Origin: Clostridia bacterium
GTDB taxonomy: Bacteria; Bacillota; Clostridia; Christensenellales; CAG-917
Direction of reading: 5' to 3'
Assembly: GCA_017618055.1 (NCBI GenBank)
Contig: JAFZVB010000010.1
Location: forward strand, 31,631 to 95,630
Length of the DNA: 64,000 nucleotides
Shown: piece by piece, positions 1 to 64,000 of the stretch
How the letters are laid out: every line of letters begins with the position of its first letter
How positions within the stretch are numbered: the first letter of the stretch is position 1
Notes under the pieces: model-generated
Told to the model about the DNA's origin: nothing
Seen by the model: only the letters and a program-made list of their open reading frames with translations
Databases searched by the model: none
Translations under genes and position numbers: made by a program

Positions 1-289
1 CGTTTGTTGCACCACAGTATGGACATGTCATAGATGTTGAAAAACCTTCAACTTTAACAAGTCCATCACAGTTTGGACAACGATACCCTGCTTTTCCTCC
101 ACCGACATAGCCAGTAGATACATCTGCAAAGTAACTCTTAAAACTTGGCTTGCCTACATGAATATCTGATTCAGAATCACAGAATGGGCATACTAATTTC
201 CCTTTGCTAGGAGAAAATACCATATCTGCGCCACAATTGACACACTTACTTATCGAAGTTTTACCTTGTTCTGCTACAAAATCTTCCAT
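1..289 (-). CDS. zinc-ribbon protein; N-terminal 96 aa present, C-terminus lies outside the window
   Basis: ATG at 289-287, 2 nt after the stop of the upstream SPFH gene. Translation is MEDFVAEQGKTSISKCVNCG..CPFCD..CPNCD..CPYCG, i.e. two CxxC-Xn-CxxC ribbons. Confidence 0.5.
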   Translation of the reverse strand, partial: MEDFVAEQGKTSISKCVNCGADMVFSPSKGKLVCPFCDSESDIHVGKPSFKSYFADVSTGYVGGGKAGYRCPNCDGLVKVEGFSTSMTCPYCGATN

Positions 290-291
290 AA

Positions 292-1422
292 TTATTTAAT
301 CTTTGCTCCGCATTCTGGGCAGAATTTTGCTCCTGCTTTTAATGTCTTTCCACATTTTGGACATGTGACTTGCATTGCTTGTCCACAGTTAGGACAGAAT
401 TTTGATCCTGCATTTACTGGTTGACCACATTGTGGACATTTCTCTTGTGCTACTCCACCTGGTGCTGGTGCTGGTTCACCACATTCTGGGCAGAACTTAG
501 CTGTATCGCTCATCTCTGCACCACACTTTGGACATTTAACCTTTGCTGGTGTTGGAGCCATTGCTTCTTTGTATGTTTGTCCAACAACTTGTCCTACTCC
601 GAGACCAATTCCCATATTTGCCATTCCACCACTGAATCCTGGATTCTTTGCTGCATCTCTCATTGCTGCAACTGCTTCCATCTTTGCATATGTGTCTACA
701 ACTGGAGTCATAACACCAAGAGATGATCTCTTATCCATTGCTTCTTCAACGGATTGTGGTAATTTGAGGTTACGAATTAAGATAGAATCGATATCTAAAC
801 CTAATTCCATAAATCTGTGTGAACAATTACCTTTTGCTGTATCTCCGAGTTCTGTATAGTTTGCAGCTAAGTCTAATGCTGGGATTTGACATTCGCCCAT
901 GAGGTCTGTTAATTCAGCAAGAACTATGCTCTTTAAGTGTTCTTGAATGTCTTCTGTCTTGAATGACTTAATTGTTCCAAAACATTCTCTCATAAATAAA
1001 GCTGGATTTGAAACGTGGAATGAATATTCACCATGTCCACTTACACGAATAACTCCAAAGTCCTTATCTCTCATCATGATAGGATTTGGTGTTCCCCACT
1101 TCATTTGTGTGTATCTTCTGAGGTTTACAAAATAAACATCTGTAAGCTTTGGATTTTCAAATGCATATTTCCAGTTCGCAATCTTTGTAAGAATAGGAGT
1201 TGATCCTTCTTCTAATTTGTAGTTGCCTTCTGTAAATACGTCACAGATGCTGCCTTGATAAACGAAAATAGCTGCTTGAGATGGTCTAACAATAAGCTGT
1301 GAACCTTTCATTATTGCATAACGATCATCACATTGGAATTTGTAAACTAAAGTATTATGTGTTTGGTCTTCCCATTCAATAACCTTTAACAATTGCTTCT
1401 TAAGTCCTGAAAATAAACCCAT
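292..1422 (-). CDS. SPFH/band-7 family protein with three C-terminal zinc ribbons (COG4260 / B. subtilis YdjI-like)
   Basis: N-terminus reads GLFSGLKKQLLKVIEWED..IVRPSQAAIFV..YFVNLR, typical of YdjI-type SPFH proteins. The tail (about 295-543) has 3 x [CPxCG-X8-9-KFCPxCG]. AAGGAG lies upstream of the ATG. Confidence 0.8.
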   Translation of the reverse strand: MGLFSGLKKQLLKVIEWEDQTHNTLVYKFQCDDRYAIMKGSQLIVRPSQAAIFVYQGSICDVFTEGNYKLEEGSTPILTKIANWKYAFENPKLTDVYFVNLRRYTQMKWGTPNPIMMRDKDFGVIRVSGHGEYSFHVSNPALFMRECFGTIKSFKTEDIQEHLKSIVLAELTDLMGECQIPALDLAANYTELGDTAKGNCSHRFMELGLDIDSILIRNLKLPQSVEEAMDKRSSLGVMTPVVDTYAKMEAVAAMRDAAKNPGFSGGMANMGIGLGVGQVVGQTYKEAMAPTPAKVKCPKCGAEMSDTAKFCPECGEPAPAPGGVAQEKCPQCGQPVNAGSKFCPNCGQAMQVTCPKCGKTLKAGAKFCPECGAKIK

Positions 1423-1458
1423 TATAATATTCTCCTTGTTTATGATTTATCAGGATAT

Positions 1459-1487
1459 ATTATAGCACTTGCTAAACAATTTCACAA
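1459..1487 (-). promoter_or_regulatory. putative sigma-A promoter for the SPFH gene
   Basis: Minus strand reads TTGTGA-17 nt-(TGc)TATAAT. The -10 is at 1459-1464 and the -35 at 1482-1487. Confidence 0.4.
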
Positions 1488-1498
1488 TTGTTTATTTA

Positions 1499-2575
1499 TT
1501 ATAGGGTTACATTTGTTAAAGCAACTATTGCAGGAATGGTTAAAATACTGAAAATTGTAGATAATAAAATAGCGTTGGCAGCGCTTTTTTGGTCTGCATT
1601 AAATATCTCTGCAAGATTTAAATTAAATGATGCAGATGGCATGCCAGAAAGAATAATTAAAACTACTTTCATTAAGTGGTTAATTGGTATTGGAAGCAGG
1701 ATTGCCCATACAGCTATTGGGAATATAATTAGCTTAATAACTGTAGATACATACGTTCTCCAATCTGTGAACAAATCCTTAATTGGAGCCAAGGCAAATC
1801 TCATACCCAAAATAATCATACAAAGAGGTGCTGTCATATCTGCCAGGTAATTAATAACTGTTGCAATTTGTGGTACAGGACATGATGTGATATCTCCCAT
1901 AGTGACCCCACTAAAAAAGAATGGCAACGCTATGATTACTGTTATCATTTGTGGGTTTAGAATAGCCTTTTTTATAGAAATATATTTTTTATCCCCTGTG
2001 AGCGTATATGCTCCTACTGTCCAGAACATTAAGTTCATCGAGACAATATATACCGCGGAGTACGCAATGGCCGTAGCAGCGATTGTAGAGTCCGAGAAGA
2101 TGACTTGAAGAATAGGTACGCCGAAGAATCCAACGTTGCCAAAAGTGCTCGTCAAAACCATTACACGATATGCTCTTCCCCTAGCACTCTTCTTAACATC
2201 ATCTGGCATATCTTTATAATTAATAAAGGTTTCAGACGCACCATTAAAATAACCATCTGCCTTAAACTTTTCAGTCTCTATTACATCATCAAATTTAGTT
2301 CTAAATATTAACCAAAGAATTAAGAATACAACTCCTTGGAAAACTAAAGATGCTGCAAATACAATAAGTAAGTTTAAAGCTAATTGATTTGAATACTCTA
2401 CTTGTAAAAAAGATCTAAAAGATAAAAATGGTTGGGATATATAAAGCAATACTGCAGCAAATGCTGAAATAGCAGCTGGTTTAATAATCTTGACTTTAAC
2501 AACAATAAAGCCAGGGATAGCCATTGCTACCAATAATAATACACTAATTGCAGTTGTTGAAAATCCTATATCCAT
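1499..2575 (-). CDS. AEC (auxin efflux carrier) family membrane transporter
   Basis: 358 aa and polytopic. The N-terminus (MDIGFSTTAISVLLLVAMAIPGF..) and the two-halves topology with a central hydrophilic loop are typical of PF03547-type permeases. Confidence 0.65.
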   Translation of the reverse strand: MDIGFSTTAISVLLLVAMAIPGFIVVKVKIIKPAAISAFAAVLLYISQPFLSFRSFLQVEYSNQLALNLLIVFAASLVFQGVVFLILWLIFRTKFDDVIETEKFKADGYFNGASETFINYKDMPDDVKKSARGRAYRVMVLTSTFGNVGFFGVPILQVIFSDSTIAATAIAYSAVYIVSMNLMFWTVGAYTLTGDKKYISIKKAILNPQMITVIIALPFFFSGVTMGDITSCPVPQIATVINYLADMTAPLCMIILGMRFALAPIKDLFTDWRTYVSTVIKLIIFPIAVWAILLPIPINHLMKVVLIILSGMPSASFNLNLAEIFNADQKSAANAILLSTIFSILTIPAIVALTNVTL

Positions 2576-2588
2576 CTTTTAATGTTAA

Positions 2589-2612
2589 CCTCCCCGCTTT
2601 TACACGGGGAGG
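2589..2612 (-). terminator. GC-rich hairpin between the giant gene and the AEC gene (weak terminator, or an SD-sequestering structure)
   Basis: cctccccg-cttttaca-cggggagg forms an 8-bp stem. On the minus strand only TT follows it. Its 3' arm contains the GGAGG that sits 13 nt before the AEC ATG. Confidence 0.3.
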
Positions 2613-2640
2613 ATTGTTTGTTTTATAAGTGTTTATTCAC

Positions 2641-5600
2641 TTATGCTACTGTTAAAGAACCATCAAGGTTTACAGTAATTGTGTAAGTTGTTCCAACACC
2701 ATAGTATCTTGGGAGTATTGTTCCAGCTGGGAATGTAATACCACCAATTGATTTAGATGTTGTTAATGTTTCAGTATCTAAGAGTGTACCGTTCTTATCT
2801 ACTAATGCACCAACTACACCAACCAACTTGTATACTACCTTTCTGCCTTTATCTGGAAGTGCAATACCACCTGTACCAGCAGAGAATGTAACAATTTGTG
2901 CTGTGGACAACTTATTATTGCCGCTTGCATCTTTTGGTGTTGCTGTACCAATCCATACGATTGTTCCCATTACTGTTCCACTTGTTTGCTTGTATGGCAA
3001 TCTATATGTTGCAAGTTTTCCACTTCCAGTTGTTGTTGTAGCAGTATTTTGATTTGTTACCTTGGTTGTAGTTGTTGTGAAGTTAACTGTAATACGTTCT
3101 TGTGAACCAAGGTAGATTGTTGCTACTCTTTCAGCTGCACTACTTAATCCATCAGAGATTGCACCAGTTGATGTATTCAATGTTAATGCAAATGTTGCTG
3201 GCATACTTACTTTAGCATAACCGAATGTAATTGATGTTGTTCCATCGGATGTGTAACCATAATCATTTGTTGGATAACCATCATCACCAATTGTAATGCT
3301 ACTAATCTTAGACTTAGCAAATGTTACTTTGTAGTTCTGTGGCAATGATTGTGAAAGTGGTGCATATGGATCAATTGTGTATGTTGTAGATGCAACACCT
3401 GATGCATTAACATCACTTGTGTATGGATAATTGCCAGTTGTTCTTGGTGAACCTGTGTATACACTTGTTACATTTGTTGCTTGCATCTTCTCTACTGCGA
3501 ATGGCAATCTGAAGATTTGTGTGCTTCCATCTGGACCAGTTAATAATGCATTGATGTATACTACACCGCCCATATAACTTGGTCTGAACTTAGAGTAACT
3601 CCATACTAAGCTATAGTTCTTATTTGCTTCGTAGTTAGTATCATCAGATGAATAGAACTTTTGTGTTCCTTCAGCTGTTGTAACTGTTAATGTTGTTGGC
3701 ATATCTGGAGCAATATAATCATATGGGTTAATGGATGTGATGCTTGATCCTGCTGTTGTTCCTCTCTTCAAGAAGCTTGGTGCAATAGCAATGATTGCTG
3801 CTTGATCGGCTGCTACAAGAGCTGTTGCTGTTCTATTCTTTACATTGATTGTAATTATAGAACGTTGTGTTCCAACTTTATTTCCACCGAAGTTGTATTC
3901 ACCAAATCCGTTTACATATACATATGCTTTATATACACCACCAGCGTAATCTATTGTTACACTCAATGTATTCCAAGCAATCTTTGTATAATCCATTACT
4001 TCGTTATTGAGATATACTTTACCACTATTTGGTAAGTACTTATATGTACCATAGATTTCGTAGTCTGTCATTTCAACATATCTTTCTTCAGTTACTGTTG
4101 TGTGGTCTTGGTTGTATCCAACTACATAGTTTACGAACTTATACTTAGCATCTGCAATGTTAATTGCACCAGTCTTTTCTGTTGTCTCAGCATAAGCATT
4201 GCCGTTTACCTTGTAGTACTTATCTCTTACATTATCATAGTACAATGTTGCCTTTGCATATTGTCCATCTTCATCGAGATAGTAACGAATACCTGCAAAG
4301 TAATCATCGTTTCTTGCATTGAGATAATCAGCATACTTGCCATCACTTAATGTCCATGGATCGAATGTTAATTCTGTTACATATGAACTTCCAACTTTAA
4401 TTCCACCCTTATTGTCTGTATCATTATTGATTGTTCTATCAATGAATGAGAGTGGTGCTGTCATTGTTTCTTTAGATACTCCATTTTGTCCAATAATTGT
4501 TACTTGAGCATTATGGACTCCACCTTCATATGTATACTTAACATCCTTTGTATTCCATTCGAGGTTTACAGTTGTTTGTGTTGTGTACATGAATACGTAT
4601 GCATCATCTGCTTGAGGTGCAATATAGTAATTCTTTGTATCACTATTGTATCTGTAGTAAATAGTATCACCATTATTGTATGTTAATACCTTGTATACAT
4701 AATCACCTTCTGCAACCTTTCCACCTGATACCCAAGCATTGTATTGTGCCATGCTTGTGATTGGTGTTGTGATAGCTCTTACATTTGCATACTTATCATT
4801 GTATGTCGCTGCGGAGATATATTGTCCATCTACCCAGTATGTTCCAGTCTCAGCGAAGTTCTTGTATCCATGTGAGTTGTAATGCTCTGTGTTGTAGACT
4901 GTGTCTGCATATTCAGTTACATATGGATCAAACTCGTAAACATATGAGAAGTCGTCATTGAATACGATATTTGAATTATACTTAGTTACTGTATTAGCAC
5001 TACGTATTACTTCAATCTTGTATGAGTCAATTACGATAGCATCATCTGCTTCTGCTGGATTCTTGTTTAAGATTTCGATTGTCAAATCAGCTCTTTGAAC
5101 TTTCTTTGCATCCGTTGCTGAAGCGATATCACCGTTTGTGGTCTTTCTAATGTAGTAGTTTCTACCTTCACCATTGGAGAATGAAATGTTCATTTGATCT
5201 GGGATTAAATCTAAATCGAAGTCGAATGCATTATCGAAGTAGATTGTCTCTGGCTTGTTGGTTCCCTTTGAGTATACGAATCTCATTAAGTTGCCTGTTG
5301 CATAATCTTCATAAGTCAATGTGAGCTTGGATGAAGACTCTGTTACCTTAATTAATGTGTAATCACTTGGCATTACAAAGAATTCACTTGCGATTGTACG
5401 GTTAACTACGGAGATTGGCATTGTAATGTATTGATATGCGTATACTTCATCAGATACTTTGTATCCAACTAAGAGTTGATATGAAGAATTGATATATCCG
5501 CCCTTCTTGAGTGCGTCTGCAATAATTGTGTCACTTGGTAATGTTACATAATGTACTAATGCATCATTTCCATCTGCGAGTCTGTTCTTCATTGTCATGC

Positions 5601-8600
5601 TTACTTTCTCTGGATATCCGTATCCACCATCAACTATATTGCCTTGGTCATCAAATAGTGTACCGAATGACTTATAGTAGTATGGATCAACAACCATTGA
5701 ACGTTGTGAAGCATTTTCAACTCTCTTAATTGTTCTATCTTCAATGTATACAGAGATTGTAGAATCAACCTTTGTACCATCTGCGAAGTTGTATCTGATT
5801 GGCAATTCGATTGTCTTACCAAATACGCTCTTGCACTTGCTTGCGTCACGAGAAGCCTTCAATAATGTATCATCTAAGATGTTGATTACAACGTTAACTG
5901 TTTGTGTTACGTCTTCTTCACCATTGTTGTACTTGATTTGTACACCAACTGTGTCTCCATCATTGAATAATACCTTTTCTTCTGCTGCATCAAGGTCACT
6001 ATTTGTAATGATTCCGTATGGGTCATATACAAACTTGATCTCGTTCATTATGCTTTCAACACCTACTACACTGATTGGTTCAATTGTTAAATCAACAATG
6101 TTGAGGATTGAAATATGATCACAAACTGCCTTTGCGTATACGATTCTATTTGCGAATCCACTTACTGTGTATGTAACTGGCTTGAGGTCGACAACATTCA
6201 ACCATTCAATTGGAACATCCTTAGTTGTTTGTACTCCATTAATTGTTGTGTAGTACTTAGCAGTTGTTGGTAATCCGTTTACGAAGTTTGCTGCCTTCAA
6301 TGTGAATGACTTGTTGTCTACATCGTTCCATGTTGTTGTGATGTCACCACTTACAAGCTCAACCTTATCTGCTGGGATAATAGTTGTTCTGAATAAGATT
6401 TCAGTTCCTTGGATCTCATATGTTGAAGGATCTGCTTCTACACCACCAATATACAACTTAGCATCATCAGCAAATGGTAATCCAGTACCTAAGATACCTT
6501 CTCTTACAACTACTCTATTTGCTAATTCTTCAGCTGTATATGTATCGAACAATGTCCATGTTACAGTTCTTTCTTTAATCATATCTTGATGGTCGATTGT
6601 TACTCTTGCCTTTGTTGGCATTGCACCGAAGTCTGCTACGCCATATTCAGTTGCAATATCATCATCTGTTGAATTTTCATCATAGTTAAATTCAATCTTA
6701 ATAACCTTATCATCAAGATGTTCAAAGATTACTTTATATCTCTTTGTTTGTGTAATAAGTTTTGCCTCAGCGTATACATCAACATACATTAAGATGTACT
6801 TGGTCTCGCCATCTGCATCTGTGAAGAAATCTGCACGAGTTGGGAGTACACCATCACCGATTTGTCCGTTTACACCGAAAATTCTTACCTTGACATCATC
6901 AATTGGCTCATAAGCATATTTCTTTACAAATACACTTGTTGATGTTTCTGTATAAGAACCATTTACATATACATAGACGTTAGAACCAGTGTATGTTGCC
7001 ATATCGATATCTTCGAATTCGCAATAATCATCAAATTCTACATATCCATTTGCAACAGCAACTCTGATGTATAATCCATCTGTATTCTCTTCTACGATAT
7101 TGTAGTATGTATCACCTGCATCGAATACGAATACTGAGCCAGCATGATCATTTACATATGTCTTTGCTTCATCTATATCAGCAATATTTAATGGTACATA
7201 ATGTGAGTTTTCGAGAATGTAGATTGTCTTTACGCCAACATCTTCTTCTGTTGCATCTACTCTTGTTCCCTTCTTGAACTTATTAGCATCATCAATTGCA
7301 ATGTTGCCTTTTACTTCAAGATATTTGTCATATGTTACATAGTATGCAGAGCTTACTTTGTAATATACTCTTCTTGCCCATGTCTCATAATCAACATACA
7401 AGCCGTTGAGTGATCTCAAATACTTGATTTGATCTGCTGTTGAGAGATATGGGAGATAATCTGCAAGAATTTGTTCTGTAGTCTTATTAGATACATCTGC
7501 GAACTCATAGTTTCCACCTACAGTTGCTCTTACCTTGGATGGGATTGCCCATACTGTACATGCATTGTATACTAATGAGTCATCATCTTGTGGAACAAAT
7601 CTATCGAAGTGTGAACCATCTTCATTTAACAATTCAACATTATTTACTTCATAAGATGGAGTAATAATTGTTGTGTTGAATGTTTGATTTCCAATTGTGA
7701 AGGAGATGTTACATCTAATGCTATCTTCATTTGCATTGTTGAGATAACTTGTGTAATCCCATCCACTTATGATCGCTAATGACTTGTTGCCATTGTATTC
7801 TTCTACACATACTACTGTGCAATTCTTGAGGACTGTCTTTCTATATGTTGCTCCAGTGAATCCTGAGATACCTCTGATACAGCTCCATGAATTCTCAAGT
7901 ATTGTCTTGTAATCTTCTGCTGTTTGATCTGGTGCACGGAAGTAATATTCTGGATGTGTTGAGTAAATATATGTATCAATACTATATACTGTTCCATCCT
8001 CACCTATTACTGCTTGTGGAGCATATGCTTTAGAAGTATAACTGTCTACATTTACAATTTGATTCCATGTGCCACTTGCAGCGGACTCAAGATTTGCTCC
8101 ATAAATATCATCTTTATAGAATGTAATAGCTTTTACGTTCTTTGTTGCAACTTTAAGTTTTACAACGATTGTTTGTGGAACGTATACTACATTGCCATCT
8201 TCATCCTTTGTATACTTACGTCCAAGATGTTTAGCATCATTACCTGTTCCAACTACAACTTCTGCAGGAACTGTAGCATAAATGATACCGCCCTTAGAAA
8301 TGCCTGTGATTTCCTTTGTACGTCCAGCATCTGAATAGTACTTGACTTGTGTCCAGTCTGGAGTCATTGTAATAGTTCCAGCGATTTCCTTGAATGATAC
8401 GTTCAATGTATTGTATGGTACATCATTTGCATCCTTACCCTTATACCAGTATGGGTTGAATGTATCTGATACTTCTCTTGTTACAACAGTTGGTGTTAAC
8501 TTAGCAAATGTTACTTGCTTGAAGAAAACTTGATCTCCACCGGTACTGCTGTTTCCAATTGTTAACTTGACATATACATTGTAATCATTGGATTCAAGTC

Positions 8601-10440
8601 CCTCATAGCTTACATATCTTGCGATATATTCTGCCATTGTAGGTGTATCAAGTTGTCCAGGAACGATCATATCGCTATCTGTTACACTCAATGTTGCAAT
8701 GCCTCTTCTTACATAATATGGACCTTCAAGTCTTGCTGTACCACTTGCATAAGAAATAGCTGTTGCTTTCTTTGAACCTTCCATTACAACCATTACTTGG
8801 TCACCGAATGATGTTTCTCTATCGATGTTGCCAAGAACTTCTTGTCCGGCTGTTGCATCCATATCATCGGAGCTATATGGGTTGAATGTGAATTCTGAAG
8901 AAACAGATGCCACCTTGCTTGAAGATACAACTATATCTACATAGACAACTTGTGATACATATCCTGCTTGTGCATATGGATACTTACATACTGTATCTTT
9001 ATCTGCGTTGCCAGTGAATCCATAATCACTGCCTGTTGCTGTCTTTAATTGATTGAGTTTGAATTCTTTACCACCAATATACATTGGAATTGTTACTCTA
9101 AGTCCTTCATAGAACTTAATCTTGTCATCACTTGTATTGGATGGTGTATTGTTGTCATCAACAAGTTTATCAATTGCATCTTCGAGCAATGATGTATCCC
9201 ATTCAACGGATAATCCGGAGAATGACTTGTTGCTTGCGTACTTACCACTTACATACTTGAATGACTTAATGTAACTAATGAATTCATTCTTATCTACTCT
9301 TCCATTGTTATTAGAATCTGGAATTACAGATGCTAATGTTAATGAGTTGAAGTTAGCAAATGTCTTTACATATGTGTCACCAGCTGTTGTGGTTGAATAC
9401 TTTGTAACACCTGTATCATTAATCTTGTAGTTAACCATTGGGATGGTTATTGTTTGAGATTGTGATGTGAAGCCCCATGAATATGAGAATCCAACTTTTA
9501 CGTTTGCATTGCTGAAGTCATAGCTATAATTTCCATAGTTCCATGAAATGGTTCCTGCTGGATAATTTCTGCTATTCTTCAACTTGTTGAATGCAGTGTT
9601 CTTTGTAGAATCAAATACTGCATATAATGGATCTGTAATATCTTCTGGATAGTACTTGGTTGCTGATGTTAATGAACCCTTTGTGTAATACAACTTATTT
9701 TCATCATCGAGATGTTGATAATACCATGTAGATGTTGTTGTATTTGTGCTTAATCCAGTTGTAAGAATTACGTTTCCGTTATCATCTAATTTTACACGAC
9801 TCTTATATGCAACACCTGTTACATGTGTCTTTCCATCGTTTTCAGTATCATATCTTGCGCTCAAGCCTGCACCAGTCATATCTTGTGCTACTGTTGCGAA
9901 TGTATATGTACCACCTGTTTGGAATGAGATCTTAACCATATCTGGTAAGTCTTCTACATTGTTTTGCATATCACGTGTGATTGCTTCTGTCTTCCAAGTT
10001 GATCCATCATACTTGTATGCCTTAATTGACTTGAATCCATAATCGTTAGTGACATATACAGGAATTGCTGCAACACAAATGTTGAGTGCATATCCGTATA
10101 CATAACCAGCGAACTTCTCGCCCATTTCACCTTCATATGGTGTGAAGTCTACACCACCTGCGTCCCAAACAACTACTGTAGCACCAGTATCTAAGCTTGG
10201 CTCACCATTGTTGAATGTTACATTAGCCTTTGCTGGGAACAATGTGTTGTCTTGGAATGCTGTTGCATTTAGTACGAAGTCTTGGCTTGAACTACCAACT
10301 ACAATATAACCGCTTCTATTAGCTGGGTCTGTAATATGGATTGAACTTGGTTCAGTACCAATTAATGATGCACTATCTGCTTCATCAAATCCAAGTAATG
10401 GACTTGTAATACTTGTGCTTTCTGTTGAATATGGATCTAT
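2641..10440 (-). repeat. C-terminal array of roughly two dozen Ig-like (beta-sandwich) units, Big_4-like pattern
   Basis: Unit starts recur as x-[FI]-[DN]-P-[YW]: IDPY about 10425-10448, FNPY about 8871-8905 and 8441-8476, INPY about 3675-3740, IDPY about 3320-3385. Each is followed by a pattern of the type (L/M)P..V.V.....V.W and then Q....V.V..(R/K). Confidence 0.5.
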
Positions 10441-13400
10441 TCTTAATACCAACATTTCTTGAGTATTAGCCATATTAGAAACACCATCGCCTAAACTTGG
10501 AATTATGTATCTTGTTTGAGTTGCTGTGCTTGTTGCTGCTCTATAACTTGTATAACCACCCCAAGTGTAGATTTGTGTTCCATTCAAGCTTGAATTTGGA
10601 TCGCCAATTACAACCTTTTGTGCATTGACATATAATTCAATAGCTTGTACACCTGGATGCATTGTATAACTTGAGCTTAAGTTATATGCAGATGGGTCTG
10701 GATCCATATCAATATAGATATGTGCAGATGGATTTGCAACGCTTGTACTCATACTTGCGAATGGTAATGGTAAGATTGCACCAACTAATCTACAGAAGTT
10801 ACCAAGTGTACCACCTGCAACTGCGCCTGCAAGAGCAATCAATGTACTGCTTACGTTAGCAAGGTTGTAAACAACTGTACGTAAGAGTGCAATTGGTATT
10901 GACTTGACAATTGGTTGTAAGAAGTTTACTTTAGCATCTGTTGATGTTAAGCCATCGATGTGTTCGAACATCTTTGCAAGTCCTCCAGATACACCATATG
11001 TACCTAAGACGTTGCTATCAATTTGTTCTTCACCACTGCTTCCATCAGATGTCCATCCCCATGCGCTATAGTTTACAAAGTAAGCATCATCGCTTCCGTT
11101 CCAGTTAGAGCTTGTATCAATACCTTTGCTTTCTTCACCCTCTTTACCTTGTAATAATGAGAGTACTGTTGTGTATAAGAAGATTAACAATTCGTTAAAT
11201 GCCTTCTTACCGAATTCAATATGTAATGATACATACTTCATGTCTGTTGCTGCACTTCCATTAATTGTTCCCATACCAGAGTAATATGGATGGTAGTTAT
11301 TTGAAGTACAGAAGTCTATTTCTAATCCAGCAATTAATCCTTCAAGGTCTGCAGCATAACTATAGTTACCATTCTTGTATTTATCATTAGCTGATGCTGT
11401 TGTATCCTTGACTGGGTCAGTTGTTGAACTATTTGGATATGTATATGTTGCTTCATCTGCTCCCATTACGTTAGCAAATTCGAACATTGGTTTACCGCTA
11501 CCTAAGTCAATCTTCTTTAAGAAGTTTGCAAGGAGGTCAGCGATTGTTGTTTGTAAGTTGAATCCACCTAATACTAAGTCGTTGTTGAAGAAGTAGAGGT
11601 TTGCTGTCATTGCATCACCAGATGCTGCTGGATGTAATGCACTAATACTGAACTTCAACTTATATGTTGCTGGTTCATCATCAATTGAACTCTTTGTCTT
11701 GATACCATTCAATGTTACAGATGTGTATCTGTTATCTCTCTTTGCTTTCCATGTGAACCATGAAAGTGTTGTTAAGTTGATTGTATCAACCTTTCTATCA
11801 ATGTGAATTGTTAATCCAACATTGAGTGAGTCGATAACATTTTGTAACAATGCACCAATACCTGCTGTCTTAGAATATGTAATACCAGCAGAACCATATT
11901 GACATGCAGCAATCTTAGCATCGAGGTCAAGTTTTCTCTCACTAAATGATAAGTCGAAGTCGCCAAGTCTGATACCAAGCATTGTTCCTACTGAGTCAAG
12001 AACAGCTGTAATAGCGAGTTCTGTTACACCAACATCTAATGAGTATCTGCTTTCCATTTCGATGTATTGTAATGGCATCTTGCTTAAGTCTAAGTCAAGA
12101 TCCAATAAACCTAATGCAAAGTCGATAACACTCTTTTCAAGCTTGAGTGAGAATCCACCGTGTTCAACACCGAGTTCTAAGTATAATGAACTTGAAGCTG
12201 CTGCTGAGACGGCCTCAGATGCCTCTGTTTCACTTGCTGTGGATGCGCTTGTATAATTTGGTTGTTTTGCTCCAAGTATTCCTGTTAAGCCGTGGAATGC
12301 GATAGAGCCTAATCCTAAACCTTCAAGGTTGAGGTAGATACAATCTGAGAATATTGTTCCATTCTTAGATAATGTATAGATATTACCAGTCTTTGTTAAT
12401 CTTGAAGAACCAAGATAGTATATTTCCATGAAGGTCTTGTTAATAGGAGCACCTTCAATGAGTTGTAGATAGATATCACTATAAAGAATACCGGAGATAC
12501 CATACTTGACAATTGCTGGGATGTTAACGTCTGCCATAATGTTGATAACAACGTTAATTGTCTTTTGTGGTAAGATTAATGAAATCTTATCGCTTGTAAT
12601 ACCACTAAGGATTCCACCAGCAAGATCTGATTCACCAAGTAATTCTGCAAGGAAGTCTGCTATCCAATAAGAGAATGTCTTATCATAGTTTGCTTGTCCC
12701 TTTACGATACCTTCTGATGAGAGGTTCAATTCACCTGTTACACTTAAGCTTAATGTTTCGAGCTTAATCTCTCCACTACCAACATCATATACACTTTGGA
12801 AATTGCTTTCATAGATTGTTCCTGTGTAGTTGTTTTGATAATGTGCTTCTCCAGCTAGAACTTGTTCATATGTGCCACCAATTAATGACTTATATAAATC
12901 TTCTTCTTTGTCATAGTAGTATGCACCAGCGTCATCAAGTTCATATGTTGAACCATCTAGCTTATATCTATCACCTTTATACATTGGAATTTCAATGTAA
13001 TTGTCTTGTTGGAATCTAAAGTATGTGTAATCTGCTGCACTTTCGTACTTAACAGCTGTCATGTAAATCTTGCTGCCTGTGCTGCTATACTCATAGTTGT
13101 TTCCAACCTTTGCAAAGTTGATATCTGAGTCAGCTATGAATGCTGGTCTATTTGCAGCACCTGTGTAATCTTTATAGACCATTCCACCATTTGCACTATA
13201 CTCTGCTGCTTGAGCATCTGTTAATGCAATATATGATGCTTTCTCATATCTGAAGTATTGCTTGTCACTTCCGGAATTGAAGATAGCTGTTGAACTTGTG
13301 TAGGAAGATGTTGTTAAGACCTTACTAATGTTGAATTCACAAGGTTGTTTCTCTCTACTCCATGTAACTGATTTTGCTTCAAGTGCGAGATAGAAGCTAT

Positions 13401-16400
13401 CTGATACTTTAGCATAGATATTGGTATAGAGTTGCTTATCAGGATTCTCTGAATCGAATGCGATTAACAATGCACCAATGTCTGGCAAGTAATCTGAATC
13501 TGCCTTACCTTGAGCTTCTCTAATTCTGTTAATGATTGCATTAACTGCTGCAGAATTGAGTTGGATGAAGAATTGTCTTGGGAATGTTGTCATGAGTAAG
13601 TATGCAGCTGTTCCAAATACTGGAGATACATCTTCTACATTGTCCATGACGTGTGCAGCTGTTGTAGCTTCACTACTGCTATCACCATCTTCTTCATATT
13701 GTGACATATCATGTCCAAGATATGTACCAAGCTTTGTTCCACCAAGTTCAATTGTATCTAAAAGTTTAGCGAGACCGAGATTATCAATTGAGATTAATCC
13801 AGCATCACCAAATAATCCGTGTGCATCAACATAAATGTTGTCGTTGAATAAGTATACACACAATACTGGATTTGGCATGAACTCGCCTGTGTATGGTTTC
13901 TTGTATTGTCTGAGTTCTATTGTTGCTTGTAAGTTCTTGAAGTTTGCAATGTCAAGGAATACATTCAATGATAAACGATATGTTGGACCATCATCGTTAC
14001 CGATATCGCCCTTGAATCTTGTGTATAATTCAGCACCAGAGAATGCTTCTTCTAAATCTTCATTGCTCATTAAGTTTGCAACAAGGTTAAGAATTTCACT
14101 TAAGTCTACAACGTTATCATTTCCTGTGATACCAGGATCACTATTACCGAATAATGAGATATCAAATTCGATATTGAGGTTGAGTGAGAGTTTAGTGAGA
14201 TCTTTATATACTTCATAGTGAATTCCATCTTTGTCTATTTCTGTATCAATGCTGAAGTCTTTGTTGATTCTTGCATAGATGTTAGATGCCTTTAATTCAA
14301 TATTGTAGTAACCAAGATATAAGTATGTACCTTGATTGTCGATCTTTCTAATCATCTCATAACTATCTAAGAAATAGTATGTTGTGCTTGCTGCAGTCTT
14401 ATCAAATGCTGTCTCAACAAATGTTGTTCCATCTGTTGTTGTGAATGTAGCCTTCAAGAGTACTAATCTTTGTTCATTAGTTAATTCGACCTTATTGAGA
14501 CCAGAGTCAATGTAATATGTCTTTGTTGGATCAAATGCACCAGTTTCAGCTGTGTATGTATTTCCAGACTTTGTATACAATGTTGCTTCAAGAATTGCTC
14601 TTTCTGCATTTGTTATTGCTACATAACGTGGAACCATTGTATATGTGTAGTTGCCAGTTTCAACATAATATGTTGCACTTGTATCTACTGCGCCGGTGTA
14701 TTCTGTGTATACGTCTCCAGACTTTGTATATAATGTCTTTTCGAGTAATAACTTGTCAGCATATCTGAGTTCGATATAATCTCCACCAACATACTTATAA
14801 TATGTTAATCCGTTATTTGCATTATATTCTCTTTCAACATAACTTGAATTTTCTTTTACATATACTTTTGCTCTGATTGCTTTTTCTTCTGCTGTAAGTG
14901 CTACATATGATTGCAATGCCCATCTGTCAAGCTTATCTACATACTTAACAAGTGAATACTCGCCATCACTAAGCATTACATAGTTATTTAATCCAGAAGT
15001 AGACTTAGCAACATAATATTGACCACTCTTGTCATCGAATGCATACTTGACATCGCTTAATGATGTGTATGTTGAATCATTGCTGTATGAGAGGATACCA
15101 GATTCAATTCCGATAACTGCATAGAGTGCGATATGTCCATCATCGTTGAAGTCTAATGTAATACCAGATGTGTCTTTTCCGTTTGTTACTCTTAATGTTG
15201 GTAACTTGGACTTCTCTTCATCTGTTAATCTTGAAGAAATCATTTCAACGATTGAACCAAGTAATGTTTCCTTGAATCCAATTGAGAGCATATCATTTGT
15301 AATCATTATTCTACCGATGAGTGCATCAAGTAATGAGTAGATTGTTTCACCAATACTAATTGTTCCAAGTAATCCCATATCTACATCACCAGCATCTGTG
15401 TTGAGTGATAATGCTGCACTCTTTGCAACAGAATCACGTGCTGCTGAAGATTCGGATGAAGAACCATTAATGAGCTTGCTTAAGTTCAATCCTTCGTACT
15501 TGACCTTATCGAACAAGTCACCTAATGCATTGAATTGTCTTGACAAATCAGATACATCAAGATAGATGTTCAATAATACATCCTTATCAGCATTTTCTGT
15601 TAAGTTAGCAAGTAAAATAATTTCTGTTGCTTCCCAGTCTGTTAATTCTTCTGGGTTATATGTTGCAAGATATGTGGACTTCAATCCAATCTTTCCATAG
15701 ATTGTTGTTCCAACTAACATTGAAAGAATATCGTTATTTCCATCTGTAGCTGTTAAACCTTTGATTAATCTTGCAAGGTCTAAGTATGCCTTTAATTCGA
15801 TAGAAATATCAAAGACTGTATCGAAGCTGAATCCTGCTTTTGTTAATGATGTTGCGATGAAATTAAAGTCCTTACCAATGAATGTGCTCATTTGCTCTGT
15901 GAAGCTAATGATGTCAGCGAATGTTAATTGGAAATCAACATTGAGACCAAGCTCGAATGAGTTGAGATCACCAAGTAATGCACCCAAATCAAGATTGTCA
16001 AGGCTTAATCCATCTGCGAATAAGTCACCGATGTTGAGTCCCATAATCTTGACATAATCCATAGTTGCAAGACCTGCTTCATCTTTCTTATAAATTTCAC
16101 CGTCAAATGGTATGCCACCGAAGTTCCATCCATCTGTTGTGCTGTATGATAATTCTTGTTCTACACCATCTACTACACCGTAGACTTTTGTTACTCTGTA
16201 AAGAGCACCTGTGTATACGAACTTGACATCGCCAGCATATGCATATTTCTTTACATTGCCATAAGCATCTAATTCTTCGTTGCCTTGGCTATCATATCTT
16301 ACATATTGCCATTGTTGTAATGTCTTATCATATTTTACATTGAATGGTTCTACTCCGACCAATTCGCCCCATGCAACTGTTCTAGCATATACTTCTCCTC

Positions 16401-19400
16401 TGAATCTAGTTTCAGCAAGCTTGCATGCAGCTTCATTATCGAATGTGTAATACCATAATCCGCTGTTGTCTGATACAAGATTGAATACATCATATTGAAC
16501 CTGTACAAATTCACCATTTACTAATCCATAGAAGTCGATTACTTCTGAATTTTCATCAGTTCCTGCCTTGAAGTCATATGAATCATATTTATTTGTTTCA
16601 ATTAACTTCATAGCCTTTGTTAAGTCTTCATTTACTCTGATGTTGCTTGATCTTGTATAGACTTTATTGTTATATCTTGCACCGTTTACTGCTTCATAGC
16701 CATCTTCAGTGTAATACCATGATCCTGCTACGCCGTAGTCATCTGATGCAATCTTTACATAACCTTTTCTTTCTCCATCTTTACCATAGTATTGTACGCT
16801 ATCATCATAGTTGGATACTGTTCCTGCTTTATCAACACGTACAAAGTTTCCATAGTAGAAGATGTAGTCTTTAGATGTCATATCAATACTGTCGTACTTA
16901 GATAAGCTACCAAAGTCAAGAACTGTGCCAGTATTGTAATCACCTGTGATACCATTAAGTCTTACACCAGCTTCTACAAGTGCATTTCCTTCTTCATCAT
17001 CAAGTGTTAATCCAACCTTTAACTTGTATGGATCAAGTTCACCCTTAATGAAGATTTCAAGATTTGGAATATATCCAGCATATTGTTCAAATCCTGTGAT
17101 GAGGTTGTTCAATAATACCTTCAAGAATCCAGATGTAATTGAAATACCGAATGCAGATGTGTAAATGTTGAAGTAAGCTGCTGTCATATTTCCACCGGAT
17201 AATGTAGATCCTGCAGATGTTACTGCTTCGCTTTCTTCAGCTGCTGCTGTTGCTTCATAATATGTTTCTACTTTATCATAGTAGAGTTTGTCATTAATGA
17301 AGTCTTCTAATGGATATTCAGAGAGGTCTACATAAACCTTTGCTTCTTCATTTAAGAAGTAACTTAAGTCTAAGTATAATCCGCTCTTACCTACTGTATC
17401 GTCTCTATCATAGTAGAGTCCGAATACGTGTGTTAATGTGTTGTCATCGTCATGGTTTGTTCTTCTCCATGTGTCGATAGCAAGTTCGAGATTAAATACA
17501 TCCAAACCGAATTGGAATTCTCCAGTCTCTTCGTTTGTACCGAGAAGAAGTGTTCCGCCATAAGAAAGTGTAATCTTGAATTCGATTTCACCAGATAATT
17601 CTTTTGTGAATTCTAATGCTGTGTCTAAGTCTCCAACGATTCCACCTATTACCTTATTCAATGTGCTTGATGCACCGGATGAATATAATAAGTAGTATTG
17701 TGTATTGTTATCTAAGACATCTTTCTTAGCTAATACTGTACCGAATTCTGCATATCCGCCTTGTTGGAATACATAAATCTTATCTGTATCAACGATTAAT
17801 CCTTCAGTATAGAGCATATCAACGATGCTATGTCCATTATCCTTTGGATTATTGTCTGCACAGTACCAGTTACCATTAATTACACGGATGTAATCATCAG
17901 TATTGGAATAGATGTTGTAGAGTTTCCCATCAGTTGTTGGCTTGTCTACTAATGCCTTGTAATCATTTACTAACATGTAGTAACCATCATTAGTTCCATA
18001 ATAGTTATCTATAACCTTTACATATTTACCATTTGATTCAGCACTTGCATAAGAATCTTTCTTCCAGATTGTCTTACTGTTATACATACTGGACTTCTTG
18101 CTTTGTGCAAATTCAGCCATGCTCTTATAAACGTTTGCTGAATTCATATACATTGAACCATCTAATGATAATGAGATGTAGTAAACATCATCTGTGCTTA
18201 CATACTCAATTCCTCTTGCCTTATAGATAGTTGTGCTTGAGAAATCATAACCACTATGTTCAACTTCATAATTTGTAATAGAAATGTAATGGTGTGTTTC
18301 ACTATCATATACATAGAGAATATCCTTATATGTTAATGTTGCACCTGGATCTGTTGAAACTACATATGAATATGTCTTTTCATCATATACATAATGTGCA
18401 GCAGCTAATACATAAGCATCATATTCAGCACTTGTAATCTTGGAGTAAGCTAATTTACTGTATGTTACAGAAGAATCAACTTTAACTCTTACATATTCAC
18501 CATCTTCACTTCTTGTATATACATATTTGCTAATAGCACGTGTATAAACTTTCTTCTTTTCGATGAGCTTATAGATTGTTGGATCATCTTCAGGAATTCC
18601 AACATAGTACTTAACATCCCATGCATCTCCATGTGTGAAGTCTGCTGTTCCTGCTAATGAGTATGCGCCCGCGCTATAAGTATAAATAGATGTATCATTT
18701 AATGAATAGTATATACCTTGATTAATATAGAAGTATTCTTCAGTATTATCATATACGAAGCTTACTGGATCTATTGGTGTATAAATATATTGTGGTTCAG
18801 ATGTGAACAATGCTGCCTTTGGAGCTGAACCAACACCATAAATTGCTTCATAATCTGTCTTTGTTAAGTATGTGAAGTCAACTGCATCAATCTTTGGAAT
18901 ATTTACATCAATTGTAATTGAATGATCCCAGAGATAAAGTTGCATTGTAAGGAATGAATCATTCTTTACTGTAGATGCAGGAATTGTTAAGATTGGGTTG
19001 TATTCATCATGTATGCTTAACATATACAATGAACCAGCATATCTTGCCTTCTCTGAATCATTTGAGAGATACCAGTAATTATTTGTTGAATCCCATGTTA
19101 ATGGTATAAATTCAAGTGTCTTTACATCATAACCATAGAAGCGATAATCTGTTCCAACTTTTGCCTTGCTAATAATTTCAGCAGGTGTTGTTTCAACTGG
19201 AGTATAGCCTGTTGGTCTTATTAAGAGATTATTCATCATCACTGGTATGTATAATACATATGATTCACCATATCTGTTAGCCTCATATGTTACATACTTG
19301 ACATCCTCGTTGAATCTAATCATTTCCATATATCTCAACTGGCCATCAACTTCGAGTCTACCATAGTTAATAGTATCGTCATATTCATTATTGACGAGTG

Positions 19401-22400
19401 TTCTATATCTAAATGCTGGCCAATGATCATGACCTATAGATACTACACTGTTATTGAGATACATTGGCATCATCTTGTATCTTTCGTTAACTTGTACTTC
19501 ACCTTGTTCAACAAGAGACAAGCTTGCTAATAAGACATATGAACCATCACTTCTGATTGCCCATTCACCACCTGTATACTTGACTGGTGTATAGTATGTT
19601 TCAACATCTGTATATTTGTATCTACGTTCTGTCTTTGTGACTTTAGTTAACTTCTCATATTTTCCAGATGGAACATATACATCAATGCCATAATATGGTG
19701 CATCTGTTTCTGCAATGTAAATATATCCGTTTGCTTTCTTATTTAACTTGAAGTAGTTGATTCCATCATATCCATAGAAGTATTCGTAATCTGTATAATC
19801 ATTGAATATTCCTATTGTGCTTGCATCTGATTCAGCAGCACCAAAATATGTGAATCCATTTCCAACATATACATATGCATCATTCATTTCAATGTCGAAG
19901 TATACTCCATCATTGTTGTTTGTATAGTCTGCAAGTTGTGCAGCGCTTAAATTCTTCTTCTCTTGATATTCATAACGCATGAATGAAACGTGGTCTCCAT
20001 CTACTTGTGGATCACCAACAGAGTTACATCTAATTGGTGCATTTTCAAATCTTCTATCAATTTCTGTACTAGAGATTTCGCATGTTGTTGGATCTACTGT
20101 GTATGCTGTACCAAATTCTGCCTCAAATTCTGCTATTGTAATAATATAATCAACTGGAGCAATGAGATATTGTCCTTCTTCTTGATTATATGTTGCAATG
20201 AATCTAGCATTTGACTCATTAATCTCACTTGCGAATGCATATTTAGATGTAATGAAGTTATATGCTGAACGATCTGCATAGATTGTTAATGAAGAATCAT
20301 GTAATCTATTGCCTTGTTCATCAACTTGATATTGGATACTATCAAGATAACTGAATCTGAATGCATCATCCTCACCCATTACTAATTGTAAGATTTCATT
20401 GATATAGTCTGGTTGTACAATTATAGATGTTAATTGTGATGTAATCTTTAATCCATATAAGAATGCACGGATATATCCAGAAATCTCATCATTCAAGAGT
20501 GGGAATGTAACAGATGCTTCAGCATCACTTTGTGATGTTGCACTAATCTTTTCTTCTGGTGTAGATGCTTCAGAACCACCAATCAAATTGTTAATTGTAT
20601 CATTCAATGATAATGATTCGAATAAGTGTTCGATAGATGTGCTTTGTAAGTATAATGAAGGTACATTGAAGTAACTTAAATCAATATACATACCACCATT
20701 GTGACGGTAATATTCACCATTTTCATTGAGATAGCAATATGTTGAATCATAGTAATATGTATCAACATCTTCACTGAAGTTTTCTGTAATTAAGTCATAC
20801 TTCTTTGTTGCAGTATTGTAATAATATGGTCCATTATTATCTGCTGCCTTGAAGTAATGGCTATAACGATGTTCTTTGTCTACGAATGTGGTCTTGTCAG
20901 ACTTATATCCATAAACGCCGAAGTTGTTTTCTACCAATTCTTCAAATTCACCACCAACGAAGTAAATTGAAATCCAATTGTGTGTATCTGTATACTCACC
21001 TGTTCCTTCATCGTATCCGCATCTTGTACGAATTACTAATGAAGTATTAATGTATGAGAGAACATCATCAAGGATTTGATATACGTTGAGGTTATCATCT
21101 TTATTCAATACAGCCTTAATAATTGCAATTAAGTCTGATACTGAGAAGTCTGAATTGAAGTTTGCTGTACCTGTTGTGAATACTTGTCTGAAGTAGTTCA
21201 TAAGAGCAGCAATCTTAATATCCATATTGATTTCAGCTTCGATAATTCTATGGATGTCTCCATGAGCATCGGATTCAGCTGTAATTTCTGCGATGATGGA
21301 TTCTGCATCAATCTCTGGGAAGAAGTGTGTTAAGATTTCAGCAAGATCAATATTTGAATCAGCCTTGAATAATGTTGTAATATCAATAACTTCTGAAATT
21401 GAGATGTGCTCTAATTCACCAACTTCACTATATTCTCTAATATCTTCTGCTGTTAATAAGAATTCATGTACTGAGTTGAATGCGATATTGAGATTCTTGA
21501 TTCCTACATATAAATCAAGATTCATATCGTAATCTTCCATATTAGCTTCAGACTTAGCTTCTGAGAGATATGCTACATAGTATCCTGTCTTCTTTGCATC
21601 TGCATATGTATCGAAGTAAACCTTGTTCTTTCCTTGAACTTGTTCTGTATTTTCTTCAAGTGAGTAACGAGTAATTGAGTCTACCTTTTCAGATGGCTTA
21701 AGAACTCTTAATACACCATCCTCTAATACATATTTGCCTAAGTCATCTCTACCAAATCTGTAGAACTTATCTGTAACGTCTGCTTCGTCTTCTCTAATAA
21801 TTGTATATCTATCTCCCTTGAATCCTAATGCTACGTCAAGATCGAGGTTGAATCCATCTTCAAGTCTCATATCTACACCGACATTTGCAATAAGGTGTTC
21901 GGAGATAAGATCTGCTATTGTTAATCCAGTAGTATTATCGATTACTACCAAACCAAGTGCCCAACGAATGAATGTATTTGCAACTTGGATGCTTAATGTT
22001 CTTCTATCGAATAATACAGAAACGTCAATTTCACCATTTGCTGTATTTGCAGTTACTGCATCGGAAGCAACACCTGCTTCAGAAGAATCTTCTGCATCTG
22101 GTAATACGTTCTCATTATAGAACTCACCAATAATATCTTTAAGGATTGTATTTAAGTACTTCATAACACCAAAGCTTGTAATGGATAACTTTGGCAATCC
22201 TAATACTGCAGCATTGATATAAATAACGTCTGCAATATAGTAAACACCTAACCATAATGTTTCATAGCCTGTGATACCGATTGAATATAATTCTAATACC
22301 AATTCAGAATTGGATAAGTCATATAAATCGAGTTTCAAGCTTGCATCAAGACGGAAGTGTGCTGAAGAATAACCCTTTGTTGTTGATGGGATTTCAATTG

Positions 22401-25400
22401 AAACACCGTCCAAATCTCCAAGCAAATCCTCAAAGATTGGTCCAATATCAATCTTACCTTCATCAATGGATAATTCTAATTCTACTGAGAATGCTAATTC
22501 GATTGTACTGTCATAGAATATTACAAGTGGACAATATTCATAATCATGATGTGCATAATTGCCATAGTCATCTTGTACATATCCATATTTTGTTAATGTA
22601 TATCTATCTTTCTTTGCAACGCTATCAAATGCATTAGCACCATAGATTTCATTATACTTGTACTTAATTGTGTAGCTTCCTTCTGTTTGTTGCTTAATAA
22701 TTCTTGCTGGCAAGATAGAATGTCCTGCACCGAAGTCAATCTTAAGACCACCAATTGTTAAACCAGCATGTACACCATTGATATCGAATGCGAGTGTAAT
22801 GCCTAATTCATAAAGGTTCTTAATAACGTGTAACTTGCTATAAGATGTTCCTTTAGAATCAATTGTGTAACCTGTAAGCTTGTTATATAAGCCAGAAACT
22901 ACATAGTAGTTATTGTAGTAGTATACATATGTGTATGATTCTTTTGTAGTTGTGTTAACAACCATCTTTAATCCATCTGTATATTGGAATCCAGCAATTC
23001 CACTATTTTCTGCAACAAACTTCTCAACTTTTGGTTCGAATGGTGCTATTCCAGTTGTAGAATACATTAATGGATATCTTTCTGTATCAATATATAACCA
23101 TCTATCTTCTACGTATGCTCTAGCAAATTGTCCTTGTTGTGAAGCAACTTTTACTTCATCTTTGTATTCTGAATCAATATCTGCTGGGATACGTGGTTGA
23201 TCACCTTCATCAAAACCATTTGTAAGTTCATAGTCGATTCCAGCATGTTGTGTATAACGTTCTGTTAATGGAAGAATACATGCATAATATTGTCCAAAGT
23301 CGTCTTCTATGTATACATATAAGCCATTGTCATTTTGTACAAATGTTGGTCTATATACTTCTACTGATCCCTTATTGGTAATAATGTTATGGATCTTTGC
23401 TTGCGTCAACATTGTGTATACTTGATAACCCATTGCATCTTCTTCTAATACATATCCAGCTTTTGCAGTAAATGATGCAGTATCTGTATATGTTTGTGAT
23501 GTAGCAGAAACAACAGTATATCTTTGTTTTGAACCAACGATATCATCAAATACATAATCTAATGCATTTTCTGTGCTGTATAATTGATATACACCAGTTT
23601 CAATTGTATTTCCTGCTTGATAATCAATACCAGCTGTTAATGCAGTCTTGGTTAATGTATAGTATGTCTTTCCATCTTCATATGTGCCATATGCTGGAAC
23701 ATAATTTGAACCATCTAATGTATATGCAACAACACTAATAATGTCTCCAACATTATAATCTGTTCCAACTTGTAATGTGTTGTATACGAGTGTGTAGTAC
23801 TTTAAGTCTGGGTCATATGTTTCACCTTGTGCACTCTTATACTTCCAATCTGAGAACATCTTGTAGTTAGAAGAACCGAAGTCAATTCCTAATGTAAGTG
23901 AGAATTGATCAAATACTTCTGCAACAGAACCAACTTCTGGTAAGAGAGCTGCAACAATAACTGCAATTAATGATTTAGTTAATACTAATTGTACAGATGT
24001 ATCTGTTGTTAATAATTCAAGAATCGCAGTTCTTGCATCTTCACTTGTGGATGATTCTGCAGATGATGTTGCCAAACCGATTTCCTTTGAAATACCATCT
24101 AAGATTTCTTGGAATGAGAAGTCATAGTCTAATACATTTTGAATTAGATCCATGAAGTTTGGAACATATGCATATTGGTTTGCATCTGGGAATAATCCCA
24201 TACCATCTAAGTAAAGTGTTCCATGGTAGAGATATAAACCACCCTTTTGCTTTGTATTGCCATATTCGTCAACGATGATTTCACCGTTTTCATTTGTTTC
24301 AAGTAATTCAAGACCAACTTCAATATTGCTGAAGTCTGATTGTAAGATTCCATTTAATCCATCATTTAAGTTGAGTGAAGCAAGGTCGAGGTTGATAGCA
24401 ATTCTTGCACCAATACCATCTTTGAAGATGTTTCCGGATGTTAATTCAATAATTGCATCACCAAGCCAATTGGTTAATAATCCACCAATATTTACACTCT
24501 TCTTATCAACTGTTTCAAAGAACAATCTTGCATTTATTGAGAGATAAATATTTTGTGAAGAATATTCTGTTGGAATGAATGTATATGGATAATCTGCAAG
24601 TGTTAACAATGTAGTTGTTGCAATACCTGTCTTGTCATCCTTTCCGTCTTCATCTGAATCTGTCCAATCCTTGTATCCGTCACCATTTTCATCTACCCAT
24701 TGATCATATACTTCTTTAACAGCTGAACGAATTGAGATAGGTACCATTGTGTCAATGTTTGCATCAGAAATACCATTCTTGAAGCAGTATTGAGCAAGAG
24801 TTACTATCATATCAGCAGATATCTTTACTCTATTACCATTTTGATCTGGATTTCCATCTGCATCAATTCTGATGGAGAGTGGGATGTCTGCAATAGCTGT
24901 TCCTGTATAGTATGAGTAATCATCAAGTGAGAGGATTGTTCCCTTTACTAACTTAATATAATCACCTTGGTTATTTTGTGTTACAACTGTCTTTATATAT
25001 CTATAACGTGCACTATCTGCAACAGCTGTTGTGTAGAGATTGAAATCTACTACAATACCTGTACTGTCGATACCAAGATATTCATTACCTTCTGCTCTTA
25101 CATAATCACCATTGTCATCACGTGAATATCTGTATCCATCGAAGTTATATCTAATTCTTCTATCTACAGCATCTTCTGTAATAGCATTGAGTAAGCAGTA
25201 CTTTGTTATATCGACATACAATACGTCAACATATACTAATGCTCCATCGTCCTTTTGAACTTGAGTAGCGTGGTCTAATTCATATCTCATTTCCTTTGGA
25301 ATGTCTGAGACTGCTATGCCTGTGTATGTTGAATATGCTACAACTGCAAGATATGCATTTCTAAATTCAACGAACTTACCAACATTGCTTTGTACATATA

Positions 25401-28400
25401 CTTCACTTCTGCTATAACGTACTAATGAAGCAACTCTTTCTTGGCCTAAGTACTTGACATAATCCTTAACTGAAATGTACTCGCCTTCTCTGATGAATAC
25501 ATAGCCACCTTCATCGTTTTGTACATATCTATAAACTGGCGTATAAGTTGCCATTGTTTGTGGTAATGTATCTAACTTTTTAGCCTTGAGATATAAGCTC
25601 TTTAATACATGCATTTGTGTTGCATATAATACATATTCACCTGTTGAATCTTGTTCATATGTATAACCAATTATGATGTCTCCATCTTTTACTTCTGTTC
25701 TTGCATAACGTAATGTATCGGAGATGTCTGCCTTTACTCCATTTGCGAAGTAAATAGCATATTCATCAATTTGTAAGAAACGTCTATTGCTTGCGTATTC
25801 TTCTTCGCCAACTACTAGAACATGGCTACCAACTAAGCCACTAACTTGTCTGAAGCTGTCTACAACTTGGTCATAACGTGTTGCTACATCTACTCTCTTC
25901 TCTGCATCAACATATTGGCTTTCATATGATGAAACTGTTACATATGTTCCAACTTTATCAATTAAGCCAAATGTTCCGAATAAGTTTTCGAGATAGTCTG
26001 TAATTTCAACAGCAGCATTGATTTGTTCTTGAGATAACATCTCTTCTGCTTCTTTTCCTATTCTAATTGTTGCACCAATTCCTGTAGCCATATCAAAATA
26101 CATACCATTGGATAATGATGCTTCAAGTTCTAATGCTAATCCCTTGAATGGGTTAATTCCTTGTGAATTTACAAGGTTTGGATTATTAGCAAATCTAGAA
26201 TCATGGAAGAAGAGATAAATGCCACTATTTTGTTCATCTAATTCATATCCTTCAACAACGAATGGTTTGTTGAATAACATTTCGAGTAAGTTTGCAATGA
26301 TATTGCTCTTAAACTTAACTTTAACGTCATTTAATGTGTTGTATGTTTTGTTGATGAATGGAATGTTTTGTGTTCCAGTCTCGAAGATAATTGCTTCTAC
26401 AACACCGTTAAGAATCTTTGCAACCTTTTCGAGTGTTGACTCACCTTCATCTGCAGATGCTGTTGCTTCTCCACTATTGAGTATAGTAGATGCATCTACA
26501 TCAAACATTGATAAGATATCAAATAAGCTTGCTTTAATTGTTGGACCAGAAATTCCACTTAAATCAATTACGAGGTCACCATTTACAAGATAGATACCAA
26601 ATGTAACTTTGCTTTCGCTCTTATTCAATGAAATTTCGATACCTAAGTTAATTGCACTTAATAATGTTTGAATATCGAAGTTGAGTTCATCTAAATCACC
26701 TGTTGTTAAGAGTGATGTAATACCTAATACACCTAAGTCAATATTACCCTTGATTGAGAGTACGATATCGAGATCTAATGGCGCATTATATAATGCTTGG
26801 AATGATAAACTATTTGCAAGAGATCTTACCATTGGTCCAAGTAATTCACCAACTGATTCATTGTTTTCTAATGATACTAGTAAGTTTTGTACAAATGGTA
26901 ATTCAATTAATGCATCAAGGAGTTCATCCATATTTAATGATTGTTGTACATATAAACCTTCATTATCTTGAACGAATCTTCCATCTGATAATCTCTTTGT
27001 ATATCTTTGTGAAGGACTATAGTTCTTAGCCTTCTCACCTTCATATTTGAATGTTGTAGAAATGAACATATCTACGAACAAGTCAAGATCGAAGCTTAAG
27101 ATAGGATTTGTATTAAATACATCGAATCTATCAAAGTCATGTTCTTCGTCCAAATCTTGTCCGAATGTACGTGCATCTAAACGCTTGTAAACAGCTTCTG
27201 CCTTTACAGTTGTATCTTCAATTCTGAAGTAATGTTCACTAGCTTTATAGCTACCTGTTGCTGGATAGAAATATCCATCGAAGTATGTATAGAAATCACC
27301 TACAATTTGATCACCAACAATGTATTCTGATGTATCAAGCATTACAGGTTCTTTTACCCATCTTCCGTAACCAGTATCTTTTTCTTCATCTGTTAATTCA
27401 ACAAGAAGAATTCCAGCATAAACTGATTTTTCAATAGATGTCTTAATAGCAGCTATATCACTTTCTTGTGGAGCAAATGAAATCTTTGGAGATACAACAT
27501 TTAAGCCAAGTTTGAAGAAGTCTCTGTATACTTCTGTTGTATAAACTGTATTTCCATCAATATCTGTTTCAGAAATAGAGTTCTTTGGATCAAGAATTGA
27601 AGAATCAATATTTAATGCAAGAGCTGTATTTCTAATATCTAAGTCTAAGTCAATAGATAACTTGAGACCTAATTGTTGTAATAATTCTACAGCATTTCCT
27701 GCATCGCCTGTGCCGATAAGTGCACTTACGATTGAGAAAATAACTGCTTCTGTAATCTTTAATTGAATATCTCTTTCTGCAAGGTTAAGAATAATACCTG
27801 CATCTACTGTTCCTGGATCTGCTGCTGTTGTAGCTTCTCCATCAGTGCCGAAGTTAATTCCTAATCCACCTAATACTTTATTCAAGACATTTGTTAATAA
27901 TACTGCGAAGTTTGTTCCTTCAACAACAAAGTCATAATCAGAAAGGATTCCCATGTCAACATACAAGTTGCCATTTACGAGATAGAGTCCGAATAACATC
28001 TTTCTCTTTTCAAGGTCTCTTAATTCTAATAAGATTTGAGCCTTTGTTGAGTCTTTTGTATTGAGGTTTGCATCAAGTCTTAATTCCCAATTTACTCCAA
28101 TGTCACTTTCTACAGTAATACCAAACTTCAATGCTAATTCAGCAAGGAATACTGAGATGTAATCACCGATTGCATATGGGTTATCTTCACTAGCTTCTGC
28201 AAGTGAGAAATCGATTGCAATAGCTGCACTAATTGTTAAGTCTTCAAAGTTGAGAACGTTGTTGTATTCAGCTTTGTTGATAACAGTTTCTGTAACAGAT
28301 GCTGTATCGCTGAATGAGATTCTAATCTTTGAAAGTTCTAATCCGAGTGCAACTGGTGTAATGCCAAGACTGAATTCAAGACGATATTGATTGCCCCATT

Positions 28401-31400
28401 GTAATGCAAGGAAGCTACTGTCTGGGTCTATTGGGAAGAATTCCTTTAACCACTTAGATCTTGAACCATCTTCTAAGTCAATGTAATCATACATTGCATA
28501 TACATACTTATATGCTCCAGCGTTATCCTTTACAAAGTTAACTGCATAAAGAGTTCCTGTGAATGTCTTTCTGTCCTCATCTGAAATTGCAGCAAAGGAA
28601 CCATCACTTTGTTGCTTAAAGTATGTGCCATTGAATAATGTATAATTATCACCAATCTTGAAATATGCTTGGCCAGAGAATGTATAAATATTATCTATGA
28701 GATTGTAATTTTCTCCAGATTTTGTATAGAAATTGTTATCAAGTGAGATATAATCTGCTCTATATCTTGTTCCCTTGAATACATCTGACTTCTCTGCATC
28801 TGTTAATGCAATAGCAAATCCTTGTTCGCTTGTAGATGTATAATCTTCACCATCTGGGCTTTCAACAAACTTATAGTAATTTCCAACTAATTTTTGTGGT
28901 TCATTGTTGTAATAGAAGTATCTATCTCCAGCATATGTGTATAATTCTTCTGCAGGGATTAATACATAGTTTTCTCCATCCTTCTTATAGAGGTTGTTTG
29001 CTAATGAAACATATAATGGAGCATATCTCTTTTCTGGAGGATTTGATAAATCTTTAATCTTATAGAAGTAACCATTTGTATGTTTGAAATATTCACCACT
29101 TGTATCTTCTACAAATGTTACAGCATAACGATCTGCGAATGCGACTGTATTCAATTCACCTTCATCCAATTCAATATATTGGTCATTTCCATCTCCAACA
29201 ATGAGAGATACGATAAATGCAGCGAGGTTCTTTGCAAATGAAATCTTAATTTCATCCATGCTTGCTGTTACAGAGTAAATTGTATTACTGAGTAATGCTG
29301 GAAGATCACTTAAGATTCCACCTTCGCCGGTTAATCCAGCTAATAATCCACCACTTTCTTCTTCTGTTGCTGCTGGTTCAGCTGTTGCTGGATCTTGTGC
29401 TGGTGCTGGAGTTGCTTGAGATTCATCTTCTTTCTTTTCTTCATCGTTAGACTTGTCTAAACCAAGTAATGTTACAAGGTTTACACCATCTAAATAAATC
29501 TTTGTATTTTGAATAATGTTAAGATTTGATTCTAAGAACAATGTGCTGGATGCAACACCACCAACTTCACCTTGATAGATAAGTGAAAGTGTAATTAAGT
29601 TAGTATTATTGCCACCTGCAATATATTCACCCTTGTATAACTCAATTCTTAAATCAGAGTGAGATAATACATAGTTTACATCAAATCCATTTTCCCAATT
29701 GAATCTTGCAAGGAGTGCAATTCTAAATCCAATTGTTGTGCTAATATTGTGGTTTACACCGATTCTAACGAGTAATCCGTGTAAAATAGATTGAACTGTC
29801 TTGGAATCTTGAGATACAACTGCTGAAATCCAATCACCAACTGTCCAATCTTCATAGCCACCATTTGTTCCTTGCGCTGAGAGGTTAATTCCACCTGTCA
29901 ATTCAAGGTAAACTTGGTCAAGAGCTATGTTATTATTTGCATCAAGTAATGTGATTGATTCAAATTTGTCTTCATTTAATAAAACATTATCTGCATCAAC
30001 TTGTTTCAATTCACCAATTTGTAATGCAATCTTATCAATAGAGATATCAAGACCATTCTCATCATCACCATTTTCGTCTACTATACCAAAGTGGATAGAA
30101 GCACCTAATCTAGATAAGAGGTCTGCCATCTTTTTGAATTTTGTTCCTGTGTATGTTGGTTCTGCTATAACATAATCACCATACTTGTTATTTAATGCAT
30201 ATTCACCATTCTTATTTTCAACGAACTTATATGTTCCTGCTGCATCTTCTACATATTCAGGAGCAATTGCGAGTTTTAACCATAATGCAATACCTGGTAA
30301 ATCAAGAGCAAGCTTATCTGCAAGAAGTTGTGTTAAACCATCAACTAATTTAACCATGAATCCAGTTGAAGAGATTTCTGCTTGAATGATGATAGCAAGT
30401 TTTTGTTTATCTGCTGCTGTTAATGCAAGTGTTGAATCAGAAGATGTTGTTCCTTCGGATGCTGGATTAATTCTAATAACATCTTTAGCATACTTGTATG
30501 TTCCATTTTCATCATCTCTTGTGTAAACATCATTGCCTTCTGCATCTTTAGACTTTGTATATCTTGGTCCAGCATATCCGCCTTCTGCTACTGGCTTTAA
30601 TTCATCGCCCTTAAGTTCAATATAAGCATCCTTAAGGATGAGATTCATAATTAACTCAAATAAATCTAATTTAATTGCTACTCTATCAATACCGAAGTTT
30701 GTTGCATCAAGATATAATTCACCACCCATATAGTATAATCCTAATAACAATTTAACTTCTGAGCTTTGAGATACTTTTTCAAGTTCAACTAAAAGTTGAG
30801 AATTATTCTTGTCTGTATAAATGTCTCTTTCACCATTGAGATATGCAAAGAGTGGATAGAAATCTAAGCTTGCTTGGACCTTCATATTATATCTTACATC
30901 AATTGCTTCAAGAATTTGAATTGCAGAGGATGTCAAATCACCAATATCATATCCTGCTTCTGCCATTGCATTTATTAAGAGTTCATTTTGGTTAAGGTCT
31001 ATTGTATCTTCAGCGATTCTAATATGCATACCGCCCTCAAGATCTAACCATACATATGGAGCCACAAAGATATCAATATATTCATCTTTGTCTTCAACGT
31101 GTAATGTATCAGAGTTAATTGCTAAATCAAATCCGCCTATTGTAATATTGAGTTCAAGTTGGTTATTGAGTGTAGCAAATAACATAATTTCTAATTGAGA
31201 TAAGTCTAAGCCGTCTTTGAATGAAATTCTTAATCCGCCATTTCCTTCTGCATCGAAGATAGAAATGGAAATTGTATCTCCAAAGTTTACACCTAATGCT
31301 TCGAGGAGGTTGTTAATTAAGTTTGTAGCAAGACCGATTTCGATATAATCTCTACTAATTGTTACATCGCCCATAATTGCAGCGAGTAATGCAATAATAT

Positions 31401-33954
31401 CGAATCCGCCGTCTCCATCTGCTGCTATAACTGCATCTGATGCTGCAGAACCTTCTACATCGTCTTTATTGAGTAATCCACCAACAAATTGTGAAATATC
31501 AAGGCAAATCTTATTTAACCCAATAGCTGTTGCATCTAAGTAAACAACTTGGTCTTCTAAGTATAATCCTAATACCTTCTTGAGTTCGCCTGTTGAAGGA
31601 TCTGTCTTTGTTGCATCGAATAATTCAATCTTTGCTACAGAATTGAGGATGCTATTTAGACCATCGCTTATATCAAGGTTTGCTTCAATCTTTAATAACA
31701 AGTTAGCATCAAATTTTTCTGCTATGTCGAATAAAATCTTAATTAAATAATCTTCAAGAGAATTTACTTGAATATCTGTTAATGTTCCTGGAGCAATATA
31801 GAACTTAATTTGTGTTTCGAGTTTGAGATAAATTGTCTTTAATGAAATGTTATCAAGAACTTGTGAGATTTCAGATAGTTTTCCGATTGTACCAAGTGAA
31901 ACAAAGTTGTTGTCTCCAATTGTACTAATCTTTCTCTTTGCACTACATGTTGTTGTTCCGAATTTAGCATTTACGCCAATACCAATTGACATACCATCGA
32001 AGACACCCATTGCATCTCCAAGTCTTAAATCGATATTGATTAACTTCTCTTTTGCAACACCATAGTTGTAATATGTGATATCGAAACTTCTTATAGGAAG
32101 TTTTGTTCCGTATAATGGATTGTCTACTTCATTTCCATCATCATCTTTCTTTGTTGCTGGGAAGATTAATTCGCTAATATAGTCAATTGCATCATTAGAA
32201 ATTGCTACCAATAATGAACGAATATTTAGGAGGTTGTCATATGGAGCTTCTTCTGTTTCAATCTTAATGCTCTTAACTATATCAATAATTAAATCAAGAA
32301 CTGAATTTACTGTTCCACTTGCAGCTGTTGCTGAAGAAATTCTACGTGGAATTGTTCCGTCTTCGAGTTTTTGTAATAACTCTTCGTATGTTCTAATTTC
32401 TGCTTGAGATAATGCTTCGCTTACGCTAATACCACTTAATAAGTTCTCGATTAATGTTTTAACATTAATACCACTTAGCAAGTCATCTATAATATTTGAT
32501 AAGTTGAGGTCTGTAATCTTATAACGACCGAATTCACCTATCATATTAGACATGTCTACATAAATAGTTTCTGTAGCACCAACATAGTAGATTGCTAATC
32601 TTTCTTCAGTGCCTCTAGATAGAGCATCTCTAATTTTAATTTCTAATTCTGTCTTGGAATTGTCTGTTAAATTTAAGCTACCTTTAATATCAATTGTTAA
32701 TGCATAGTTTGTAGCTGCTGTATTGAGATTTAATCCCCAAAGTGGAGAATCTGGTGGTAACATATTAACCAAGAGTTTGGATAATAATTTTCCTAAAGCA
32801 TCGTCAATATTTCCAATAGTAATTCTCTTTTCTGAGGTATTAATAGCTGCATTAAGTGTAATATCGAAGTCTAAAACCGAATATTCTCTGGTGACTTCTT
32901 TGAGAGCATCTGGTAGGAGGACATAAGATGCTGCATCTTCACCTTGTTGTAATTCATCGCTGTACACGATGTTAGGATCTACACCCTTGCTTATTTGTAA
33001 AGCACCGACAGAAAGGGCGATGTCTTCTGTGAAATATCCATAAATATCGGCTGTATCGGTCTTCATGGAATCCATTGGAGCGTCTAAGAATAGTTCTAAA
33101 GAACTAAGCTTGTTATCTTTAATCTTTGTATCTAAAACAATCTTAACTTCGCTACCGACTATTGCATCAATACGAGATAAGTCTAAACCAAGAACTTGGA
33201 AGATTAAGTTCTTAATATCATCGTTTAAGACACCTGAGATCAAACCAAGTACCATATCCATTAAGTCTTCTACTTGGAATGGGAACTTGATGTTCTCTTC
33301 ACCATTACCAAGGTCTATAATGTCAATGGTCTCTGGAAGCAACATACTTGTTAACAATCCAGATAATGTTTGACCACTCATTAAGTCAATAAATGTTCCG
33401 AGGTCTAATCCAAGGAGTGTATTATAGAAAAGATCCGCAACACTTGTTCCTGCGAACATGTTGTGAATTCTATCAGCAAAATATGCTAAGTCAATCTTAT
33501 CTGTCTTAACAATTTCGGCTCCTTTCTTAACCCCCGTGAAGTCTGCATAACACCAACCATCAACGTAGTACAACGCAGCAACACGGCTTTGGACTCCATC
33601 TACGGTGATTTTATCCAAGCCCATGTAAATTCTTGAATTAGGCGTGTCCTCCTGATTAATGGATCCAGCAACTTGAAGGACGAACTTGTTTCCATTTCCG
33701 TTCTTCTTGAAATCAAATCCCAATATGGTATTGAAATTTAAGAATCCAGCTGTGGATGTGTTTGTGTTAAGTGCTGCATTTTTGACTTTCTCCCATGCAT
33801 AAGCACTTGAAACTGTATTGACAGCGGTACCTTCTGCTGGTGGTTCCACTTCAATAGTTTGTGGCTCAACTGTCGTCTTCTTGTTACATGCAAACAATGT
33901 ACAGCAACATGCAATCAATAAAATGACGATTAAAAGTAAATAAAGTTTTTTCAT
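2641..33954 (-). CDS. giant surface lipoprotein (about 10,437 aa), family unknown
   Basis: One frame stays open for over 31 kb in AT-rich DNA. GGAGG-aaaa-ATG at 33954. N-terminus MKKLYLLLIVILLIACCCTLFAC|NKK is a signal peptide plus lipobox. TAA stop at 2641-2643. A promoter and an upstream terminator bracket the 5' end. Confidence 0.9.
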   Translation of the reverse strand: MKKLYLLLIVILLIACCCTLFACNKKTTVEPQTIEVEPPAEGTAVNTVSSAYAWEKVKNAALNTNTSTAGFLNFNTILGFDFKKNGNGNKFVLQVAGSINQEDTPNSRIYMGLDKITVDGVQSRVAALYYVDGWCYADFTGVKKGAEIVKTDKIDLAYFADRIHNMFAGTSVADLFYNTLLGLDLGTFIDLMSGQTLSGLLTSMLLPETIDIIDLGNGEENIKFPFQVEDLMDMVLGLISGVLNDDIKNLIFQVLGLDLSRIDAIVGSEVKIVLDTKIKDNKLSSLELFLDAPMDSMKTDTADIYGYFTEDIALSVGALQISKGVDPNIVYSDELQQGEDAASYVLLPDALKEVTREYSVLDFDITLNAAINTSEKRITIGNIDDALGKLLSKLLVNMLPPDSPLWGLNLNTAATNYALTIDIKGSLNLTDNSKTELEIKIRDALSRGTEERLAIYYVGATETIYVDMSNMIGEFGRYKITDLNLSNIIDDLLSGINVKTLIENLLSGISVSEALSQAEIRTYEELLQKLEDGTIPRRISSATAASGTVNSVLDLIIDIVKSIKIETEEAPYDNLLNIRSLLVAISNDAIDYISELIFPATKKDDDGNEVDNPLYGTKLPIRSFDITYYNYGVAKEKLINIDLRLGDAMGVFDGMSIGIGVNAKFGTTTCSAKRKISTIGDNNFVSLGTIGKLSEISQVLDNISLKTIYLKLETQIKFYIAPGTLTDIQVNSLEDYLIKILFDIAEKFDANLLLKIEANLDISDGLNSILNSVAKIELFDATKTDPSTGELKKVLGLYLEDQVVYLDATAIGLNKICLDISQFVGGLLNKDDVEGSAASDAVIAADGDGGFDIIALLAAIMGDVTISRDYIEIGLATNLINNLLEALGVNFGDTISISIFDAEGNGGLRISFKDGLDLSQLEIMLFATLNNQLELNITIGGFDLAINSDTLHVEDKDEYIDIFVAPYVWLDLEGGMHIRIAEDTIDLNQNELLINAMAEAGYDIGDLTSSAIQILEAIDVRYNMKVQASLDFYPLFAYLNGERDIYTDKNNSQLLVELEKVSQSSEVKLLLGLYYMGGELYLDATNFGIDRVAIKLDLFELIMNLILKDAYIELKGDELKPVAEGGYAGPRYTKSKDAEGNDVYTRDDENGTYKYAKDVIRINPASEGTTSSDSTLALTAADKQKLAIIIQAEISSTGFMVKLVDGLTQLLADKLALDLPGIALWLKLAIAPEYVEDAAGTYKFVENKNGEYALNNKYGDYVIAEPTYTGTKFKKMADLLSRLGASIHFGIVDENGDDENGLDISIDKIALQIGELKQVDADNVLLNEDKFESITLLDANNNIALDQVYLELTGGINLSAQGTNGGYEDWTVGDWISAVVSQDSKTVQSILHGLLVRIGVNHNISTTIGFRIALLARFNWENGFDVNYVLSHSDLRIELYKGEYIAGGNNTNLITLSLIYQGEVGGVASSTLFLESNLNIIQNTKIYLDGVNLVTLLGLDKSNDEEKKEDESQATPAPAQDPATAEPAATEEESGGLLAGLTGEGGILSDLPALLSNTIYSVTASMDEIKISFAKNLAAFIVSLIVGDGNDQYIELDEGELNTVAFADRYAVTFVEDTSGEYFKHTNGYFYKIKDLSNPPEKRYAPLYVSLANNLYKKDGENYVLIPAEELYTYAGDRYFYYNNEPQKLVGNYYKFVESPDGEDYTSTSEQGFAIALTDAEKSDVFKGTRYRADYISLDNNFYTKSGENYNLIDNIYTFSGQAYFKIGDNYTLFNGTYFKQQSDGSFAAISDEDRKTFTGTLYAVNFVKDNAGAYKYVYAMYDYIDLEDGSRSKWLKEFFPIDPDSSFLALQWGNQYRLEFSLGITPVALGLELSKIRISFSDTASVTETVINKAEYNNVLNFEDLTISAAIAIDFSLAEASEDNPYAIGDYISVFLAELALKFGITVESDIGVNWELRLDANLNTKDSTKAQILLELRDLEKRKMLFGLYLVNGNLYVDMGILSDYDFVVEGTNFAVLLTNVLNKVLGGLGINFGTDGEATTAADPGTVDAGIILNLAERDIQLKITEAVIFSIVSALIGTGDAGNAVELLQQLGLKLSIDLDLDIRNTALALNIDSSILDPKNSISETDIDGNTVYTTEVYRDFFKLGLNVVSPKISFAPQESDIAAIKTSIEKSVYAGILLVELTDEEKDTGYGRWVKEPVMLDTSEYIVGDQIVGDFYTYFDGYFYPATGSYKASEHYFRIEDTTVKAEAVYKRLDARTFGQDLDEEHDFDRFDVFNTNPILSFDLDLFVDMFISTTFKYEGEKAKNYSPSQRYTKRLSDGRFVQDNEGLYVQQSLNMDELLDALIELPFVQNLLVSLENNESVGELLGPMVRSLANSLSFQALYNAPLDLDIVLSIKGNIDLGVLGITSLLTTGDLDELNFDIQTLLSAINLGIEISLNKSESKVTFGIYLVNGDLVIDLSGISGPTIKASLFDILSMFDVDASTILNSGEATASADEGESTLEKVAKILNGVVEAIIFETGTQNIPFINKTYNTLNDVKVKFKSNIIANLLEMLFNKPFVVEGYELDEQNSGIYLFFHDSRFANNPNLVNSQGINPFKGLALELEASLSNGMYFDMATGIGATIRIGKEAEEMLSQEQINAAVEITDYLENLFGTFGLIDKVGTYVTVSSYESQYVDAEKRVDVATRYDQVVDSFRQVSGLVGSHVLVVGEEEYASNRRFLQIDEYAIYFANGVKADISDTLRYARTEVKDGDIIIGYTYEQDSTGEYVLYATQMHVLKSLYLKAKKLDTLPQTMATYTPVYRYVQNDEGGYVFIREGEYISVKDYVKYLGQERVASLVRYSRSEVYVQSNVGKFVEFRNAYLAVVAYSTYTGIAVSDIPKEMRYELDHATQVQKDDGALVYVDVLYVDITKYCLLNAITEDAVDRRIRYNFDGYRYSRDDNGDYVRAEGNEYLGIDSTGIVVDFNLYTTAVADSARYRYIKTVVTQNNQGDYIKLVKGTILSLDDYSYYTGTAIADIPLSIRIDADGNPDQNGNRVKISADMIVTLAQYCFKNGISDANIDTMVPISIRSAVKEVYDQWVDENGDGYKDWTDSDEDGKDDKTGIATTTLLTLADYPYTFIPTEYSSQNIYLSINARLFFETVDKKSVNIGGLLTNWLGDAIIELTSGNIFKDGIGARIAINLDLASLNLNDGLNGILQSDFSNIEVGLELLETNENGEIIVDEYGNTKQKGGLYLYHGTLYLDGMGLFPDANQYAYVPNFMDLIQNVLDYDFSFQEILDGISKEIGLATSSAESSTSEDARTAILELLTTDTSVQLVLTKSLIAVIVAALLPEVGSVAEVFDQFSLTLGIDFGSSNYKMFSDWKYKSAQGETYDPDLKYYTLVYNTLQVGTDYNVGDIISVVAYTLDGSNYVPAYGTYEDGKTYYTLTKTALTAGIDYQAGNTIETGVYQLYSTENALDYVFDDIVGSKQRYTVVSATSQTYTDTASFTAKAGYVLEEDAMGYQVYTMLTQAKIHNIITNKGSVEVYRPTFVQNDNGLYVYIEDDFGQYYACILPLTERYTQHAGIDYELTNGFDEGDQPRIPADIDSEYKDEVKVASQQGQFARAYVEDRWLYIDTERYPLMYSTTGIAPFEPKVEKFVAENSGIAGFQYTDGLKMVVNTTTKESYTYVYYYNNYYVVSGLYNKLTGYTIDSKGTSYSKLHVIKNLYELGITLAFDINGVHAGLTIGGLKIDFGAGHSILPARIIKQQTEGSYTIKYKYNEIYGANAFDSVAKKDRYTLTKYGYVQDDYGNYAHHDYEYCPLVIFYDSTIELAFSVELELSIDEGKIDIGPIFEDLLGDLDGVSIEIPSTTKGYSSAHFRLDASLKLDLYDLSNSELVLELYSIGITGYETLWLGVYYIADVIYINAAVLGLPKLSITSFGVMKYLNTILKDIIGEFYNENVLPDAEDSSEAGVASDAVTANTANGEIDVSVLFDRRTLSIQVANTFIRWALGLVVIDNTTGLTIADLISEHLIANVGVDMRLEDGFNLDLDVALGFKGDRYTIIREDEADVTDKFYRFGRDDLGKYVLEDGVLRVLKPSEKVDSITRYSLEENTEQVQGKNKVYFDTYADAKKTGYYVAYLSEAKSEANMEDYDMNLDLYVGIKNLNIAFNSVHEFLLTAEDIREYSEVGELEHISISEVIDITTLFKADSNIDLAEILTHFFPEIDAESIIAEITAESDAHGDIHRIIEAEINMDIKIAALMNYFRQVFTTGTANFNSDFSVSDLIAIIKAVLNKDDNLNVYQILDDVLSYINTSLVIRTRCGYDEGTGEYTDTHNWISIYFVGGEFEELVENNFGVYGYKSDKTTFVDKEHRYSHYFKAADNNGPYYYNTATKKYDLITENFSEDVDTYYYDSTYCYLNENGEYYRHNGGMYIDLSYFNVPSLYLQSTSIEHLFESLSLNDTINNLIGGSEASTPEEKISATSQSDAEASVTFPLLNDEISGYIRAFLYGLKITSQLTSIIVQPDYINEILQLVMGEDDAFRFSYLDSIQYQVDEQGNRLHDSSLTIYADRSAYNFITSKYAFASEINESNARFIATYNQEEGQYLIAPVDYIITIAEFEAEFGTAYTVDPTTCEISSTEIDRRFENAPIRCNSVGDPQVDGDHVSFMRYEYQEKKNLSAAQLADYTNNNDGVYFDIEMNDAYVYVGNGFTYFGAAESDASTIGIFNDYTDYEYFYGYDGINYFKLNKKANGYIYIAETDAPYYGIDVYVPSGKYEKLTKVTKTERRYKYTDVETYYTPVKYTGGEWAIRSDGSYVLLASLSLVEQGEVQVNERYKMMPMYLNNSVVSIGHDHWPAFRYRTLVNNEYDDTINYGRLEVDGQLRYMEMIRFNEDVKYVTYEANRYGESYVLYIPVMMNNLLIRPTGYTPVETTPAEIISKAKVGTDYRFYGYDVKTLEFIPLTWDSTNNYWYLSNDSEKARYAGSLYMLSIHDEYNPILTIPASTVKNDSFLTMQLYLWDHSITIDVNIPKIDAVDFTYLTKTDYEAIYGVGSAPKAALFTSEPQYIYTPIDPVSFVYDNTEEYFYINQGIYYSLNDTSIYTYSAGAYSLAGTADFTHGDAWDVKYYVGIPEDDPTIYKLIEKKKVYTRAISKYVYTRSEDGEYVRVKVDSSVTYSKLAYSKITSAEYDAYVLAAAHYVYDEKTYSYVVSTDPGATLTYKDILYVYDSETHHYISITNYEVEHSGYDFSSTTIYKARGIEYVSTDDVYYISLSLDGSMYMNSANVYKSMAEFAQSKKSSMYNSKTIWKKDSYASAESNGKYVKVIDNYYGTNDGYYMLVNDYKALVDKPTTDGKLYNIYSNTDDYIRVINGNWYCADNNPKDNGHSIVDMLYTEGLIVDTDKIYVFQQGGYAEFGTVLAKKDVLDNNTQYYLLYSSGASSTLNKVIGGIVGDLDTALEFTKELSGEIEFKITLSYGGTLLLGTNEETGEFQFGLDVFNLELAIDTWRRTNHDDDNTLTHVFGLYYDRDDTVGKSGLYLDLSYFLNEEAKVYVDLSEYPLEDFINDKLYYDKVETYYEATAAAEESEAVTSAGSTLSGGNMTAAYFNIYTSAFGISITSGFLKVLLNNLITGFEQYAGYIPNLEIFIKGELDPYKLKVGLTLDDEEGNALVEAGVRLNGITGDYNTGTVLDFGSLSKYDSIDMTSKDYIFYYGNFVRVDKAGTVSNYDDSVQYYGKDGERKGYVKIASDDYGVAGSWYYTEDGYEAVNGARYNNKVYTRSSNIRVNEDLTKAMKLIETNKYDSYDFKAGTDENSEVIDFYGLVNGEFVQVQYDVFNLVSDNSGLWYYTFDNEAACKLAETRFRGEVYARTVAWGELVGVEPFNVKYDKTLQQWQYVRYDSQGNEELDAYGNVKKYAYAGDVKFVYTGALYRVTKVYGVVDGVEQELSYSTTDGWNFGGIPFDGEIYKKDEAGLATMDYVKIMGLNIGDLFADGLSLDNLDLGALLGDLNSFELGLNVDFQLTFADIISFTEQMSTFIGKDFNFIATSLTKAGFSFDTVFDISIELKAYLDLARLIKGLTATDGNNDILSMLVGTTIYGKIGLKSTYLATYNPEELTDWEATEIILLANLTENADKDVLLNIYLDVSDLSRQFNALGDLFDKVKYEGLNLSKLINGSSSESSAARDSVAKSAALSLNTDAGDVDMGLLGTISIGETIYSLLDALIGRIMITNDMLSIGFKETLLGSIVEMISSRLTDEEKSKLPTLRVTNGKDTSGITLDFNDDGHIALYAVIGIESGILSYSNDSTYTSLSDVKYAFDDKSGQYYVAKSTSGLNNYVMLSDGEYSLVKYVDKLDRWALQSYVALTAEEKAIRAKVYVKENSSYVEREYNANNGLTYYKYVGGDYIELRYADKLLLEKTLYTKSGDVYTEYTGAVDTSATYYVETGNYTYTMVPRYVAITNAERAILEATLYTKSGNTYTAETGAFDPTKTYYIDSGLNKVELTNEQRLVLLKATFTTTDGTTFVETAFDKTAASTTYYFLDSYEMIRKIDNQGTYLYLGYYNIELKASNIYARINKDFSIDTEIDKDGIHYEVYKDLTKLSLNLNIEFDISLFGNSDPGITGNDNVVDLSEILNLVANLMSNEDLEEAFSGAELYTRFKGDIGNDDGPTYRLSLNVFLDIANFKNLQATIELRQYKKPYTGEFMPNPVLCVYLFNDNIYVDAHGLFGDAGLISIDNLGLAKLLDTIELGGTKLGTYLGHDMSQYEEDGDSSSEATTAAHVMDNVEDVSPVFGTAAYLLMTTFPRQFFIQLNSAAVNAIINRIREAQGKADSDYLPDIGALLIAFDSENPDKQLYTNIYAKVSDSFYLALEAKSVTWSREKQPCEFNISKVLTTSSYTSSTAIFNSGSDKQYFRYEKASYIALTDAQAAEYSANGGMVYKDYTGAANRPAFIADSDINFAKVGNNYEYSSTGSKIYMTAVKYESAADYTYFRFQQDNYIEIPMYKGDRYKLDGSTYELDDAGAYYYDKEEDLYKSLIGGTYEQVLAGEAHYQNNYTGTIYESNFQSVYDVGSGEIKLETLSLSVTGELNLSSEGIVKGQANYDKTFSYWIADFLAELLGESDLAGGILSGITSDKISLILPQKTINVVINIMADVNIPAIVKYGISGILYSDIYLQLIEGAPINKTFMEIYYLGSSRLTKTGNIYTLSKNGTIFSDCIYLNLEGLGLGSIAFHGLTGILGAKQPNYTSASTASETEASEAVSAAASSSLYLELGVEHGGFSLKLEKSVIDFALGLLDLDLDLSKMPLQYIEMESRYSLDVGVTELAITAVLDSVGTMLGIRLGDFDLSFSERKLDLDAKIAACQYGSAGITYSKTAGIGALLQNVIDSLNVGLTIHIDRKVDTINLTTLSWFTWKAKRDNRYTSVTLNGIKTKSSIDDEPATYKLKFSISALHPAASGDAMTANLYFFNNDLVLGGFNLQTTIADLLANFLKKIDLGSGKPMFEFANVMGADEATYTYPNSSTTDPVKDTTASANDKYKNGNYSYAADLEGLIAGLEIDFCTSNNYHPYYSGMGTINGSAATDMKYVSLHIEFGKKAFNELLIFLYTTVLSLLQGKEGEESKGIDTSSNWNGSDDAYFVNYSAWGWTSDGSSGEEQIDSNVLGTYGVSGGLAKMFEHIDGLTSTDAKVNFLQPIVKSIPIALLRTVVYNLANVSSTLIALAGAVAGGTLGNFCRLVGAILPLPFASMSTSVANPSAHIYIDMDPDPSAYNLSSSYTMHPGVQAIELYVNAQKVVIGDPNSSLNGTQIYTWGGYTSYRAATSTATQTRYIIPSLGDGVSNMANTQEMLVLRIDPYSTESTSITSPLLGFDEADSASLIGTEPSSIHITDPANRSGYIVVGSSSQDFVLNATAFQDNTLFPAKANVTFNNGEPSLDTGATVVVWDAGGVDFTPYEGEMGEKFAGYVYGYALNICVAAIPVYVTNDYGFKSIKAYKYDGSTWKTEAITRDMQNNVEDLPDMVKISFQTGGTYTFATVAQDMTGAGLSARYDTENDGKTHVTGVAYKSRVKLDDNGNVILTTGLSTNTTTSTWYYQHLDDENKLYYTKGSLTSATKYYPEDITDPLYAVFDSTKNTAFNKLKNSRNYPAGTISWNYGNYSYDFSNANVKVGFSYSWGFTSQSQTITIPMVNYKINDTGVTKYSTTTAGDTYVKTFANFNSLTLASVIPDSNNNGRVDKNEFISYIKSFKYVSGKYASNKSFSGLSVEWDTSLLEDAIDKLVDDNNTPSNTSDDKIKFYEGLRVTIPMYIGGKEFKLNQLKTATGSDYGFTGNADKDTVCKYPYAQAGYVSQVVYVDIVVSSSKVASVSSEFTFNPYSSDDMDATAGQEVLGNIDRETSFGDQVMVVMEGSKKATAISYASGTARLEGPYYVRRGIATLSVTDSDMIVPGQLDTPTMAEYIARYVSYEGLESNDYNVYVKLTIGNSSTGGDQVFFKQVTFAKLTPTVVTREVSDTFNPYWYKGKDANDVPYNTLNVSFKEIAGTITMTPDWTQVKYYSDAGRTKEITGISKGGIIYATVPAEVVVGTGNDAKHLGRKYTKDEDGNVVYVPQTIVVKLKVATKNVKAITFYKDDIYGANLESAASGTWNQIVNVDSYTSKAYAPQAVIGEDGTVYSIDTYIYSTHPEYYFRAPDQTAEDYKTILENSWSCIRGISGFTGATYRKTVLKNCTVVCVEEYNGNKSLAIISGWDYTSYLNNANEDSIRCNISFTIGNQTFNTTIITPSYEVNNVELLNEDGSHFDRFVPQDDDSLVYNACTVWAIPSKVRATVGGNYEFADVSNKTTEQILADYLPYLSTADQIKYLRSLNGLYVDYETWARRVYYKVSSAYYVTYDKYLEVKGNIAIDDANKFKKGTRVDATEEDVGVKTIYILENSHYVPLNIADIDEAKTYVNDHAGSVFVFDAGDTYYNIVEENTDGLYIRVAVANGYVEFDDYCEFEDIDMATYTGSNVYVYVNGSYTETSTSVFVKKYAYEPIDDVKVRIFGVNGQIGDGVLPTRADFFTDADGETKYILMYVDVYAEAKLITQTKRYKVIFEHLDDKVIKIEFNYDENSTDDDIATEYGVADFGAMPTKARVTIDHQDMIKERTVTWTLFDTYTAEELANRVVVREGILGTGLPFADDAKLYIGGVEADPSTYEIQGTEILFRTTIIPADKVELVSGDITTTWNDVDNKSFTLKAANFVNGLPTTAKYYTTINGVQTTKDVPIEWLNVVDLKPVTYTVSGFANRIVYAKAVCDHISILNIVDLTIEPISVVGVESIMNEIKFVYDPYGIITNSDLDAAEEKVLFNDGDTVGVQIKYNNGEEDVTQTVNVVINILDDTLLKASRDASKCKSVFGKTIELPIRYNFADGTKVDSTISVYIEDRTIKRVENASQRSMVVDPYYYKSFGTLFDDQGNIVDGGYGYPEKVSMTMKNRLADGNDALVHYVTLPSDTIIADALKKGGYINSSYQLLVGYKVSDEVYAYQYITMPISVVNRTIASEFFVMPSDYTLIKVTESSSKLTLTYEDYATGNLMRFVYSKGTNKPETIYFDNAFDFDLDLIPDQMNISFSNGEGRNYYIRKTTNGDIASATDAKKVQRADLTIEILNKNPAEADDAIVIDSYKIEVIRSANTVTKYNSNIVFNDDFSYVYEFDPYVTEYADTVYNTEHYNSHGYKNFAETGTYWVDGQYISAATYNDKYANVRAITTPITSMAQYNAWVSGGKVAEGDYVYKVLTYNNGDTIYYRYNSDTKNYYIAPQADDAYVFMYTTQTTVNLEWNTKDVKYTYEGGVHNAQVTIIGQNGVSKETMTAPLSFIDRTINNDTDNKGGIKVGSSYVTELTFDPWTLSDGKYADYLNARNDDYFAGIRYYLDEDGQYAKATLYYDNVRDKYYKVNGNAYAETTEKTGAINIADAKYKFVNYVVGYNQDHTTVTEERYVEMTDYEIYGTYKYLPNSGKVYLNNEVMDYTKIAWNTLSVTIDYAGGVYKAYVYVNGFGEYNFGGNKVGTQRSIITINVKNRTATALVAADQAAIIAIAPSFLKRGTTAGSSITSINPYDYIAPDMPTTLTVTTAEGTQKFYSSDDTNYEANKNYSLVWSYSKFRPSYMGGVVYINALLTGPDGSTQIFRLPFAVEKMQATNVTSVYTGSPRTTGNYPYTSDVNASGVASTTYTIDPYAPLSQSLPQNYKVTFAKSKISSITIGDDGYPTNDYGYTSDGTTSITFGYAKVSMPATFALTLNTSTGAISDGLSSAAERVATIYLGSQERITVNFTTTTTKVTNQNTATTTTGSGKLATYRLPYKQTSGTVMGTIVWIGTATPKDASGNNKLSTAQIVTFSAGTGGIALPDKGRKVVYKLVGVVGALVDKNGTLLDTETLTTSKSIGGITFPAGTILPRYYGVGTTYTITVNLDGSLTVA
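10741..10902 (-). other. hydrophobic Gly/Ala/Leu-rich segment in the junction region of the giant protein
   Basis: Translation is SIPIALLRTVVYNLANVSSTLIALAGAVAGGTLGNFCRLVGAILPLPFASMSTS. Confidence 0.5.
11560..32610 (-). repeat. about 14 highly diverged copies of an unassigned module (hallmark G-[LIV]-Y-[LYF]-x2-4-G-x-[LIV]-Y-[LVI]-D), protein-level repeat
   Basis: Anchor motifs include 32554-32592 (IYYVGATETIYVD), 31534-31569 (GLYLEDQVVYLD), 30706-30741 (GLYYMGGELYLD) and 27955-27990 (GLYLVNGNLYVD). Further anchors are 26563-26598 (GIYLVNGDLVID), 24205-24240 (GLYLYHGTLYLD), 22213-22248 (GVYYIADVIYIN), 17368-17421 (GLYYDRDDTVGKSGLYLD) and 13825-13860 (CVYLFNDNIYVD), plus weaker copies. Confidence 0.6.
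29350..29457 (-). other. acidic / Pro-Ala-rich low-complexity linker inside the giant protein
   Basis: Translation is DKSNDEEKKEDESQATPAPAQDPATAEPAATEEESGG. It is the only long low-complexity tract I saw in the protein. Confidence 0.7.
33886..33954 (-). other. lipoprotein signal peptide (SPase II type) of the giant protein; lipidated Cys is codon 23
   Basis: Two Lys residues, a 13-residue hydrophobic core, then L-F-A-C (Cys codon at 33888-33886). Confidence 0.75.
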
Positions 33955-34012
33955 TTTTCCTCCGTGTATATATACGTCTGTCGTACGTATGTACACATAA
34001 TTAGTTAAAGAT

Positions 34013-34042
34013 ATTTTATCACAGTAATTATATGCAAGTCAA
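34013..34042 (-). promoter_or_regulatory. putative sigma-A promoter of the giant gene (extended -10)
   Basis: Minus strand reads TTGACT (34042-34037), 18 nt, TGa-TAAAAT (-10 at 34018-34013). This gives a leader of about 50 nt. Confidence 0.5.
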
Positions 34043-34101
34043 TATTTGCGTGTGTGCGCATTTAAGCCATAAAAATTGTCATTTCAATCGGTTAGAATAT
34101 T

Positions 34102-34128
34102 AAAAAACCACCCAAAAATTAAGGTGGC
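34102..34128 (-). terminator. rho-independent terminator after the PIG-L gene
   Basis: Minus strand reads CCACCT-taattttt-GGGTGG followed by TTTTTT. Confidence 0.45.
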
Positions 34129-34154
34129 AAAAAATAATCTTTAAAATTTTTTAG

Positions 34155-34988
34155 TTATTTTTCTATAGTTTTGGAAAACAATTTAACTATTTCGTTGAAT
34201 AGATCTTTTATCTCTTTGTTTGTATTCAAAACGAAATTTGTAAGATCTAAACCATAAGAGAATGACTCATAGACATTTTCATTATGACTCTCATAAAAAG
34301 TTGCATTAGCATATCTTCTTGCCTTGGAGGCGACATCATATTTCTTAACAAAATTTTGAGAGACAAACTGACTCATTAATTTGTCAGCCAATTCTTCAGC
34401 CTTGGATGTGTCTATAATGTATTTGTACCTTCCAGGAATCCAATCTAATCCTCCCCAAACTTCAACAGCAATAATTTGTTTTGGTGGCAAATAATTTACT
34501 CCACCTTCTTGAACAACATTTTTGATATCATATGTCTTCTTCAAATCTCTAAGTGCATTTATAACAATCTGTGAAGCGGCTTTATGAGTTGGGTGATTAT
34601 CGAAAGGATTATGGATATATATTGTGTCTATTCCCGAAAACTGTCTGAGTATATATGTAAGCTCACTTGTTATTGATGAACTCTTTCTTTTGACATCATT
34701 TGATTTATGCTCTAGCAAATATAGCGAATTGTATTTACCAATTTCCGAAGCATTCTTTTGCTCGGTTGTTCTAAGAGCAACCATTTCGTCATAACTCAAT
34801 CCAGCATACTTTCCAGTTTTCGGACATCCTCCACCATCCGTGAGAATTATCATTGTGCAACTTCCATCTGCATCCAAACTGTCGTATATGCCTTTTAATC
34901 CAATCATCTCGCCGTCATCTTTATGCGCAGCAATAATGAGATTTTTTACCTTGCTTTTATTAGCATTTGTAGGAACATATAATTCCAT
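34155..34988 (-). CDS. PIG-L/LmbE family deacetylase
   Basis: AHKDDGE matches the AHPDDE-type motif near the N-terminus. HNPFDNHPTHK matches the HPDH-type motif. Confidence 0.6.
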   Translation of the reverse strand: MELYVPTNANKSKVKNLIIAAHKDDGEMIGLKGIYDSLDADGSCTMIILTDGGGCPKTGKYAGLSYDEMVALRTTEQKNASEIGKYNSLYLLEHKSNDVKRKSSSITSELTYILRQFSGIDTIYIHNPFDNHPTHKAASQIVINALRDLKKTYDIKNVVQEGGVNYLPPKQIIAVEVWGGLDWIPGRYKYIIDTSKAEELADKLMSQFVSQNFVKKYDVASKARRYANATFYESHNENVYESFSYGLDLTNFVLNTNKEIKDLFNEIVKLFSKTIEK

Positions 34989-35034
34989 AATGACCTCTTA
35001 TTTTTATGCATAGAATTAAATAATTATGCAATTT

Positions 35035-36555
35035 TTATTTTCTTATATTTTTATAATTTTTTATTGTTCTACCAAGTTTCTTATCTATCATTCTACCATA
35101 GAAGAATATGCTTTCAAACAAAGATGTTATGCAATCCGGATTTGACTGTCTAATACCTGATCCTTCTATATCATATATGAATAATGCATTCAAAGAATTA
35201 GCTGCTCTATTTCTAAATTCTTTATAATCTATTGTGCTCTTTGACCATGCAACATCTGCAATGGCAAGTGTTCTTGGAAACATCATCTTAAATAGTTTGC
35301 TTTCATCCTTAATCCATTCGGTCCAAAGAGGAGTTTCTATTCCCACGATATCTCCATAATCAGATAAGGATATCATATCATTTTGAGCTTTTATTGTTTT
35401 CTTTAAAGATAACGAAGAATAAGGATGATCTAAATAACAGTATTTATTGTTTGAATAAATTAAAGGATATCCTTCTTCTAATGCATTTTTTATGTTCTTA
35501 CACTTTAAACCATCTGCCCAAAATTGAATATTAGCAACCTTATCTAGTTTGCCATCATGATATGCCTCATTCCACACAATAGGCGCTTTATTTATACTTT
35601 TTAGATAAGTAATTATGCGATTTGTGAAATATGACTGTAAATCCATATATGTCTTTAAACCATTCTTTTTCATAGTTTCTTTACAATCTTCACATTCCAT
35701 CCATTGTGTCTTAGGAGCCTCATCTCCACCTATATGGAAGTATTTACTTGGGAATAAATTGGCCAATTCTCCAATGATGTCTTCGAGCATTTTATACGTA
35801 TTCTCTTTTCCAGCACATACCACATTTTCAACTATACCAAAGTACTCTTCAACCTCTATCTCTTTGCCCTTACAATGCAAGTCTGGATATGATGCAATTA
35901 GTGCAGATGTATGCCCAGGTAGGTCTATCTCGGGTATAATTTCTACAAATCTATCTTTGGCATATTTTACCAAATCTATTATCTCTGCTTGAGTATAAAA
36001 ACCACTAACAGGTATCCCATCTCCTCTTGTTCCATTTCTCTTTGAACCAATATCTGTTAGCAATGGGAATCTATTTAATTGGATTCTAAATCCCTGGTCA
36101 TCACTAAGATGTAAATGAAGCTTATTCATCTTTAATAATGATATGGAATTTATTATTTTCTTGAGAGTAGAAATTGGATAATAATGCCTACAAACATCTA
36201 ACATGAATCCTCTATATTCATATTTATAATTATCTTCAATTATGCAACAAGGAATGTATGAATATTCATTTTTATAATATTCCAAAATGAGCAATTTTAG
36301 TGTCTGAATAGCATGATAAATGCCCTCTCTGTTGTTTGCAATGACATAAATATTCTCACCGATTTCGATTCTGTAATCCTCTTCTATCTTGGATAATGTG
36401 AATACACAACTATTCTTATCTCCATCTTTTAAATCTATAAAGGAATTAATATCATTCATAAGGAAGTCATCCAACCCAACTATTTGAGTTGAACCTGAAA
36501 AAACGAAGTCTCCTTCTAACATAGTAATGCTCTCTGGTTTTGGAATAATCTTCAT
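35035..36555 (-). CDS. beta-N-acetylhexosaminidase, glycoside hydrolase family 20
   Basis: Motifs present are YRGFMLDVCRHY, KMNKLHLHLSDDQGFR, PEIDLPGHTSA and HIGGDEA. The start is chosen at MKIIPKP because of GGAGG-ttaaa-ATG. Confidence 0.85.
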   Translation of the reverse strand: MKIIPKPESITMLEGDFVFSGSTQIVGLDDFLMNDINSFIDLKDGDKNSCVFTLSKIEEDYRIEIGENIYVIANNREGIYHAIQTLKLLILEYYKNEYSYIPCCIIEDNYKYEYRGFMLDVCRHYYPISTLKKIINSISLLKMNKLHLHLSDDQGFRIQLNRFPLLTDIGSKRNGTRGDGIPVSGFYTQAEIIDLVKYAKDRFVEIIPEIDLPGHTSALIASYPDLHCKGKEIEVEEYFGIVENVVCAGKENTYKMLEDIIGELANLFPSKYFHIGGDEAPKTQWMECEDCKETMKKNGLKTYMDLQSYFTNRIITYLKSINKAPIVWNEAYHDGKLDKVANIQFWADGLKCKNIKNALEEGYPLIYSNNKYCYLDHPYSSLSLKKTIKAQNDMISLSDYGDIVGIETPLWTEWIKDESKLFKMMFPRTLAIADVAWSKSTIDYKEFRNRAANSLNALFIYDIEGSGIRQSNPDCITSLFESIFFYGRMIDKKLGRTIKNYKNIRK

Positions 36556-36573
36556 TTTAACCTCCATTAAAAT

Positions 36574-36601
36574 ATTATATCATATCAATTATTGCAGTCA
36601 A
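36574..36601 (-). promoter_or_regulatory. putative promoter of the GH20 gene
   Basis: Minus strand reads TTGACT-16 nt-(TGa)TATAAT. Confidence 0.45.
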
Positions 36602-36616
36602 TACAACTTAATTAAA

Positions 36617-36636
36617 CACGGAAGTATACTTCCGTG
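36617..36636. promoter_or_regulatory. perfect 20-bp palindrome in a divergent promoter region (candidate operator)
   Basis: CACGGAAGTA|TACTTCCGTG is its own reverse complement. It lies 1 bp upstream of the TTGACA of the plus-strand promoter and 15 bp upstream of the GH20 -35. Confidence 0.5.
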
Positions 36637-36637
36637 A

Positions 36638-36666
36638 TTGACACACCCATTACTCTATGTTAACAT
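36638..36666 (+). promoter_or_regulatory. putative promoter giving a leaderless or near-leaderless mRNA for the 36673 gene
   Basis: TTGACA (36638-36643), 17 nt, TAACAT (36661-36666), then only 6 nt before the ATG at 36673. No SD-like sequence is present. Confidence 0.4.
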
Positions 36667-36672
36667 TTTTAT

Positions 36673-37167
36673 ATGATTAAAGGCGCAGGAATCGGGGCAG
36701 GTATTGTCGCAGTACTCACAATACTATGGAAAATCATTAAAGTCATTGCTGAAGTTGTGGCTAAAGTATTGTATTATCTCGGTCTCTGGGTTCCTCTTCT
36801 CTATCTTGCTTATGGTGGAATATTAAAACTTATCTTTAAAGAGTTCTACCTTTTCTCTGCAGACACAAACTCAATTATATATTTGCTAGGATTTATTCTT
36901 ACAATATTTATCTCAATTATCATCACTGTAAAAAATCTTATCTATAAACCATTCAAGAAGTTGTTTGGAAGAAAAAAGGATGTTGTTGAATATAAAGGAG
37001 ATAAATTAAAGAATGACACTCCTGAAGCACCTAAGATTTATAAAAGCAGAGTTAATGAAGGTGTTATCGTTTATGAATACAAAAATAGGTACGATCTTTA
37101 TGAAGAACGAGAAGACAAATTAGTATTAGTTGCTACTGAGTTTAAAGATAAAAAAATAAGAGATTAG
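36673..37167 (+). CDS. hypothetical small membrane protein (about 3 TM segments plus a charged C-terminal tail)
   Basis: ORF with hydrophobic N-terminal two-thirds. No recognisable family. Its stop overlaps the stop of the convergent gene. Confidence 0.45.
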   Translation: MIKGAGIGAGIVAVLTILWKIIKVIAEVVAKVLYYLGLWVPLLYLAYGGILKLIFKEFYLFSADTNSIIYLLGFILTIFISIIITVKNLIYKPFKKLFGRKKDVVEYKGDKLKNDTPEAPKIYKSRVNEGVIVYEYKNRYDLYEEREDKLVLVATEFKDKKIRD

Positions 37168-37697
37168 AAATATCTCTTTTTCATTGCTGTCGCCTGAGCC
37201 ATAATACGTCTTGCAAATTTATCTGGCCCAACAATATTTTTAATTGTATATGAGTCAAATCCGGATCCTATAATTTCTACAGAACCAATTCCGAGTAATC
37301 TTTGGAAGGCACCTTGTGTTACGCGTGTGTTAACAATTTCGTATACTTGTAATGTTATAACCTCGGAACCTAACATCCCAGCACGATACACGAGTTTATC
37401 TTCTGTTAAAATAACTTCTTTTGAATAAATCGCAAGGATATGTAAGAAGGTTACTAATAACATAAAACCACCTGCGCCCAATATAGCCCATTTTAAGTTT
37501 GTTTCGGTTAAATATCTTACCTCTGTAATTGAGCCATCTACAAGTTGTTCTATCTTTAAATTAAATATCCAAAGACAAGCAATTATTCCACCTAAAATGA
37601 GAGTTGTTATAACCTCACCAGCAAATACCCAATATGTGAATTTTGCCTTGGCTACAATTCTGTCAGACTTAGAATATATCCTTTCTAATTTTCTCAT
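37164..37697 (-). CDS. membrane protein with bacterial PH domain (bPH_2 / YdbT-like)
   Basis: Two TM helices are followed by ..VTQGAFQRLLGIGSVEIIGSG.., typical of PF03703. ATGA start/stop overlap with the upstream gene. Confidence 0.55.
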   Translation of the reverse strand: MRKLERIYSKSDRIVAKAKFTYWVFAGEVITTLILGGIIACLWIFNLKIEQLVDGSITEVRYLTETNLKWAILGAGGFMLLVTFLHILAIYSKEVILTEDKLVYRAGMLGSEVITLQVYEIVNTRVTQGAFQRLLGIGSVEIIGSGFDSYTIKNIVGPDKFARRIMAQATAMKKRYF

Positions 37698-39664
37698 ACG
37701 TCAGACCTCAAGCATGGTGGAAATTGTGAAATATGAAGGGCTGTACATCCATACGGAACGAATACTCTTTCTATGCTTTCTTCGGAGAAGTTTGGCTTCT
37801 TTGGAATCTGTGTAAAACCATTTGCATCGTAATCCCAATTTTCAACGTTTTTCGCCAAAACATGTAGTTCAAATGGTGGTTTTTCATGGTTAAAAGGTAT
37901 GTTTGTGATATCAGACACAAAAGTCTTCTCGGTTGTATATAGATGTCTAATACCATTATTTGCCTTCTTTGCAAGCACTGGAGAAACGTTCCATTTCTTG
38001 TTAAATGTCATAGATAAAACGGATGCATCATCCTTAGAAACAGAGATAGATGGGACTATTCTTTCTGCCATCAAAATGCTGCCCTTAAATAAGCTTACAG
38101 AACTATCTGGATTAGATAATGCAACTAGCGGAATATCTAATTTTATAGTGAATGTACTACCTGTTTTTAGTACACAACGAACTGATATATTTCTTGATCC
38201 ACTAGCAACGACTTCACCACCAGAAATGATTTGCATTGTTGTATTTTTTGGCACTCTGAAATTAAGTTTAACTTCTGGTTCTCCATCTACACTTTCAACC
38301 CTGAATATGACCTTATTTCTGAATGGATAATTGGTCTCTTCTTTTAGTACAAGCGTAACACCATCTATAACTGTCTTAATTGTGCATGGAGCATATGAGA
38401 AGAATGTCAACTCTCTATCTCCTTGCATACACAAAGATTGCATATATAAAGGATAGGAAGACAATAATGCTATTGCAGCCCTAGATAGCTTATTGATTGT
38501 ATAAGCATTACCAAACTCTGTTTCTTTAAAGAAAACACTTGTATCTGAGTTGGTTTCTACTTGGTTTGCAAGACCGATTTCTTGTACAGCACAAGTGTTA
38601 GAAAGCATCGAAGATGCTATGGCATTATACAATACCTTTTCCATTGCATCTGCAGCATTATAATCGCCAGCATATTGCAACATATATAGCAAGCTTTCTA
38701 CGAATTCAACACCTGCAACGACATCCATTCCTCTTGTTGGAGACTTTCCACCGGTTCTATAGTCGCATGTGAACATTCCAGTTGCTGTTCCATGATACTT
38801 ATTCATGCTATTTAAGAACTTTGCAGATAATCTATTAAGGTCTGGATCTCCAACAAATGAACCGTATGTGGTTGGATATTTTATTGCTTTAGCAATATTC
38901 ACACCATTTGTCTCAACCATTACCTTATGAGAGAATTTCCTCCAGTTTGCATCTGCAACATCTTTTGTTAAAGGATGAATTAGTACGTCTTCGCCTGTAG
39001 ATTGTTCATATGTTTCAACAAATTTCTTTAATTTGAAAGCACCTTTATAAGACAAATACTTGTTGGACTTGTTTTTATATCTATAGTTATTTGCTAAAGC
39101 AAACCAGTCAGTAGATGTTTCTCTAAGTTGTTCTGCCAAATCCTTTAACCATTCTTGGTCTGTTTGTTTATATACTAATTCCATTGCTGGTATTTCTTCT
39201 AATAAACGGGATCTAGAATGGAACCAACATGGTGTTAACATAAATGTATTAAACTGGTTTTTAAAGAATTTCTTTAAGAACGCTATAATTTGAGGGTCTC
39301 CTGTGAGTTCATAATAGCTCATAATAGCTTTAATTCCTTCAATCTTTGGAGAAATAAATTTGCCACCTCTTGGTCCGAAGTCTCCACCTTCATTTGCACT
39401 TGCAAAAATAGGTTGCATAAATGCATCTGCCTTTTCTCTTAATTGTTTATCTTTTTCTAGTGTTCCAGAAAGCAATACTAAACCACGAGCATATCTAGGA
39501 AGTGCTTCATCTCCAGTCCATCTGCCGTTCTTAATTAAGCCTTGCAAATTCCCTAGTTTCTTTTGGAGATCATTTAAAAGAATTAGTTGATTTAACAACC
39601 AACCTTCCGGTTTTATTGCTCCAATTGGTAATCTTTTTAAAGGTTGAAATACTTTCTTTGCCAT
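37694..39664 (-). CDS. DUF1680 / GH127-GH146-like six-hairpin glycosidase family protein
   Basis: 656 aa. The segment VEFVESLLYMLQYAGDYNAADAMEKVLYNAIASSM parallels the GH127 block E-T-C-x..YADVMERALYN. The ETC cysteine position is not obviously conserved. Confidence 0.45.
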   Translation of the reverse strand: MAKKVFQPLKRLPIGAIKPEGWLLNQLILLNDLQKKLGNLQGLIKNGRWTGDEALPRYARGLVLLSGTLEKDKQLREKADAFMQPIFASANEGGDFGPRGGKFISPKIEGIKAIMSYYELTGDPQIIAFLKKFFKNQFNTFMLTPCWFHSRSRLLEEIPAMELVYKQTDQEWLKDLAEQLRETSTDWFALANNYRYKNKSNKYLSYKGAFKLKKFVETYEQSTGEDVLIHPLTKDVADANWRKFSHKVMVETNGVNIAKAIKYPTTYGSFVGDPDLNRLSAKFLNSMNKYHGTATGMFTCDYRTGGKSPTRGMDVVAGVEFVESLLYMLQYAGDYNAADAMEKVLYNAIASSMLSNTCAVQEIGLANQVETNSDTSVFFKETEFGNAYTINKLSRAAIALLSSYPLYMQSLCMQGDRELTFFSYAPCTIKTVIDGVTLVLKEETNYPFRNKVIFRVESVDGEPEVKLNFRVPKNTTMQIISGGEVVASGSRNISVRCVLKTGSTFTIKLDIPLVALSNPDSSVSLFKGSILMAERIVPSISVSKDDASVLSMTFNKKWNVSPVLAKKANNGIRHLYTTEKTFVSDITNIPFNHEKPPFELHVLAKNVENWDYDANGFTQIPKKPNFSEESIERVFVPYGCTALHISQFPPCLRSDV

Positions 39665-39714
39665 TTTAACTCACTAATCTATTTATAGATTATTTAATAA
39701 TTTATCATACTAGT

Positions 39715-39742
39715 TTGACAAATGCAACCTTCAAACTATAAA
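39715..39742 (+). promoter_or_regulatory. putative promoter of apgM
   Basis: TTGACA-16 nt-TATAAA, about 25 nt upstream of AAGGAG-N8-ATG. Confidence 0.45.
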
Positions 39743-39766
39743 CTTACAAGCAAAGGAGTAATAAAA

Positions 39767-40978
39767 ATGAAATATTTATTAGTTTTAGGAGATGGAATGG
39801 CAGATTATCCAATAGAATCTATTGGAAATAAAACCCCACTTGAGGTTGCAAAGAAACCTTATATGGATTATCTAGCCCAAAATGGAAAGATTGGAATGGT
39901 TAAAACTGTTCCGGATGGATACAAACCTGGCAGTGATGTAGCAAACCTTGGCGCTCTTGGTTATGACGCAACAAAATGCTATACAGGAAGAAGTCCACTT
40001 GAAGCATTATCTATTGGAATAAAAATGGAAGATGACGACATCGCTCTTAGAACCAACCTTGTTACTCTTTCTGATGACAAAAACTATGCCGACAAGACAA
40101 TGATAGACTATAGCTCTGGAGAAATCACAACAGCTGAATCTCGTGAGTTAATGAAGTATATCAATGAGAAATTAGGCAATGAGAAATTTGTATTCTATGG
40201 TGGTGTTAGCTATAGGCATTGTTTAATAATTAAGCATGATGAGCCAAATGATATGACCTTAATGCCTCCACATGATATTACAGGCAAAAAAATAACAACA
40301 TATCTTCCAAAAGGACAACTCCATGAAGAACTTTTAGACTTAATGTCTAAATCTTATGATTTATTAATGGAACATCCTATAAACAAAACAAGAATTGCAA
40401 ATGGATTAAACCCAGCAAGTTCTATTTGGTTCTGGGGACAAGGCACAAAGCCTGCAATTGAGAACTTCTACGAAAGATATGGCAAAACAGGTTCAATGGT
40501 TTCTGCAGTAGACCTTCTAAAAGGTATTGCAATTGGTGCCGGAATGAAATCTGTTGATGTGGAAGGTGCTACAGGAAACCTAGATACAAACTTTGATGGC
40601 AAAGCTCAAGCAGTTATTAACCTCTTTAAAGAAGGAAGGGACTTTGTATTTGTTCATTTGGAAGCACCAGATGAATGTGGACACCATGGAGACCTTCCTG
40701 GAAAGATCAAATCCATCGAATTAATAGATGAAAAGATTCTTGGACCAGTATTTGAATACTTAAGGAGCACAAAAGAAGATTTTGCTGTTCTCGTAATGCC
40801 AGATCATAGAACTCCTATTGTTTTACTTACACACTCAAGCGAACCTGTACCATTTGTAATGTATTCAACAAAGACAAAACTCGGAGAAAATAATAAGTAC
40901 AACGAAAAGGCTGCAGAAGAGTCTGGTGTTTACTATAAATATTGCTGGGATCTTACAAAAGAATTCTTTGCTTTATAA
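39767..40978 (+). CDS. apgM: cofactor-independent phosphoglycerate mutase, archaeal/ApgM type
   Basis: MKYLLVLGDGMADYP..KTPLEVAKKPYMDYLA..GSDVANL..LEAPDECGHHGD. The start is chosen at 39767 because of the AAGGAG. Confidence 0.85.
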   Translation: MKYLLVLGDGMADYPIESIGNKTPLEVAKKPYMDYLAQNGKIGMVKTVPDGYKPGSDVANLGALGYDATKCYTGRSPLEALSIGIKMEDDDIALRTNLVTLSDDKNYADKTMIDYSSGEITTAESRELMKYINEKLGNEKFVFYGGVSYRHCLIIKHDEPNDMTLMPPHDITGKKITTYLPKGQLHEELLDLMSKSYDLLMEHPINKTRIANGLNPASSIWFWGQGTKPAIENFYERYGKTGSMVSAVDLLKGIAIGAGMKSVDVEGATGNLDTNFDGKAQAVINLFKEGRDFVFVHLEAPDECGHHGDLPGKIKSIELIDEKILGPVFEYLRSTKEDFAVLVMPDHRTPIVLLTHSSEPVPFVMYSTKTKLGENNKYNEKAAEESGVYYKYCWDLTKEFFAL

Positions 40979-40996
40979 TATGATTATAAAAGATAT

Positions 40997-41026
40997 AAAA
41001 AAATCTGGCTTTTGCCAGGTTTTTTA
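40997..41026. terminator. bidirectional hairpin terminator between convergent genes
   Basis: aaaaaa-tCTGGC-tttt-GCCAGg-tttttt. An A-tract and a T-tract flank the stem. Confidence 0.5.
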
Positions 41027-41665
41027 TTTTGCACTCCATTCACTAAGTTTCTGAAGTAGTTTGTTGGTTTTCTTATGTTTCTTTTCGTTCTTCTTTCCAT
41101 TAACAAATGTTGTCTTGCTATATGTTCCTTTTGAGAACTTCCTCTTCATAATCTTTGGCCCGAAGAATGTTACAAATACTAATACTAATTTAATAACTGC
41201 AACTAATAATGTTGCAAGAAGAACTGCCCATTGCTTAATTGTAGACATGCCATTATAAGCCATACCAGCAATAGCAATAATAGTTAAAGCAATGTATGTG
41301 ATATTAAGACCTGCCTTAAAGAGTTTTATTAAGAAACCAATTATTTTTAATCCTTTGCCATTGTCCTTAAACTTGTTCATGTCTGTAAAGAACAAACCAG
41401 TTAATACAAGAACAATGATAATAAACATAGCAAGCAATGCAGAAAGAACTATGGTAAATGTAGTAGATACCCAGTTCTGGCTCATCAAATAAGCCGTCAT
41501 TGTAATGGAATAAATAATGGAAATAATTGTCCAAATAAATGAAAATACAAGACCAACCTTTTTTCTCTTTTCAGTTGTGTCTACAGAAACAGACAACACC
41601 TCCAAAGGTTTACCTTCAGAAGATGTTTCCGTTGTTTCAATTGCTTGTGTATTTTCTTCACTCAT
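41024..41665 (-). CDS. hypothetical 4-TM membrane protein with a Lys-rich C-terminus
   Basis: ORF with four hydrophobic segments and no recognisable family. It is the last gene of the PadR-led gene string. Confidence 0.45.
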   Translation of the reverse strand: MSEENTQAIETTETSSEGKPLEVLSVSVDTTEKRKKVGLVFSFIWTIISIIYSITMTAYLMSQNWVSTTFTIVLSALLAMFIIIVLVLTGLFFTDMNKFKDNGKGLKIIGFLIKLFKAGLNITYIALTIIAIAGMAYNGMSTIKQWAVLLATLLVAVIKLVLVFVTFFGPKIMKRKFSKGTYSKTTFVNGKKNEKKHKKTNKLLQKLSEWSAK

Positions 41666-41721
41666 TTTGCAATACCAATACTTTATTTGCTTATTTTATA
41701 TATTTTAAACTATGCTTTCTG

Positions 41722-43017
41722 TTATAATCTACTTTTATTCAATTCAATAAACTCTGCCATATTTTGCTCTATTAAATCAAAGAATTTGCCAACTATTTTT
41801 TCGTCTTCTTCGTTACCACGGATAGCTATTGTCATGGTAATTCTGTTGTTGAAAGTAGTCAAAGCAAGTTGCATATACGGCTTATATTTTATAGCACCAG
41901 TCATAAATGCGTCAATAGGCTTGGCCTCTCCAAACATTAACTCTTGCTCTTTTAATAAGCCTATATTACTCATACCAATTAATGGATTTGAGTAACCTAA
42001 TTTAATAGCAAATTCACTTACAGTAAATGGCAAGATAGTATATGCAAGCTTTAATAAAGGCAATGAATACAAGCCCATGAATCTATCTTTCTTATTCTTA
42101 CGGATAGAATGTAAGACATTGATAAGAGTATCATTTATAGTCTCACCTTTCTCTTTAGTTGTACATTGCATAAATCCTGTGTGGTTTGTAAGTCCACCTT
42201 TCTCGCCACCGCCTTCAATATATCTTCTAAGATCCACCATACATGGAACAGAGATGGTTTCATTAGGATTCTTTTCTGAGATGTCATATAAAGCTCTCAT
42301 GTAAAAAGCCAACATCATATCATTAACAGTTACTCCCATACTCTTTCCAATCTTATAAATGCTCTTAAAAGATTCTTCAGTAGTTTTTCTTCTGCAAATC
42401 ATGCATTTATCTTCTTTAGTATCTGGTGTTAGTGGGAATTTATTCTTATCCTCAACTGTACTGATATTCTTATATAATCCCTTGGCATATTTCTCATCCT
42501 TTTCATTCATCTTGGAATATACTGCATTATAACTTCTGTTGCCACCTTTAAAATTAAGGTCTTTTTGGCCGTTTAAAAGCTTTGTGTAGCATTCTGCAAG
42601 ATGCCTAATGAAATACTTGAGATCCCCTCCATCACAGCACATATGGTTAATTATCATTGCAAAAGTGGTTTTTCCATCTTTGTTATATAATCCGATGCGA
42701 TATTGTGCATTATTGTCTACTGGGATACTTTGTGTAATATGCTCATTTACATCTGCTTCTACATCTTCAGAGTCTTTTACTACTAAGAAGTCATCTATTA
42801 CATAGTTCTCTACTTCCCAATATGGATCTACAACATCATAATGGAATGAAGAATGTAAAACTGGGTTCTTTTCGTTAATGAATATTAAGCATTGTTTTAA
42901 AATGTCTACATTAATTAAAGAATCAAAATAAATTACGCAATGGACCATCCTGTCATAGTAATTCCTAAACAGGTATTGCATTTTATCCCACATTTCAGCT
43001 TTAAGTCTTTGTTTCAT
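41722..43017 (-). CDS. condensation-domain-like HxxxD acyltransferase (CAT/NRPS-C superfamily, COG4908-like)
   Basis: 431 aa. INHMCCDGGD matches the HHxxxDG catalytic motif at the expected position (about residue 125). Confidence 0.55.
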   Translation of the reverse strand: MKQRLKAEMWDKMQYLFRNYYDRMVHCVIYFDSLINVDILKQCLIFINEKNPVLHSSFHYDVVDPYWEVENYVIDDFLVVKDSEDVEADVNEHITQSIPVDNNAQYRIGLYNKDGKTTFAMIINHMCCDGGDLKYFIRHLAECYTKLLNGQKDLNFKGGNRSYNAVYSKMNEKDEKYAKGLYKNISTVEDKNKFPLTPDTKEDKCMICRRKTTEESFKSIYKIGKSMGVTVNDMMLAFYMRALYDISEKNPNETISVPCMVDLRRYIEGGGEKGGLTNHTGFMQCTTKEKGETINDTLINVLHSIRKNKKDRFMGLYSLPLLKLAYTILPFTVSEFAIKLGYSNPLIGMSNIGLLKEQELMFGEAKPIDAFMTGAIKYKPYMQLALTTFNNRITMTIAIRGNEEDEKIVGKFFDLIEQNMAEFIELNKSRL

Positions 43018-43018
43018 C

Positions 43019-43870
43019 TTATCTATCCTTCCACATTGTGTAATATTCTTCGTCTTCGTCTATATCGTGTTCTTGAATCTCTGCTTCTTCTGCTTTCTTT
43101 TTCTTTGCATTTCTAATTCCAACAAGAACACCTACTCCAATTATATCAATAATAATACCTACTAAGCAGAGGATCCAATATGGATGCCATAATCCCATTG
43201 TTATTCCTAAAATTATGTATAACATAACACAGAATATTTCAACAAATGCTCCATATCCTAAATACTTTAATTTTGTTCCAGATAAGTCTAGCATTACTGC
43301 AAGTACGCCTATGAGGATTACTGGCATAACTAAGAATGCAAGCCATGATTTACTAAATCCAAATAAGATTTGAAGTACTAGAAATACAAATACTGTTAAA
43401 AGAACTATATCTATATCAACAAATATTTGGGCTATTAAATATTTCTTTTTCTTAATTAGGATTGCACCAAATAATGTAGAAACAGCAGCCGCACCAAAGA
43501 ATATGCCACCAACTAAGATTAGCCATGTTTTACCCCAAGCATTACCAATTGCGAAACTTGTAATTAAATATGCTGCAACTATTGTTATTACAAATGCCAC
43601 AGAAATAATTAATCCAAGGACAACATTTCTCTTTGCCGTCTTAACTTTCTTTGAACGGTTTTCAAAGTCTATTAGGTTTTGTCTAACATCTCCTAATGAA
43701 TCAATACACATATCATATATTAAATCATCGTCTGTCATGCCCTTAATTTTTAGATCTTGTGCCTTTTCAAGCAATTGTGTAAGCATTTCCTCACGAAGCT
43801 CATAGGCGGCCTTGGTTGGTTTAATTGCCCTAAATTCTCTTTCTAAATATCTTTTAAAACGATCTATCAT
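43019..43870 (-). CDS. PadR-associated polytopic membrane protein, paralogue 2 (N-terminal DUF1700/HAAS-like helical domain)
   Basis: Start chosen at MIDRFKRYLEREFRAIKPTKAAYELREEML because of GGAGG upstream. Clear paralogy to the 43884-44714 product, including the C-terminal EEYYTMWKD versus EKYYTTWKE. Confidence 0.6.
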   Translation of the reverse strand: MIDRFKRYLEREFRAIKPTKAAYELREEMLTQLLEKAQDLKIKGMTDDDLIYDMCIDSLGDVRQNLIDFENRSKKVKTAKRNVVLGLIISVAFVITIVAAYLITSFAIGNAWGKTWLILVGGIFFGAAAVSTLFGAILIKKKKYLIAQIFVDIDIVLLTVFVFLVLQILFGFSKSWLAFLVMPVILIGVLAVMLDLSGTKLKYLGYGAFVEIFCVMLYIILGITMGLWHPYWILCLVGIIIDIIGVGVLVGIRNAKKKKAEEAEIQEHDIDEDEEYYTMWKDR

Positions 43871-43883
43871 ATTGCCCCTCCAA

Positions 43884-44714
43884 TTATTCTTTCCAAGTTG
43901 TATAATATTTTTCATCTAATTCTTCTTTCTTCTTTTTAGACCATAAGCAGAATACGATTACTACAAGTAAAACATCTATTGCAGCACCTGCTACTGGAAG
44001 AATCCAGAATATGCCCCAGGAGATAAATCCTAATAATGCTAAACAAATATATAAGAATGTTGTTAGTGCCATTATCAAGAATAATAAATCTATAAAAGCA
44101 CTCTTTCTTTGTCCAAATGAATATGCAAGTGCACAATCCGCAAACAATAATATTAAAACCATTGCTAAGAATATCATCCATGATCTGCTGTTATATTGTG
44201 GTATTAATACCACAAATGCTAGATAAAGTGCTACAAACAGCAACGTTATAATAATAGAAGCCTCAAACCTTAAAACAAAATATCTCTTTTTCTTAACCAT
44301 TGTTGGTATATTTGCGCAGAGAATTCCGATAGTTACAAGGAATGCTCCACAAACTTCTATTAACCAAGTCTTGCTCCATGCTTTTGTAACAAAACTTATT
44401 GCAAGATATGCTACGGTAATAATAAAGAAAGCACTAATGGCTATTAAAAGAACTTGTGCTGTTTTTAATGCTGCCTTTTTAAGATTTAATCTATCTTGCT
44501 CAAACATTTTTAATGTGGCATCAAAATCTCCAAGTGTATCTATACATTTATCATAGATAATATCTTCATTATTTTCTCCGTTGTTTCTAAAGTTTCTAGC
44601 ATGATCCAACAAAGTTGAGTAAACTTCCTCTCTATATTCCATAGCCTCTTTTGTTGGCTTAATTGAATGAAATTTGTCTTCTAGGTATTTCTTAAATCTC
44701 TGTTCTAAAATCAT
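43884..44714 (-). CDS. PadR-associated polytopic membrane protein, paralogue 1
   Basis: MILEQRFKKYLEDKFHSIKPTKEAMEYREEVY.., followed by about 6 TM segments. ATGA overlap with the padR stop suggests translational coupling. Confidence 0.6.
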   Translation of the reverse strand: MILEQRFKKYLEDKFHSIKPTKEAMEYREEVYSTLLDHARNFRNNGENNEDIIYDKCIDTLGDFDATLKMFEQDRLNLKKAALKTAQVLLIAISAFFIITVAYLAISFVTKAWSKTWLIEVCGAFLVTIGILCANIPTMVKKKRYFVLRFEASIIITLLFVALYLAFVVLIPQYNSRSWMIFLAMVLILLFADCALAYSFGQRKSAFIDLLFLIMALTTFLYICLALLGFISWGIFWILPVAGAAIDVLLVVIVFCLWSKKKKEELDEKYYTTWKE

Positions 44715-45049
44715 TTTTGCTCGTCTCCTATTATTAATTTCATTAATATTTTATTTATCTTTAACCATTCGCTGGATTTTTCTTTATAATACTCTTTGCC
44801 TTTTTCTGTTATGGTATAATATCTACGTCTTGCCCCACCTGTATCATCATTTCCCCAATATGCTTTAATTAACTCGCTTTCTTCCATTCTTCTGAAAGCG
44901 ATATAAATAGTTGCATCTTTAATATCAATTTCACCACCACTGACTTCTGAAATCATATGGGATATTTCATACCCATATGTGTCCCCTTCCATCAACTTTC
45001 TAAGAATTACTGTTTCAGTATATCCTCTTAATACATCTGCGCTAACCAT
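44711..45049 (-). CDS. padR: PadR family transcriptional regulator
   Basis: MVSADVLRGYTETVILRKLMEGDTYGYEI...RRYYTITEKGKEYY. The start at 45049 follows GGAG-taatt. The longer ORF-track start lacks an SD. Confidence 0.8.
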   Translation of the reverse strand: MVSADVLRGYTETVILRKLMEGDTYGYEISHMISEVSGGEIDIKDATIYIAFRRMEESELIKAYWGNDDTGGARRRYYTITEKGKEYYKEKSSEWLKINKILMKLIIGDEQK

Positions 45050-45073
45050 AATTACTCCATTAAAAAGGTTTAA

Positions 45074-45094
45074 GTATTTAATCTGTTTAGATAC
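45074..45094. promoter_or_regulatory. imperfect inverted repeat just downstream of the padR -10 (candidate PadR operator)
   Basis: Minus strand reads GTATCTAAAC-a-GATTAAATAC, with 8 of 10 positions symmetric. Confidence 0.3.
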
Positions 45095-45123
45095 ATAATA
45101 CATTTTATATAATGGTCTGTCAA
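45095..45123 (-). promoter_or_regulatory. putative padR operon promoter
   Basis: Minus strand reads TTGACA (45123-45118), 17 nt, TATTAT (45100-45095). Confidence 0.55.
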
Positions 45124-45166
45124 TAGAAAAATAAAACATATCACAAAATTTTTATAAAATAATCGG

Positions 45167-45195
45167 TTGACAAATAAAGGCAAATATCATATTAT
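45167..45195 (+). promoter_or_regulatory. putative promoter of the tRNA cluster
   Basis: TTGACA (45167-45172), 17 nt, TATTAT (45190-45195). The first tRNA starts about 18 nt downstream. Confidence 0.55.
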
Positions 45196-45212
45196 AATCA
45201 AGCATAATTCGA

Positions 45213-45287
45213 TGCGGGGTAGAGCAGTGGTAGCTCGTCAGGCCCATAACCTGAAGGTCGTTGGTTCGAGTCCTTCCCCCGCTACCA
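45213..45287 (+). tRNA. tRNA-Met (CAU), initiator-like but atypical
   Basis: The acceptor and D arm closely resemble the B. subtilis initiator (GCGGGGT.GAGCAG..GTAGCTCGTC). Anticodon loop is cCCAUAa. There is a 1:72 mismatch (U.U), only two G-C pairs at the base of the anticodon stem, and two U.U mismatches in the T stem (GTTGG/CCTTC). Confidence 0.6.
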
Positions 45288-45294
45288 CCAGTAT

Positions 45295-45372
45295 GGCGGC
45301 ATAGCTCAGTTGGTCTAGAGCGGTCGGTTCATACCCGACAGGTCGACGGTTCGAATCCATCTGCCGCTACCA
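45295..45372 (+). tRNA. tRNA-Met (CAU), elongator type
   Basis: GGCGGCATAGCTCAGTTGG..GGTTCATACCCGAC..TTCGAAT..CTACCA. Resembles the Bacillus elongator Met. CCA is encoded. Confidence 0.75.
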
Positions 45373-45390
45373 ACTGAAATATGCAAATAC

Positions 45391-45465
45391 GGCTCTGTGG
45401 TCAAGCGGTTAAGACACCGCCCTTTCACGGCGGTCACCCGGGTTCGAATCCCGGCAGAGTCACCA
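45391..45465 (+). tRNA. tRNA-Glu (UUC)
   Basis: Cloverleaf with anticodon stem CCGCC/GGCGG, loop cTTTCAc, T arm CCGGG-TTCGAAT-CCCGG. CCA is encoded. Confidence 0.85.
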
Positions 45466-45469
45466 AAAT

Positions 45470-45546
45470 GGAGGTTTAGCTCAGTTGGTCAGAGCACTTG
45501 CCTTACAAGCAAGGGGTCATAGGTTCGAGCCCTATAACCTCCACCA
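45470..45546 (+). tRNA. tRNA-Val (UAC)
   Basis: Acceptor GGAGGTT/AACCTCC, anticodon stem CTTGC/GCAAG with loop cTTACAa, T arm ATAGG-TTCGAGC-CCTAT. CCA is encoded. Confidence 0.85.
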
Positions 45547-45556
45547 AAATGGAAAG

Positions 45557-45590
45557 TCCTTCTACATATTGTGGGAGGATTTTTTATTTT
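45557..45590 (+). terminator. rho-independent terminator after the tRNA cluster
   Basis: TCCTTCTACA-tat-TGTGGGAGGA forms a 10-bp stem with two G.U pairs, followed by TTTTTTATTTT. Confidence 0.6.
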
Positions 45591-45665
45591 ATTTTTTCAC
45601 CACTCTTCTCTATCTTTCTTTTTTATCTAATATATGCTAATATATGTAAAAAAGAACGGAGTTTA

Positions 45666-46235
45666 ATGATGGGAGAAATTTTTGATAAAGCTGTTCAATT
45701 TGCTTTCCAAGCACACAAGGGACAATTTAGAAAAGATGGCACTATGTATATTCTACACCCTTTAGAAACTGCTGCTATTGTTAGCACAATGACAAAGGAT
45801 GAAGACATTCTTGCTGCCGCCGTTTTACATGATACCGTTGAAGATACTCCAGTAACTGCAGAAGATATTAGAGCAACATTTGGAGATAAAATTGCAGAAC
45901 TAGTTGCTCATGAGACAGAGAACAAACGTCCTGAACAAAGTGCAGCAAAAACATGGAAAATTAGAAAAGAAGAAGAAAGCCTAGCTGTTTTAAAAGATTC
46001 TAATATAGAAAGCAAGATGATTTGGATTGCAGATAAGTTATCTAATATGCGCTCTCTTCTAAGAATATATGAAGATATTGGTCTTGATGTATTTAAGGCC
46101 TTTAATGAAAAAGATCCAAAAGAACAAAGATGGTATCATGCAACAGTTCTGGAATACACAAAAGAATTGTCCGAATACGCAGCATTTAAAGAATATAAAC
46201 ATATCTTTAAAAAGATATTCGATTCCCACAAATAA
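45666..46235 (+). CDS. stand-alone HD-domain (p)ppGpp pyrophosphohydrolase (RelA/SpoT hydrolase-only, SAH-like)
   Basis: A..FAFQAHKGQFRKDGTMYILHPLETAAIV..ILAAAVLHDTVEDT..FGDKIAELV matches the SpoT HD-domain blocks. The ORF-track start at 45498 overlaps tRNA-Val and was rejected. Confidence 0.8.
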   Translation: MMGEIFDKAVQFAFQAHKGQFRKDGTMYILHPLETAAIVSTMTKDEDILAAAVLHDTVEDTPVTAEDIRATFGDKIAELVAHETENKRPEQSAAKTWKIRKEEESLAVLKDSNIESKMIWIADKLSNMRSLLRIYEDIGLDVFKAFNEKDPKEQRWYHATVLEYTKELSEYAAFKEYKHIFKKIFDSHK

Positions 46236-46246
46236 GGAGTTTTAAT

Positions 46247-47374
46247 ATGGTAATTAAACTAAAAGGAAGAATTGATTCCTCTAACGCAGCCGAAACCGAG
46301 ATGAATATTAACGAGCAACTCGGTGATAATGTAAATGAACTAATACTAGATGTAGACGAACTAGAATATATTTCAAGCGCAGGTCTTAGAGTTATTTTAC
46401 GCTTAAAGAAACAAATCCCTAATACCAAAGTAATAAATTGCAATTCAGATATCTATGATATTTTTGATATGACTGGATTCTCCGAAATGATGGAAATAAC
46501 CAAAGCATTTAGAAAAATCTCCATAGATAATTGTGAAATTATTGGAGAAGGTGCAAATGGTATTGTATATAGAACAGATCCGGACACCATTGTTAAAGTA
46601 TATAAAATGCCAGATTCTCTTAATGAAATTAACAAAGAAAGAGAGCTTGCCAGAAAAGCCTTTGTTATGGGAATTCCAACAGCCATTCCATATGATGTTG
46701 TTAAAGTTGGAGATTTGTATGGTTCTGTATTTGAAATGCTAAATGCAAAATCTTTTGCAGTATTACTTGAAGAAGGTGAAGATATAGATAAACTTGTAGA
46801 AGAAAGTGTTGATATATTAAAGATTATCCATTCCACAACTCTTAAGAATGGCGAACTTCCTAACAAAAAATTTGAAGGAGTAAAATGGGCAGAATATTGC
46901 GTCCCATATCTTCCTAAAGAAGTTGGAGAAAAACTTGTTAAATTGTTCAAAGAAATTCCTGAAACAAATAATATGATTCATGGAGATTATCATATTAAAA
47001 ATATTATGAGACAAGGCAAAGAAAATCTTTTAATAGATATGGACACTCTTTCTCTTGGTCATATTGTATTTGAATTTGCTCAAATGTATATAACATATCA
47101 TGGATATAGCGAAATAGACCATAACGATTCCAAACGTTTCTTCAATGTAGATTATGATACTATCAGAGCATTCTGGAACAAGTCATTAAAGTGTTATTTC
47201 AACAATAAAGATGATGCTTATATTAATAGTGTTGTAGATAAGGCTAGAATTATTGCATACACAAGAATGCTACGTAGATCTATAAAACACAAACTAAACA
47301 ATGATGTTGTTGAAGAACATTGCAAGAAACTACTAACTGAATTAGTGCCTGTCACAGACTCATTATCTTTTTAA
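46247..47374 (+). CDS. STAS (anti-sigma-antagonist-like) domain fused to a protein-kinase-like/APH-fold domain
   Basis: N-terminus reads ..LILDVDELEYISSAGLRVILRLKK..DIFDMTGF. Downstream are GEGANGIVY..VKVYK (Gly loop plus Lys), HGDYHIKNIM (catalytic loop) and LIDMDT. AAGGAG-N7-ATG. Confidence 0.7.
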   Translation: MVIKLKGRIDSSNAAETEMNINEQLGDNVNELILDVDELEYISSAGLRVILRLKKQIPNTKVINCNSDIYDIFDMTGFSEMMEITKAFRKISIDNCEIIGEGANGIVYRTDPDTIVKVYKMPDSLNEINKERELARKAFVMGIPTAIPYDVVKVGDLYGSVFEMLNAKSFAVLLEEGEDIDKLVEESVDILKIIHSTTLKNGELPNKKFEGVKWAEYCVPYLPKEVGEKLVKLFKEIPETNNMIHGDYHIKNIMRQGKENLLIDMDTLSLGHIVFEFAQMYITYHGYSEIDHNDSKRFFNVDYDTIRAFWNKSLKCYFNNKDDAYINSVVDKARIIAYTRMLRRSIKHKLNNDVVEEHCKKLLTELVPVTDSLSF

Positions 47375-47390
47375 TAAATAAGGAATAAAT

Positions 47391-49427
47391 ATGAAGAAGT
47401 CATCTCGTAAAATATATTTTAATCTATCCGCCATTATCATTGGTGTTGTTGTAGTATTACTTGTAATATTCAGCATTATTATAACAACCCTGGGTTATTA
47501 TGCTTTTAATGATTCATATACTAAAGAGGTAACCGAAACCACATACTATATGGCAGATACAGCCACATCTTTGGTAAATGGAGACCACATAGATGACTAT
47601 CTTGCTGGCAATGAAACAGCAGAATGGGAAAAGACAAATGCCAACCTCAATATTTATGTAAAGAAGATTAGGGTTACTATTCTTTATTTAATTAAGGTGG
47701 ATACAAGTGATTATAATAGTTTTGTATCTATATTCAATGCTGTAAATAATGAAATTGAAAATACAAACTATACACCTTGGGAACTTGGTTTTAAGCGCAA
47801 GACAACAAATGAAGAATACCGTCAAAAATATATAAACATATATGAGAATGGCAGTCCATATGAAACAGTCTTTAGAGCAAAAACAACAGATGGACAGAGA
47901 CCACACATAACAACAATTGCTCCTGTTAAAGATTCTAATGGCAAAGTTGTTGCTCTTATGTGTATACATAGAACAATGGATGGCATATCCCATGCAAGAC
48001 AAAAATTCATGGACTATACTGCTTTGACTGCTCTTGGCATGGCATTGCTTGCTGCCATCTTCTATATAATATTTATTAGAAAAGCATTCATCCGTCCTAT
48101 TAGACAAATATCCTCTGAGGCAACTCGTTTTGCAAGTGAGAATTCAAAGAGTGATCCTATTGGTGATGTAAGCAAGTTCAAAGAGATAGCAAACCTTGCA
48201 CATTCCATTGATACAATGGAAACAGATATGCTTAATTACATTGATGCTATTACAACGGCAACAGCAGAAAAGGAAAAAGTAGCAGCCGAATTATCTGTTG
48301 CAACATCCATACAGGAAGCATCTATTCCAAATAGTTTCCCTGCATTCCCAGAAAGAAACGACTTCGACATATATGGTGCAATGATACCCGCAAAAGAGAT
48401 TGGTGGCGACCTATTCAACTTCTTCTTAATTGATGACAACCATCTAGCTTTTGTAATTGGCGATGTATCTGGCAAAGGAGTTCCAGCAGCATTATTTATG
48501 ATGGTTACCAACATTCTTATTTCTGAAATAGCTAAATCTGGTGGCACACCTGGTGAAATATTAGAAAAGGTAAATAACCGTCTATGTGAACATAACCAAG
48601 CAGATATGTTTGTAACATTATGGTTAGGAATACTTGAAATATCTACTGGCAAAGTTATAGCTGCCAATGGCGGACATGATGATGCGGCAATATATCATCA
48701 AGACTCTAGCACATTTGATTTACTCAAGACTAAGCACGGTGTATTAGTTGGAACAATGCCAGGAGTTAAATATAAGGATTTCGAATTTAAGCTTAACAAA
48801 GGAGACAAAATATTCTTATATACAGATGGTGTACCAGAAGCAACTAATGCAGATAAAAAGATGTTCACTCTCAACAAAATGTTAAGAACACTTAATGTTA
48901 ACAAGAATAAATCTGTACAAAGAATAATAGAAGGCGTAAAAGAAAGTGCATTTGAGTTTGTCGGAGATGCTCCACAATTTGATGACATGACAATGCTCTG
49001 CATACAATTGGGCAAAAATGATGCAAAAGAACTTGTTGTAGATGCAAATACAGATAACCTTTCTCAAGTAACTTCATTTATATCTTCTTTCTTAAAAGAA
49101 AACAATTGTCCTGAAAAAACCGAAAAACAAATCATATTAGCAATTGATGAAGCCTTCACTAACATTGCAAATTATGCATATGGAGACAAAGAAGGAAAAG
49201 TTGAGATAAGTATCCAAAAAGACGATAATGTGATAACAATTGTTATGAGGGATGAAGGAAAGATATTTGATCCTTTAAAAAAAGACGATCCAGATCTTTC
49301 ATTATCTGCAGAAGAAAGACAAATTGGTGGGCTTGGAGTATTCTTGGTAAAGAAAAACTTAGATGATGTTTCTTATTCTTATGAGAATAACAGAAATGTC
49401 CTTACAATGAAAAAGATAATTAAATAA
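47391..49427 (+). CDS. membrane sensor with Cache-like ectodomain, PP2C/SpoIIE phosphatase and C-terminal RsbW/SpoIIAB-type kinase (HATPase) domain
   Basis: TM1 at about aa 12-38, an ectodomain of about 170 aa and TM2 at about aa 205-228. PP2C motifs are EIGGDLFNF, VIGDVSGKGVPAALFM and LYTDGVPEA. The kinase domain has the N-box AIDEAFTNIANYAY, then MRDEGKIFDP and IGGLGVFLV. Confidence 0.8.
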   Translation: MKKSSRKIYFNLSAIIIGVVVVLLVIFSIIITTLGYYAFNDSYTKEVTETTYYMADTATSLVNGDHIDDYLAGNETAEWEKTNANLNIYVKKIRVTILYLIKVDTSDYNSFVSIFNAVNNEIENTNYTPWELGFKRKTTNEEYRQKYINIYENGSPYETVFRAKTTDGQRPHITTIAPVKDSNGKVVALMCIHRTMDGISHARQKFMDYTALTALGMALLAAIFYIIFIRKAFIRPIRQISSEATRFASENSKSDPIGDVSKFKEIANLAHSIDTMETDMLNYIDAITTATAEKEKVAAELSVATSIQEASIPNSFPAFPERNDFDIYGAMIPAKEIGGDLFNFFLIDDNHLAFVIGDVSGKGVPAALFMMVTNILISEIAKSGGTPGEILEKVNNRLCEHNQADMFVTLWLGILEISTGKVIAANGGHDDAAIYHQDSSTFDLLKTKHGVLVGTMPGVKYKDFEFKLNKGDKIFLYTDGVPEATNADKKMFTLNKMLRTLNVNKNKSVQRIIEGVKESAFEFVGDAPQFDDMTMLCIQLGKNDAKELVVDANTDNLSQVTSFISSFLKENNCPEKTEKQIILAIDEAFTNIANYAYGDKEGKVEISIQKDDNVITIVMRDEGKIFDPLKKDDPDLSLSAEERQIGGLGVFLVKKNLDDVSYSYENNRNVLTMKKIIK

Positions 49428-49431
49428 TAGT

Positions 49432-50883
49432 TTATTGTTGTTCTATTTCAACAGTCTCTTCTGGCTCTAGGATTTCATTGCCATCCTTTACAAATTTCTT
49501 ACACCAAATACCAGAACGTAAGATTATAAATCCTACCGTCATTTTAATTATTTCTAAAGACTGTATTGTTAAATACATCCAAATTATATCTAAGTTCGTT
49601 AATCTAGATATTATAATTGCAACAGGTACTGGAACAACCCAAGTATAGAAACTATCAAAAAGGAATGTAATTAAAGTTCTTCCACCAGCACGGATTGTAA
49701 AATATGCACAATTAATTATTGCCTCTAATGGAACAAAGCATGCTGCAACTATCATAATATATTTTGCAAGTTCCTTTGCTTCATCGGATGTGTTATATAG
49801 GCTTGGGAACACGAATGCTAAACCAATATATAAACCAGTCAATATCAAACCAAGCGTTGTTGAAAATGCCATAAGTTTTCTGGAAGAATCTTTTGCTCTT
49901 TCCATATCTCCAGAGCCAAGTATATTTCCAACTATAATGCCAGTAGCAACACCCATAGTTAAATAACCTGATGCAAATAGGTTGTTAATAGTGCTTTGAA
50001 TATTAAGAGCAGCAACTACAACCAATCCCCTTACAGAATAGCATTGAACTATCATGGATATTCCTAAAGACCATAAAACCTCGTTAATAAATACTGGTGT
50101 TCCTCTTTTAATATATGCCTTACATTCTTCAAGTGGAACTTTAAGAGATCTCCAAACACCTTTAAAGTATGGCATCTTCTTTGAAACATGACACCAAACA
50201 ACAATTATTATTGCTTCTACATATCTTGAAACTACTGTTGCGATAGCGGCACCATCTACACCTAGTTCAGGTGCACCCCATTTGCCATATATTAAGACAT
50301 AGTTTAAAACCAGGTTTACAGCAACAGCACATAATCCAGCCACCATTGGAGGCATAGTTCTTTGTGCACTTCTAACTGTTCCAGCATAAACTTGAGATAC
50401 TACAAAAGCAGGAAGTCCTATTACCATTAGTGAAAGATAACTTGAACCAAATTCAAGAGTTGCCTGTGCATCTCCTATTGTTCCCGTATCATGAAGATAT
50501 AAATTAATTAATGCCTTTCCTGCTCCACCAAAAATGAAAACACTGGCAACAAATAATGCCAATCCCCAATACATAGAGAAACGTATTGAGTGCTTCATAC
50601 CTGTCTCATTCTTTGATCCAAAGTATTGTGCTGTGAAAATACCTACGCCAGATGTTGCTCCAAATATAGCAAGGTTAAATACAAATAAAAGAATATTGGC
50701 AATAGAAACACCCGACATTTCCTCTGTTCCTACTCTACCAACCATAATATTATCTAAGAGGGCAACAAAGTTTGTAATAACATTCTGTATTAAAATAGGT
50801 ACTGCTACTGCAAATACCATTTTATAAAAAGCTTTATCGCCTATAATCTTTGAAAATACATTGTTCTTCTTATCTAGTTCCAT
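49432..50883 (-). CDS. MATE family efflux transporter
   Basis: ..ILIQNVITNFVALLDNIMVGRVGTEEMSGVSIAN.. with 12 TM-like segments. The start is set at MELDKKNN (50883). Confidence 0.8.
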   Translation of the reverse strand: MELDKKNNVFSKIIGDKAFYKMVFAVAVPILIQNVITNFVALLDNIMVGRVGTEEMSGVSIANILLFVFNLAIFGATSGVGIFTAQYFGSKNETGMKHSIRFSMYWGLALFVASVFIFGGAGKALINLYLHDTGTIGDAQATLEFGSSYLSLMVIGLPAFVVSQVYAGTVRSAQRTMPPMVAGLCAVAVNLVLNYVLIYGKWGAPELGVDGAAIATVVSRYVEAIIIVVWCHVSKKMPYFKGVWRSLKVPLEECKAYIKRGTPVFINEVLWSLGISMIVQCYSVRGLVVVAALNIQSTINNLFASGYLTMGVATGIIVGNILGSGDMERAKDSSRKLMAFSTTLGLILTGLYIGLAFVFPSLYNTSDEAKELAKYIMIVAACFVPLEAIINCAYFTIRAGGRTLITFLFDSFYTWVVPVPVAIIISRLTNLDIIWMYLTIQSLEIIKMTVGFIILRSGIWCKKFVKDGNEILEPEETVEIEQQ

Positions 50884-50939
50884 ATTTACCTGCCAATGCA
50901 AAAGTATATCATATGCATTGATTCTTACATAATACTTTA

Positions 50940-50972
50940 AAATAAAAATCTCCAAGAAATTAATCTTGGAGA
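50940..50972 (-). terminator. rho-independent terminator
   Basis: TCTCCAAGA-aattaa-TCTTGGAGA is a 9-bp perfect stem. A T-tract follows on the minus strand. Confidence 0.6.
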
Positions 50973-50997
50973 AATCTAACTATTTAATTTGAGCCTT

Positions 50998-51723
50998 TTA
51001 TTTGATTACTAGATACAACTTCATTTGTTCTTCAATCTTTACAATCTGAACTTTACAAAGACTCTTTCTCTCTAGTTCCTTCTTAAGTCCGCACCAAATA
51101 GCACGTATCATAAGGATATCTCTTGAGTCTAATGCGTTTGCAAGTCCCTCTAACATAAGGAGAAGGTCATCTCTATCTGATTCAGATAATGCTGCTGAAG
51201 ATATTTCGTTTACCATTGTAAGAATGATATCTTCTGTTTGTTCATAGATTCCGTTTGAAGCAAATGCTATTGTTCTTCCATCTTCTGCAAAGTTTTCTTC
51301 CTCTATTCCATTTACAACCAAGTTTGCAAGTGCCATCTTGAAAGGATCCATAACTTCACAAACGAATTTGTTTACACTTTCTTGTTGAGACATGCTTGGA
51401 TAATACTTGCAAGAGAATGTGATGATGTCTTCTGTGCGTTCATCGAATTCCAAGAACAAATTAAAAATAAAGGCAACAAGTTCTTTATCTCCACCAGGAG
51501 CTCTAAAGAAATCTCTTCCGTTTACTGTTATTAATGCCTTTCTTTTTTCTTCGAAATAATTAAAATGTCTTGAAGCAATTGTTAATACTCTCTTGAATTC
51601 ATCATAATAAGCAAGCAACTTTAAAAGAGATTTTACCTTCTTATCTAAGAAGATAATACTATCTCTCTTCATTTCTTCTATTATAGCAACTAATGCTTCT
51701 ATTCCTTCGCCGTTATATTCCAT
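50998..51723 (-). CDS. hypothetical cytoplasmic protein
   Basis: 241-aa ORF with its own terminator and no recognisable motif. Confidence 0.4.
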   Translation of the reverse strand: MEYNGEGIEALVAIIEEMKRDSIIFLDKKVKSLLKLLAYYDEFKRVLTIASRHFNYFEEKRKALITVNGRDFFRAPGGDKELVAFIFNLFLEFDERTEDIITFSCKYYPSMSQQESVNKFVCEVMDPFKMALANLVVNGIEEENFAEDGRTIAFASNGIYEQTEDIILTMVNEISSAALSESDRDDLLLMLEGLANALDSRDILMIRAIWCGLKKELERKSLCKVQIVKIEEQMKLYLVIK

Positions 51724-51798
51724 GTGTTTATAATACCATTAAAGCGTAATTTTAGCAATAATATACAACCCTAAATACTTGTTAAAAATTAAGAGGAA

Positions 51799-52491
51799 TT
51801 AATATCCTCTCAACTCTACAAATCCTACATTAGGTTTAACTATTTCTAAAAATTCTTCTGCGTTTTTACGTGGGATTTGTGTTAATCCTTCTGCTATGTT
51901 TCCACCTTTGTCATCGAACTTTTGAAGATAGTATCTCTTTGCACCCTTTATTAGTTTTGCAATCTCTTCTATGTTCTTTTTAGAATGTGCTTCAAAGATA
52001 AGGGTTGTTCTAAACTCGTAGTCTACATGTCCTTCCAAAAGATAGTCTATAGACTCTTTAACTTTAGATGTATCAAAGTTCTCTATACCTATTGTAATGT
52101 CATAATCATCGAGAGAATTCTTAACGTCCATAGCAACATAATCTACAAGTTTATCTTCTACCAATTCTTTTAGCATTTTAGGATTGGATCCGTTTGTGTC
52201 TAACTTAATCTTGTAATTATATTTTTCTTTTAAATGTCTTATATAATCTGGCAAATCTTTATTAATTGTTGGTTCTCCTCCACTTATTACAATTGCGTCT
52301 AAGACATTTTTTCTCATGTCTAAGTAATCCTCTATCTCTTGTTGTGAAATAGGTTCTGGGAGTCTTCCAACGACTAAGGCACCATTCTGGCAAAAAGGAC
52401 AGCAAAAATTACAAGCTCCTGTAAATAATATACAGGAGGTGTAACCGTCATAATCTACGAATGATACTTTTTCTATGCCGTAAATTTTCAT
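51799..52491 (-). CDS. nrdG: anaerobic ribonucleoside-triphosphate reductase activating protein (radical SAM)
   Basis: MKIYGIEKVSFVDYDGYTSCILFTGACNFCCPFCQN contains the CxxxCxxC cluster. The ATG overlaps the trxB-like TGA (ATGA at 52491-52488). Confidence 0.8.
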   Translation of the reverse strand: MKIYGIEKVSFVDYDGYTSCILFTGACNFCCPFCQNGALVVGRLPEPISQQEIEDYLDMRKNVLDAIVISGGEPTINKDLPDYIRHLKEKYNYKIKLDTNGSNPKMLKELVEDKLVDYVAMDVKNSLDDYDITIGIENFDTSKVKESIDYLLEGHVDYEFRTTLIFEAHSKKNIEEIAKLIKGAKRYYLQKFDDKGGNIAEGLTQIPRKNAEEFLEIVKPNVGFVELRGY

Positions 52492-53402
52492 AATGTATCT
52501 ACATATGTGGATGCTGCTGTTGCTGCAACTGCACCGTCTCCACAAGCTGTTGTTAATTGGCGAATCTTCTTTGTTCTGCAATCTCCAGCAACGAATAAAC
52601 CTGGAGTCTTTGTGGTACATGTTTCGTCTGCAACAATGTAACCCGCTTTGTCTAGGTCTACAACGTTTTCAAATTTCTTGTTGTCTGGAACTTGTCCTAT
52701 TGCAATAAAAACGCCTTTTGTTTTGAAGTTTATAATAGAACCATCATCTTTGTTCTTGAATACAAGACCTGTTAAAGAACCGTTTTCAGATTCAAATGCT
52801 TGTAATTCACGATTGTGATAGTATGTAATATTTTCTCTTTCTTTTAATGCTTTTACTAAATAGTTTTCTGCAAAGAATTTATCAAAGAGTGTGAATACTG
52901 TAACGCTCTTACATTTATTTGCAAGAAGCAATGCGTATTGAAGTGCTGTGTTTGCATCTCCTATTAAAGCGATATCTTCGCCTGTATAGAAAGCACCATC
53001 ACAAAGTGCACAATAGCTAACACCATTTCCAATGAGTTCTTCTTCACCTGCTACTCCAGTATGTCTATGTTTAACACCTACTGCAAGAATAACTGCCTTG
53101 GATCTTCTTTCGCCATACTCTGTTTTGACTGTAAAGAATCCGTCTTCATCTTTTGTGACCTTCTCTACTTTTTCCAATTCAAAGTCTGCACCAAGGTTTG
53201 TGATTTGTTCAAATAATTTGTCTGAAAAATCACTTCCACTAATTTCTTTAATGGATGGGAAGTTTTCTACTCTTGGGGAGTTAGCTATTTGTCCACCAAC
53301 ATTTTCTTGTTCTAAAACTAAAACGCTCTTTCCGTTTCTTAAAGCATATAATGCTGCTGTCATTCCAGATGCGCCTGCACCAATAACAATAATATCAACC
53401 AT
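52488..53402 (-). CDS. thioredoxin-reductase-like flavoprotein with CxxC but degenerate NADPH-binding motifs
   Basis: IVIGAGASGMTAALYA (FAD GxGxxG) and SYCALCDGAFY (redox CxxC) are present. GGGNSA is replaced by GDANTA and HRRDxFRA by TLFDKFFA. Confidence 0.8.
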   Translation of the reverse strand: MVDIIVIGAGASGMTAALYALRNGKSVLVLEQENVGGQIANSPRVENFPSIKEISGSDFSDKLFEQITNLGADFELEKVEKVTKDEDGFFTVKTEYGERRSKAVILAVGVKHRHTGVAGEEELIGNGVSYCALCDGAFYTGEDIALIGDANTALQYALLLANKCKSVTVFTLFDKFFAENYLVKALKERENITYYHNRELQAFESENGSLTGLVFKNKDDGSIINFKTKGVFIAIGQVPDNKKFENVVDLDKAGYIVADETCTTKTPGLFVAGDCRTKKIRQLTTACGDGAVAATAASTYVDTL

Positions 53403-53420
53403 TATTCACCTCAATTTATA

Positions 53421-53462
53421 TAAAAAAGCCGCAATCTGTCATTGCAAGGCAAAAAGCGGCTT
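53421..53462 (-). terminator. hairpin plus T-tract between nrdD and the trxB-like gene (partial terminator or attenuator)
   Basis: Minus strand reads AAGCCGC-23 nt-GCGGCTT-TTTTAT, immediately before the GAGGTG SD of the next gene. Confidence 0.4.
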
Positions 53463-53476
53463 GTATTGTTAATTAA

Positions 53477-55852
53477 TTATTTTGTTGTTTCAATGAAGCG
53501 TTTGATTTCACTTGCGTTCTCGTATTTGTCATATGTTCCAGCTGCATTTGGTACAAATAATGTTGGAGCTTTTCTTACGCCAAATTCGATTGTTGTTTGT
53601 TTTTCTTCTTCTGCATCGATTACTTTGTAAGCAATTTGTGCTTTATCAAGCATCATCTTGCTCATCTTGCAGTTTGGACATGTCTTTGTTGCGAATAAAA
53701 GGATGTCGTTAGATGTGAATTCAACTTTCTTATCGTCTGCAATTTTTTCTGTGATTGTTGCATTTGCTGGCTTTGTGGATGCTGCTAAATCATATTCTCT
53801 TCTTTCTGCGAATTCAGCAAGTTTTCCTTCGTTCCAGTTTTGGATTGGACGATAGTATCCTGTGATACGGCTGTAAACTTCTGTTGTCTTTCCACACTTT
53901 GGACATGTGTATTGTTCACCTTCGATATATCCGTGTTCTTGGCAGATGGAATATGTTGGACTTAATGTGTAGTATGGTAATCTGTAGTTGTTAGCAATCT
54001 TTCTAACGATGTCTGCAGCTTGTTTCCATGTAGATAATCTTTGTCCTAAGAATGCGTGGAATACTGTACCAGATGTATATAATGTTTGAAGTTCATCTTG
54101 GATGTCTAATGCCTTGAAGATATCTTCTGTGTATCCAACTGGAAGGTGTGAACTATTTGTATAATATGGTTCTTTGCAATCTCCACCAACTGCTGTGATG
54201 ATGTTTGGATACATCTCTTTGTCATGCTTTGCAAGACGATATGCTGTAGATTCTGCTGGTGTTGCTTCTAAGTTATAGAGATCTCCATATAATTCTTGGT
54301 AGTCACTTAAACGATTTCTCATATGGTTAAGAACATCTTTTGTGAAGTTTTGTGCCTTTTCGTTTGTTAAGTCTTCTCTAATCCATGCAGCATTTAAGCA
54401 TGTTTCGTTCATACCAACTAAACCGATTGTTGAGAAGTGGTTGTTGAATGTTCCAAGATAGTGTTTTGTATATGGATATAAGCCATTGTCTAAGAACTTT
54501 GTTACAGCGTCTCTCTTAATCTTTAAGGAACGTGCTGCGATATCCATAATCTTATCTAATCTTTGATAGAATTCTTCTTCTGTCTTGCTTAAGTATGCGA
54601 TTCTTGGCATATTGATTGTTACAACACCGATAGAACCTGTGCTTTCACCACTTCCAAAGAATCCACCACTCTTCTTTCTTAATTCTCTTAAGTCTAATCT
54701 TAAACGGCAGCACATTGATCTTACATCACTTGGTTCCATATCAGAATTTACATAGTTGCTGAAGTATGGTGTACCATATTTTGCTGTCATTGTGAATAAT
54801 AACTTGTTGTTTTCTGTTTCGGACCAGTCAAAGTCTCTTGTGATTGAATATGTTGGGATTGGATATTGGAATCCTCTACCGTTTGCATCACCTTCGATCA
54901 TGATTTCGATGAATGCCTTGTTAACCATCTTCATTTCTTCTACGCAGTCTTTGTACTTGAAATCCATTTCTTTTCCACCAACGATTGCATTGAGTTCTGC
55001 TAAGTCGTTTGGAACTGTCCAGTCTAATGTGATGTTTGTGAATGGTGCTTGTGTACCCCATCTGGATGGTGTGTTTACGCCATAGATGAATGATTGGATA
55101 CATTGTTTAACTTCTTTGTATGTGAGATGATCTGCCTTAACAAAAGGAGCAAGATATGTATCAAATGAAGAGAAAGCTTGTGCTCCTGCCCATTCGTTTT
55201 GCATAATACCGAGGAAGTTAACCATTTGGTTACAGAGTGTGCTTAAGTGTGATGCTGGTGCTGATGTAATCTTTCCTGGAATACCACCGAGACCATCTTT
55301 AATTAATTGCTTTAATGACCAACCTGCACAGTAACCTGTAAGCATTGATAAGTCATGAAGGTGAATATCACAATTTCTGTGTGCATCACCAATTTCATCA
55401 TCATAAATTTCACTTAACCAATAGTTTGCTGTTACAGCACCAGAGTTGGAAAGAATTAAACCACCAACTGAATATGTAACTGTACTATTTTCTTTAACTC
55501 TCCAGTCATCTACCTTCAAATACTTTTCAACTGTCTTCTTGTAGTCAACGATTGTGTCTTTGATGTTACGGATCTTTTCGTGTTGTTTACGATATACGAT
55601 ATATGCCTTTGCAACATCTACAAAACCTGCTTGAATTAATACAACTTCAACTGCGTCTTGGATATCTTCAACTGTTACGATTTCGTCCTTAATTTTGCTG
55701 GAAAATTCTGCTGTAACTCTTAATGCTAACATCTCGAGTATATTTTTGTTATACATTTTGTCTTTTGCATCGAATGCTTTTCTGATGGCTGTTTCGATTT
55801 TTTCAATGTTGAATTCAACTACTGAACCGTCTCTTTTCTTAACTTGATACAT
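53477..55852 (-). CDS. nrdD: anaerobic (class III) ribonucleoside-triphosphate reductase with a C-terminal glutaredoxin/NrdH-like extension
   Basis: N-terminal ATP-cone (VKKRDGSVVEFNIEKI), SMCCRLRL, the Zn site C..H..CPKCG and the glycyl-radical motif RITGYYRP (Gly codon at 53860-53858). About 110 further residues follow, with LLFATKTCPNCKMSK (CPNC at 53669-53680). Confidence 0.9.
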   Translation of the reverse strand: MYQVKKRDGSVVEFNIEKIETAIRKAFDAKDKMYNKNILEMLALRVTAEFSSKIKDEIVTVEDIQDAVEVVLIQAGFVDVAKAYIVYRKQHEKIRNIKDTIVDYKKTVEKYLKVDDWRVKENSTVTYSVGGLILSNSGAVTANYWLSEIYDDEIGDAHRNCDIHLHDLSMLTGYCAGWSLKQLIKDGLGGIPGKITSAPASHLSTLCNQMVNFLGIMQNEWAGAQAFSSFDTYLAPFVKADHLTYKEVKQCIQSFIYGVNTPSRWGTQAPFTNITLDWTVPNDLAELNAIVGGKEMDFKYKDCVEEMKMVNKAFIEIMIEGDANGRGFQYPIPTYSITRDFDWSETENNKLLFTMTAKYGTPYFSNYVNSDMEPSDVRSMCCRLRLDLRELRKKSGGFFGSGESTGSIGVVTINMPRIAYLSKTEEEFYQRLDKIMDIAARSLKIKRDAVTKFLDNGLYPYTKHYLGTFNNHFSTIGLVGMNETCLNAAWIREDLTNEKAQNFTKDVLNHMRNRLSDYQELYGDLYNLEATPAESTAYRLAKHDKEMYPNIITAVGGDCKEPYYTNSSHLPVGYTEDIFKALDIQDELQTLYTSGTVFHAFLGQRLSTWKQAADIVRKIANNYRLPYYTLSPTYSICQEHGYIEGEQYTCPKCGKTTEVYSRITGYYRPIQNWNEGKLAEFAERREYDLAASTKPANATITEKIADDKKVEFTSNDILLFATKTCPNCKMSKMMLDKAQIAYKVIDAEEEKQTTIEFGVRKAPTLFVPNAAGTYDKYENASEIKRFIETTK

Positions 55853-55889
55853 ATTAATTTCTCCTTATCTTTTCAAACTTTGCATTGTG

Positions 55890-55918
55890 ATTATAACACC
55901 CACTATATAGGTAGTCAA
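55890..55918 (-). promoter_or_regulatory. nrdD proximal promoter
   Basis: Minus strand reads TTGACT (55918-55913), 17 nt, TATAAT (55895-55890), about 30 nt before AAGGAG-N8-ATG. Confidence 0.6.
55900..55915. promoter_or_regulatory. NrdR-box-like element A (in the spacer of the nrdD promoter)
   Basis: CCACTATATAGGTAGT. The left half matches the NrdR consensus acaCwAtATaTwGtgt well and the right half is weak (about 11/16). Confidence 0.4.
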
Positions 55919-55957
55919 CACAAAAAACGCTATATATTGAAAAAATTTTTCGTGAAA

Positions 55958-55973
55958 CCACAATATCTAGTGT
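55958..55973. promoter_or_regulatory. NrdR-box-like element B
   Basis: CCACAATATCTAGTGT matches about 14/16. It is embedded in an 8-bp inverted repeat, CGTGAAAC...GTTTCACG (55951-55979). Confidence 0.5.
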
Positions 55974-56150
55974 TTCACGGAGTTTACTTGTTTATGACAA
56001 AATTTGTAAAAATACACGATAATAATGTCCTTTTCTATCATATCTCCACTTATTACTACATTTTTGATTTTTTCTTATGTATAATACCGTATAATTATAA
56101 AGTTTTTATGCAAAAAACGTTGTTTTTGGCATTTTTACCACCACTACATA

Positions 56151-56166
56151 TTGTGGTGTAATTTTT
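56151..56166. promoter_or_regulatory. NrdR-box-like element C (distal)
   Basis: CCACTACATATTGTGG matches about 13/16. It lies between a weak TTACAC and TAAAAT on the minus strand. Confidence 0.4.
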
Positions 56167-56269
56167 TTTAAAACACAACATACATTTCACATTTTTCTCA
56201 AAATATGATATTAAAACATATCTTTTATAATTTATTTTGATTCTTAATTTATATAGTATTAGTAGTTAA

Positions 56270-56297
56270 TAAAAAAGGGAGTCTTTATTGACCCCCC
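56270..56297 (-). terminator. rho-independent terminator after the WYL regulator gene
   Basis: Minus strand reads GGGGGTC-aataaa-GACTCCC followed by TTTTTTATT. Confidence 0.55.
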
Positions 56298-56303
56298 AAT
56301 TCT

Positions 56304-57293
56304 TTATTTATAACGTTTTATTTGCTCTTCATAATGAGTCTTAAGTTTATCTTTTAATTTCTGTGGAGAAAGAAGTCTTACGCCTTCACCATATTGTAAA
56401 AGCCAATAAAAGAGTGCATCTTCATCACATCTAATATTTACAATAGTATTTCCATTCTCATCCTTTCTTACGAAAGCTTTATCTCCAAACCAATCCATAA
56501 TATATTGCATAGCTGCTGGTTTTACAATTTCGATACTTGCATTAACCACTTCTCCACCAAATGGATAAATATGTTCATTGATATATTGTGCAATATTAAA
56601 GTTTTCCAATCCAATAAAGGAATGAAGTGGAATTAAATCATCTTCCGTAACGGATACTTCTTTGATTAAATCTACTCTGTATGTTGAAATTGGTTTCTTG
56701 CTACTTGCATAGGAATTACAAAGCAAATAATATCTGCCTTGGCTATTAATTAAATAGTATGGAGAAACGGTATACTTGTTATTTCCCTTTCTTGGAATAA
56801 GTTCGCCTTTCTCATTATATGTGTAGTAATAGAAGGATACTTTTTTGCCCTTCTTAATAGCCTCATTGATAATATCAATGTTTAAGAATAATTGGACGTT
56901 ATCACTTCTTGCAATTGCATTACTATTTACAAGGTAATCATAATCTCTTTGTTGGTAGATACTTAAATGCTCATTTAATCTCTTTGTAATGTTTTTAGCA
57001 TACTTACCTGAAATGGATTTAGATGAAAAGATTGCATCATCTAAGAATCTGATCTCAGATGCATCAAACAATCTTCCGGAATAATAACAACCCATTTTCT
57101 TTGCTTTTGTGATGTCATATCCCAATTCAATTAAAATATCTATTGAATTACCAATACTCTTTCTCTCAACAGAAACACCATAATCACTTTGCATCAAATC
57201 AATAATCTGTTGATGTGTTAACATATGGTTTTCATCTGAATACTTTTCTAATACTTTTAATACTAATAAAATTGTTCCTTTCTTATCTATCAT
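56304..57293 (-). CDS. HTH plus WYL domain transcriptional regulator
   Basis: N-terminal winged-helix-like segment (LLVLKVLEKYSDENHMLTHQQIIDLM..YGVSVERKSI). The central block ..KVSFYYYTYNEKGELIPRKGNNKYTVSPYYLINSQGRYYLLC.. is WYL-like. Confidence 0.65.
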   Translation of the reverse strand: MIDKKGTILLVLKVLEKYSDENHMLTHQQIIDLMQSDYGVSVERKSIGNSIDILIELGYDITKAKKMGCYYSGRLFDASEIRFLDDAIFSSKSISGKYAKNITKRLNEHLSIYQQRDYDYLVNSNAIARSDNVQLFLNIDIINEAIKKGKKVSFYYYTYNEKGELIPRKGNNKYTVSPYYLINSQGRYYLLCNSYASSKKPISTYRVDLIKEVSVTEDDLIPLHSFIGLENFNIAQYINEHIYPFGGEVVNASIEIVKPAAMQYIMDWFGDKAFVRKDENGNTIVNIRCDEDALFYWLLQYGEGVRLLSPQKLKDKLKTHYEEQIKRYK

Positions 57294-57404
57294 AACAATA
57301 TCTCCACTGCTTGTTCTTTCGTTATCTTCACTGATATTATACGATAGTCAATGTACCAAAAATGGAACATAAAAAAGACAAATCATCCTTTTATAAAATA
57401 AAAA

Positions 57405-57480
57405 TGGTCGGAGTGATGAGACTTGAACCCATGGCCTCATGGTCCCGAACCATGCGCTCTACCAACTGAGCTACACCCCG
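57405..57480 (-). tRNA. tRNA-Pro (CGG)
   Basis: Reverse complement is CGGGGTGTAGCTCAGTTGGTAGAGCGCATGGTTCGGGACCATG..TTCAAGT..CACTCCGACCA. Anticodon loop is tTCGGGa. Confidence 0.85.
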
Positions 57481-57533
57481 ATTTCATTAAATCTTAACAA
57501 CACTACTCTCCATTGTCAATCTAGGAATAACGT

Positions 57534-57562
57534 TTGCTTTTTACCCATTCGTGTTTTATAAT
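57534..57562 (+). promoter_or_regulatory. putative promoter of tRNA-Gln
   Basis: TTGCTT-17 nt-TATAAT, with the -10 ending 11 nt before the tRNA 5' end. Confidence 0.5.
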
Positions 57563-57573
57563 AGCACTTGCAT

Positions 57574-57647
57574 TGGAGCGTGGTGTAGTGGTAGCACATG
57601 AGCCTCTGGATCTCAGTGTGAAGGTTCGATTCCTTTCGCTCCTGCCA
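57574..57647 (+). tRNA. tRNA-Gln (CUG)
   Basis: TGGAGCG..GTGT-AGTGGTA-GCAC..anticodon loop cTCTGGa..GAAGG-TTCGATT-CCTTT-CGCTCCT-G-CCA. It has U1 and G73 like E. coli tRNA-Gln, but position 72 is U. Confidence 0.7.
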
Positions 57648-57654
57648 TAATAAT

Positions 57655-57686
57655 AACAGCACCCTTTCGGATGCTGTTTTATTTTT
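57655..57686. terminator. hairpin terminator shared by tRNA-Gln and the convergent aminopeptidase gene
   Basis: AACAGCA-ccctttcgga-TGCTGTT followed by TTATTTTT. Confidence 0.55.
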
Positions 57687-57688
57687 AC

Positions 57689-58915
57689 TTAGATTGCCCA
57701 AACTCCATCTTTAAATAGTTGTATTCGTTTTCCGTTTTCATCTATTCCAACAATAGATAAATCATCCGAACCAATCATGAAGTCTACGTGTATTATTGAA
57801 TTGTTTATACCTGCTTTTTGTGCTTCTTCCATACTCATACTTGCACCATTTGGTAATAATTCTTTGAATCCAATACCCAATGCAACGTGACATACTGCAT
57901 TTTCATCAAATAGTGTGTTGTAGAATAATATTCCACTTTCATTGATTGGAGATGTATATGGAACTAATGCACACTCGCCAATTTGGCATGCACCTTCATC
58001 CATCTTTATCATATGTTCTAATGTCTTTTGGTTCTTTCTTGCTTTAACCTCAACTGCTTTTCCTTTTTCAAATCTAATTGAGAAATCTTCAATTAATTGC
58101 CCTTCGTAAGATAAAGGTTTTGTAGCAACTAGCAAACCATCACCTGTTTTAGCAAGTGGAGATGTGAATACTTCTTCTGTTGGAAGATTTGGATTGAAGG
58201 ATTTGCCTGTATCTGTTTCCTCTACACCTGCACCCCATTTGCATCCCTTAATTAATTCAACTTTAAAGTCTGTTCCTGTCTTGGATTTGTACTCTAAATA
58301 TTTTAAGTTTAGATTTGTTAAAAGGTTTCTCTTTTCAATTAAATAAGCATTATGCTTATCCCAGTTCTCACTTGTACCACTTTCTTCAACTCTGCAAGTA
58401 AAGAAGATTGCTTCCCAAAGTTTTTCCATTGCTTCTTCTACACTACATTTTGGGAATACTTTCTGCGCCCATTTTTCACTAGGAATTGCAGCTATACACC
58501 ATTTATATCTTCCATCCATAGCTTCTCTATATGGCTTAATCTTTGTTCTTACTTTCATTCCGGCTTTTGCTATCTTTTGAGGATTAATACCTTTGAATGC
58601 ATCTGGATCGTCATCGTCTAACCAGAGTTTGCATGGGAATTTCTTGCTTGCGTATTTCCATTTTGCAATAGTATATGGAGCCACTTTACCGAGATCAGAT
58701 AATTTCATATATTTATATGACAATCTGCTTACATCATTAGAGCTCCAGTCTACTACAACTTTCTTTGCTCCTGCCTTATAGCATTCTTCAACGATAATTG
58801 TTGCAAACTTGGCATTATCAACACTAGCATTAATCCAAACTTCTTCGCCTTTTAATACTCTTAATCCTTGTTTAACAAGTAATTCTGCATATTGTTGTAA
58901 TTTCTTTTCGTTCAT
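57689..58915 (-). CDS. aminopeptidase, peptidase family M29 (AmpS/PepS type)
   Basis: MNEKKLQQYAELLVKQGLRVLKGEEVWINASVDNAKFATIIVEECYKAGAKKVVVDW... AAGGAG lies upstream. Confidence 0.8.
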   Translation of the reverse strand: MNEKKLQQYAELLVKQGLRVLKGEEVWINASVDNAKFATIIVEECYKAGAKKVVVDWSSNDVSRLSYKYMKLSDLGKVAPYTIAKWKYASKKFPCKLWLDDDDPDAFKGINPQKIAKAGMKVRTKIKPYREAMDGRYKWCIAAIPSEKWAQKVFPKCSVEEAMEKLWEAIFFTCRVEESGTSENWDKHNAYLIEKRNLLTNLNLKYLEYKSKTGTDFKVELIKGCKWGAGVEETDTGKSFNPNLPTEEVFTSPLAKTGDGLLVATKPLSYEGQLIEDFSIRFEKGKAVEVKARKNQKTLEHMIKMDEGACQIGECALVPYTSPINESGILFYNTLFDENAVCHVALGIGFKELLPNGASMSMEEAQKAGINNSIIHVDFMIGSDDLSIVGIDENGKRIQLFKDGVWAI

Positions 58916-59048
58916 AATTTTTATCTCCTTTGCATATATTTTACATTGCTATTATTGGAATATCAAACAATTACTTTCCTTATTCTATATTCATAAACAA
59001 ATTATGAATATGTTGACAAATCAAGGCCTAAATGCTAACTTTATTGAT

Positions 59049-59942
59049 ATGAAATATTTAATTACTACAGATGCAACTGCGGATTATCCAAAGTGTTTTG
59101 AAGAAAAGGACTTCTACATTATCCAGATGTCTTATTTTATGGATGGTCTATTATATGATGGAATTGAAACTCCTTTCCTTTCTACTGTAGATTTTTATAA
59201 TAAGCTTGCAGCTGGTTCATTCTCCAAAACAGCAATGGCTACACATGATCAAGTTTACAAATTCTTTGATGAACTTCTCTCTAAAGGACAAGATATAATT
59301 CATATCTCTTTTGCAGAGCCATTATCTGGTGGATATGCTTGTTATTGCAATGTTGCAGAAGAATTAAGAGAAAAGTATCCGGACAGAAAGATTAATATTG
59401 TGGACTCTAAGTCTGCATCCATTGGAGAAGGATTACTTGTTTGGTATGCATTAAGAAATAGAGATAAAGGTGCATCCTACGAAGACGAAGTTATCTATAT
59501 AACAAGTATGAGAGATAATATGGGACATCTATTCACTATAGATGACATTATGCACTTATATAGAGGTGGAAGACTTAAGAAAAATGCTGCTTTAATTGGC
59601 AAGACAATTCAAATTAAACCTATTCTCTCTTGTGATCCAGATGGGAACCTAATTACTATTGGGAAAGCAATGGGAAAGAGAAATGCTATTAAATCCGTAT
59701 TATCTTTCTTTGAAAATATGTCTGAAGGGTTAGAACAAGAAATAATCTTTATCCAACATGCAGATAATTTAAAGGATGCAGAATTATTAAAGAGCAAGGT
59801 CATTGAAATATGTAATATTTCAGAAGATAAGATTATTATAGATGAACTTGGACCAATTATTGGTTCTCACTTAGGCAAAGGTGCTCTAACATTATCCTTT
59901 AAATGCAAGGATAGAAAAGAAAAATTAAAGTTTGAAAAGTAA
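59049..59942 (+). CDS. DegV family fatty-acid-binding protein
   Basis: MKYLITTDATADYP... has a typical DegV N-terminus, with later GPIIGSHLGKGAL. The exact start is uncertain because there is no clear SD. The ORF-track start at 58809 overlaps the divergent gene. Confidence 0.75.
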   Translation: MKYLITTDATADYPKCFEEKDFYIIQMSYFMDGLLYDGIETPFLSTVDFYNKLAAGSFSKTAMATHDQVYKFFDELLSKGQDIIHISFAEPLSGGYACYCNVAEELREKYPDRKINIVDSKSASIGEGLLVWYALRNRDKGASYEDEVIYITSMRDNMGHLFTIDDIMHLYRGGRLKKNAALIGKTIQIKPILSCDPDGNLITIGKAMGKRNAIKSVLSFFENMSEGLEQEIIFIQHADNLKDAELLKSKVIEICNISEDKIIIDELGPIIGSHLGKGALTLSFKCKDRKEKLKFEK

Positions 59943-59943
59943 T

Positions 59944-59975
59944 AAAAAAGTAGGTTCGCACCTACTCTTTTTTTT
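59944..59975. terminator. bidirectional terminator
   Basis: aaaaaAGTAGGT-tcgc-ACCTACTcttttttt. Confidence 0.6.
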
Positions 59976-60897
59976 AATCTGTTACTAACTCATAGTTCCC
60001 AAATTTCCATACTGAATCTTGTACTTGTGTTGGACTATATTCATGATGATATAGACTCGTTATTGAAATACAATTATTCTTTACTTCAAAGTCTCCTCTT
60101 AAATAGAAATCTGGTGGGTAATCATGAGAAAATGTCATATCATAATTGCTTCTATCTTCTTTTCTTATATATTCATATGGATCATGTTCAATAAATAAAT
60201 ATATTGTCTTTTTATCCTGATGAGTATAATACACACCCTCTACAATCTCATCTCCATTTCTATATGAGAATAATGCATAATGATAATTCTTTGGCATTAC
60301 AAATGTAATGGATGTCGTGGAATCCAATATATATGTTGCAGGTGGTATTTGGTACCTATCTGCATAACAATATTCTTCTCTCTCTTTCTTTAACTGGTTA
60401 CCTTCTAGGATATATGTTCCCATTTTATATGGTTGTTCACTTATGCGATATATGTGATCATAGTTTCTTCCATCATTCATTGGAAGTTTCTTGGTCATTT
60501 TCATAATAGTGAACTGTGTAAAATCTGTTTCAAAATCATCAGCATAACAAGTGAGAACATCATCGTTATCGCCATTCTTTAAACACCATGCAAAAGTATA
60601 TGAATTTTGGGTTCCATTATTACCTTGATATACTACAGTATATTTACCAGTATACTTTTGGGTTCCGTTTTCAACATATTTAAAAGTCATAGAATTTTTG
60701 GAACCATCAAACTCAAAATAAGTACTAGTATCTGTTGAGAAATACCACTTGCCTGTTGATGATTCCAATTCTTTTTCATATTTTGTTACTTTGGTATCAT
60801 TACTGCTACTACTTCCAAATATACCACATCCTGCAAAAGCAAATGTGCTAAATAACATTATTATCAACGCAAATACCAAAACAACTATCTTTTTCAT
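59974..60897 (-). CDS. hypothetical lipoprotein
   Basis: MKKIVVLVFALIIMLFSTFAFAGC has the lipobox F-A-G-C. The mature part is Tyr-rich and has no recognisable family. Confidence 0.6.
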   Translation of the reverse strand: MKKIVVLVFALIIMLFSTFAFAGCGIFGSSSSNDTKVTKYEKELESSTGKWYFSTDTSTYFEFDGSKNSMTFKYVENGTQKYTGKYTVVYQGNNGTQNSYTFAWCLKNGDNDDVLTCYADDFETDFTQFTIMKMTKKLPMNDGRNYDHIYRISEQPYKMGTYILEGNQLKKEREEYCYADRYQIPPATYILDSTTSITFVMPKNYHYALFSYRNGDEIVEGVYYTHQDKKTIYLFIEHDPYEYIRKEDRSNYDMTFSHDYPPDFYLRGDFEVKNNCISITSLYHHEYSPTQVQDSVWKFGNYELVTD

Positions 60898-60906
60898 TAT
60901 TAACGC

Positions 60907-62649
60907 TTATTGAAGCATCTCCTTCATGAATGCAAGATACTTTTGTGCCTTTTCAAATGCTAAGTCATATGTCTTTTCACTTGCAGCTACATAAACCTTA
61001 AGTTTTGGTTCTGTGCCACTTGGACGAATACATACCCAGTCGCCACCTTCAAGTTTTAACTTGAGTGCACTTGTCTTTGGAAGATCTATATCCTTAACTA
61101 CTCCGTTAGCAAATGTTTCTTTTCCAATTACTAAGTCTGATGCAGATAATACTTTTACTCCAGCAACATCTGTATACTTTCTTTCTCTTGCCTCGATCAT
61201 AATTCTCTTCATAGTTGCCATACCGTCTATTCCACCGAATGCAACAGATGCTGTCTTTTCTACAAAGTATCCATATGTCTTGAAGAGTTTTTGGAGTTCA
61301 TCATATACGTTTGTCTTCTTGGATGCATAATAACAAGCCATTTCTGCAAACATCATTGCAGCAACAACTGCATCCTTATCTCTTGCATGCGTTCCAACGA
61401 GTGAACCATAACTTTCTTCAAATCCAAAGAGATATGTATATTCACCACTCTTTTCCCATTCTGCGATCTTTTCGCCAATGAACTTGAATCCTGTTAAAAC
61501 ATCAAAGGTTGTAGCACCATATGCATCTGCCACTTTTCTTGCCATTTCTGTTGTAACTATAGTCTTAACTACAGCCCCATTCTTTGGAAGAGTTCCTTCT
61601 TCCTTCTTTCTAAGCATGATGTAGTTTGCAAGGAGAACGCCAATTTGGTTTCCGTTTAATAATACAAACTTGCCTTCATTATCTCTTACAGCAATTCCCA
61701 TTCTGTCACAGTCTGGGTCTGTACCAATAACGATATCACTCTTAATTTCGTCTGCAAGTTTTACACCTAATGCTAAAGCATCTGGTTCTTCTGGGTTAGG
61801 AACTTTAACTGTTGAGAATTCTGTGTCTGGTTTTGCTTGTTCTTCAACAACATTAAATGGAATTCCCATTCTCTTAAGTATTGTTGTAACAGGCATATAT
61901 CCACTACCATGAATTGGTGTGTAAACAATTTTTAATGTCTTTCCAACTTCTTTAACAGCTTCTGGAGATAAAGATAATTTTTCTATTGTATCAAAGTAAT
62001 CTGAGTCTAAAGATTTTCCAATAACTGTAATGTTTTCATCTACCTTGAAGTTATCCTTTCCATTAATAATGGAAGCATCTAATTGGATATCAGATTCTGC
62101 AATACCAAAGTATGGTGTTTTAGAGATAAATTCAACAACCTTTTCTGTTGCTTCTGGAGACATTTGTGCACCATCATCTCCATATACTTTATATCCGTTA
62201 TATACCTTTGGATTGTGGGATGCTGTGATCATAATTCCAGCAATACAATTTAAGTGCATAATTGCATATGAACAAAGTGGCACTGGTCTTACATTTTCAA
62301 ATAGGAAAACTTTAATTCCGTTTGCAGATAAAACTCTTGCTGCATGACAAGCAAATTCAGAACTCATCTTACGTGTATCATAACTAATAATAACACCACG
62401 TTTTGCTGCTTCTGCACCTAAAGTATTGATGTAATCTGCCAATCCTTTTGTTGCTCTTCTAACTGTGAACTTGTTCATACGGTTTGTTCCTGGAGCAATA
62501 ACTCCTCTCATACCTGCCGTGCCAAATTCAAGGGATTTATAGAATGCATCTTCCCTTTCTGTTTCAGACATACTGTCTAACCAAGCTCTACAATCATCAT
62601 TGATTTCTTTGCTGTTACGCCATAGCGTATACATTTCTTGCCAACTCAT
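60907..62649 (-). CDS. pgm: phosphoglucomutase / phospho-sugar mutase (alpha-D-phosphohexomutase superfamily)
   Basis: GIMITASHNPKVYNGYKVY is the active-site Ser loop and GTDPDCDRMG is the metal loop. 580 aa. Confidence 0.85.
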   Translation of the reverse strand: MSWQEMYTLWRNSKEINDDCRAWLDSMSETEREDAFYKSLEFGTAGMRGVIAPGTNRMNKFTVRRATKGLADYINTLGAEAAKRGVIISYDTRKMSSEFACHAARVLSANGIKVFLFENVRPVPLCSYAIMHLNCIAGIMITASHNPKVYNGYKVYGDDGAQMSPEATEKVVEFISKTPYFGIAESDIQLDASIINGKDNFKVDENITVIGKSLDSDYFDTIEKLSLSPEAVKEVGKTLKIVYTPIHGSGYMPVTTILKRMGIPFNVVEEQAKPDTEFSTVKVPNPEEPDALALGVKLADEIKSDIVIGTDPDCDRMGIAVRDNEGKFVLLNGNQIGVLLANYIMLRKKEEGTLPKNGAVVKTIVTTEMARKVADAYGATTFDVLTGFKFIGEKIAEWEKSGEYTYLFGFEESYGSLVGTHARDKDAVVAAMMFAEMACYYASKKTNVYDELQKLFKTYGYFVEKTASVAFGGIDGMATMKRIMIEARERKYTDVAGVKVLSASDLVIGKETFANGVVKDIDLPKTSALKLKLEGGDWVCIRPSGTEPKLKVYVAASEKTYDLAFEKAQKYLAFMKEMLQ

Positions 62650-62697
62650 AATTACCTTCCTCTTTTTAATTTTATACTAAAATTATAATGTTTTATT

Positions 62698-63519
62698 TTA
62701 ATCTAGTTCAAGCCCTAATTTCTCTAGCACCTGTTCTTGAAGAATACAATTTATATCTTTTTCTTCTGGCCCATGATAATCTGAACCACCAGTTGCTATA
62801 AGTCCATATTTAGATGCAATTTCTGTAAAAATTTTAATTTCACCGAAACTATGCCCTGGATAATAACATTCTAAGCCACCTAAGCCCACGGGAACGAGTT
62901 CTTTAAGAATGTCTTCTAATTCTCCGTTCATAAACATTTTCTTAGGATGAGCCAATACAGCGACTCCACCATTGTCTACTATTGTTCTAACGGCATCCTG
63001 AGGTGTAAGCCTATTTCCTGTTACATATGCCAATCCTTCTCTGCCTAAGTATTTAACAAATGCTTCATCTACTGTAGAGACATATCCCCTTTCTATCATT
63101 AACTTTGCAATCTTAACTCTTCCAAAGTTCTTTTCTCCAAAGTCTACATCCTCTAGATCTATTCCAACTTCTTTGAGTCTCTTCTTGAGTTCTATATTTC
63201 TTTCATATCTACAATCTTTACTCTTTTGCAAAGCTTTTATAAAGGATTCGTCTTTATATCTAATACCATATCCAAGAACGTGAATTTCATGATCTGTATA
63301 TGAACTCAATTCAATTGCTGGCAGAATTCTTATGTCTTTCTTTTGTCCAGCTGCAATCATTTCATCCAATCCATCTACAGTATCATGGTCTGTTAGCGCA
63401 GCAACACTCATTCCTTTCTTATATGCACGGATAACCAATTCGGTTGGAGTTAGTACTCCGTCCGAAAAGGTTGAATGCATATGCAAGTCCACTTTAAAAA
63501 GTCTAGTCAGATTCGTCAT
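62698..63519 (-). CDS. PHP-domain metal-dependent phosphoesterase (TrpH/YciV-like)
   Basis: VDLHMHSTFSDGVLTP..ALTDHDTVDG..VLAHP..GGSDYHG. Confidence 0.8.
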   Translation of the reverse strand: MTNLTRLFKVDLHMHSTFSDGVLTPTELVIRAYKKGMSVAALTDHDTVDGLDEMIAAGQKKDIRILPAIELSSYTDHEIHVLGYGIRYKDESFIKALQKSKDCRYERNIELKKRLKEVGIDLEDVDFGEKNFGRVKIAKLMIERGYVSTVDEAFVKYLGREGLAYVTGNRLTPQDAVRTIVDNGGVAVLAHPKKMFMNGELEDILKELVPVGLGGLECYYPGHSFGEIKIFTEIASKYGLIATGGSDYHGPEEKDINCILQEQVLEKLGLELD

Positions 63520-64000
63520 TTATTAACCCCAATTGAGGTACATCGATGTCTCCGATCTCTACATACTCTTTTCCAGTCCCGTCTGTGATTTGTACCTTGC
63601 TTAATGTTTTTTGTATCTTTTCATTCTTCTTTCTAGCATCTTCTAGAGAGTTTTGAAGTGTATTAATATTCTTACCCATCTTGTCTAGGTATAGTGCGAA
63701 GTTAGCAAAGTCTTTTTGGAATTTAATCATAATATCTGCAATTTCTTTACTTCTCTTCTCAATTGCAATTGAACTAAATCCAATCTTTACCATATTAAGC
63801 ATAGAAGCCAATGTGGAAGGTCCAGCAACATTAATACGATAGTAACTTTGTAATTCTTCCATAAGACCAGTTTGTTGTACAACTTCAGCATATAATCCTT
63901 CAATTGGCAAATACATAATTGCATAATCTGTTGTCTTTGGAGGGTTTATATATTTCTCCGAAATAGACTTTGCCTCTGTTCTAACGTTTGATACTAGTGC
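63503..64000 (-). CDS. rmuC: DNA recombination protein RmuC, C-terminal part (5' end outside the window)
   Basis: The frame is open to the window edge. ..SEKYINPPKTTDYAIMYLPIEGLYAEVV..INVAGPSTLASMLN.. matches the RmuC conserved core. Confidence 0.75.
   Translation of the reverse strand, partial: ALVSNVRTEAKSISEKYINPPKTTDYAIMYLPIEGLYAEVVQQTGLMEELQSYYRINVAGPSTLASMLNMVKIGFSSIAIEKRSKEIADIMIKFQKDFANFALYLDKMGKNINTLQNSLEDARKKNEKIQKTLSKVQITDGTGKEYVEIGDIDVPQLGLINDESD

Follow-up and report, generated by a model that had tools for sequence, protein, structure and literature searches.

Two questions are raised by this locus: whether a single reading frame of 31 kb in an uncultured Christensenellales-like Clostridia bacterium of the gut is a real gene and, if so, what its enormous product may do. 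In the window (the whole stretch of 64,000 nucleotides analyzed), translation from the ATG runs through 10,437 codons as one ORF and meets no stop but the terminal one, yielding a protein of 1.16 MDa with a net charge of about -630. The longest ORF at the locus is slightly larger (2641..33996, minus strand; 10,451 aa) when counted from an upstream GTG; the ATG at 33954-33952 (minus strand) is preferred, and the same MKKL start is found in orthologues. Stops are expected about every 13 codons at the local base composition, and the log10 probability of meeting none over the giant ORF is thus about -360. The orthologues L001 and L002 (80% and 51–53% identical, respectively) are both collinear and open over the 4,530 codons compared, and dN/dS is 0.16, uniformly along the gene.

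The frame could be taken for a chimeric assembly, or for a decaying pseudogene open by accident, and a 5-bp deletion (window positions 3358-3362) in one short contig from another sample does break it about 260 codons before the stop. The length of the open frame, the selection acting on it and the collinearity of homologues over the full length all speak against this. Moreover, 5.1–5.6 kb comprising 3' gene sequence (2,935 nt) and downstream DNA are gap-free and 99.7% identical in three other assemblies, which contain partial ORFs of 5,791, 5,240 and 2,715 aa, and the giant gene contains no DNA-level repeats able to mislead an assembler. An artefact is effectively refuted: the gene is genuine, intact and selectively maintained, one real CDS under purifying selection as the preliminary description had it.

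Other early remarks hold as well. The promoter and the GGAGG-N4-ATG start assigned to the gene are present in the sequence as a promoter-like site and a ribosome-binding site (Table 1), and the composition count confirms that Cys is rare (0.32%) and that Asp (8.1%), Thr (8.2%), Tyr (7.5%), Gly (7.4%) and Asn (6.1%) are abundant. The gene following the giant CDS encodes a Mem_trans permease and starts at 2575; an Rfam scan found only tRNAs. The neighbor genes PIG-L and GH20 were considered as a functional lead and discarded, being cut off by the terminator-like hairpin and the promoter-like site, with synteny lost in distant relatives.

The protein carries a lipoprotein signal peptide, MKKLYLLLIVILLIACCCTLFAC, made up of the n-region MKK, the hydrophobic stretch LYLLLIVILLIACCCT and the lipobox L-F-A-C23, and lipid modification is predicted from these elements (charged n-region, h-region, and a lipobox of the type [LVI][ASTVI..][GAS]C with the Cys at about position 15–35). 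A second possible lipobox, L-I-A-C16, lies within the same peptide. The signal peptide is the sole TM-like segment of the protein (Kyte-Doolittle peak 2.96). The L-F-A-C lipobox had been noted before, and a lipobox is kept across the intact N-termini of the family: in roughly 26 relatives the Cys is found at position 19–27, mostly at 24–27.

Signatures of other surface proteins are missing, in agreement with the preliminary description. The protein ends in ...VNLDGSLTVA; neither LP.TG anywhere in the protein nor a hydrophobic C-terminus (...TITVNLDGSLTVA) speaks for sortase anchoring, and no second TM segment follows the signal peptide. SLH, CWB2, choline-binding, LysM and SH3b modules gave no Pfam match in the giant protein (E<=0.1 on ten 1,000-aa tiles, E<=0.001 on the last 437 aa) or in 15 relatives. 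Regular expressions for LPxTG, HExxH, GGxGxD, Rhs-core, Y.YD..G and cadherin DxNDN matched nowhere in the protein, RTX, Rhs/YD, cadherin-like, FIVAR/Ebh and HExxH families had no match in Pfam or NCBIfam, and the same scans found no nuclease signature.

The protein had been described as having no recognisable family. This holds for curated libraries, as Pfam and NCBIfam scans of 1,000-aa tiles gave nothing above threshold, and PDB sequence searches gave nothing; it does not hold overall. Queries of 1,200 aa in a sequence-only search retrieved just 1 and 3 orthologous fragments, the 3 with the C-terminal region, and an exhaustive profile search retrieved 82 representative relatives at E<=1e-3, 14 of them at E<=1e-30 (representatives counted at 50% clustering). 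Relatives contain up to 14 module matches, many are giant themselves (5.6–7.9 thousand aa), and the full-length collinear homologues (7.3–7.9 thousand aa) align with the giant protein end to end at 23–33% identity. Neither names nor Pfam domains are attached to any of the relatives found, and literature searches turned up no description of the family. With its lipobox, its about 12–15 'LGLYYxxGxLYLD' modules and its end-to-end collinearity, the giant protein belongs to this uncharacterized family of giant lipoproteins. A survey of homologues and their synteny had been proposed earlier. Collinear relatives exist, and the order apgM ... GH20, PIG-L, giant gene is kept in five genomes, in which the giant gene appears single-copy and apgM is only 62% identical at such distances; in more distant relatives synteny is gone.

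From N- to C-terminus, the Cys of the predicted lipid anchor and a short linker are followed by modules with Tyr-rich insertions, a junction, and a beta-rich array (Table 1). The N-terminal 7,630 aa, formerly viewed as an unknown-module region, have indeed no curated match; they are not featureless, consisting of 15 diverged copies of one alpha/beta module (roughly 220–300 aa, 15–25% identical to one another) and of Tyr-rich hairpin insertions. Self-BLAST detects almost no internal repetition, and the module was found only via motif-seeded HMMs. In the relatives, every module is paired with one orthologue, at 23–33% identity. Conservation is highest in module 9, unequalled elsewhere in the protein: over aa 3801-3900, identity to seven distant relatives averages 49%. 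In the region of module 14 (aa 7101-7200), the average identity to relatives is 39%. The insertions contain 8.5–13.8% Tyr, the beta-hairpin motif xYxYVxDDxGxYV occurs about 25 times, and much of the extra 2,500–3,150 aa of the present lineage is due to hairpin insertions of this kind between modules. The 'YxYVxDDxGxYV' hairpins resemble YD repeats in outline only.

Table 1. Features of the giant-lipoprotein locus (window coordinates; modules mapped with the family module HMM, i-E given per match)
Feature	Residues (aa)	Window position	Strand	Basis or remark
Terminator-like hairpin of upstream PIG-L gene		34128-34107		promoter-like site of giant gene lies downstream of hairpin
Promoter-like site, TTGACT, 18-nt spacer, TG-extended TAAAAT		34013..34042	-	10/12 consensus positions; consensus match only
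Ribosome-binding site GGAGG		33959..33963	-	4-nt spacer, then ATG at 33954; read from sequence
Giant-lipoprotein CDS		2641..33954	-	ORF scan; orthologues collinear and open; dN/dS 0.16
Lipoprotein signal peptide	1-23	33886..33954	-	MKK, hydrophobic core, L-F-A-C23
Module 1	30-250	33205..33867	-	i-E 7.6e-27
Module 2	357-646	32017..32886	-	i-E 1.5e-28
Module 3	704-940	31135..31845	-	i-E 1.1e-32
Module 4	965-1255	30190..31062	-	i-E 5.3e-30
Module 5, degenerate	1344-1618	29101..29925	-	i-E 2.3e-05; collinear with relatives
Module 6	1902-2126	27577..28251	-	i-E 1.5e-38
Module 7	2346-2630	26065..26919	-	i-E 1.9e-22
Largest Tyr-rich insertion	2668-3130	24565..25953	-	gap in collinear alignment with relatives
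Module 8	3132-3422	23689..24561	-	i-E 8.1e-28
Module 9	3814-4054	21793..22515	-	i-E 4.1e-57; motif KGYSSAHxRLD
Module 10, insertion between two halves	4143-4576	20227..21528	-	partial matches, i-E 0.21 and 1.2e-10
Conserved block	4992-5350	17905..18981	-	collinear with relatives; no match to module profile
Module 11	5409-5676	16927..17730	-	i-E 4e-31
Module 12	5996-6294	15073..15969	-	i-E 3.9e-12
Module 13	6585-6856	13387..14202	-	i-E 8.3e-35
Module 14	7064-7331	11962..12765	-	i-E 4.2e-08; motif YYLGSSRL...AIYIDA.GLGLGKIKF
Module 15, degenerate	7336-7631	11062..11949	-	i-E 7.9e-05
Other Tyr-rich insertions	1497-1837, 3375-3692, 4598-4992, 5754-6001, 6345-6540, 6870-7050, about 8816-9216			alignment gaps versus relatives
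Conserved junction region	7640-8316	9007..11037	-	BLASTP blocks, 28–33% identity
C-terminal beta-rich region	8317-10437	2644..9006	-	sequence patterns; no Pfam or PDB match
Stop codon TAA		2643-2641	-	sequence
GC-rich hairpin, 29 nt past the stop		2589..2612	-	no T-tract on the strand of the gene

The structure of the module was predicted for one segment. An AlphaFold2 model of aa 3790-4350, corresponding to about 1.5 of the 15 modules (module 10 in its first half only, to aa 4350), has a mean pLDDT of 73.8 and a pTM of 0.61, the core of module 9 exceeding pLDDT 90. As modelled, the module would consist of long antiparallel beta-strands (10–17 residues each), helices, and an acidic Ser/Thr/Ala loop predicted to be disordered. 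The strands are amphipathic, their two faces differing by 3.4 Kyte-Doolittle units vs. 1.6 +/- 0.3 when shuffled, and amphipathic helices are present in the modules, available to cover the hydrophobic face of the sheet. No known fold was matched: Foldseek searches with this confident model gave no match at E<=1e-3 in PDB or BFVD, and the module profile retrieved nothing from PDB sequences. Porin and FadL matches were set aside, since at TM<=0.15 they reflect long beta-meanders only. The first structure model, built from 12 window paralogues only, reached pLDDT 46, which makes the Foldseek search from it meaningless.

Taken together, the last 2,800 aa of the protein are rich in beta-structure. 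The junction features the motifs LPxPFASYD..PNPSxNxYIDL, PGIQAIELMVNAEK and WDASxVDLT...LAGYVYGYALNxVVAxIPVYVTN. In the C-terminal region the patterns 'LP..v.V...G...v.W...GG.Y.a.V.v' and 'xxFDPY' recur; a repeat defined from the latter was abandoned, the alignments being poor. Variation along the protein peaks in the middle of the region (aa 8300-9400), and the tip (aa 10065-10437) is conserved. An Ig-like array had been placed here, and this is not demonstrated. The first pattern, written as 'LP..v.V...G....v.W......GG.Y.a.V.v', recalls the Big_4 (PF07532) consensus, and the likeness to Big_4 arrays is one of sequence pattern; the match is, however, not significant, the best Pfam scores of C-terminal units (Big_4, E=0.27; FlgD_ig, E=0.057; each in one of seven sequences) being at chance level, and a profile of the units retrieved nothing from PDB sequences. 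The C-terminal part of one distant relative matches CarboxypepD_reg, which we take to be an Ig-like beta-sandwich.

What the protein may do is suggested by its architecture alone, from which attachment to cells or host, or a completely new envelope structure, had been put forward; both ideas are retained as conjecture. The reading we favor, and consider about as probable as all others together, is a surface fibre that would span the wall and serve in attachment or aggregation. After Sec export and lipidation by Lgt and Lsp, the N-terminus would remain inserted in the cytoplasmic membrane, on its outer leaflet. A long segmented stalk of 15 modules would cross the wall, and the C-terminal array of beta-domains (about 2,100 aa), displayed far from the cell, would bind a ligand (most likely a glycan or the surface of another cell), leading to attachment or cell-cell aggregation in gut or rumen. 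Size, acidity and a beta-rich, Tyr/Thr/Asn-rich C-terminus with a Big_4-like pattern would fit a surface protein, and an elongated surface role is compatible with profile and motif scans revealing no enzymatic or toxin signature. High variation in the middle of the C-terminal region is as expected of a ligand-facing end. The rod shape and the packing of modules against one another are conjectural, as is the adhesion role; the confident model covers about 1.5 of the 15 modules.

A serious rival, possible if somewhat unlikely in our judgement, is a core envelope scaffold in place of a ligand-binding adhesin: a fixed-length spacer or ruler, a sheath, or a membrane-tethered S-layer-like component, in which each of the 15 non-interchangeable modules would have its own contacts to wall, partners or neighbor molecules. 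Giant adhesins are typically built from near-identical tandem repeats, vary in copy number and differ in presence from strain to strain. Non-repetitive DNA, one-to-one module orthologues at 25% identity and synteny in the five genomes are closer to what a core structural component would show than to the picture of an accessory adhesin, and apparent single copy, conservation peaking within particular modules (49% in module 9, 39% in module 14), uniform purifying selection, no copy-number variation and near-identical sequence across independent samples point the same way. Yet the Pfam tiles revealed neither SLH nor CWB2 nor any other domain for wall binding, synteny does not extend to more distant relatives, and the length of family members is not fixed, spanning 5.6–10.4 thousand aa, with insertions that are large and lineage-specific. 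A bolder version, which we hold to be rather doubtful, would make the protein the first example of a megadalton lipoprotein, single-copy and present throughout the order, that builds a membrane-tethered scaffold or sheath not seen before in Christensenellales-like Clostridia, with 15 non-interchangeable modules of a new alpha/beta fold and with conserved acidic loops for modification or cross-linking.

Two further readings concern the modules themselves. A polyprotein cut at the acidic loops (motif 'SEAxxAxD') would release about 15 surface proteins, the first alone being lipid-anchored. The motif E-[AG]-x-[STAV..]-[AS]-x-[DEH] occurs 7 times vs. about 1 expected, in the linker past module cores, falls in a predicted disordered stretch of the one modelled loop and is conserved in the main subfamily. 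It lies, however, inside the module, between its halves and not between modules, and is absent from distant subfamilies; Pfam and NCBIfam reveal no protease domain or known autoprocessing motif, and a flexible hinge or a glycosylation site would account for the acidic Ser/Thr/Ala-rich loop just as well. Processing of this type seems improbable. Lipid binding or transfer, with amphipathic strands shaping a groove (AsmA/TamB/VPS13-type or LolA/LprG-type) which would carry lipids or lipoglycans off the membrane, is more improbable still. It would agree with an N-terminal anchor followed by arrays of strongly amphipathic strands, each set with a disordered loop after it, and with weak Foldseek matches to LprG (probability 0.2) from the low-confidence first model. 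Neither AsmA, DUF490 nor any other family is matched in Pfam, though, the confident model gives no bridge-like, LolA or LprG match in Foldseek, and hhalign of the module profile with E. coli TamB returns a probability of 0.04, a weak test because TamB was used as a single sequence. Amphipathic helices are available to shield the hydrophobic side of the sheet, and such Clostridia are presumably monoderm and would lack a second membrane as the far end of a bridge.

Christensenellales-like Clostridia commonly inhabit gut and rumen but are poorly cultured, and almost nothing has been reported on their cell surface. Within a small genome, the giant gene occupies 31 kb, and the order of its 15 modules is kept in distant relatives; a conserved gene of this size with neither name nor domain annotation in the sources searched marks a large annotation blind spot. 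If a surface fibre, the protein would be a prime candidate for the means by which these bacteria aggregate and touch their partners; as a scaffold, it would add a new component to the Gram-positive envelope. In both cases the module lends itself well to the definition of a new domain family and to structural study, and the family profile can be used to annotate relatives.

The giant lipoprotein is classed among giant surface proteins, a known kind, with a family and a module matched to nothing curated or solved. With the bridge-like proteins AsmA, TamB and YhdP it shares an N-terminal membrane anchor and a long run of amphipathic strands broken by loops, but no sequence, profile or fold similarity; helices are present in each of its modules, and its host is presumably monoderm. 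Giant ORFs known from metagenomes include those of Omnitrophota, with many TM regions and SecA-DEAD domains, and proteins of 10,000–30,000 aa from mammalian-gut Clostridia, with RCC1, Listeria-Bacteroides, YG and leucine-rich (LRR) repeats and dockerin (bioRxiv 10.1101/2023.11.21.568195). None of these TM arrays, SecA-DEAD domains or named repeats is found in the giant lipoprotein. Giant1-5 of Apilactobacillus kunkeei are extracellular, elongated proteins of 3,000–8,000 aa, the function of which was approached by structure prediction; they feature an N-terminal beta-solenoid akin to serine-rich-repeat adhesins, and recombination occurs within their five-gene cluster (PMC12863079). The present protein is likewise a very large Firmicutes protein, but is encoded by a single gene, carries a lipobox and is built from another module, with no match to a solenoid. 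Staphylococcus Ebh/Embp are similarly exported, modular and extended, about 10,000 aa long and thought to reach past the wall, with FIVAR/GA-type helical repeats seen by Pfam and a C-terminal TM anchor; the giant lipoprotein differs from them in its N-terminal lipid anchor, its diverged alpha/beta modules outside Pfam, and its non-repetitive DNA.

In the ORF listing of the window a single giant ORF spans 2641..33996 of the minus strand. The ATG at 33954 is supported as the start: GGAGG lies 4 nt ahead of it, and it matches the MKKL start of the orthologues. From here 10,437 codons are read, with one TAA only, at the end. At a G+C content of 35% stops should come at intervals of about 13 codons, and the log10 chance probability of such an open frame is therefore about -360. 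The encoded protein (1.16 MDa, net charge about -630) features a signal peptide ending with the lipobox L-F-A-C23, and no other TM-like segment. Motif searches for LPXTG, HExxH, RTX, Rhs and cadherin signatures were empty. The preliminary description had reported an uninterrupted frame of over 31 kb, a promoter of its own with GGAGG-N4-ATG, the L-F-A-C lipobox, and the absence of a C-terminal TM segment and of these signatures; all are borne out, the promoter as a promoter-like site, as are the C-terminus and the amino-acid composition described. At window 33886-33909 (aa 16-23) either L-I-A-C16 or L-F-A-C23 could supply the lipobox cysteine. A CCC triplet at aa 16-18 is kept in close orthologues, and the Cys conserved family-wide corresponds to C23.

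Two orthologous loci were found by scanning species-representative genomes, one in an uncultured Clostridia MAG (L001, 80% identity), the other in a ruminal Christensenellales MAG (L002, 51-53%). Both are collinear and lack stops across all 4,530 codons compared. The dN/dS ratio with the closer orthologue is 0.16, uniformly so across all 500-codon tiles, in line with the purifying selection on a real CDS proposed earlier. No repeats that might confuse assembly occur in the DNA of the gene. Its exact downstream neighbour protein occurs on 14 contigs from independent samples, four of which were compared with the window. Three are gap-free matches at 99.7%, their partial ORFs reaching 5,791 aa. 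In the fourth, a short contig of 6.5 kb (L005, ENA ERZ28653804), 5 bp (CACCA) are deleted at window 3358-3362, and the ORF is broken about 260 codons ahead of the stop; this may reflect either an error of assembly or a genuine truncation. A pseudogene is effectively excluded, as is an artefact, the probability of which is negligible. A gene encoding an SPFH/Band-7 domain and zinc ribbons is kept downstream of the giant gene in independent contigs.

In an exhaustive search of 1.84 billion representative proteins with a profile of 12 paralogous modules, 82 proteins were detected at E<=1e-3. Giants among them measure 7,286-7,924, 6,581-6,590, 5,654, 6,720 and 7,125 aa, and a single protein has up to 14 module matches. 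A lipobox is present in relatives with an intact N-terminus. No name was found in any source for the ten clusters looked up, nor Pfam domains in the 15 relatives scanned. Members of the main subfamily (7.3-7.9 thousand aa) align with the giant protein end to end in BLASTP, with identities of 23-33%. The alignment gaps coincide exactly with Tyr-rich stretches, and the extra 2,500-3,150 aa of the giant protein are thus largely lineage-specific insertions. Mean identity to seven relatives peaks within module 9 (49%) and module 14 (39%).

The order apgM, (GH127-like), small ORF, GH20 hexosaminidase, PIG-L deacetylase, giant gene is shared by five genomes, among which the giant proteins fall to as little as 23-26% identity. 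For the two most distant genomes, identity is only 62% in apgM and 39-44% in GH20. In L007 and L010 the block includes an HGSNAT-type acetyltransferase, where L002 has a 318-aa ORF. Between PIG-L and giant gene lie a terminator-like hairpin and also a promoter-like site, so functional coupling is doubtful. The apgM-GH20-PIG-L-giant order does not extend to more distant relatives of termite-gut type, where the giant gene is split into two calls. Distant relatives (L014 and L012 in the table) show the family member as a pair of overlapping ORFs, which suggests frameshifts or sequencing errors in genes that are otherwise single giants.

No match to the giant protein was found in Pfam (eleven tiles, above threshold), in NCBIfam or in PDB sequence searches, and self-BLAST reveals almost no internal repetition. 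A profile seeded with the motif LGLYYxxGxLYLD detects 15 copies of one module at aa 30-7631, only 15-25% identical in pairs. The modules are ancient and non-interchangeable. After each module core comes an acidic Ser/Thr/Ala loop that often contains E-[AG]-x-x-[AS]-x-[DEH] (7 matches vs. about 1 expected). This acidic motif, E-[AG]-x-[STAV..]-[AS]-x-[DEH] ('SEATTAAD'), lies at aa 834, 1167, 2040, 2496, 3959, 5567 and 6762; it is kept in the main subfamily, not in distant relatives, and is a candidate hinge, glycosylation or processing site. In the Tyr-rich stretches between modules (8.5-13.8% Tyr) a hairpin-like motif, xYxYVxDDxGxYV, recurs about 25 times. Module 15 is followed by a conserved junction (aa 7640-8316), and this by a beta-rich region in which the patterns 'LP..v.V...v.W...GG.Y.a.V.v' and 'xxFDPY' recur; the region is more variable at aa 8300-9400, towards the far end of the protein. 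Big_4 or another Ig-like type is a candidate identity for the C-terminal region.

AlphaFold2 gave a pLDDT of 46 with window paralogues only. With an alignment of 69 rows, including 14 orthologues, 11 window paralogues and 43 paralogous modules of relatives, aa 3790-4350 were modelled at a mean pLDDT of 73.8 (pTM 0.61), and at >90 in the module 9 core. In the model, antiparallel strands are 10-17 residues long and accompanied by amphipathic helices; the Tyr-rich insert has small hairpins, and the acidic loop, the one loop modelled, is predicted to be disordered (pLDDT <50). The strand faces differ in hydropathy by 3.4 units (1.6 +/- 0.3 in shuffles), which fits a hydrophobic sheet face putatively covered by the helices. 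Neither PDB nor BFVD returned a Foldseek match at E<=1e-3; the highest TM-scores were <=0.15, except for a weak partial match to 4eg9 (0.29, normalised to target). No similarity to E. coli TamB emerged from a profile comparison.

Features of the window and of distant relatives
Feature	Location	Strand	Remarks
SPFH/Band-7 domain + three C-terminal zinc ribbons	window 292-1422		one protein, 376 aa
Acidic motif copy, aa 3959-3965	window 22057-22077		giant-gene example
Promoter-like TTGACT-18-(TG)TAAAAT	window 34042-34013	-	consensus match; just downstream of terminator-like hairpin ending PIG-L gene
Syntenic block upstream of giant gene	window 34155-40978		also L001, L002, L007, L010
Stand-alone Condensation-domain protein	window 41722-43017		431 aa; no other NRPS parts nearby
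tRNA cluster Met-Met-Glu-Val	window 45213-45546
TTG ORF	window 45498-46235		overlaps tRNA-Val; 5' end probably spurious
STAS domain fused to APH-type kinase-like domain	within window 46247-49427		375 aa
SpoIIE-type phosphatase fused to HATPase_c_2 anti-sigma-kinase domain	within window 46247-49427		678 aa
Radical-SAM activase	window 51799-52620		near NrdD gene
Anaerobic ribonucleotide reductase NrdD	within window 51799-55852		N-terminal ATP-cone, C-terminal glutaredoxin-like domain; 791 aa
WYL/WCX-domain regulator	window 56304-57293		adjoined by the two tRNAs below
tRNA-Pro(CGG) + tRNA-Gln(CTG)	window 57405-57647		divergent
L014 (GCA_009781445.1)	8001-21505		1,834 + 6,732 aa; larger piece with CarboxypepD_reg match
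L012	518-13794		1,758 + 4,479 aa

Elsewhere in the window, the two adjacent fusion proteins at 46247-49427 resemble an unusual partner-switching pair.

The giant protein carries the signal of an exported, lipobox-bearing lipoprotein, is acidic, and consists of a long run of modules; none of the available tests found an enzymatic signature. The N-terminus would be lipid-anchored at the membrane, the chain would cross the wall and project past it as a segmented fibre, and the C-terminal array may contact a ligand or another cell; the chances of this reading are about even. A core envelope scaffold, the main rival, is less likely, and draws on the synteny of the locus, the one-to-one module orthology, the non-repetitive DNA and the near-identity across samples, features which set the protein apart from typical accessory adhesins. 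A polyprotein, cleaved at the conserved loops, is improbable, and a protein with a lipid-binding groove slightly more so.

The giant protein is grouped here with the known giant surface proteins, and is built on an undescribed domain family. It does not qualify as an LPXTG, SLH/CWB2, RTX, Rhs, FIVAR or AsmA-like protein. Giant proteins catalogued from metagenomes have TM regions or recognisable repeats (bioRxiv 10.1101/2023.11.21.568195), in contrast to the protein described here. The giant surface proteins Ebh and Embp of Firmicutes, and the Giant proteins of A. kunkeei (PMC12863079), are alike in kind, but differ from it in anchor type, polarity, module type and mode of evolution.

Follow-up and report, generated by a model that had tools for sequence, protein, structure and literature searches.

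The stretch of DNA analysed here (64,000 nucleotides, referred to as the window) carries, in an uncultured bacterium of the gut Clostridia that probably belongs to the Christensenellales, a gene for a protein of 10,451 residues. Fourteen highly diverged copies of a module that had not been described before are present in this protein behind a predicted N-terminal lipid anchor. On balance, we infer that this protein probably stands for a new family of fixed-architecture, lipid-anchored rods of the cell envelope or the cell surface.

In the list of open reading frames of the window, the giant gene appears as a single intact frame on the minus strand (2641..33996) that encodes 10,451 amino acids when counted from a GTG codon. 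This GTG at position 33996 is the alternative upstream start; the ATG at 33954, codon 15 of the same frame, is preceded by GGAGG and is likely the genuine start, from which the gene would comprise 10,437 codons plus the stop codon (2641..33954, minus strand). A terminator-like hairpin (34107-34128) is situated at the end of the upstream gene; between it and the giant gene, a consensus scan alone picked up a promoter-like sequence, TTGACT-18-TAAAAT with a TG extension (34013..34042, minus strand).

The giant gene is real and evolves under constraint. Orthologues of 7,286-7,924 aa align with its product collinearly and end to end, and a related metagenome-assembled genome (MAG; L001) possesses an orthologue that is intact over 6,630 codons with an amino acid identity of 78%. 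The dN/dS ratio calculated from this pair is about 0.21 across 6,605 codons and lies between 0.10 and 0.31 in each block of 600 codons. These data bear out the statement of the preliminary description that the repeats represent neither a recent amplification nor an assembly artefact. Synteny with the downstream Mem_trans and SPFH genes is kept at seven of the eight loci inspected, which stem from GTDB species whose MAGs are mostly labelled Clostridia, Clostridiales, Christensenella or Christensenellales. Searches with tblastn against plasmid and phage collections returned no match for the giant protein, and there is consequently no sign of an origin from a mobile element. Glycoside hydrolase genes abound around the giant gene in the window (GH20, a GH127-like gene and PIG-L). 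The giant protein itself has a strongly acidic composition with much Tyr and Thr, and its orthologues share only 25-38% identity, compared with 58-68% for the products of the neighboring genes.

About 14 copies of a module had been proposed from the sequence, and a profile hidden Markov model (HMM) trained exclusively on homologues (846 module instances, none of them from the window) finds exactly 14 of them at 13.9-150.6 bits (null maximum, 9.6 bits). All are located within aa 89-7305, so that the region occupied by the modules, previously given as about the first 7,400 residues, corresponds to roughly the first 7,300-7,400, or 70% of the giant protein counted from its N-terminus. In a leave-one-out test, 11 copies scored 13.8-40.7 bits, whereas the best of 1000 shuffles of matched composition reached 10.2 bits. 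A motif-free scan with 240-aa profile windows taken from the orthologue alignments placed all off-diagonal matches of at least 12 bits at module sites, with the exception of one weak C-terminal pair. The internal periodicity consequently extends well beyond the short motif by which the copies had been recognized at the outset, as the leave-one-out test, the homologue-only HMM and the motif-free scan all reveal it.

Each of the 14 copies is encoded on the minus strand. Copy 1 (aa 89-273; 33178..33732; anchor ALYYVDGWCYAD) reaches 33.0 bits with the homologue-only HMM and 19.3 bits in the leave-one-out test. It is followed by copy 2 (aa 327-614; 32155..33018; anchor IYYVGATETIYVD; 74.5 and 28.2 bits, respectively), copy 3 (aa 684-915; 31252..31947; anchor GLYLEDQVVYLD; 83.3 and 28.9 bits) and copy 4 (aa 922-1232; 30301..31233; anchor GLYYMGGELYLD; 79.7 and 32.6 bits). 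The anchor of copy 5 (aa 1313-1612; 29161..30060) is degenerate; this copy scores 42.1 bits with the homologue-only HMM and a non-significant 3.8 bits with an HMM built from the window only. Copy 6 (aa 1873-2116; 27649..28380; anchor GLYLVNGNLYVD) attains 118.1 and 40.7 bits, copy 7 (aa 2289-2577; 26266..27132; anchor GIYLVNGDLVID) 87.5 and 31.4 bits, and copy 8 (aa 3076-3372; 23881..24771; anchor GLYLYHGTLYLD) 100.4 and 28.3 bits. Copy 9 (aa 3763-4039; 21880..22710; anchor GVYYIADVIYIN; 150.6 bits) was the copy used for modeling with AlphaFold2. The anchor hairpin of copy 10 (aa 4125-4559; 20320..21624; 76.0 bits), ISIYFVGG ... GGMYIDLSY, is interrupted by a Tyr-rich insertion of about 80 aa according to the anchor table. 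Copy 11 (aa 5417-5664; 17005..17748; anchor GLYYDRDDTVGKSGLYLD) scores 71.0 and 15.7 bits. The weakest of all is copy 12 (aa 6003-6254; 15235..15990; anchor LNIYLDVSD) with 13.9 bits against the null maximum of 9.6 bits; it nevertheless attains an hhalign probability of 80%, and among the copies of the orthologues it resembles copy 12 most. Copy 13 (aa 6522-6849; 13450..14433; anchor CVYLFNDNIYVD) reaches 94.4 and 29.3 bits. The array closes with copy 14 (aa 7042-7305; 12082..12873; 38.8 bits), whose anchor IYYLGSS...DCIYLNLEG appears in the orthologue alignment as the strong module signature YYLGSSRL...FSDAIYIDASGLGLG.

The nine copies of the motif that had been listed as clear are all found where the preliminary description had placed them, six by regular expression and three through the alignments and the anchor table. 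Among the weaker sites, those at 29470-29505, 20645-20700, 15545-15580 and 12310-12345 belong to copies 5, 10, 12 and 14, respectively. The fifth (11560-11603), which would have represented a 15th copy at aa 7465, was rejected, as it has no HMM match and an hhalign probability of 0.1%. Thirteen of the listed sites thus stand, and copy 1 (33178-33732), situated beyond the end coordinate given earlier, had been overlooked. A module is indeed present, with a conserved core of about 230-300 aa instead of the 280-340 aa suggested before. From anchor to anchor, the distance varies from 276 to 1183 aa (anchor table).

The copies are as strongly diverged as had been suggested: their pairwise identity is 11.5-25.2% (mean 16.3%), and no DNA-level repeats were found among them. 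When the giant protein was compared with itself by BLASTP, no off-diagonal match appeared at 1e-3; the divergence of the repeats exceeds what BLAST can bridge, so that profiles are required for the detection of module copies. A homologue search by word index likewise gave no match for aa 3000-4100 and just four short fragments each for alignments A2 and A4; the giant relatives were evidently not returned. An exhaustive profile search, in contrast, recovered 139 cluster representatives at E<=1e-3, so that the family comprises at least 139 clusters defined at 50% identity. Eighteen of these representatives can be considered full-length (lipobox-bearing and at least 5,500 aa in size); 14 modules are present in 13 of them, 13 modules in three and 15 modules in two. 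Smaller distant relatives possess 12 modules (P0025) or at least seven (P0050). Both adjoin genes for SigI/RsgI or two-component regulators, and a gene for a TM-anchored protein with an MBG domain comes next in each case, a setting that points to the cell surface.

Copy k of the window protein finds its best match in copy k of the orthologues in 14 of 14 cases when compared with P0005 and in 13 of 14 cases with P0003, and this in proteins that are just 25-33% identical overall. The array must hence be older than the divergence of the family, in keeping with the great age attributed to the copies in the preliminary description. Judged by these sequence comparisons, the module array is ancestral, with its order kept and its number held at 14 +/- 1 in giant relatives that are otherwise barely alignable.

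The module had been called unassigned, and so it has remained. The whole giant protein has no match in Pfam (E<=0.01), NCBIfam, PHROGs or the PDB sequences; 30 module sequences searched against Pfam yielded no recurrent family at E<=1; PDB profile searches with the modules found no family; and six distant relatives gave no Pfam family apart from sub-threshold singletons and faint matches to the Ig-like domain Big_4 in the C-terminal parts of two of them. A confident match to an existing Pfam repeat family, which would have spoken against a new module, was not found. In the literature searched, too, this family of giant lipoproteins has not been described. On sequence grounds, the module is therefore previously undescribed and matches no domain in the searched databases. 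The invariant residues are structural ones (G, Y, L, P, D, F, W), and the 338 invariant columns include only two His and one Cys, the latter being the Cys of the lipobox. Given the structural nature of these residues, enzymatic activity is not to be expected, and we rejected a function as enzyme or toxin for want of conserved residues of the catalytic type.

The HMM consensus of the module and its hydrophobicity pattern display strictly alternating hydrophobic/polar runs of up to about 16 residues, which place Leu/Ile/Val on one side of the strand and Asp/Ser/Thr/Lys on the opposite side. Each module contains predicted beta-strands of 10-15 residues, a beta-hairpin, the anchor, with the pattern Y-x6-Y-x-D, and three amphipathic helices of the LLxxLLG type. 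A low-complexity, acidic, Ser/Ala-rich loop of 25-45 aa is conserved in all modules of all family members. The loop of the anchor hairpin accepts insertions of 6-80 aa and is for this reason probably exposed. The consistently hydrophobic face that the strands display would be just as compatible with a groove that binds lipids, or with globular domains covered by helices, as with a rod. An AlphaFold2 model of aa 3737-4048 (copy 9) has a mean pLDDT of 61 and a pTM of 0.46; its confident residues 95-224 (pLDDT 73-95) form five to six long beta-strands and a 17-residue helix. The model of a multi-module segment of 921 aa, with a pLDDT of 45, is unreliable for tertiary structure. Foldseek searches with the module model against the PDB and BFVD gave matches at chance level only; in the PDB, nothing was found below E=0.08, and no repeating beta-groove (RBG) protein was present in the top 50.

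The N-terminus carries a lipoprotein signal peptide, MKKLYLLLIVILLIACCCTLFAC (33886..33954, minus strand), which ends in the lipobox LFAC with the Cys at aa 37. It conforms to the pattern [LVI][ASTVIF][GAS]C at the end of a signal peptide by which we assessed lipoproteins, it is the sole TM-like segment of the giant protein, and an equivalent N-terminal lipobox is present in all 18 full-length representatives. The giant protein has no C-terminal LPXTG sorting signal with a hydrophobic tail, and no Pfam match to SLH or CW_binding repeats. It is consequently predicted to be an extracytoplasmic lipoprotein that is membrane-anchored at its N-terminus, where the presumed diacylglycerol-modified Cys would tie it to the outer face of the cytoplasmic membrane.

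Two regions stand apart from the modules. The C-terminal region (aa 7306-10451; 2644..12081, minus strand) has no module match and is devoid of an LPXTG tail. BLAST collinearity shows it to be conserved in close orthologues, with the best block at aa 7690-8200; Pfam and PDB searches of this conserved block, run with alignment A7, found no known domain, and BLAST gave no match for these C-terminal ~3,100 aa in distant subfamilies. A lineage-specific insertion at about aa 2730-3140 (24577..25809, minus strand) is absent from the orthologues (occupancy 0.07-0.15) and comprises some three units of about 135 aa each, arranged in tandem, with self-matches 2795~2928 and 2866~3004.

As module number and order are fixed and the repeats have not been homogenized, a single defined architecture is indicated, and not an expandable adhesin of the beads-on-a-string type. 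Fourteen modules in series would build one elongated structure of defined length, a rod or stalk that would measure tens of nanometres, cross the cell wall and reach past it. On the surface of the cell, such a rod would expose the loops that evolve faster and carry many insertions, together with the C-terminal region, and these parts would serve in binding or in the organization of the cell envelope. The partial confidence of the single-module model, the low pLDDT of the 921-aa model, and the different module number of the smaller distant relatives speak against this reading.

The giant protein shares several traits with giant adhesins such as Ebh of S. aureus and those of the SiiE/LapA/Bap type: it is likewise very large, acidic, extracellular and built from repeats, it evolves fast and acquires lineage-specific insertions, and it would probably reach past the wall. 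It is nevertheless rather unlikely, in our view, that it acts as a conventional giant adhesin in which the modules are autonomous ligand-binding domains on flexible acidic linkers and their count is a historical accident. Ligands of such an adhesin might be, for instance, host glycans or partner microbes. The acidic composition of the extracellular type, the fast divergence relative to the neighboring genes, the lineage-specific and Tyr-rich hairpin insertions, the occurrence of MBG or Big_4 domains in the partners or tails of relatives, and the GH20, GH127-like and PIG-L genes nearby would all suit this role. Giant adhesins, however, typically consist of near-identical tandem copies, variable in number, of Ig-like/Big, FIVAR-GA or cadherin-like Pfam domains, and they are anchored via LPXTG, a T1SS or a C-terminal TM. 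The giant protein differs from them in its unassigned module, in copies that are 11.5-25% identical and have no counterpart in DNA repeats, and in its predicted N-terminal lipid anchor. A count held at 14 +/- 1 over deep divergence and copies that are positionally orthologous do not agree with such an adhesin either, and searches of Pfam, NCBIfam and PHROGs found no known binding domain.

Long, ancient and barely recognizable beta-rich repeats are likewise the hallmark of the AsmA-like/RBG proteins, with TamB, YhdP and AsmA in bacteria and VPS13 and ATG2 in eukaryotes. Their fold is a continuous beta-taco with a hydrophobic groove, the unit of which consists of five strands plus a loop. The preliminary description had named, as speculation, a groove of the AsmA/TamB type as the alternative to a long fibre. 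We consider it quite improbable that the strands of successive modules form an analogous conduit, a single uninterrupted beta-sheet groove lined with hydrophobic residues. In such a conduit, loops of acidic, disordered sequence would pass over the groove in the manner of the RBG loops, and lipids or other hydrophobic molecules would move from the cytoplasmic membrane to the wall surface or to a partner cell. The likeness extends to long amphipathic strands, two-faced by virtue of their alternating runs and 10-15 residues long in the AlphaFold2 core, to a conserved disordered loop in each module, to a defined length, and to an N-terminus placed at the membrane; ancient repeats of fixed order and number may be likened to those of TamB, YhdP and VPS13, and in a compact relative adjacent modules abut without a spacer. 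However, the giant protein exhibits no sequence, profile or Foldseek similarity to RBG proteins. Neither the whole protein nor its modules match the Pfam models AsmA, AsmA_2, TamB/DUF490, DUF748 or related ones. A 400-sequence module profile aligned by hhalign with E. coli TamB gave a probability of 0.04% (E 0.91; TamB entered as a single sequence, which lowers the sensitivity), compared with 80% for the weakest window copy as positive control, and hmmsearch returned 0.0 bits for TamB. Furthermore, the giant protein is five to eight times longer, it is anchored by a lipobox instead of a TM helix, and the three amphipathic helices found in every module might shield the hydrophobic side of the strands. 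Bacterial RBG proteins span the distance from the inner to the outer membrane of diderm cells, whereas the MAGs that carry the giant gene are labelled Clostridia/Christensenellales, groups that are monoderm as a rule and would have no outer membrane to bridge to. We likewise give little credence to the wider proposal that the array is an independently evolved hydrophobic bridge-like groove, or some different beta-superstructure that is continuous and fixed in length, and that it would act as a lipid-anchored molecular ruler or conduit in a monoderm gut bacterium.

That the giant gene is a pseudogene, the product of chimeric assembly, or a long reading frame that arose fortuitously and shows the motif by chance is effectively refuted: despite the metagenome-type source and the failure of exact look-ups to find the giant protein, collinear orthologues of 7,300-7,900 aa in many independent assemblies, the intact 78%-identical orthologue, a dN/dS of about 0.2, and module scores far above those of shuffled controls all speak against it.

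Proteins with more than 10,000 aa have been described from metagenomes of mammalian-gut Clostridia, built of RCC1, Listeria-Bacteroides, YG, dockerin and LRR repeats (West-Roberts et al., bioRxiv 10.1101/2023.11.21.568195). The giant protein of the window resembles them in size and in its origin from gut Clostridia, and differs in that it contains none of these repeats. Although no domain can be recognized in its more than 10,000 residues, the giant protein belongs to a coherent family of gut Clostridia that comprises at least 139 clusters at 50% identity. The unusual hallmark of this family is that about 14 ancient modules, fixed as an array and conserved in their order, follow a predicted lipid anchor. 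Such an array would be the mark of one large machine or ruler-like structure, and not of an expandable adhesin. If the module were defined, for instance by a Pfam family of its own, tens of kilobases of coding sequence that are now "dark" would receive an annotation in each Christensenellales-like genome, and its 230-300-aa unit is tractable for a structural test of bridge-like or rod-like envelope proteins in monoderms. Christensenellales-like bacteria are tied to host phenotypes and are known to aggregate with other microbes. If a groove were present after all, the family would provide a Gram-positive RBG analogue without detectable homology that would carry hydrophobic cargo or set the distance between the membrane and the cell surface.

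Fourteen ancient copies of a previously undescribed beta-rich module, in conserved order, make up the first 7,300 residues of the giant protein. Profile methods show a true periodicity, despite the fact that a BLASTP self-comparison of the protein yielded no match at 1e-3, and that direct or tandem repeats sought in the DNA were absent beyond short chance matches. Both null results show that the copies are very diverged, as the preliminary description had held for DNA and protein alike; their pairwise identity is 11.5-25.2%, and the spacing between successive anchors, the hairpin motif of each module, varies from 276 to 1183 aa. A first HMM, seeded with six anchors and then iterated, retrieved 11 copies, each of which passed a leave-one-out test with 13.8-40.7 bits (maximum of 10.2 bits in 1000 composition-matched shuffles). 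Our second profile was built from 846 module instances of other proteins only, with the window sequence excluded, and found 14 copies with 13.9-150.6 bits (null maximum 9.6). All are encoded on the minus strand, at aa 89-273 (copy 1; window 33178-33732), 327-614 (copy 2), 684-915 (copy 3), 922-1232 (copy 4), 1313-1612 (copy 5), 1873-2116 (copy 6), 2289-2577 (copy 7), 3076-3372 (copy 8), 3763-4039 (copy 9), 4125-4559 (copy 10), 5417-5664 (copy 11), 6003-6254 (copy 12), 6522-6849 (copy 13) and 7042-7305 (copy 14). When 240-aa profile windows from an alignment of eight orthologues were scanned without recourse to the motif, all off-diagonal matches of at least 12 bits fell among these 14 sites, bar one weak C-terminal pair.

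These three analyses bear out the proposed internal periodicity beyond the short motif; they confirm the original observation and support its main interpretation. The count of about 14 copies was correct, although the N-terminal copy at window 33178-33732 had been missed. Each of the nine anchors previously called clear was located in its place, and the homologue-only profile recovered four of the five weaker sites. The fifth, window 11560-11603, was rejected as a module copy, as it had no match to this profile and an hhalign probability of 0.1%.

Copy k of the window protein best matches copy k of its orthologues, in 14 of 14 cases for the cluster representative P0005 and in 13 of 14 for P0003. 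Of the cluster representatives, 18 combine a length of at least 5,500 aa with an N-terminal lipobox: 13 carry exactly 14 modules, three carry 13 and two carry 15. Some of these are very distant and compact; their modules adjoin one another with a period of 230-330 aa, and 3,000-3,700 module-free residues follow the array. Positional orthology and these counts show that the array is ancestral, and its module number conserved, among the giant lipobox-bearing relatives. Of two smaller and more distant relatives, P0025 (4,300 aa, complete) is a lipoprotein whose 12 modules follow one another back to back, and P0050 has at least seven; both adjoin regulators (SigI/RsgI or a two-component system), and each is followed by a separate gene whose product is TM-anchored and has MBG_2/MBG_3 domains. 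At two loci of distant relatives, L011 and L013, this anchored protein is very large and its gene lies immediately after that of the module-array lipoprotein, with regulators preceding. At a third, L012, the array runs over a stop and a 62-nt gap (11796-11859) into the following called gene, whose N-terminus bears two more modules; the cause could be a frameshift, an error in sequencing or a gene that is truly split.

The array is enclosed by a single ORF (window 2641-33996, minus strand) of 10,451 codons from a GTG; an ATG preceded by GGAGG lies at codon 15. From this ATG the protein opens with the lipoprotein signal peptide MKKLYLLLIVILLIACCCTLFAC-NKK, which has a lipobox and is the sole TM-like segment; an LPXTG tail was sought and is absent. 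The mature protein is strongly acidic (1,452 Asp+Glu vs 820 Lys+Arg), contains 7.5% Tyr and is almost devoid of Cys. By consensus matches only, a promoter-like site lies just 5' of the gene and, further out, a terminator-like hairpin of the preceding gene. An exhaustive profile search over 1.84 billion representatives returned 139 proteins at E<=1e-3 (20 of them at E<=1e-30), none of them named, the best being 6,500-7,900 aa long with 9-15 matched stretches apiece. P0001-P0011 are collinear end to end with the window protein (11-13 HSPs, 22-38% identity), which exceeds them in length owing to lineage-specific insertions. Eight loci came from a scan of GTDB species genomes; each belongs to a MAG, and most are labelled uncultured Clostridia/Clostridiales, Christensenella sp. 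or Christensenellales; two bins are labelled otherwise (Bacteroides, Butyrivibrio), yet have the same conserved neighbours. The closest locus, L001, holds an intact orthologue with 78% identity across aa 3818-10451 and a dN/dS of about 0.21 overall (0.10-0.31 in each block). The gene is thus real and constrained. Across L001-L008, G+C ranges from 36% to 54% while the gene architecture stays unchanged, so the lineages that carry the family differ widely in base composition. No relatives of the giant protein were found in plasmid and phage collections.

Two lineage-specific insertions, missing from the orthologues, contain tandem repeats unrelated to the module family: window 24577-25809 (aa ~2730-3140) has ~135-aa units (2795~2928, 2866~3004), and window 28870-29115 (aa ~1627-1790) a period of ~82 aa (1627~1709). 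In the module-free C-terminal region, the best-conserved block (window 9397-10929; aa 7690-8200) carries motifs such as IYIDLDP, WDA and AGYVYGYA and had no match in Pfam or PDB profile searches.

The neighbourhood is ordinary for the chromosome of an anaerobic Firmicute and includes GH20, a GH127-like gene, a PIG-L deacetylase, anaerobic ribonucleotide reductase, a SpoIIE-type phosphatase, a MatE transporter and several tRNAs. Downstream of the giant gene lie a Mem_trans (AEC-type) carrier (1499-2575) and an SPFH/Band-7 protein (292-1422) whose tail is a triple zinc ribbon, both on the minus strand. Homologues of one or both, 58-68% identical and hence conserved far above the giant protein, follow it in seven of the eight related loci (L002-L007 included), which could mean plain synteny or a functional link. 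Elsewhere, a four-tRNA cluster (Met, Met, Glu, Val; 45213-45546) is overlapped at tRNA-Val by a TTG ORF (45498-46235), of which at least the start is therefore probably spurious. At 46247-49427, a STAS domain fused to an APH-type kinase-like domain adjoins a fusion of SpoIIE phosphatase and HATPase_c_2 anti-sigma-type kinase, an unusual layout for a partner-switching module. At 51799-55852, the reductase NrdD ends in a glutaredoxin-like domain; 3' of it, the ORFs of a thioredoxin-reductase-like gene and a radical-SAM activase overlap by ~130 nt as listed, probably through a mis-set start codon. At 41722-43017, a stand-alone Condensation-domain protein adjoins two ORFs without a Pfam match (43019-43915 and 43884-44714).

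The 297-column module consensus combines long, strictly alternating hydrophobic/polar runs (Leu/Ile/Val vs Asp/Ser/Thr/Lys), a G-x-I-D-L-G-D-L-L turn-helix, the almost invariant Y-x6-Y-x-D hairpin, two further amphipathic 'LLxxLLG' helices and an acidic, Ser/Ala-rich loop of low complexity. AlphaFold2 modelling of copy 9 from a module alignment of 30 rows gave a mean pLDDT of 61 and a confident core (model residues 95-224; 10-residue block means 73-95) with predicted strands of up to 15 residues and one 17-residue helix; the acidic loop is disordered. A 921-aa model over copies 9-10 (pLDDT 45) is unreliable, also as a guide to module packing. In copies 11, 14 and 10 the anchor hairpin is enlarged at its tip by insertions (6 to about 80 aa), so this tip is probably exposed. 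The insertion in copy 10 is a Tyr-rich ~80-aa segment (RYSHYF...GxYxY...RYSYD-like; window 20674-20962, aa ~4345-4441) that is kept in orthologues; it might act as a small aromatic element for binding.

Searches of Pfam, NCBIfam and PHROGs gave no match for the whole protein, for 30 module sequences, for six distant relatives or for the best-conserved C-terminal block, the sole exception being Big_4 in two relatives. PDB sequence and profile searches gave no match, and Foldseek of the module model against PDB and BFVD returned chance-level matches only. Our literature search found no published description of the family; the giant Clostridia proteins of a 'giant genes' preprint consist of known repeats (bioRxiv 10.1101/2023.11.21.568195). 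Both the module and the family appear new.

With their strictly amphipathic long strands, a disordered loop conserved in each module and gap-free packing in the compact relatives, the modules recall repeating-beta-groove lipid bridges. That they form such a bridge is nevertheless improbable: homology tests fail (hhalign of the module profile against E. coli TamB, 0.04% probability and no similarity; positive control 80%), the hydrophobic face could be covered by the module helices, and an outer membrane is not expected in this lineage. Since the module count is conserved, the copies are positional orthologues and homogenisation is absent, we infer a single architecture rather than an expandable tandem-repeat adhesin. 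Invariant residues are almost exclusively G, Y, L, P, D, F or W, which makes a structural role more likely than catalysis. As to function, we infer that the lipid would tether the giant protein to the outer side of the cytoplasmic membrane, and that the modules in series would form a single elongated structure of defined length, which may display its variable loops and C-terminal region at the surface.

Follow-up and report, generated by a model that had tools for sequence, protein, structure and literature searches.

What supplies the reducing electrons to an anaerobic ribonucleotide reductase when the thioredoxin reductase encoded directly behind it carries other residues where NADPH should bind? 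This question is raised by a three-gene locus in the window, the whole 64,000-nucleotide stretch of DNA that we analyzed (34.5% G+C, from a source assembly of 1.58 Mb in 28 contigs). On the minus strand, and in the order of transcription, nrdD is followed by a gene for a thioredoxin reductase (TrxR)-like flavoprotein, P0001, and then by nrdG (Table 1). Our preferred reading, to which we assign a probability of about 0.5, is that the three genes constitute a self-contained reducing system of a thiol-dependent NrdD, in which a flavoprotein that dispenses with NADPH would be fed by another donor, most likely ferredoxin.

Table 1. Features of the nrdD-reductase-nrdG locus in transcription order, with positions numbered along the window
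Feature	Position	Strand	Basis
Promoter-like site TTGACT-17-TATAAT with extended TG, upstream of nrdD	55890..55918	-	11/12 consensus positions, consensus match only
nrdD, class III ribonucleotide reductase, 791 aa	53477..55852	-	Pfam PF13597 (6.7e-188), PF03477, PF00462 (27.3 bits)
Thiyl-loop motif MCCR, NrdD aa 380-383	54704..54715	-	Alignment to 4coi (T. maritima) and 8p23 (P. copri)
Glycyl-radical motif RITGYYRP, NrdD aa 662-669	53846..53869	-	
C-terminal thioredoxin-fold domain, NrdD aa 712-791	53480..53719	-	Pfam Glutaredoxin and Thioredoxin matches
CPNC, NrdD aa 725-728	53669-53680	-	Redoxin domain
cis-Pro motif APT of the NrdD redoxin domain	53561-53569	-	
Hairpin AAGCCGC...GCGGCUU then U run, in the nrdD-reductase gap	53412..53448	-	Fold
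TrxR-like flavoprotein P0001, 304 aa, NADPH-binding residues replaced	52488..53402	-	Translation, profile searches
FAD motif GAGASG	P0001 aa 8-13	-	Translation
Redox-active CALC, P0001 aa 131-134	53001..53012	-	C131 and C134 invariant in 97-sequence alignment A1
GDANTA, P0001 aa 148-153, where NADPH-type TrxRs have GGGxxA	52944..52961	-	
TLFDKFFA, P0001 aa 171-178, where NADPH-type TrxRs have HRRxxxR	52869..52892	-	
C-terminal FAD GD motif AGDCR	P0001 aa 272-276	-	Translation
nrdG, radical-SAM activase, 230 aa	51799..52491	-	Pfam PF04055, PF13353
NrdG cluster motif CxxxCxxC	52390-52413	-	

The stop codon of the reductase gene and the start codon of nrdG share the letters ATGA (TCAT on the plus strand at 52488-52491). 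Upstream, the gap between nrdD and the reductase gene holds a hairpin, which is followed by a ribosome-binding site, GAGGUGA, ahead of the reductase gene. We considered this hairpin as a terminator and rejected it in that role: at -15.4 kcal/mol it folds no better than shuffled sequences (z-score -0.67), and the consensus scan made no call. It may act as a partial terminator, which we put forward only tentatively.

We investigated the nature of the reductase that this module would serve. NrdD consists of an ATP-cone (aa 3-92), an NRDD core (aa 121-687) and a C-terminal redoxin domain of thioredoxin fold, into which the protein extends for about 120 aa beyond its glycyl-radical motif. The closest solved relatives of this last domain are the glutaredoxin-like units of archaeal PDO proteins, MJ0307-type thioredoxins and NrdH, and the residues C14, P15, N16 and C17 as well as A51, P52 and T53 are invariant in its alignment (A2). 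The redoxin that the earlier note had placed in the electron path is present as a CPNC domain fused to NrdD itself. The catalytic core fits a thiol-dependent, NrdD2-like class III enzyme, as judged from its active-site motifs. Its thiyl loop has an extra cysteine before the radical cysteine, as in the SCCR of T. maritima, whereas the formate-type enzyme of P. copri has MGCR. E529, in the stretch NLEATPAE, aligns with the glutamate of NIEQVPAE in T. maritima, which may be the defining active-site glutamate of NrdD2-type class III reductases; P. copri has a leucine (SIL) at this place. The sequence SMCCRLRLD is found in both kinds of NrdD, fused and unfused, that occur in related genomes. The meaning given here to the thiyl-loop motifs, SCCR for thiol-dependent and MGCR for formate-dependent enzymes, follows PMC4493059.

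We then compared P0001 with solved and annotated thioredoxin reductases. It matches the Pfam family Pyr_redox_2 (1.7e-38), and its AlphaFold model (pLDDT 96) superposes with a TM score of 0.93 on the TrxRs 4gcm and 7aaw, both in the flavin-oxidizing state. Its best solved relatives are TrxRs of the NADPH type, with the B. cereus enzyme 7aaw matching at E 3.8e-61. P0001 shares with such TrxB proteins (7AAW of B. cereus, 4GCM of S. aureus, 1TDE of E. coli) its length, its two-domain fold, the FAD motifs and a CAxC redox center in the second domain, and aligns with them end to end at about 45-50% identity (phmmer) and with no net insertions or deletions. It differs from them in the two motifs of the NADPH site and in the fixed place of its gene behind a redoxin-fused nrdD, and it scores 291.7 bits against the NCBIfam TrxB profile TIGR01292, below the curated equivalog cut-off of 343.45. 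A second TrxB encoded in the same genome (L002:1495-2403) passes this cut-off at 354.8 bits, has GGGDTA and HRRDQLRA intact and is 35% identical to P0001.

The earlier note had read the FAD motif and the redox CxxC as intact, GGGNxA as changed to GDANTA and the HRR...R arginines as replaced by T-L-F...F, and the translation bears out each of these readings. Both altered motifs fall within 52865-52965, with T171, L172, F173 and F177 standing where NADPH-type enzymes have the H, R, R and R of HRRxxxR. Thousands of relatives came out of a homologue search covering 5.8 billion proteins, and we compared the motifs in the 120 matches listed. All 120 of these listed matches (60-97% identical) carry the substituted forms GD[AG]N..A and T[LWM][FM][DNG/E].[FW]F. 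Set beside the intact motifs of the second TrxB in the genome, this pattern lies well outside what chance would give. We also set 121 members of the family, position by position, against 54 relatives possessing both NADPH motifs, calling a position discriminating when the family shows at least 90% conservation of a residue that no more than 10% of the NADPH-type relatives share. Only eight positions qualified, and six of them (D149, Y156, T171, L172, F173 and F177) lie within the two NADPH motifs or beside the first. At position 149, aspartate is present in 100% of the 121 family members and glycine in 100% of the 54 NADPH-type relatives; at positions 171, 172, 173 and 177, 96-100% of the latter have His, Arg, Arg and Arg, respectively, and the family keeps its five replacements D149, T171, L172, F173 and F177 in 93-100% of members. 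As far as sequence conservation can tell, these changes are selected rather than the product of decay, because the same substituted residues are kept in every listed match and the few discriminating positions fall mostly in the NADPH motifs. Since an aspartate sits in the glycine-rich loop and every basic ligand of the phosphate is gone, P0001 is unlikely to bind NAD(P)H.

We further investigated which genes accompany this enzyme by surveying 40 related genomes, which are kin and not independent, so that we give counts without statistics. A redoxin-fused NrdD (73-100% identical, with the match reaching aa ~789) is followed directly by a reductase gene in 20 of the 40. The reductase is of the NADPH-less type in 19 of these 20 genomes; the gene carries a frameshift in one case and is broken up by contig ends in another. 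Eleven of the 40 genomes encode an NrdD that ends at aa ~689 (48-51% identical) and only a canonical TrxB, and one genome (G038) has a fused NrdD with no reductase gene adjacent to it. The order nrdD-reductase recurs on unrelated metagenome contigs. This supports the proposal of the earlier note that the enzyme belongs to the anaerobic ribonucleotide reductase, while changing the partner on which it rests. The gene does lie between nrdD and nrdG, and its ATGA overlap with nrdG is real, but this coupling is local to the genus: both the strand and the distance of nrdG vary among genomes, and outside the genus it is on the opposite strand or elsewhere. We therefore rejected nrdG as the conserved partner, which is nrdD, upstream.

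Some relatives are found in other settings. Two divergent members of the clade, P0161 and P0225, are not adjacent to nrdD. P0161 is surrounded by genes for RecD2, ClpP, PhoH and homing endonucleases, which gives its neighborhood a phage-like look, and P0225 lies in another gene context. The matches to phage records are unannotated faecal virome contigs. In two genomes that are 98% and 97% complete (G018 and G021), we found no canonical TrxB, and free TrxA genes are present. In these two genomes the NADPH-less enzyme may be the only thioredoxin reductase, and may serve as a general rather than a dedicated one.

The origin of the NADPH-less lineage can be traced within the nrdD-linked enzymes. 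Three reductases (that of genome G015, and the proteins P0128 and P0136; 46%, 50% and 51% identical to P0001, respectively) occupy the same place behind a CPNC-fused NrdD and retain GGGxxA and HRR. In trees built without the NADPH motif columns, the NADPH-less enzymes come together in a single group (SH-aLRT 89-97), nested inside a clade of support 96-97 that also contains these three HRR-type enzymes. P0001 thus descends from NADPH-type, nrdD-linked reductases. Since its three sister enzymes keep both motifs in the same position, the NADPH site was lost inside the nrdD-linked lineage, and the simplest reading is that an NADPH-dependent dedicated reductase of the fused NrdD came first, one lineage then giving up its NADPH site.

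This ancestry bears on the alternative that P0001 is a thioredoxin reductase dedicated to the ribonucleotide reductase that still runs on a pyridine nucleotide, for instance NADH, at a remodeled site. Use of NADH is known for some TrxRs without HRR, that of Thermoplasma acidophilum among them. The closest relatives of P0001 are of the NADPH type, its fold is unchanged and HRR persists in its sisters at the same place in the operon, all of which agrees with continued use of a pyridine nucleotide. We nevertheless consider this unlikely, as the glycine-rich loop is broken by the glycine-to-aspartate change at position 149 in every one of the 121 members, and the four basic ligands have given way to Thr, Leu, Phe and Phe, not to the acidic residue usual for NADH specificity.

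From the loss of these motifs, the earlier note had likened the enzyme to the ferredoxin-linked flavin thioredoxin reductases (FFTRs) of clostridia. The two do resemble each other: FFTRs are TrxR-like flavoenzymes with an intact CxxC and without the NADPH motifs, and they come from anaerobic Firmicutes equipped with ferredoxin and pyruvate:ferredoxin oxidoreductase (PFOR). Yet P0001 matches the solved FFTRs 6gna, 6gnc and 6gnd only at E 1e-24 to 1e-28 (6gna 1.7e-25, 6gnc 6.9e-28), whereas a genuine FFTR of the same order matches 6gna at 1.5e-80. Eight FFTRs from this order form a group of their own with support 100, a separate clade at about 28% identity to P0001, and no FFTR was found in the source genome (G000). 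FFTRs are also about 20 aa shorter, through specific deletions (query aa 176-184, 216-221 and 250-251) that are absent from P0001 and from NADPH-type enzymes; they have unrelated residues at the lost motifs and a different C-terminal FAD motif, and their genes pair with a free trxA where that of P0001 pairs with nrdD. On E-values, indels and motif residues, we ruled out P0001 as a member of the FFTR family. The clustering check proposed in the earlier note points the same way, since the nearest relatives are nrdD-linked enzymes with GGGxxA and HRR, and the FFTR assignment fails. The idea of independence from NAD(P)H survives it. The other comparison suggested there, with NADPH-independent TrxR-like flavoproteins of the DTR/DDOR type, gives matches far weaker than those to NADPH-type TrxRs (Gloeobacter 5j60 at E 4e-33, 5n0j at E 4e-15). 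These enzymes (5J60, 5N0J) presumably have a C-terminal extension that covers the flavin; P0001 ends where TrxB ends, its aa 2-303 aligning on 10-310 of 7aaw, and we rejected this class as well.

A single, shared loss of the NADPH site in the P0001 family and in FFTRs is a separate matter, for which the absence of the motifs from both would speak. Trees joining FFTRs with the NADPH-less group were not rejected by AU tests (p 0.53 and 0.73), the constrained tree in the second test lying 19.6 log-likelihood units above a quick free search. The attachment point of the FFTRs shifts with the analysis and is never placed beside the P0001 family with support. Together with the far poorer match to FFTR structures, the FFTR-specific deletions and the unrelated replacement residues, this makes one shared event quite unlikely. 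The nrdD-linked lineage may nonetheless be an evolutionary bridge from NADPH-type TrxRs to the clostridial FFTRs.

We next turned to candidate donors and partners encoded in the genome. It has PFOR and other 2-oxoacid:ferredoxin oxidoreductases, as well as a 57-aa clostridial-type 2x[4Fe-4S] ferredoxin (contig C28). Its sole Flavodoxin_1 match falls on the C-terminal domain of a flavodiiron protein, and a search with this one Pfam family found no stand-alone flavodoxin in the genome, its genus or most of the genomes carrying the reductase. Elimination and the analogy with FFTRs make ferredoxin the most plausible candidate. No third conserved gene that might encode a donor is common to the window and four other loci of the module (L004, L007, L009 and L038), so that the case for ferredoxin rests on this analogy and on genome content. 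That the donor is instead a flavodoxin or another redox protein is very unlikely: flavodoxin serves NrdG in E. coli, and stand-alone flavodoxin matches do occur in three reductase-carrying genomes (G010, G011 and G022), but only in these, the Flavodoxin_1 search having found none in the source genome, its genus or most carriers. The genome also encodes one free TrxA, which, together with the canonical NADPH-type TrxB, could also reduce the fused domain.

When P0001 was co-folded with the last 80 aa of NrdD, the pair scored 0.42, with the best control at 0.00; three runs had at least 70% of contacts in common, and the pLDDT of the partner was at least 85. Of 80 solved complexes, 58 attained the mark for a pass, as did 2 of 110 mismatched pairs; passing scores of 0.60 or less were seen in only 7 of the 80 solved complexes and in both passing mismatches. 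As a TrxR-Trx complex has already been solved, the pass may reflect likeness alone, and the model gives a faint hint that P0001 binds the C-terminal domain of NrdD.

It is highly improbable that P0001 is a regulatory or protective flavoprotein, for instance one that senses oxygen or redox state on behalf of the oxygen-sensitive glycyl-radical enzyme. Such a role would fit a former NADPH pocket filled with conserved aromatic residues and a module for which ferredoxin is only a candidate donor. It would not fit the strong conservation of the TrxR scaffold as a whole, CxxC and FAD motifs included, the strict way in which the enzyme is paired with a fused redoxin domain as substrate, or its origin among NADPH-type reductases encoded in the same place.

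In the self-contained system that we favor, the CPNC domain at the C-terminus of NrdD would re-reduce the active-site disulfide after each turnover, and would itself be re-reduced by the FAD- and CALC-containing flavoprotein, which resembles low-Mr thioredoxin reductases. With aspartate at the second glycine of the loop and Thr-Leu-Phe...Phe at the phosphate site, this flavoprotein would be unable to bind NAD(P)H, and its FAD would therefore need another donor. The likeliest is a low-potential ferredoxin charged by PFOR, which would couple the making of dNTPs to the ferredoxin pool of fermentation.

A comparable logic of ferredoxin, disulfide reductase, small redoxin and class III ribonucleotide reductase was reportedly described by Wei et al. 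in 2015 for NrdD3 of Methanosarcina barkeri, where electrons are said to pass from ferredoxin through a disulfide reductase and an NrdH-like redoxin to the reductase, all encoded together. In M. barkeri the disulfide reductase is reportedly a plant FTR-type iron-sulfur enzyme, whereas P0001 is a flavoprotein, and the redoxin of that archaeal system is a separate protein, whereas here it is fused to NrdD. The 2015 work is cited in PMC9176816. The NrdD2 type, known from Neisseria bacilliformis and Thermotoga maritima, is a thioredoxin-dependent class III reductase (Wei et al. 2014, as summarized in PMC4493059). It shares with our NrdD the extra cysteine at the thiyl cysteine (SCCR/MCCR), the aligned glutamate, the glycyl-radical motif and a Zn-ribbon-like pair of CxxC motifs. 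The NrdD2 systems studied used a free thioredoxin and the general NADPH-dependent TrxR, whereas here the redoxin is fused and has a reductase gene of its own. Fusions of a redoxin to a ribonucleotide reductase polypeptide, serving as its reductant as the domain of our NrdD would, have also been recorded: Facklamia ignava has an N-terminal Grx on NrdB that uses glutathione, and a single grx::nrdD fusion is noted in Lachnospiraceae TWA4 (PMC6187632). For these systems neither a dedicated reductase gene nor an NADPH-less TrxR is described. Our literature search found no paper that links a motif-less TrxB to nrdD or that describes such a module. TrxB proteins of Clostridia that lack the motifs are treated as probable FFTRs in PMC10880999, and the P0001 family is a caution against extending this label to every one of them.

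The reductants of class III ribonucleotide reductases are known experimentally for few enzymes: formate, thioredoxin backed by a TrxR that depends on NADPH, and, in one archaeal system, ferredoxin. The family described here, a large one from gut and rumen Firmicutes, carries a complete and genetically fixed reducing module whose last component has visibly given up NADPH. We suggest, with somewhat less confidence than we place in the module itself, that these enzymes are a second class of pyridine-nucleotide-independent thioredoxin reductases, which would have arisen by the remodeling of six residues in the NADPH pocket of a TrxR dedicated to ribonucleotide reductase and would wire dNTP synthesis to ferredoxin in many uncultured gut Firmicutes. 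Altogether, this gut bacterium probably makes its DNA precursors with electrons from a source other than NADPH, and the electron source of anaerobic DNA-precursor synthesis in these bacteria becomes a directly testable question, for which the sister enzymes that keep an NADPH site in the same position provide a natural control.

Two nearly complete related genomes (G018 and G021) encode free thioredoxins, yet we found no TrxR-like gene in either of them apart from the nrdD-linked one without an NADPH site. The higher-GC relative G038 encodes an NrdD fused to the CPNC redoxin domain (L022, contig C55), no reductase gene lies downstream of it, and two canonical NADPH-type TrxBs are encoded at other loci (L028 and L029). 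In the single-contig relative G019 (C1:658027-661326), whose assembly is 81% complete with 5% contamination, nrdD and the adjoining reductase gene are each split into several frames, which may reflect pseudogenes or assembly errors.

Many of the fused NrdDs (L014, L016, L017, L018, L026 and L027) carry additional Cys pairs (CC, CGC, CCC or CEC) in the linker joining the glycyl-radical domain to the CPNC redoxin domain; the linker of the window NrdD is without any such extra pair. The hairpin that follows nrdD in the window, whose folding energy does not stand out from that of shuffled sequence, might reduce expression of the reductase gene and nrdG relative to nrdD. At the other end of the locus, the ORF next to nrdG had no match in a Pfam search, and it may share the nrdG transcript because a terminator-like hairpin comes after it.

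Features of the window and of two related loci
Feature	Location	Strand	Context
Hairpin with U run	window 53412-53448	-	intergenic, nrdD/reductase gene
241-aa ORF	window 50998-51723	-	immediately 3' of nrdG
Clean terminator-like hairpin	window 50972-50949	-	3' of the 241-aa ORF
Divergent clade member (GDGNTA/TLFDKFFC)	L040 and L041, gene 4001-4915		

The divergent clade member lies on contigs of 84 kb and 147 kb, in a setting that looks like that of a large phage, with RecD2-like helicase, ClpP, PhoH and NUMOD3 homing-endonuclease genes as neighbors and no nrdD within 4 kb. Near the nrdD-linked clade stands a separate sub-family (P0131, P0133, P0145, P0154, P0157 and others), whose genes do not adjoin nrdD. 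Its members keep GGGNSA and have QNLPxLT in place of HRRxxxR, a pattern resembling that of the Thermosipho africanus enzyme (PDB 7JYP), and they too may have an altered cofactor preference.
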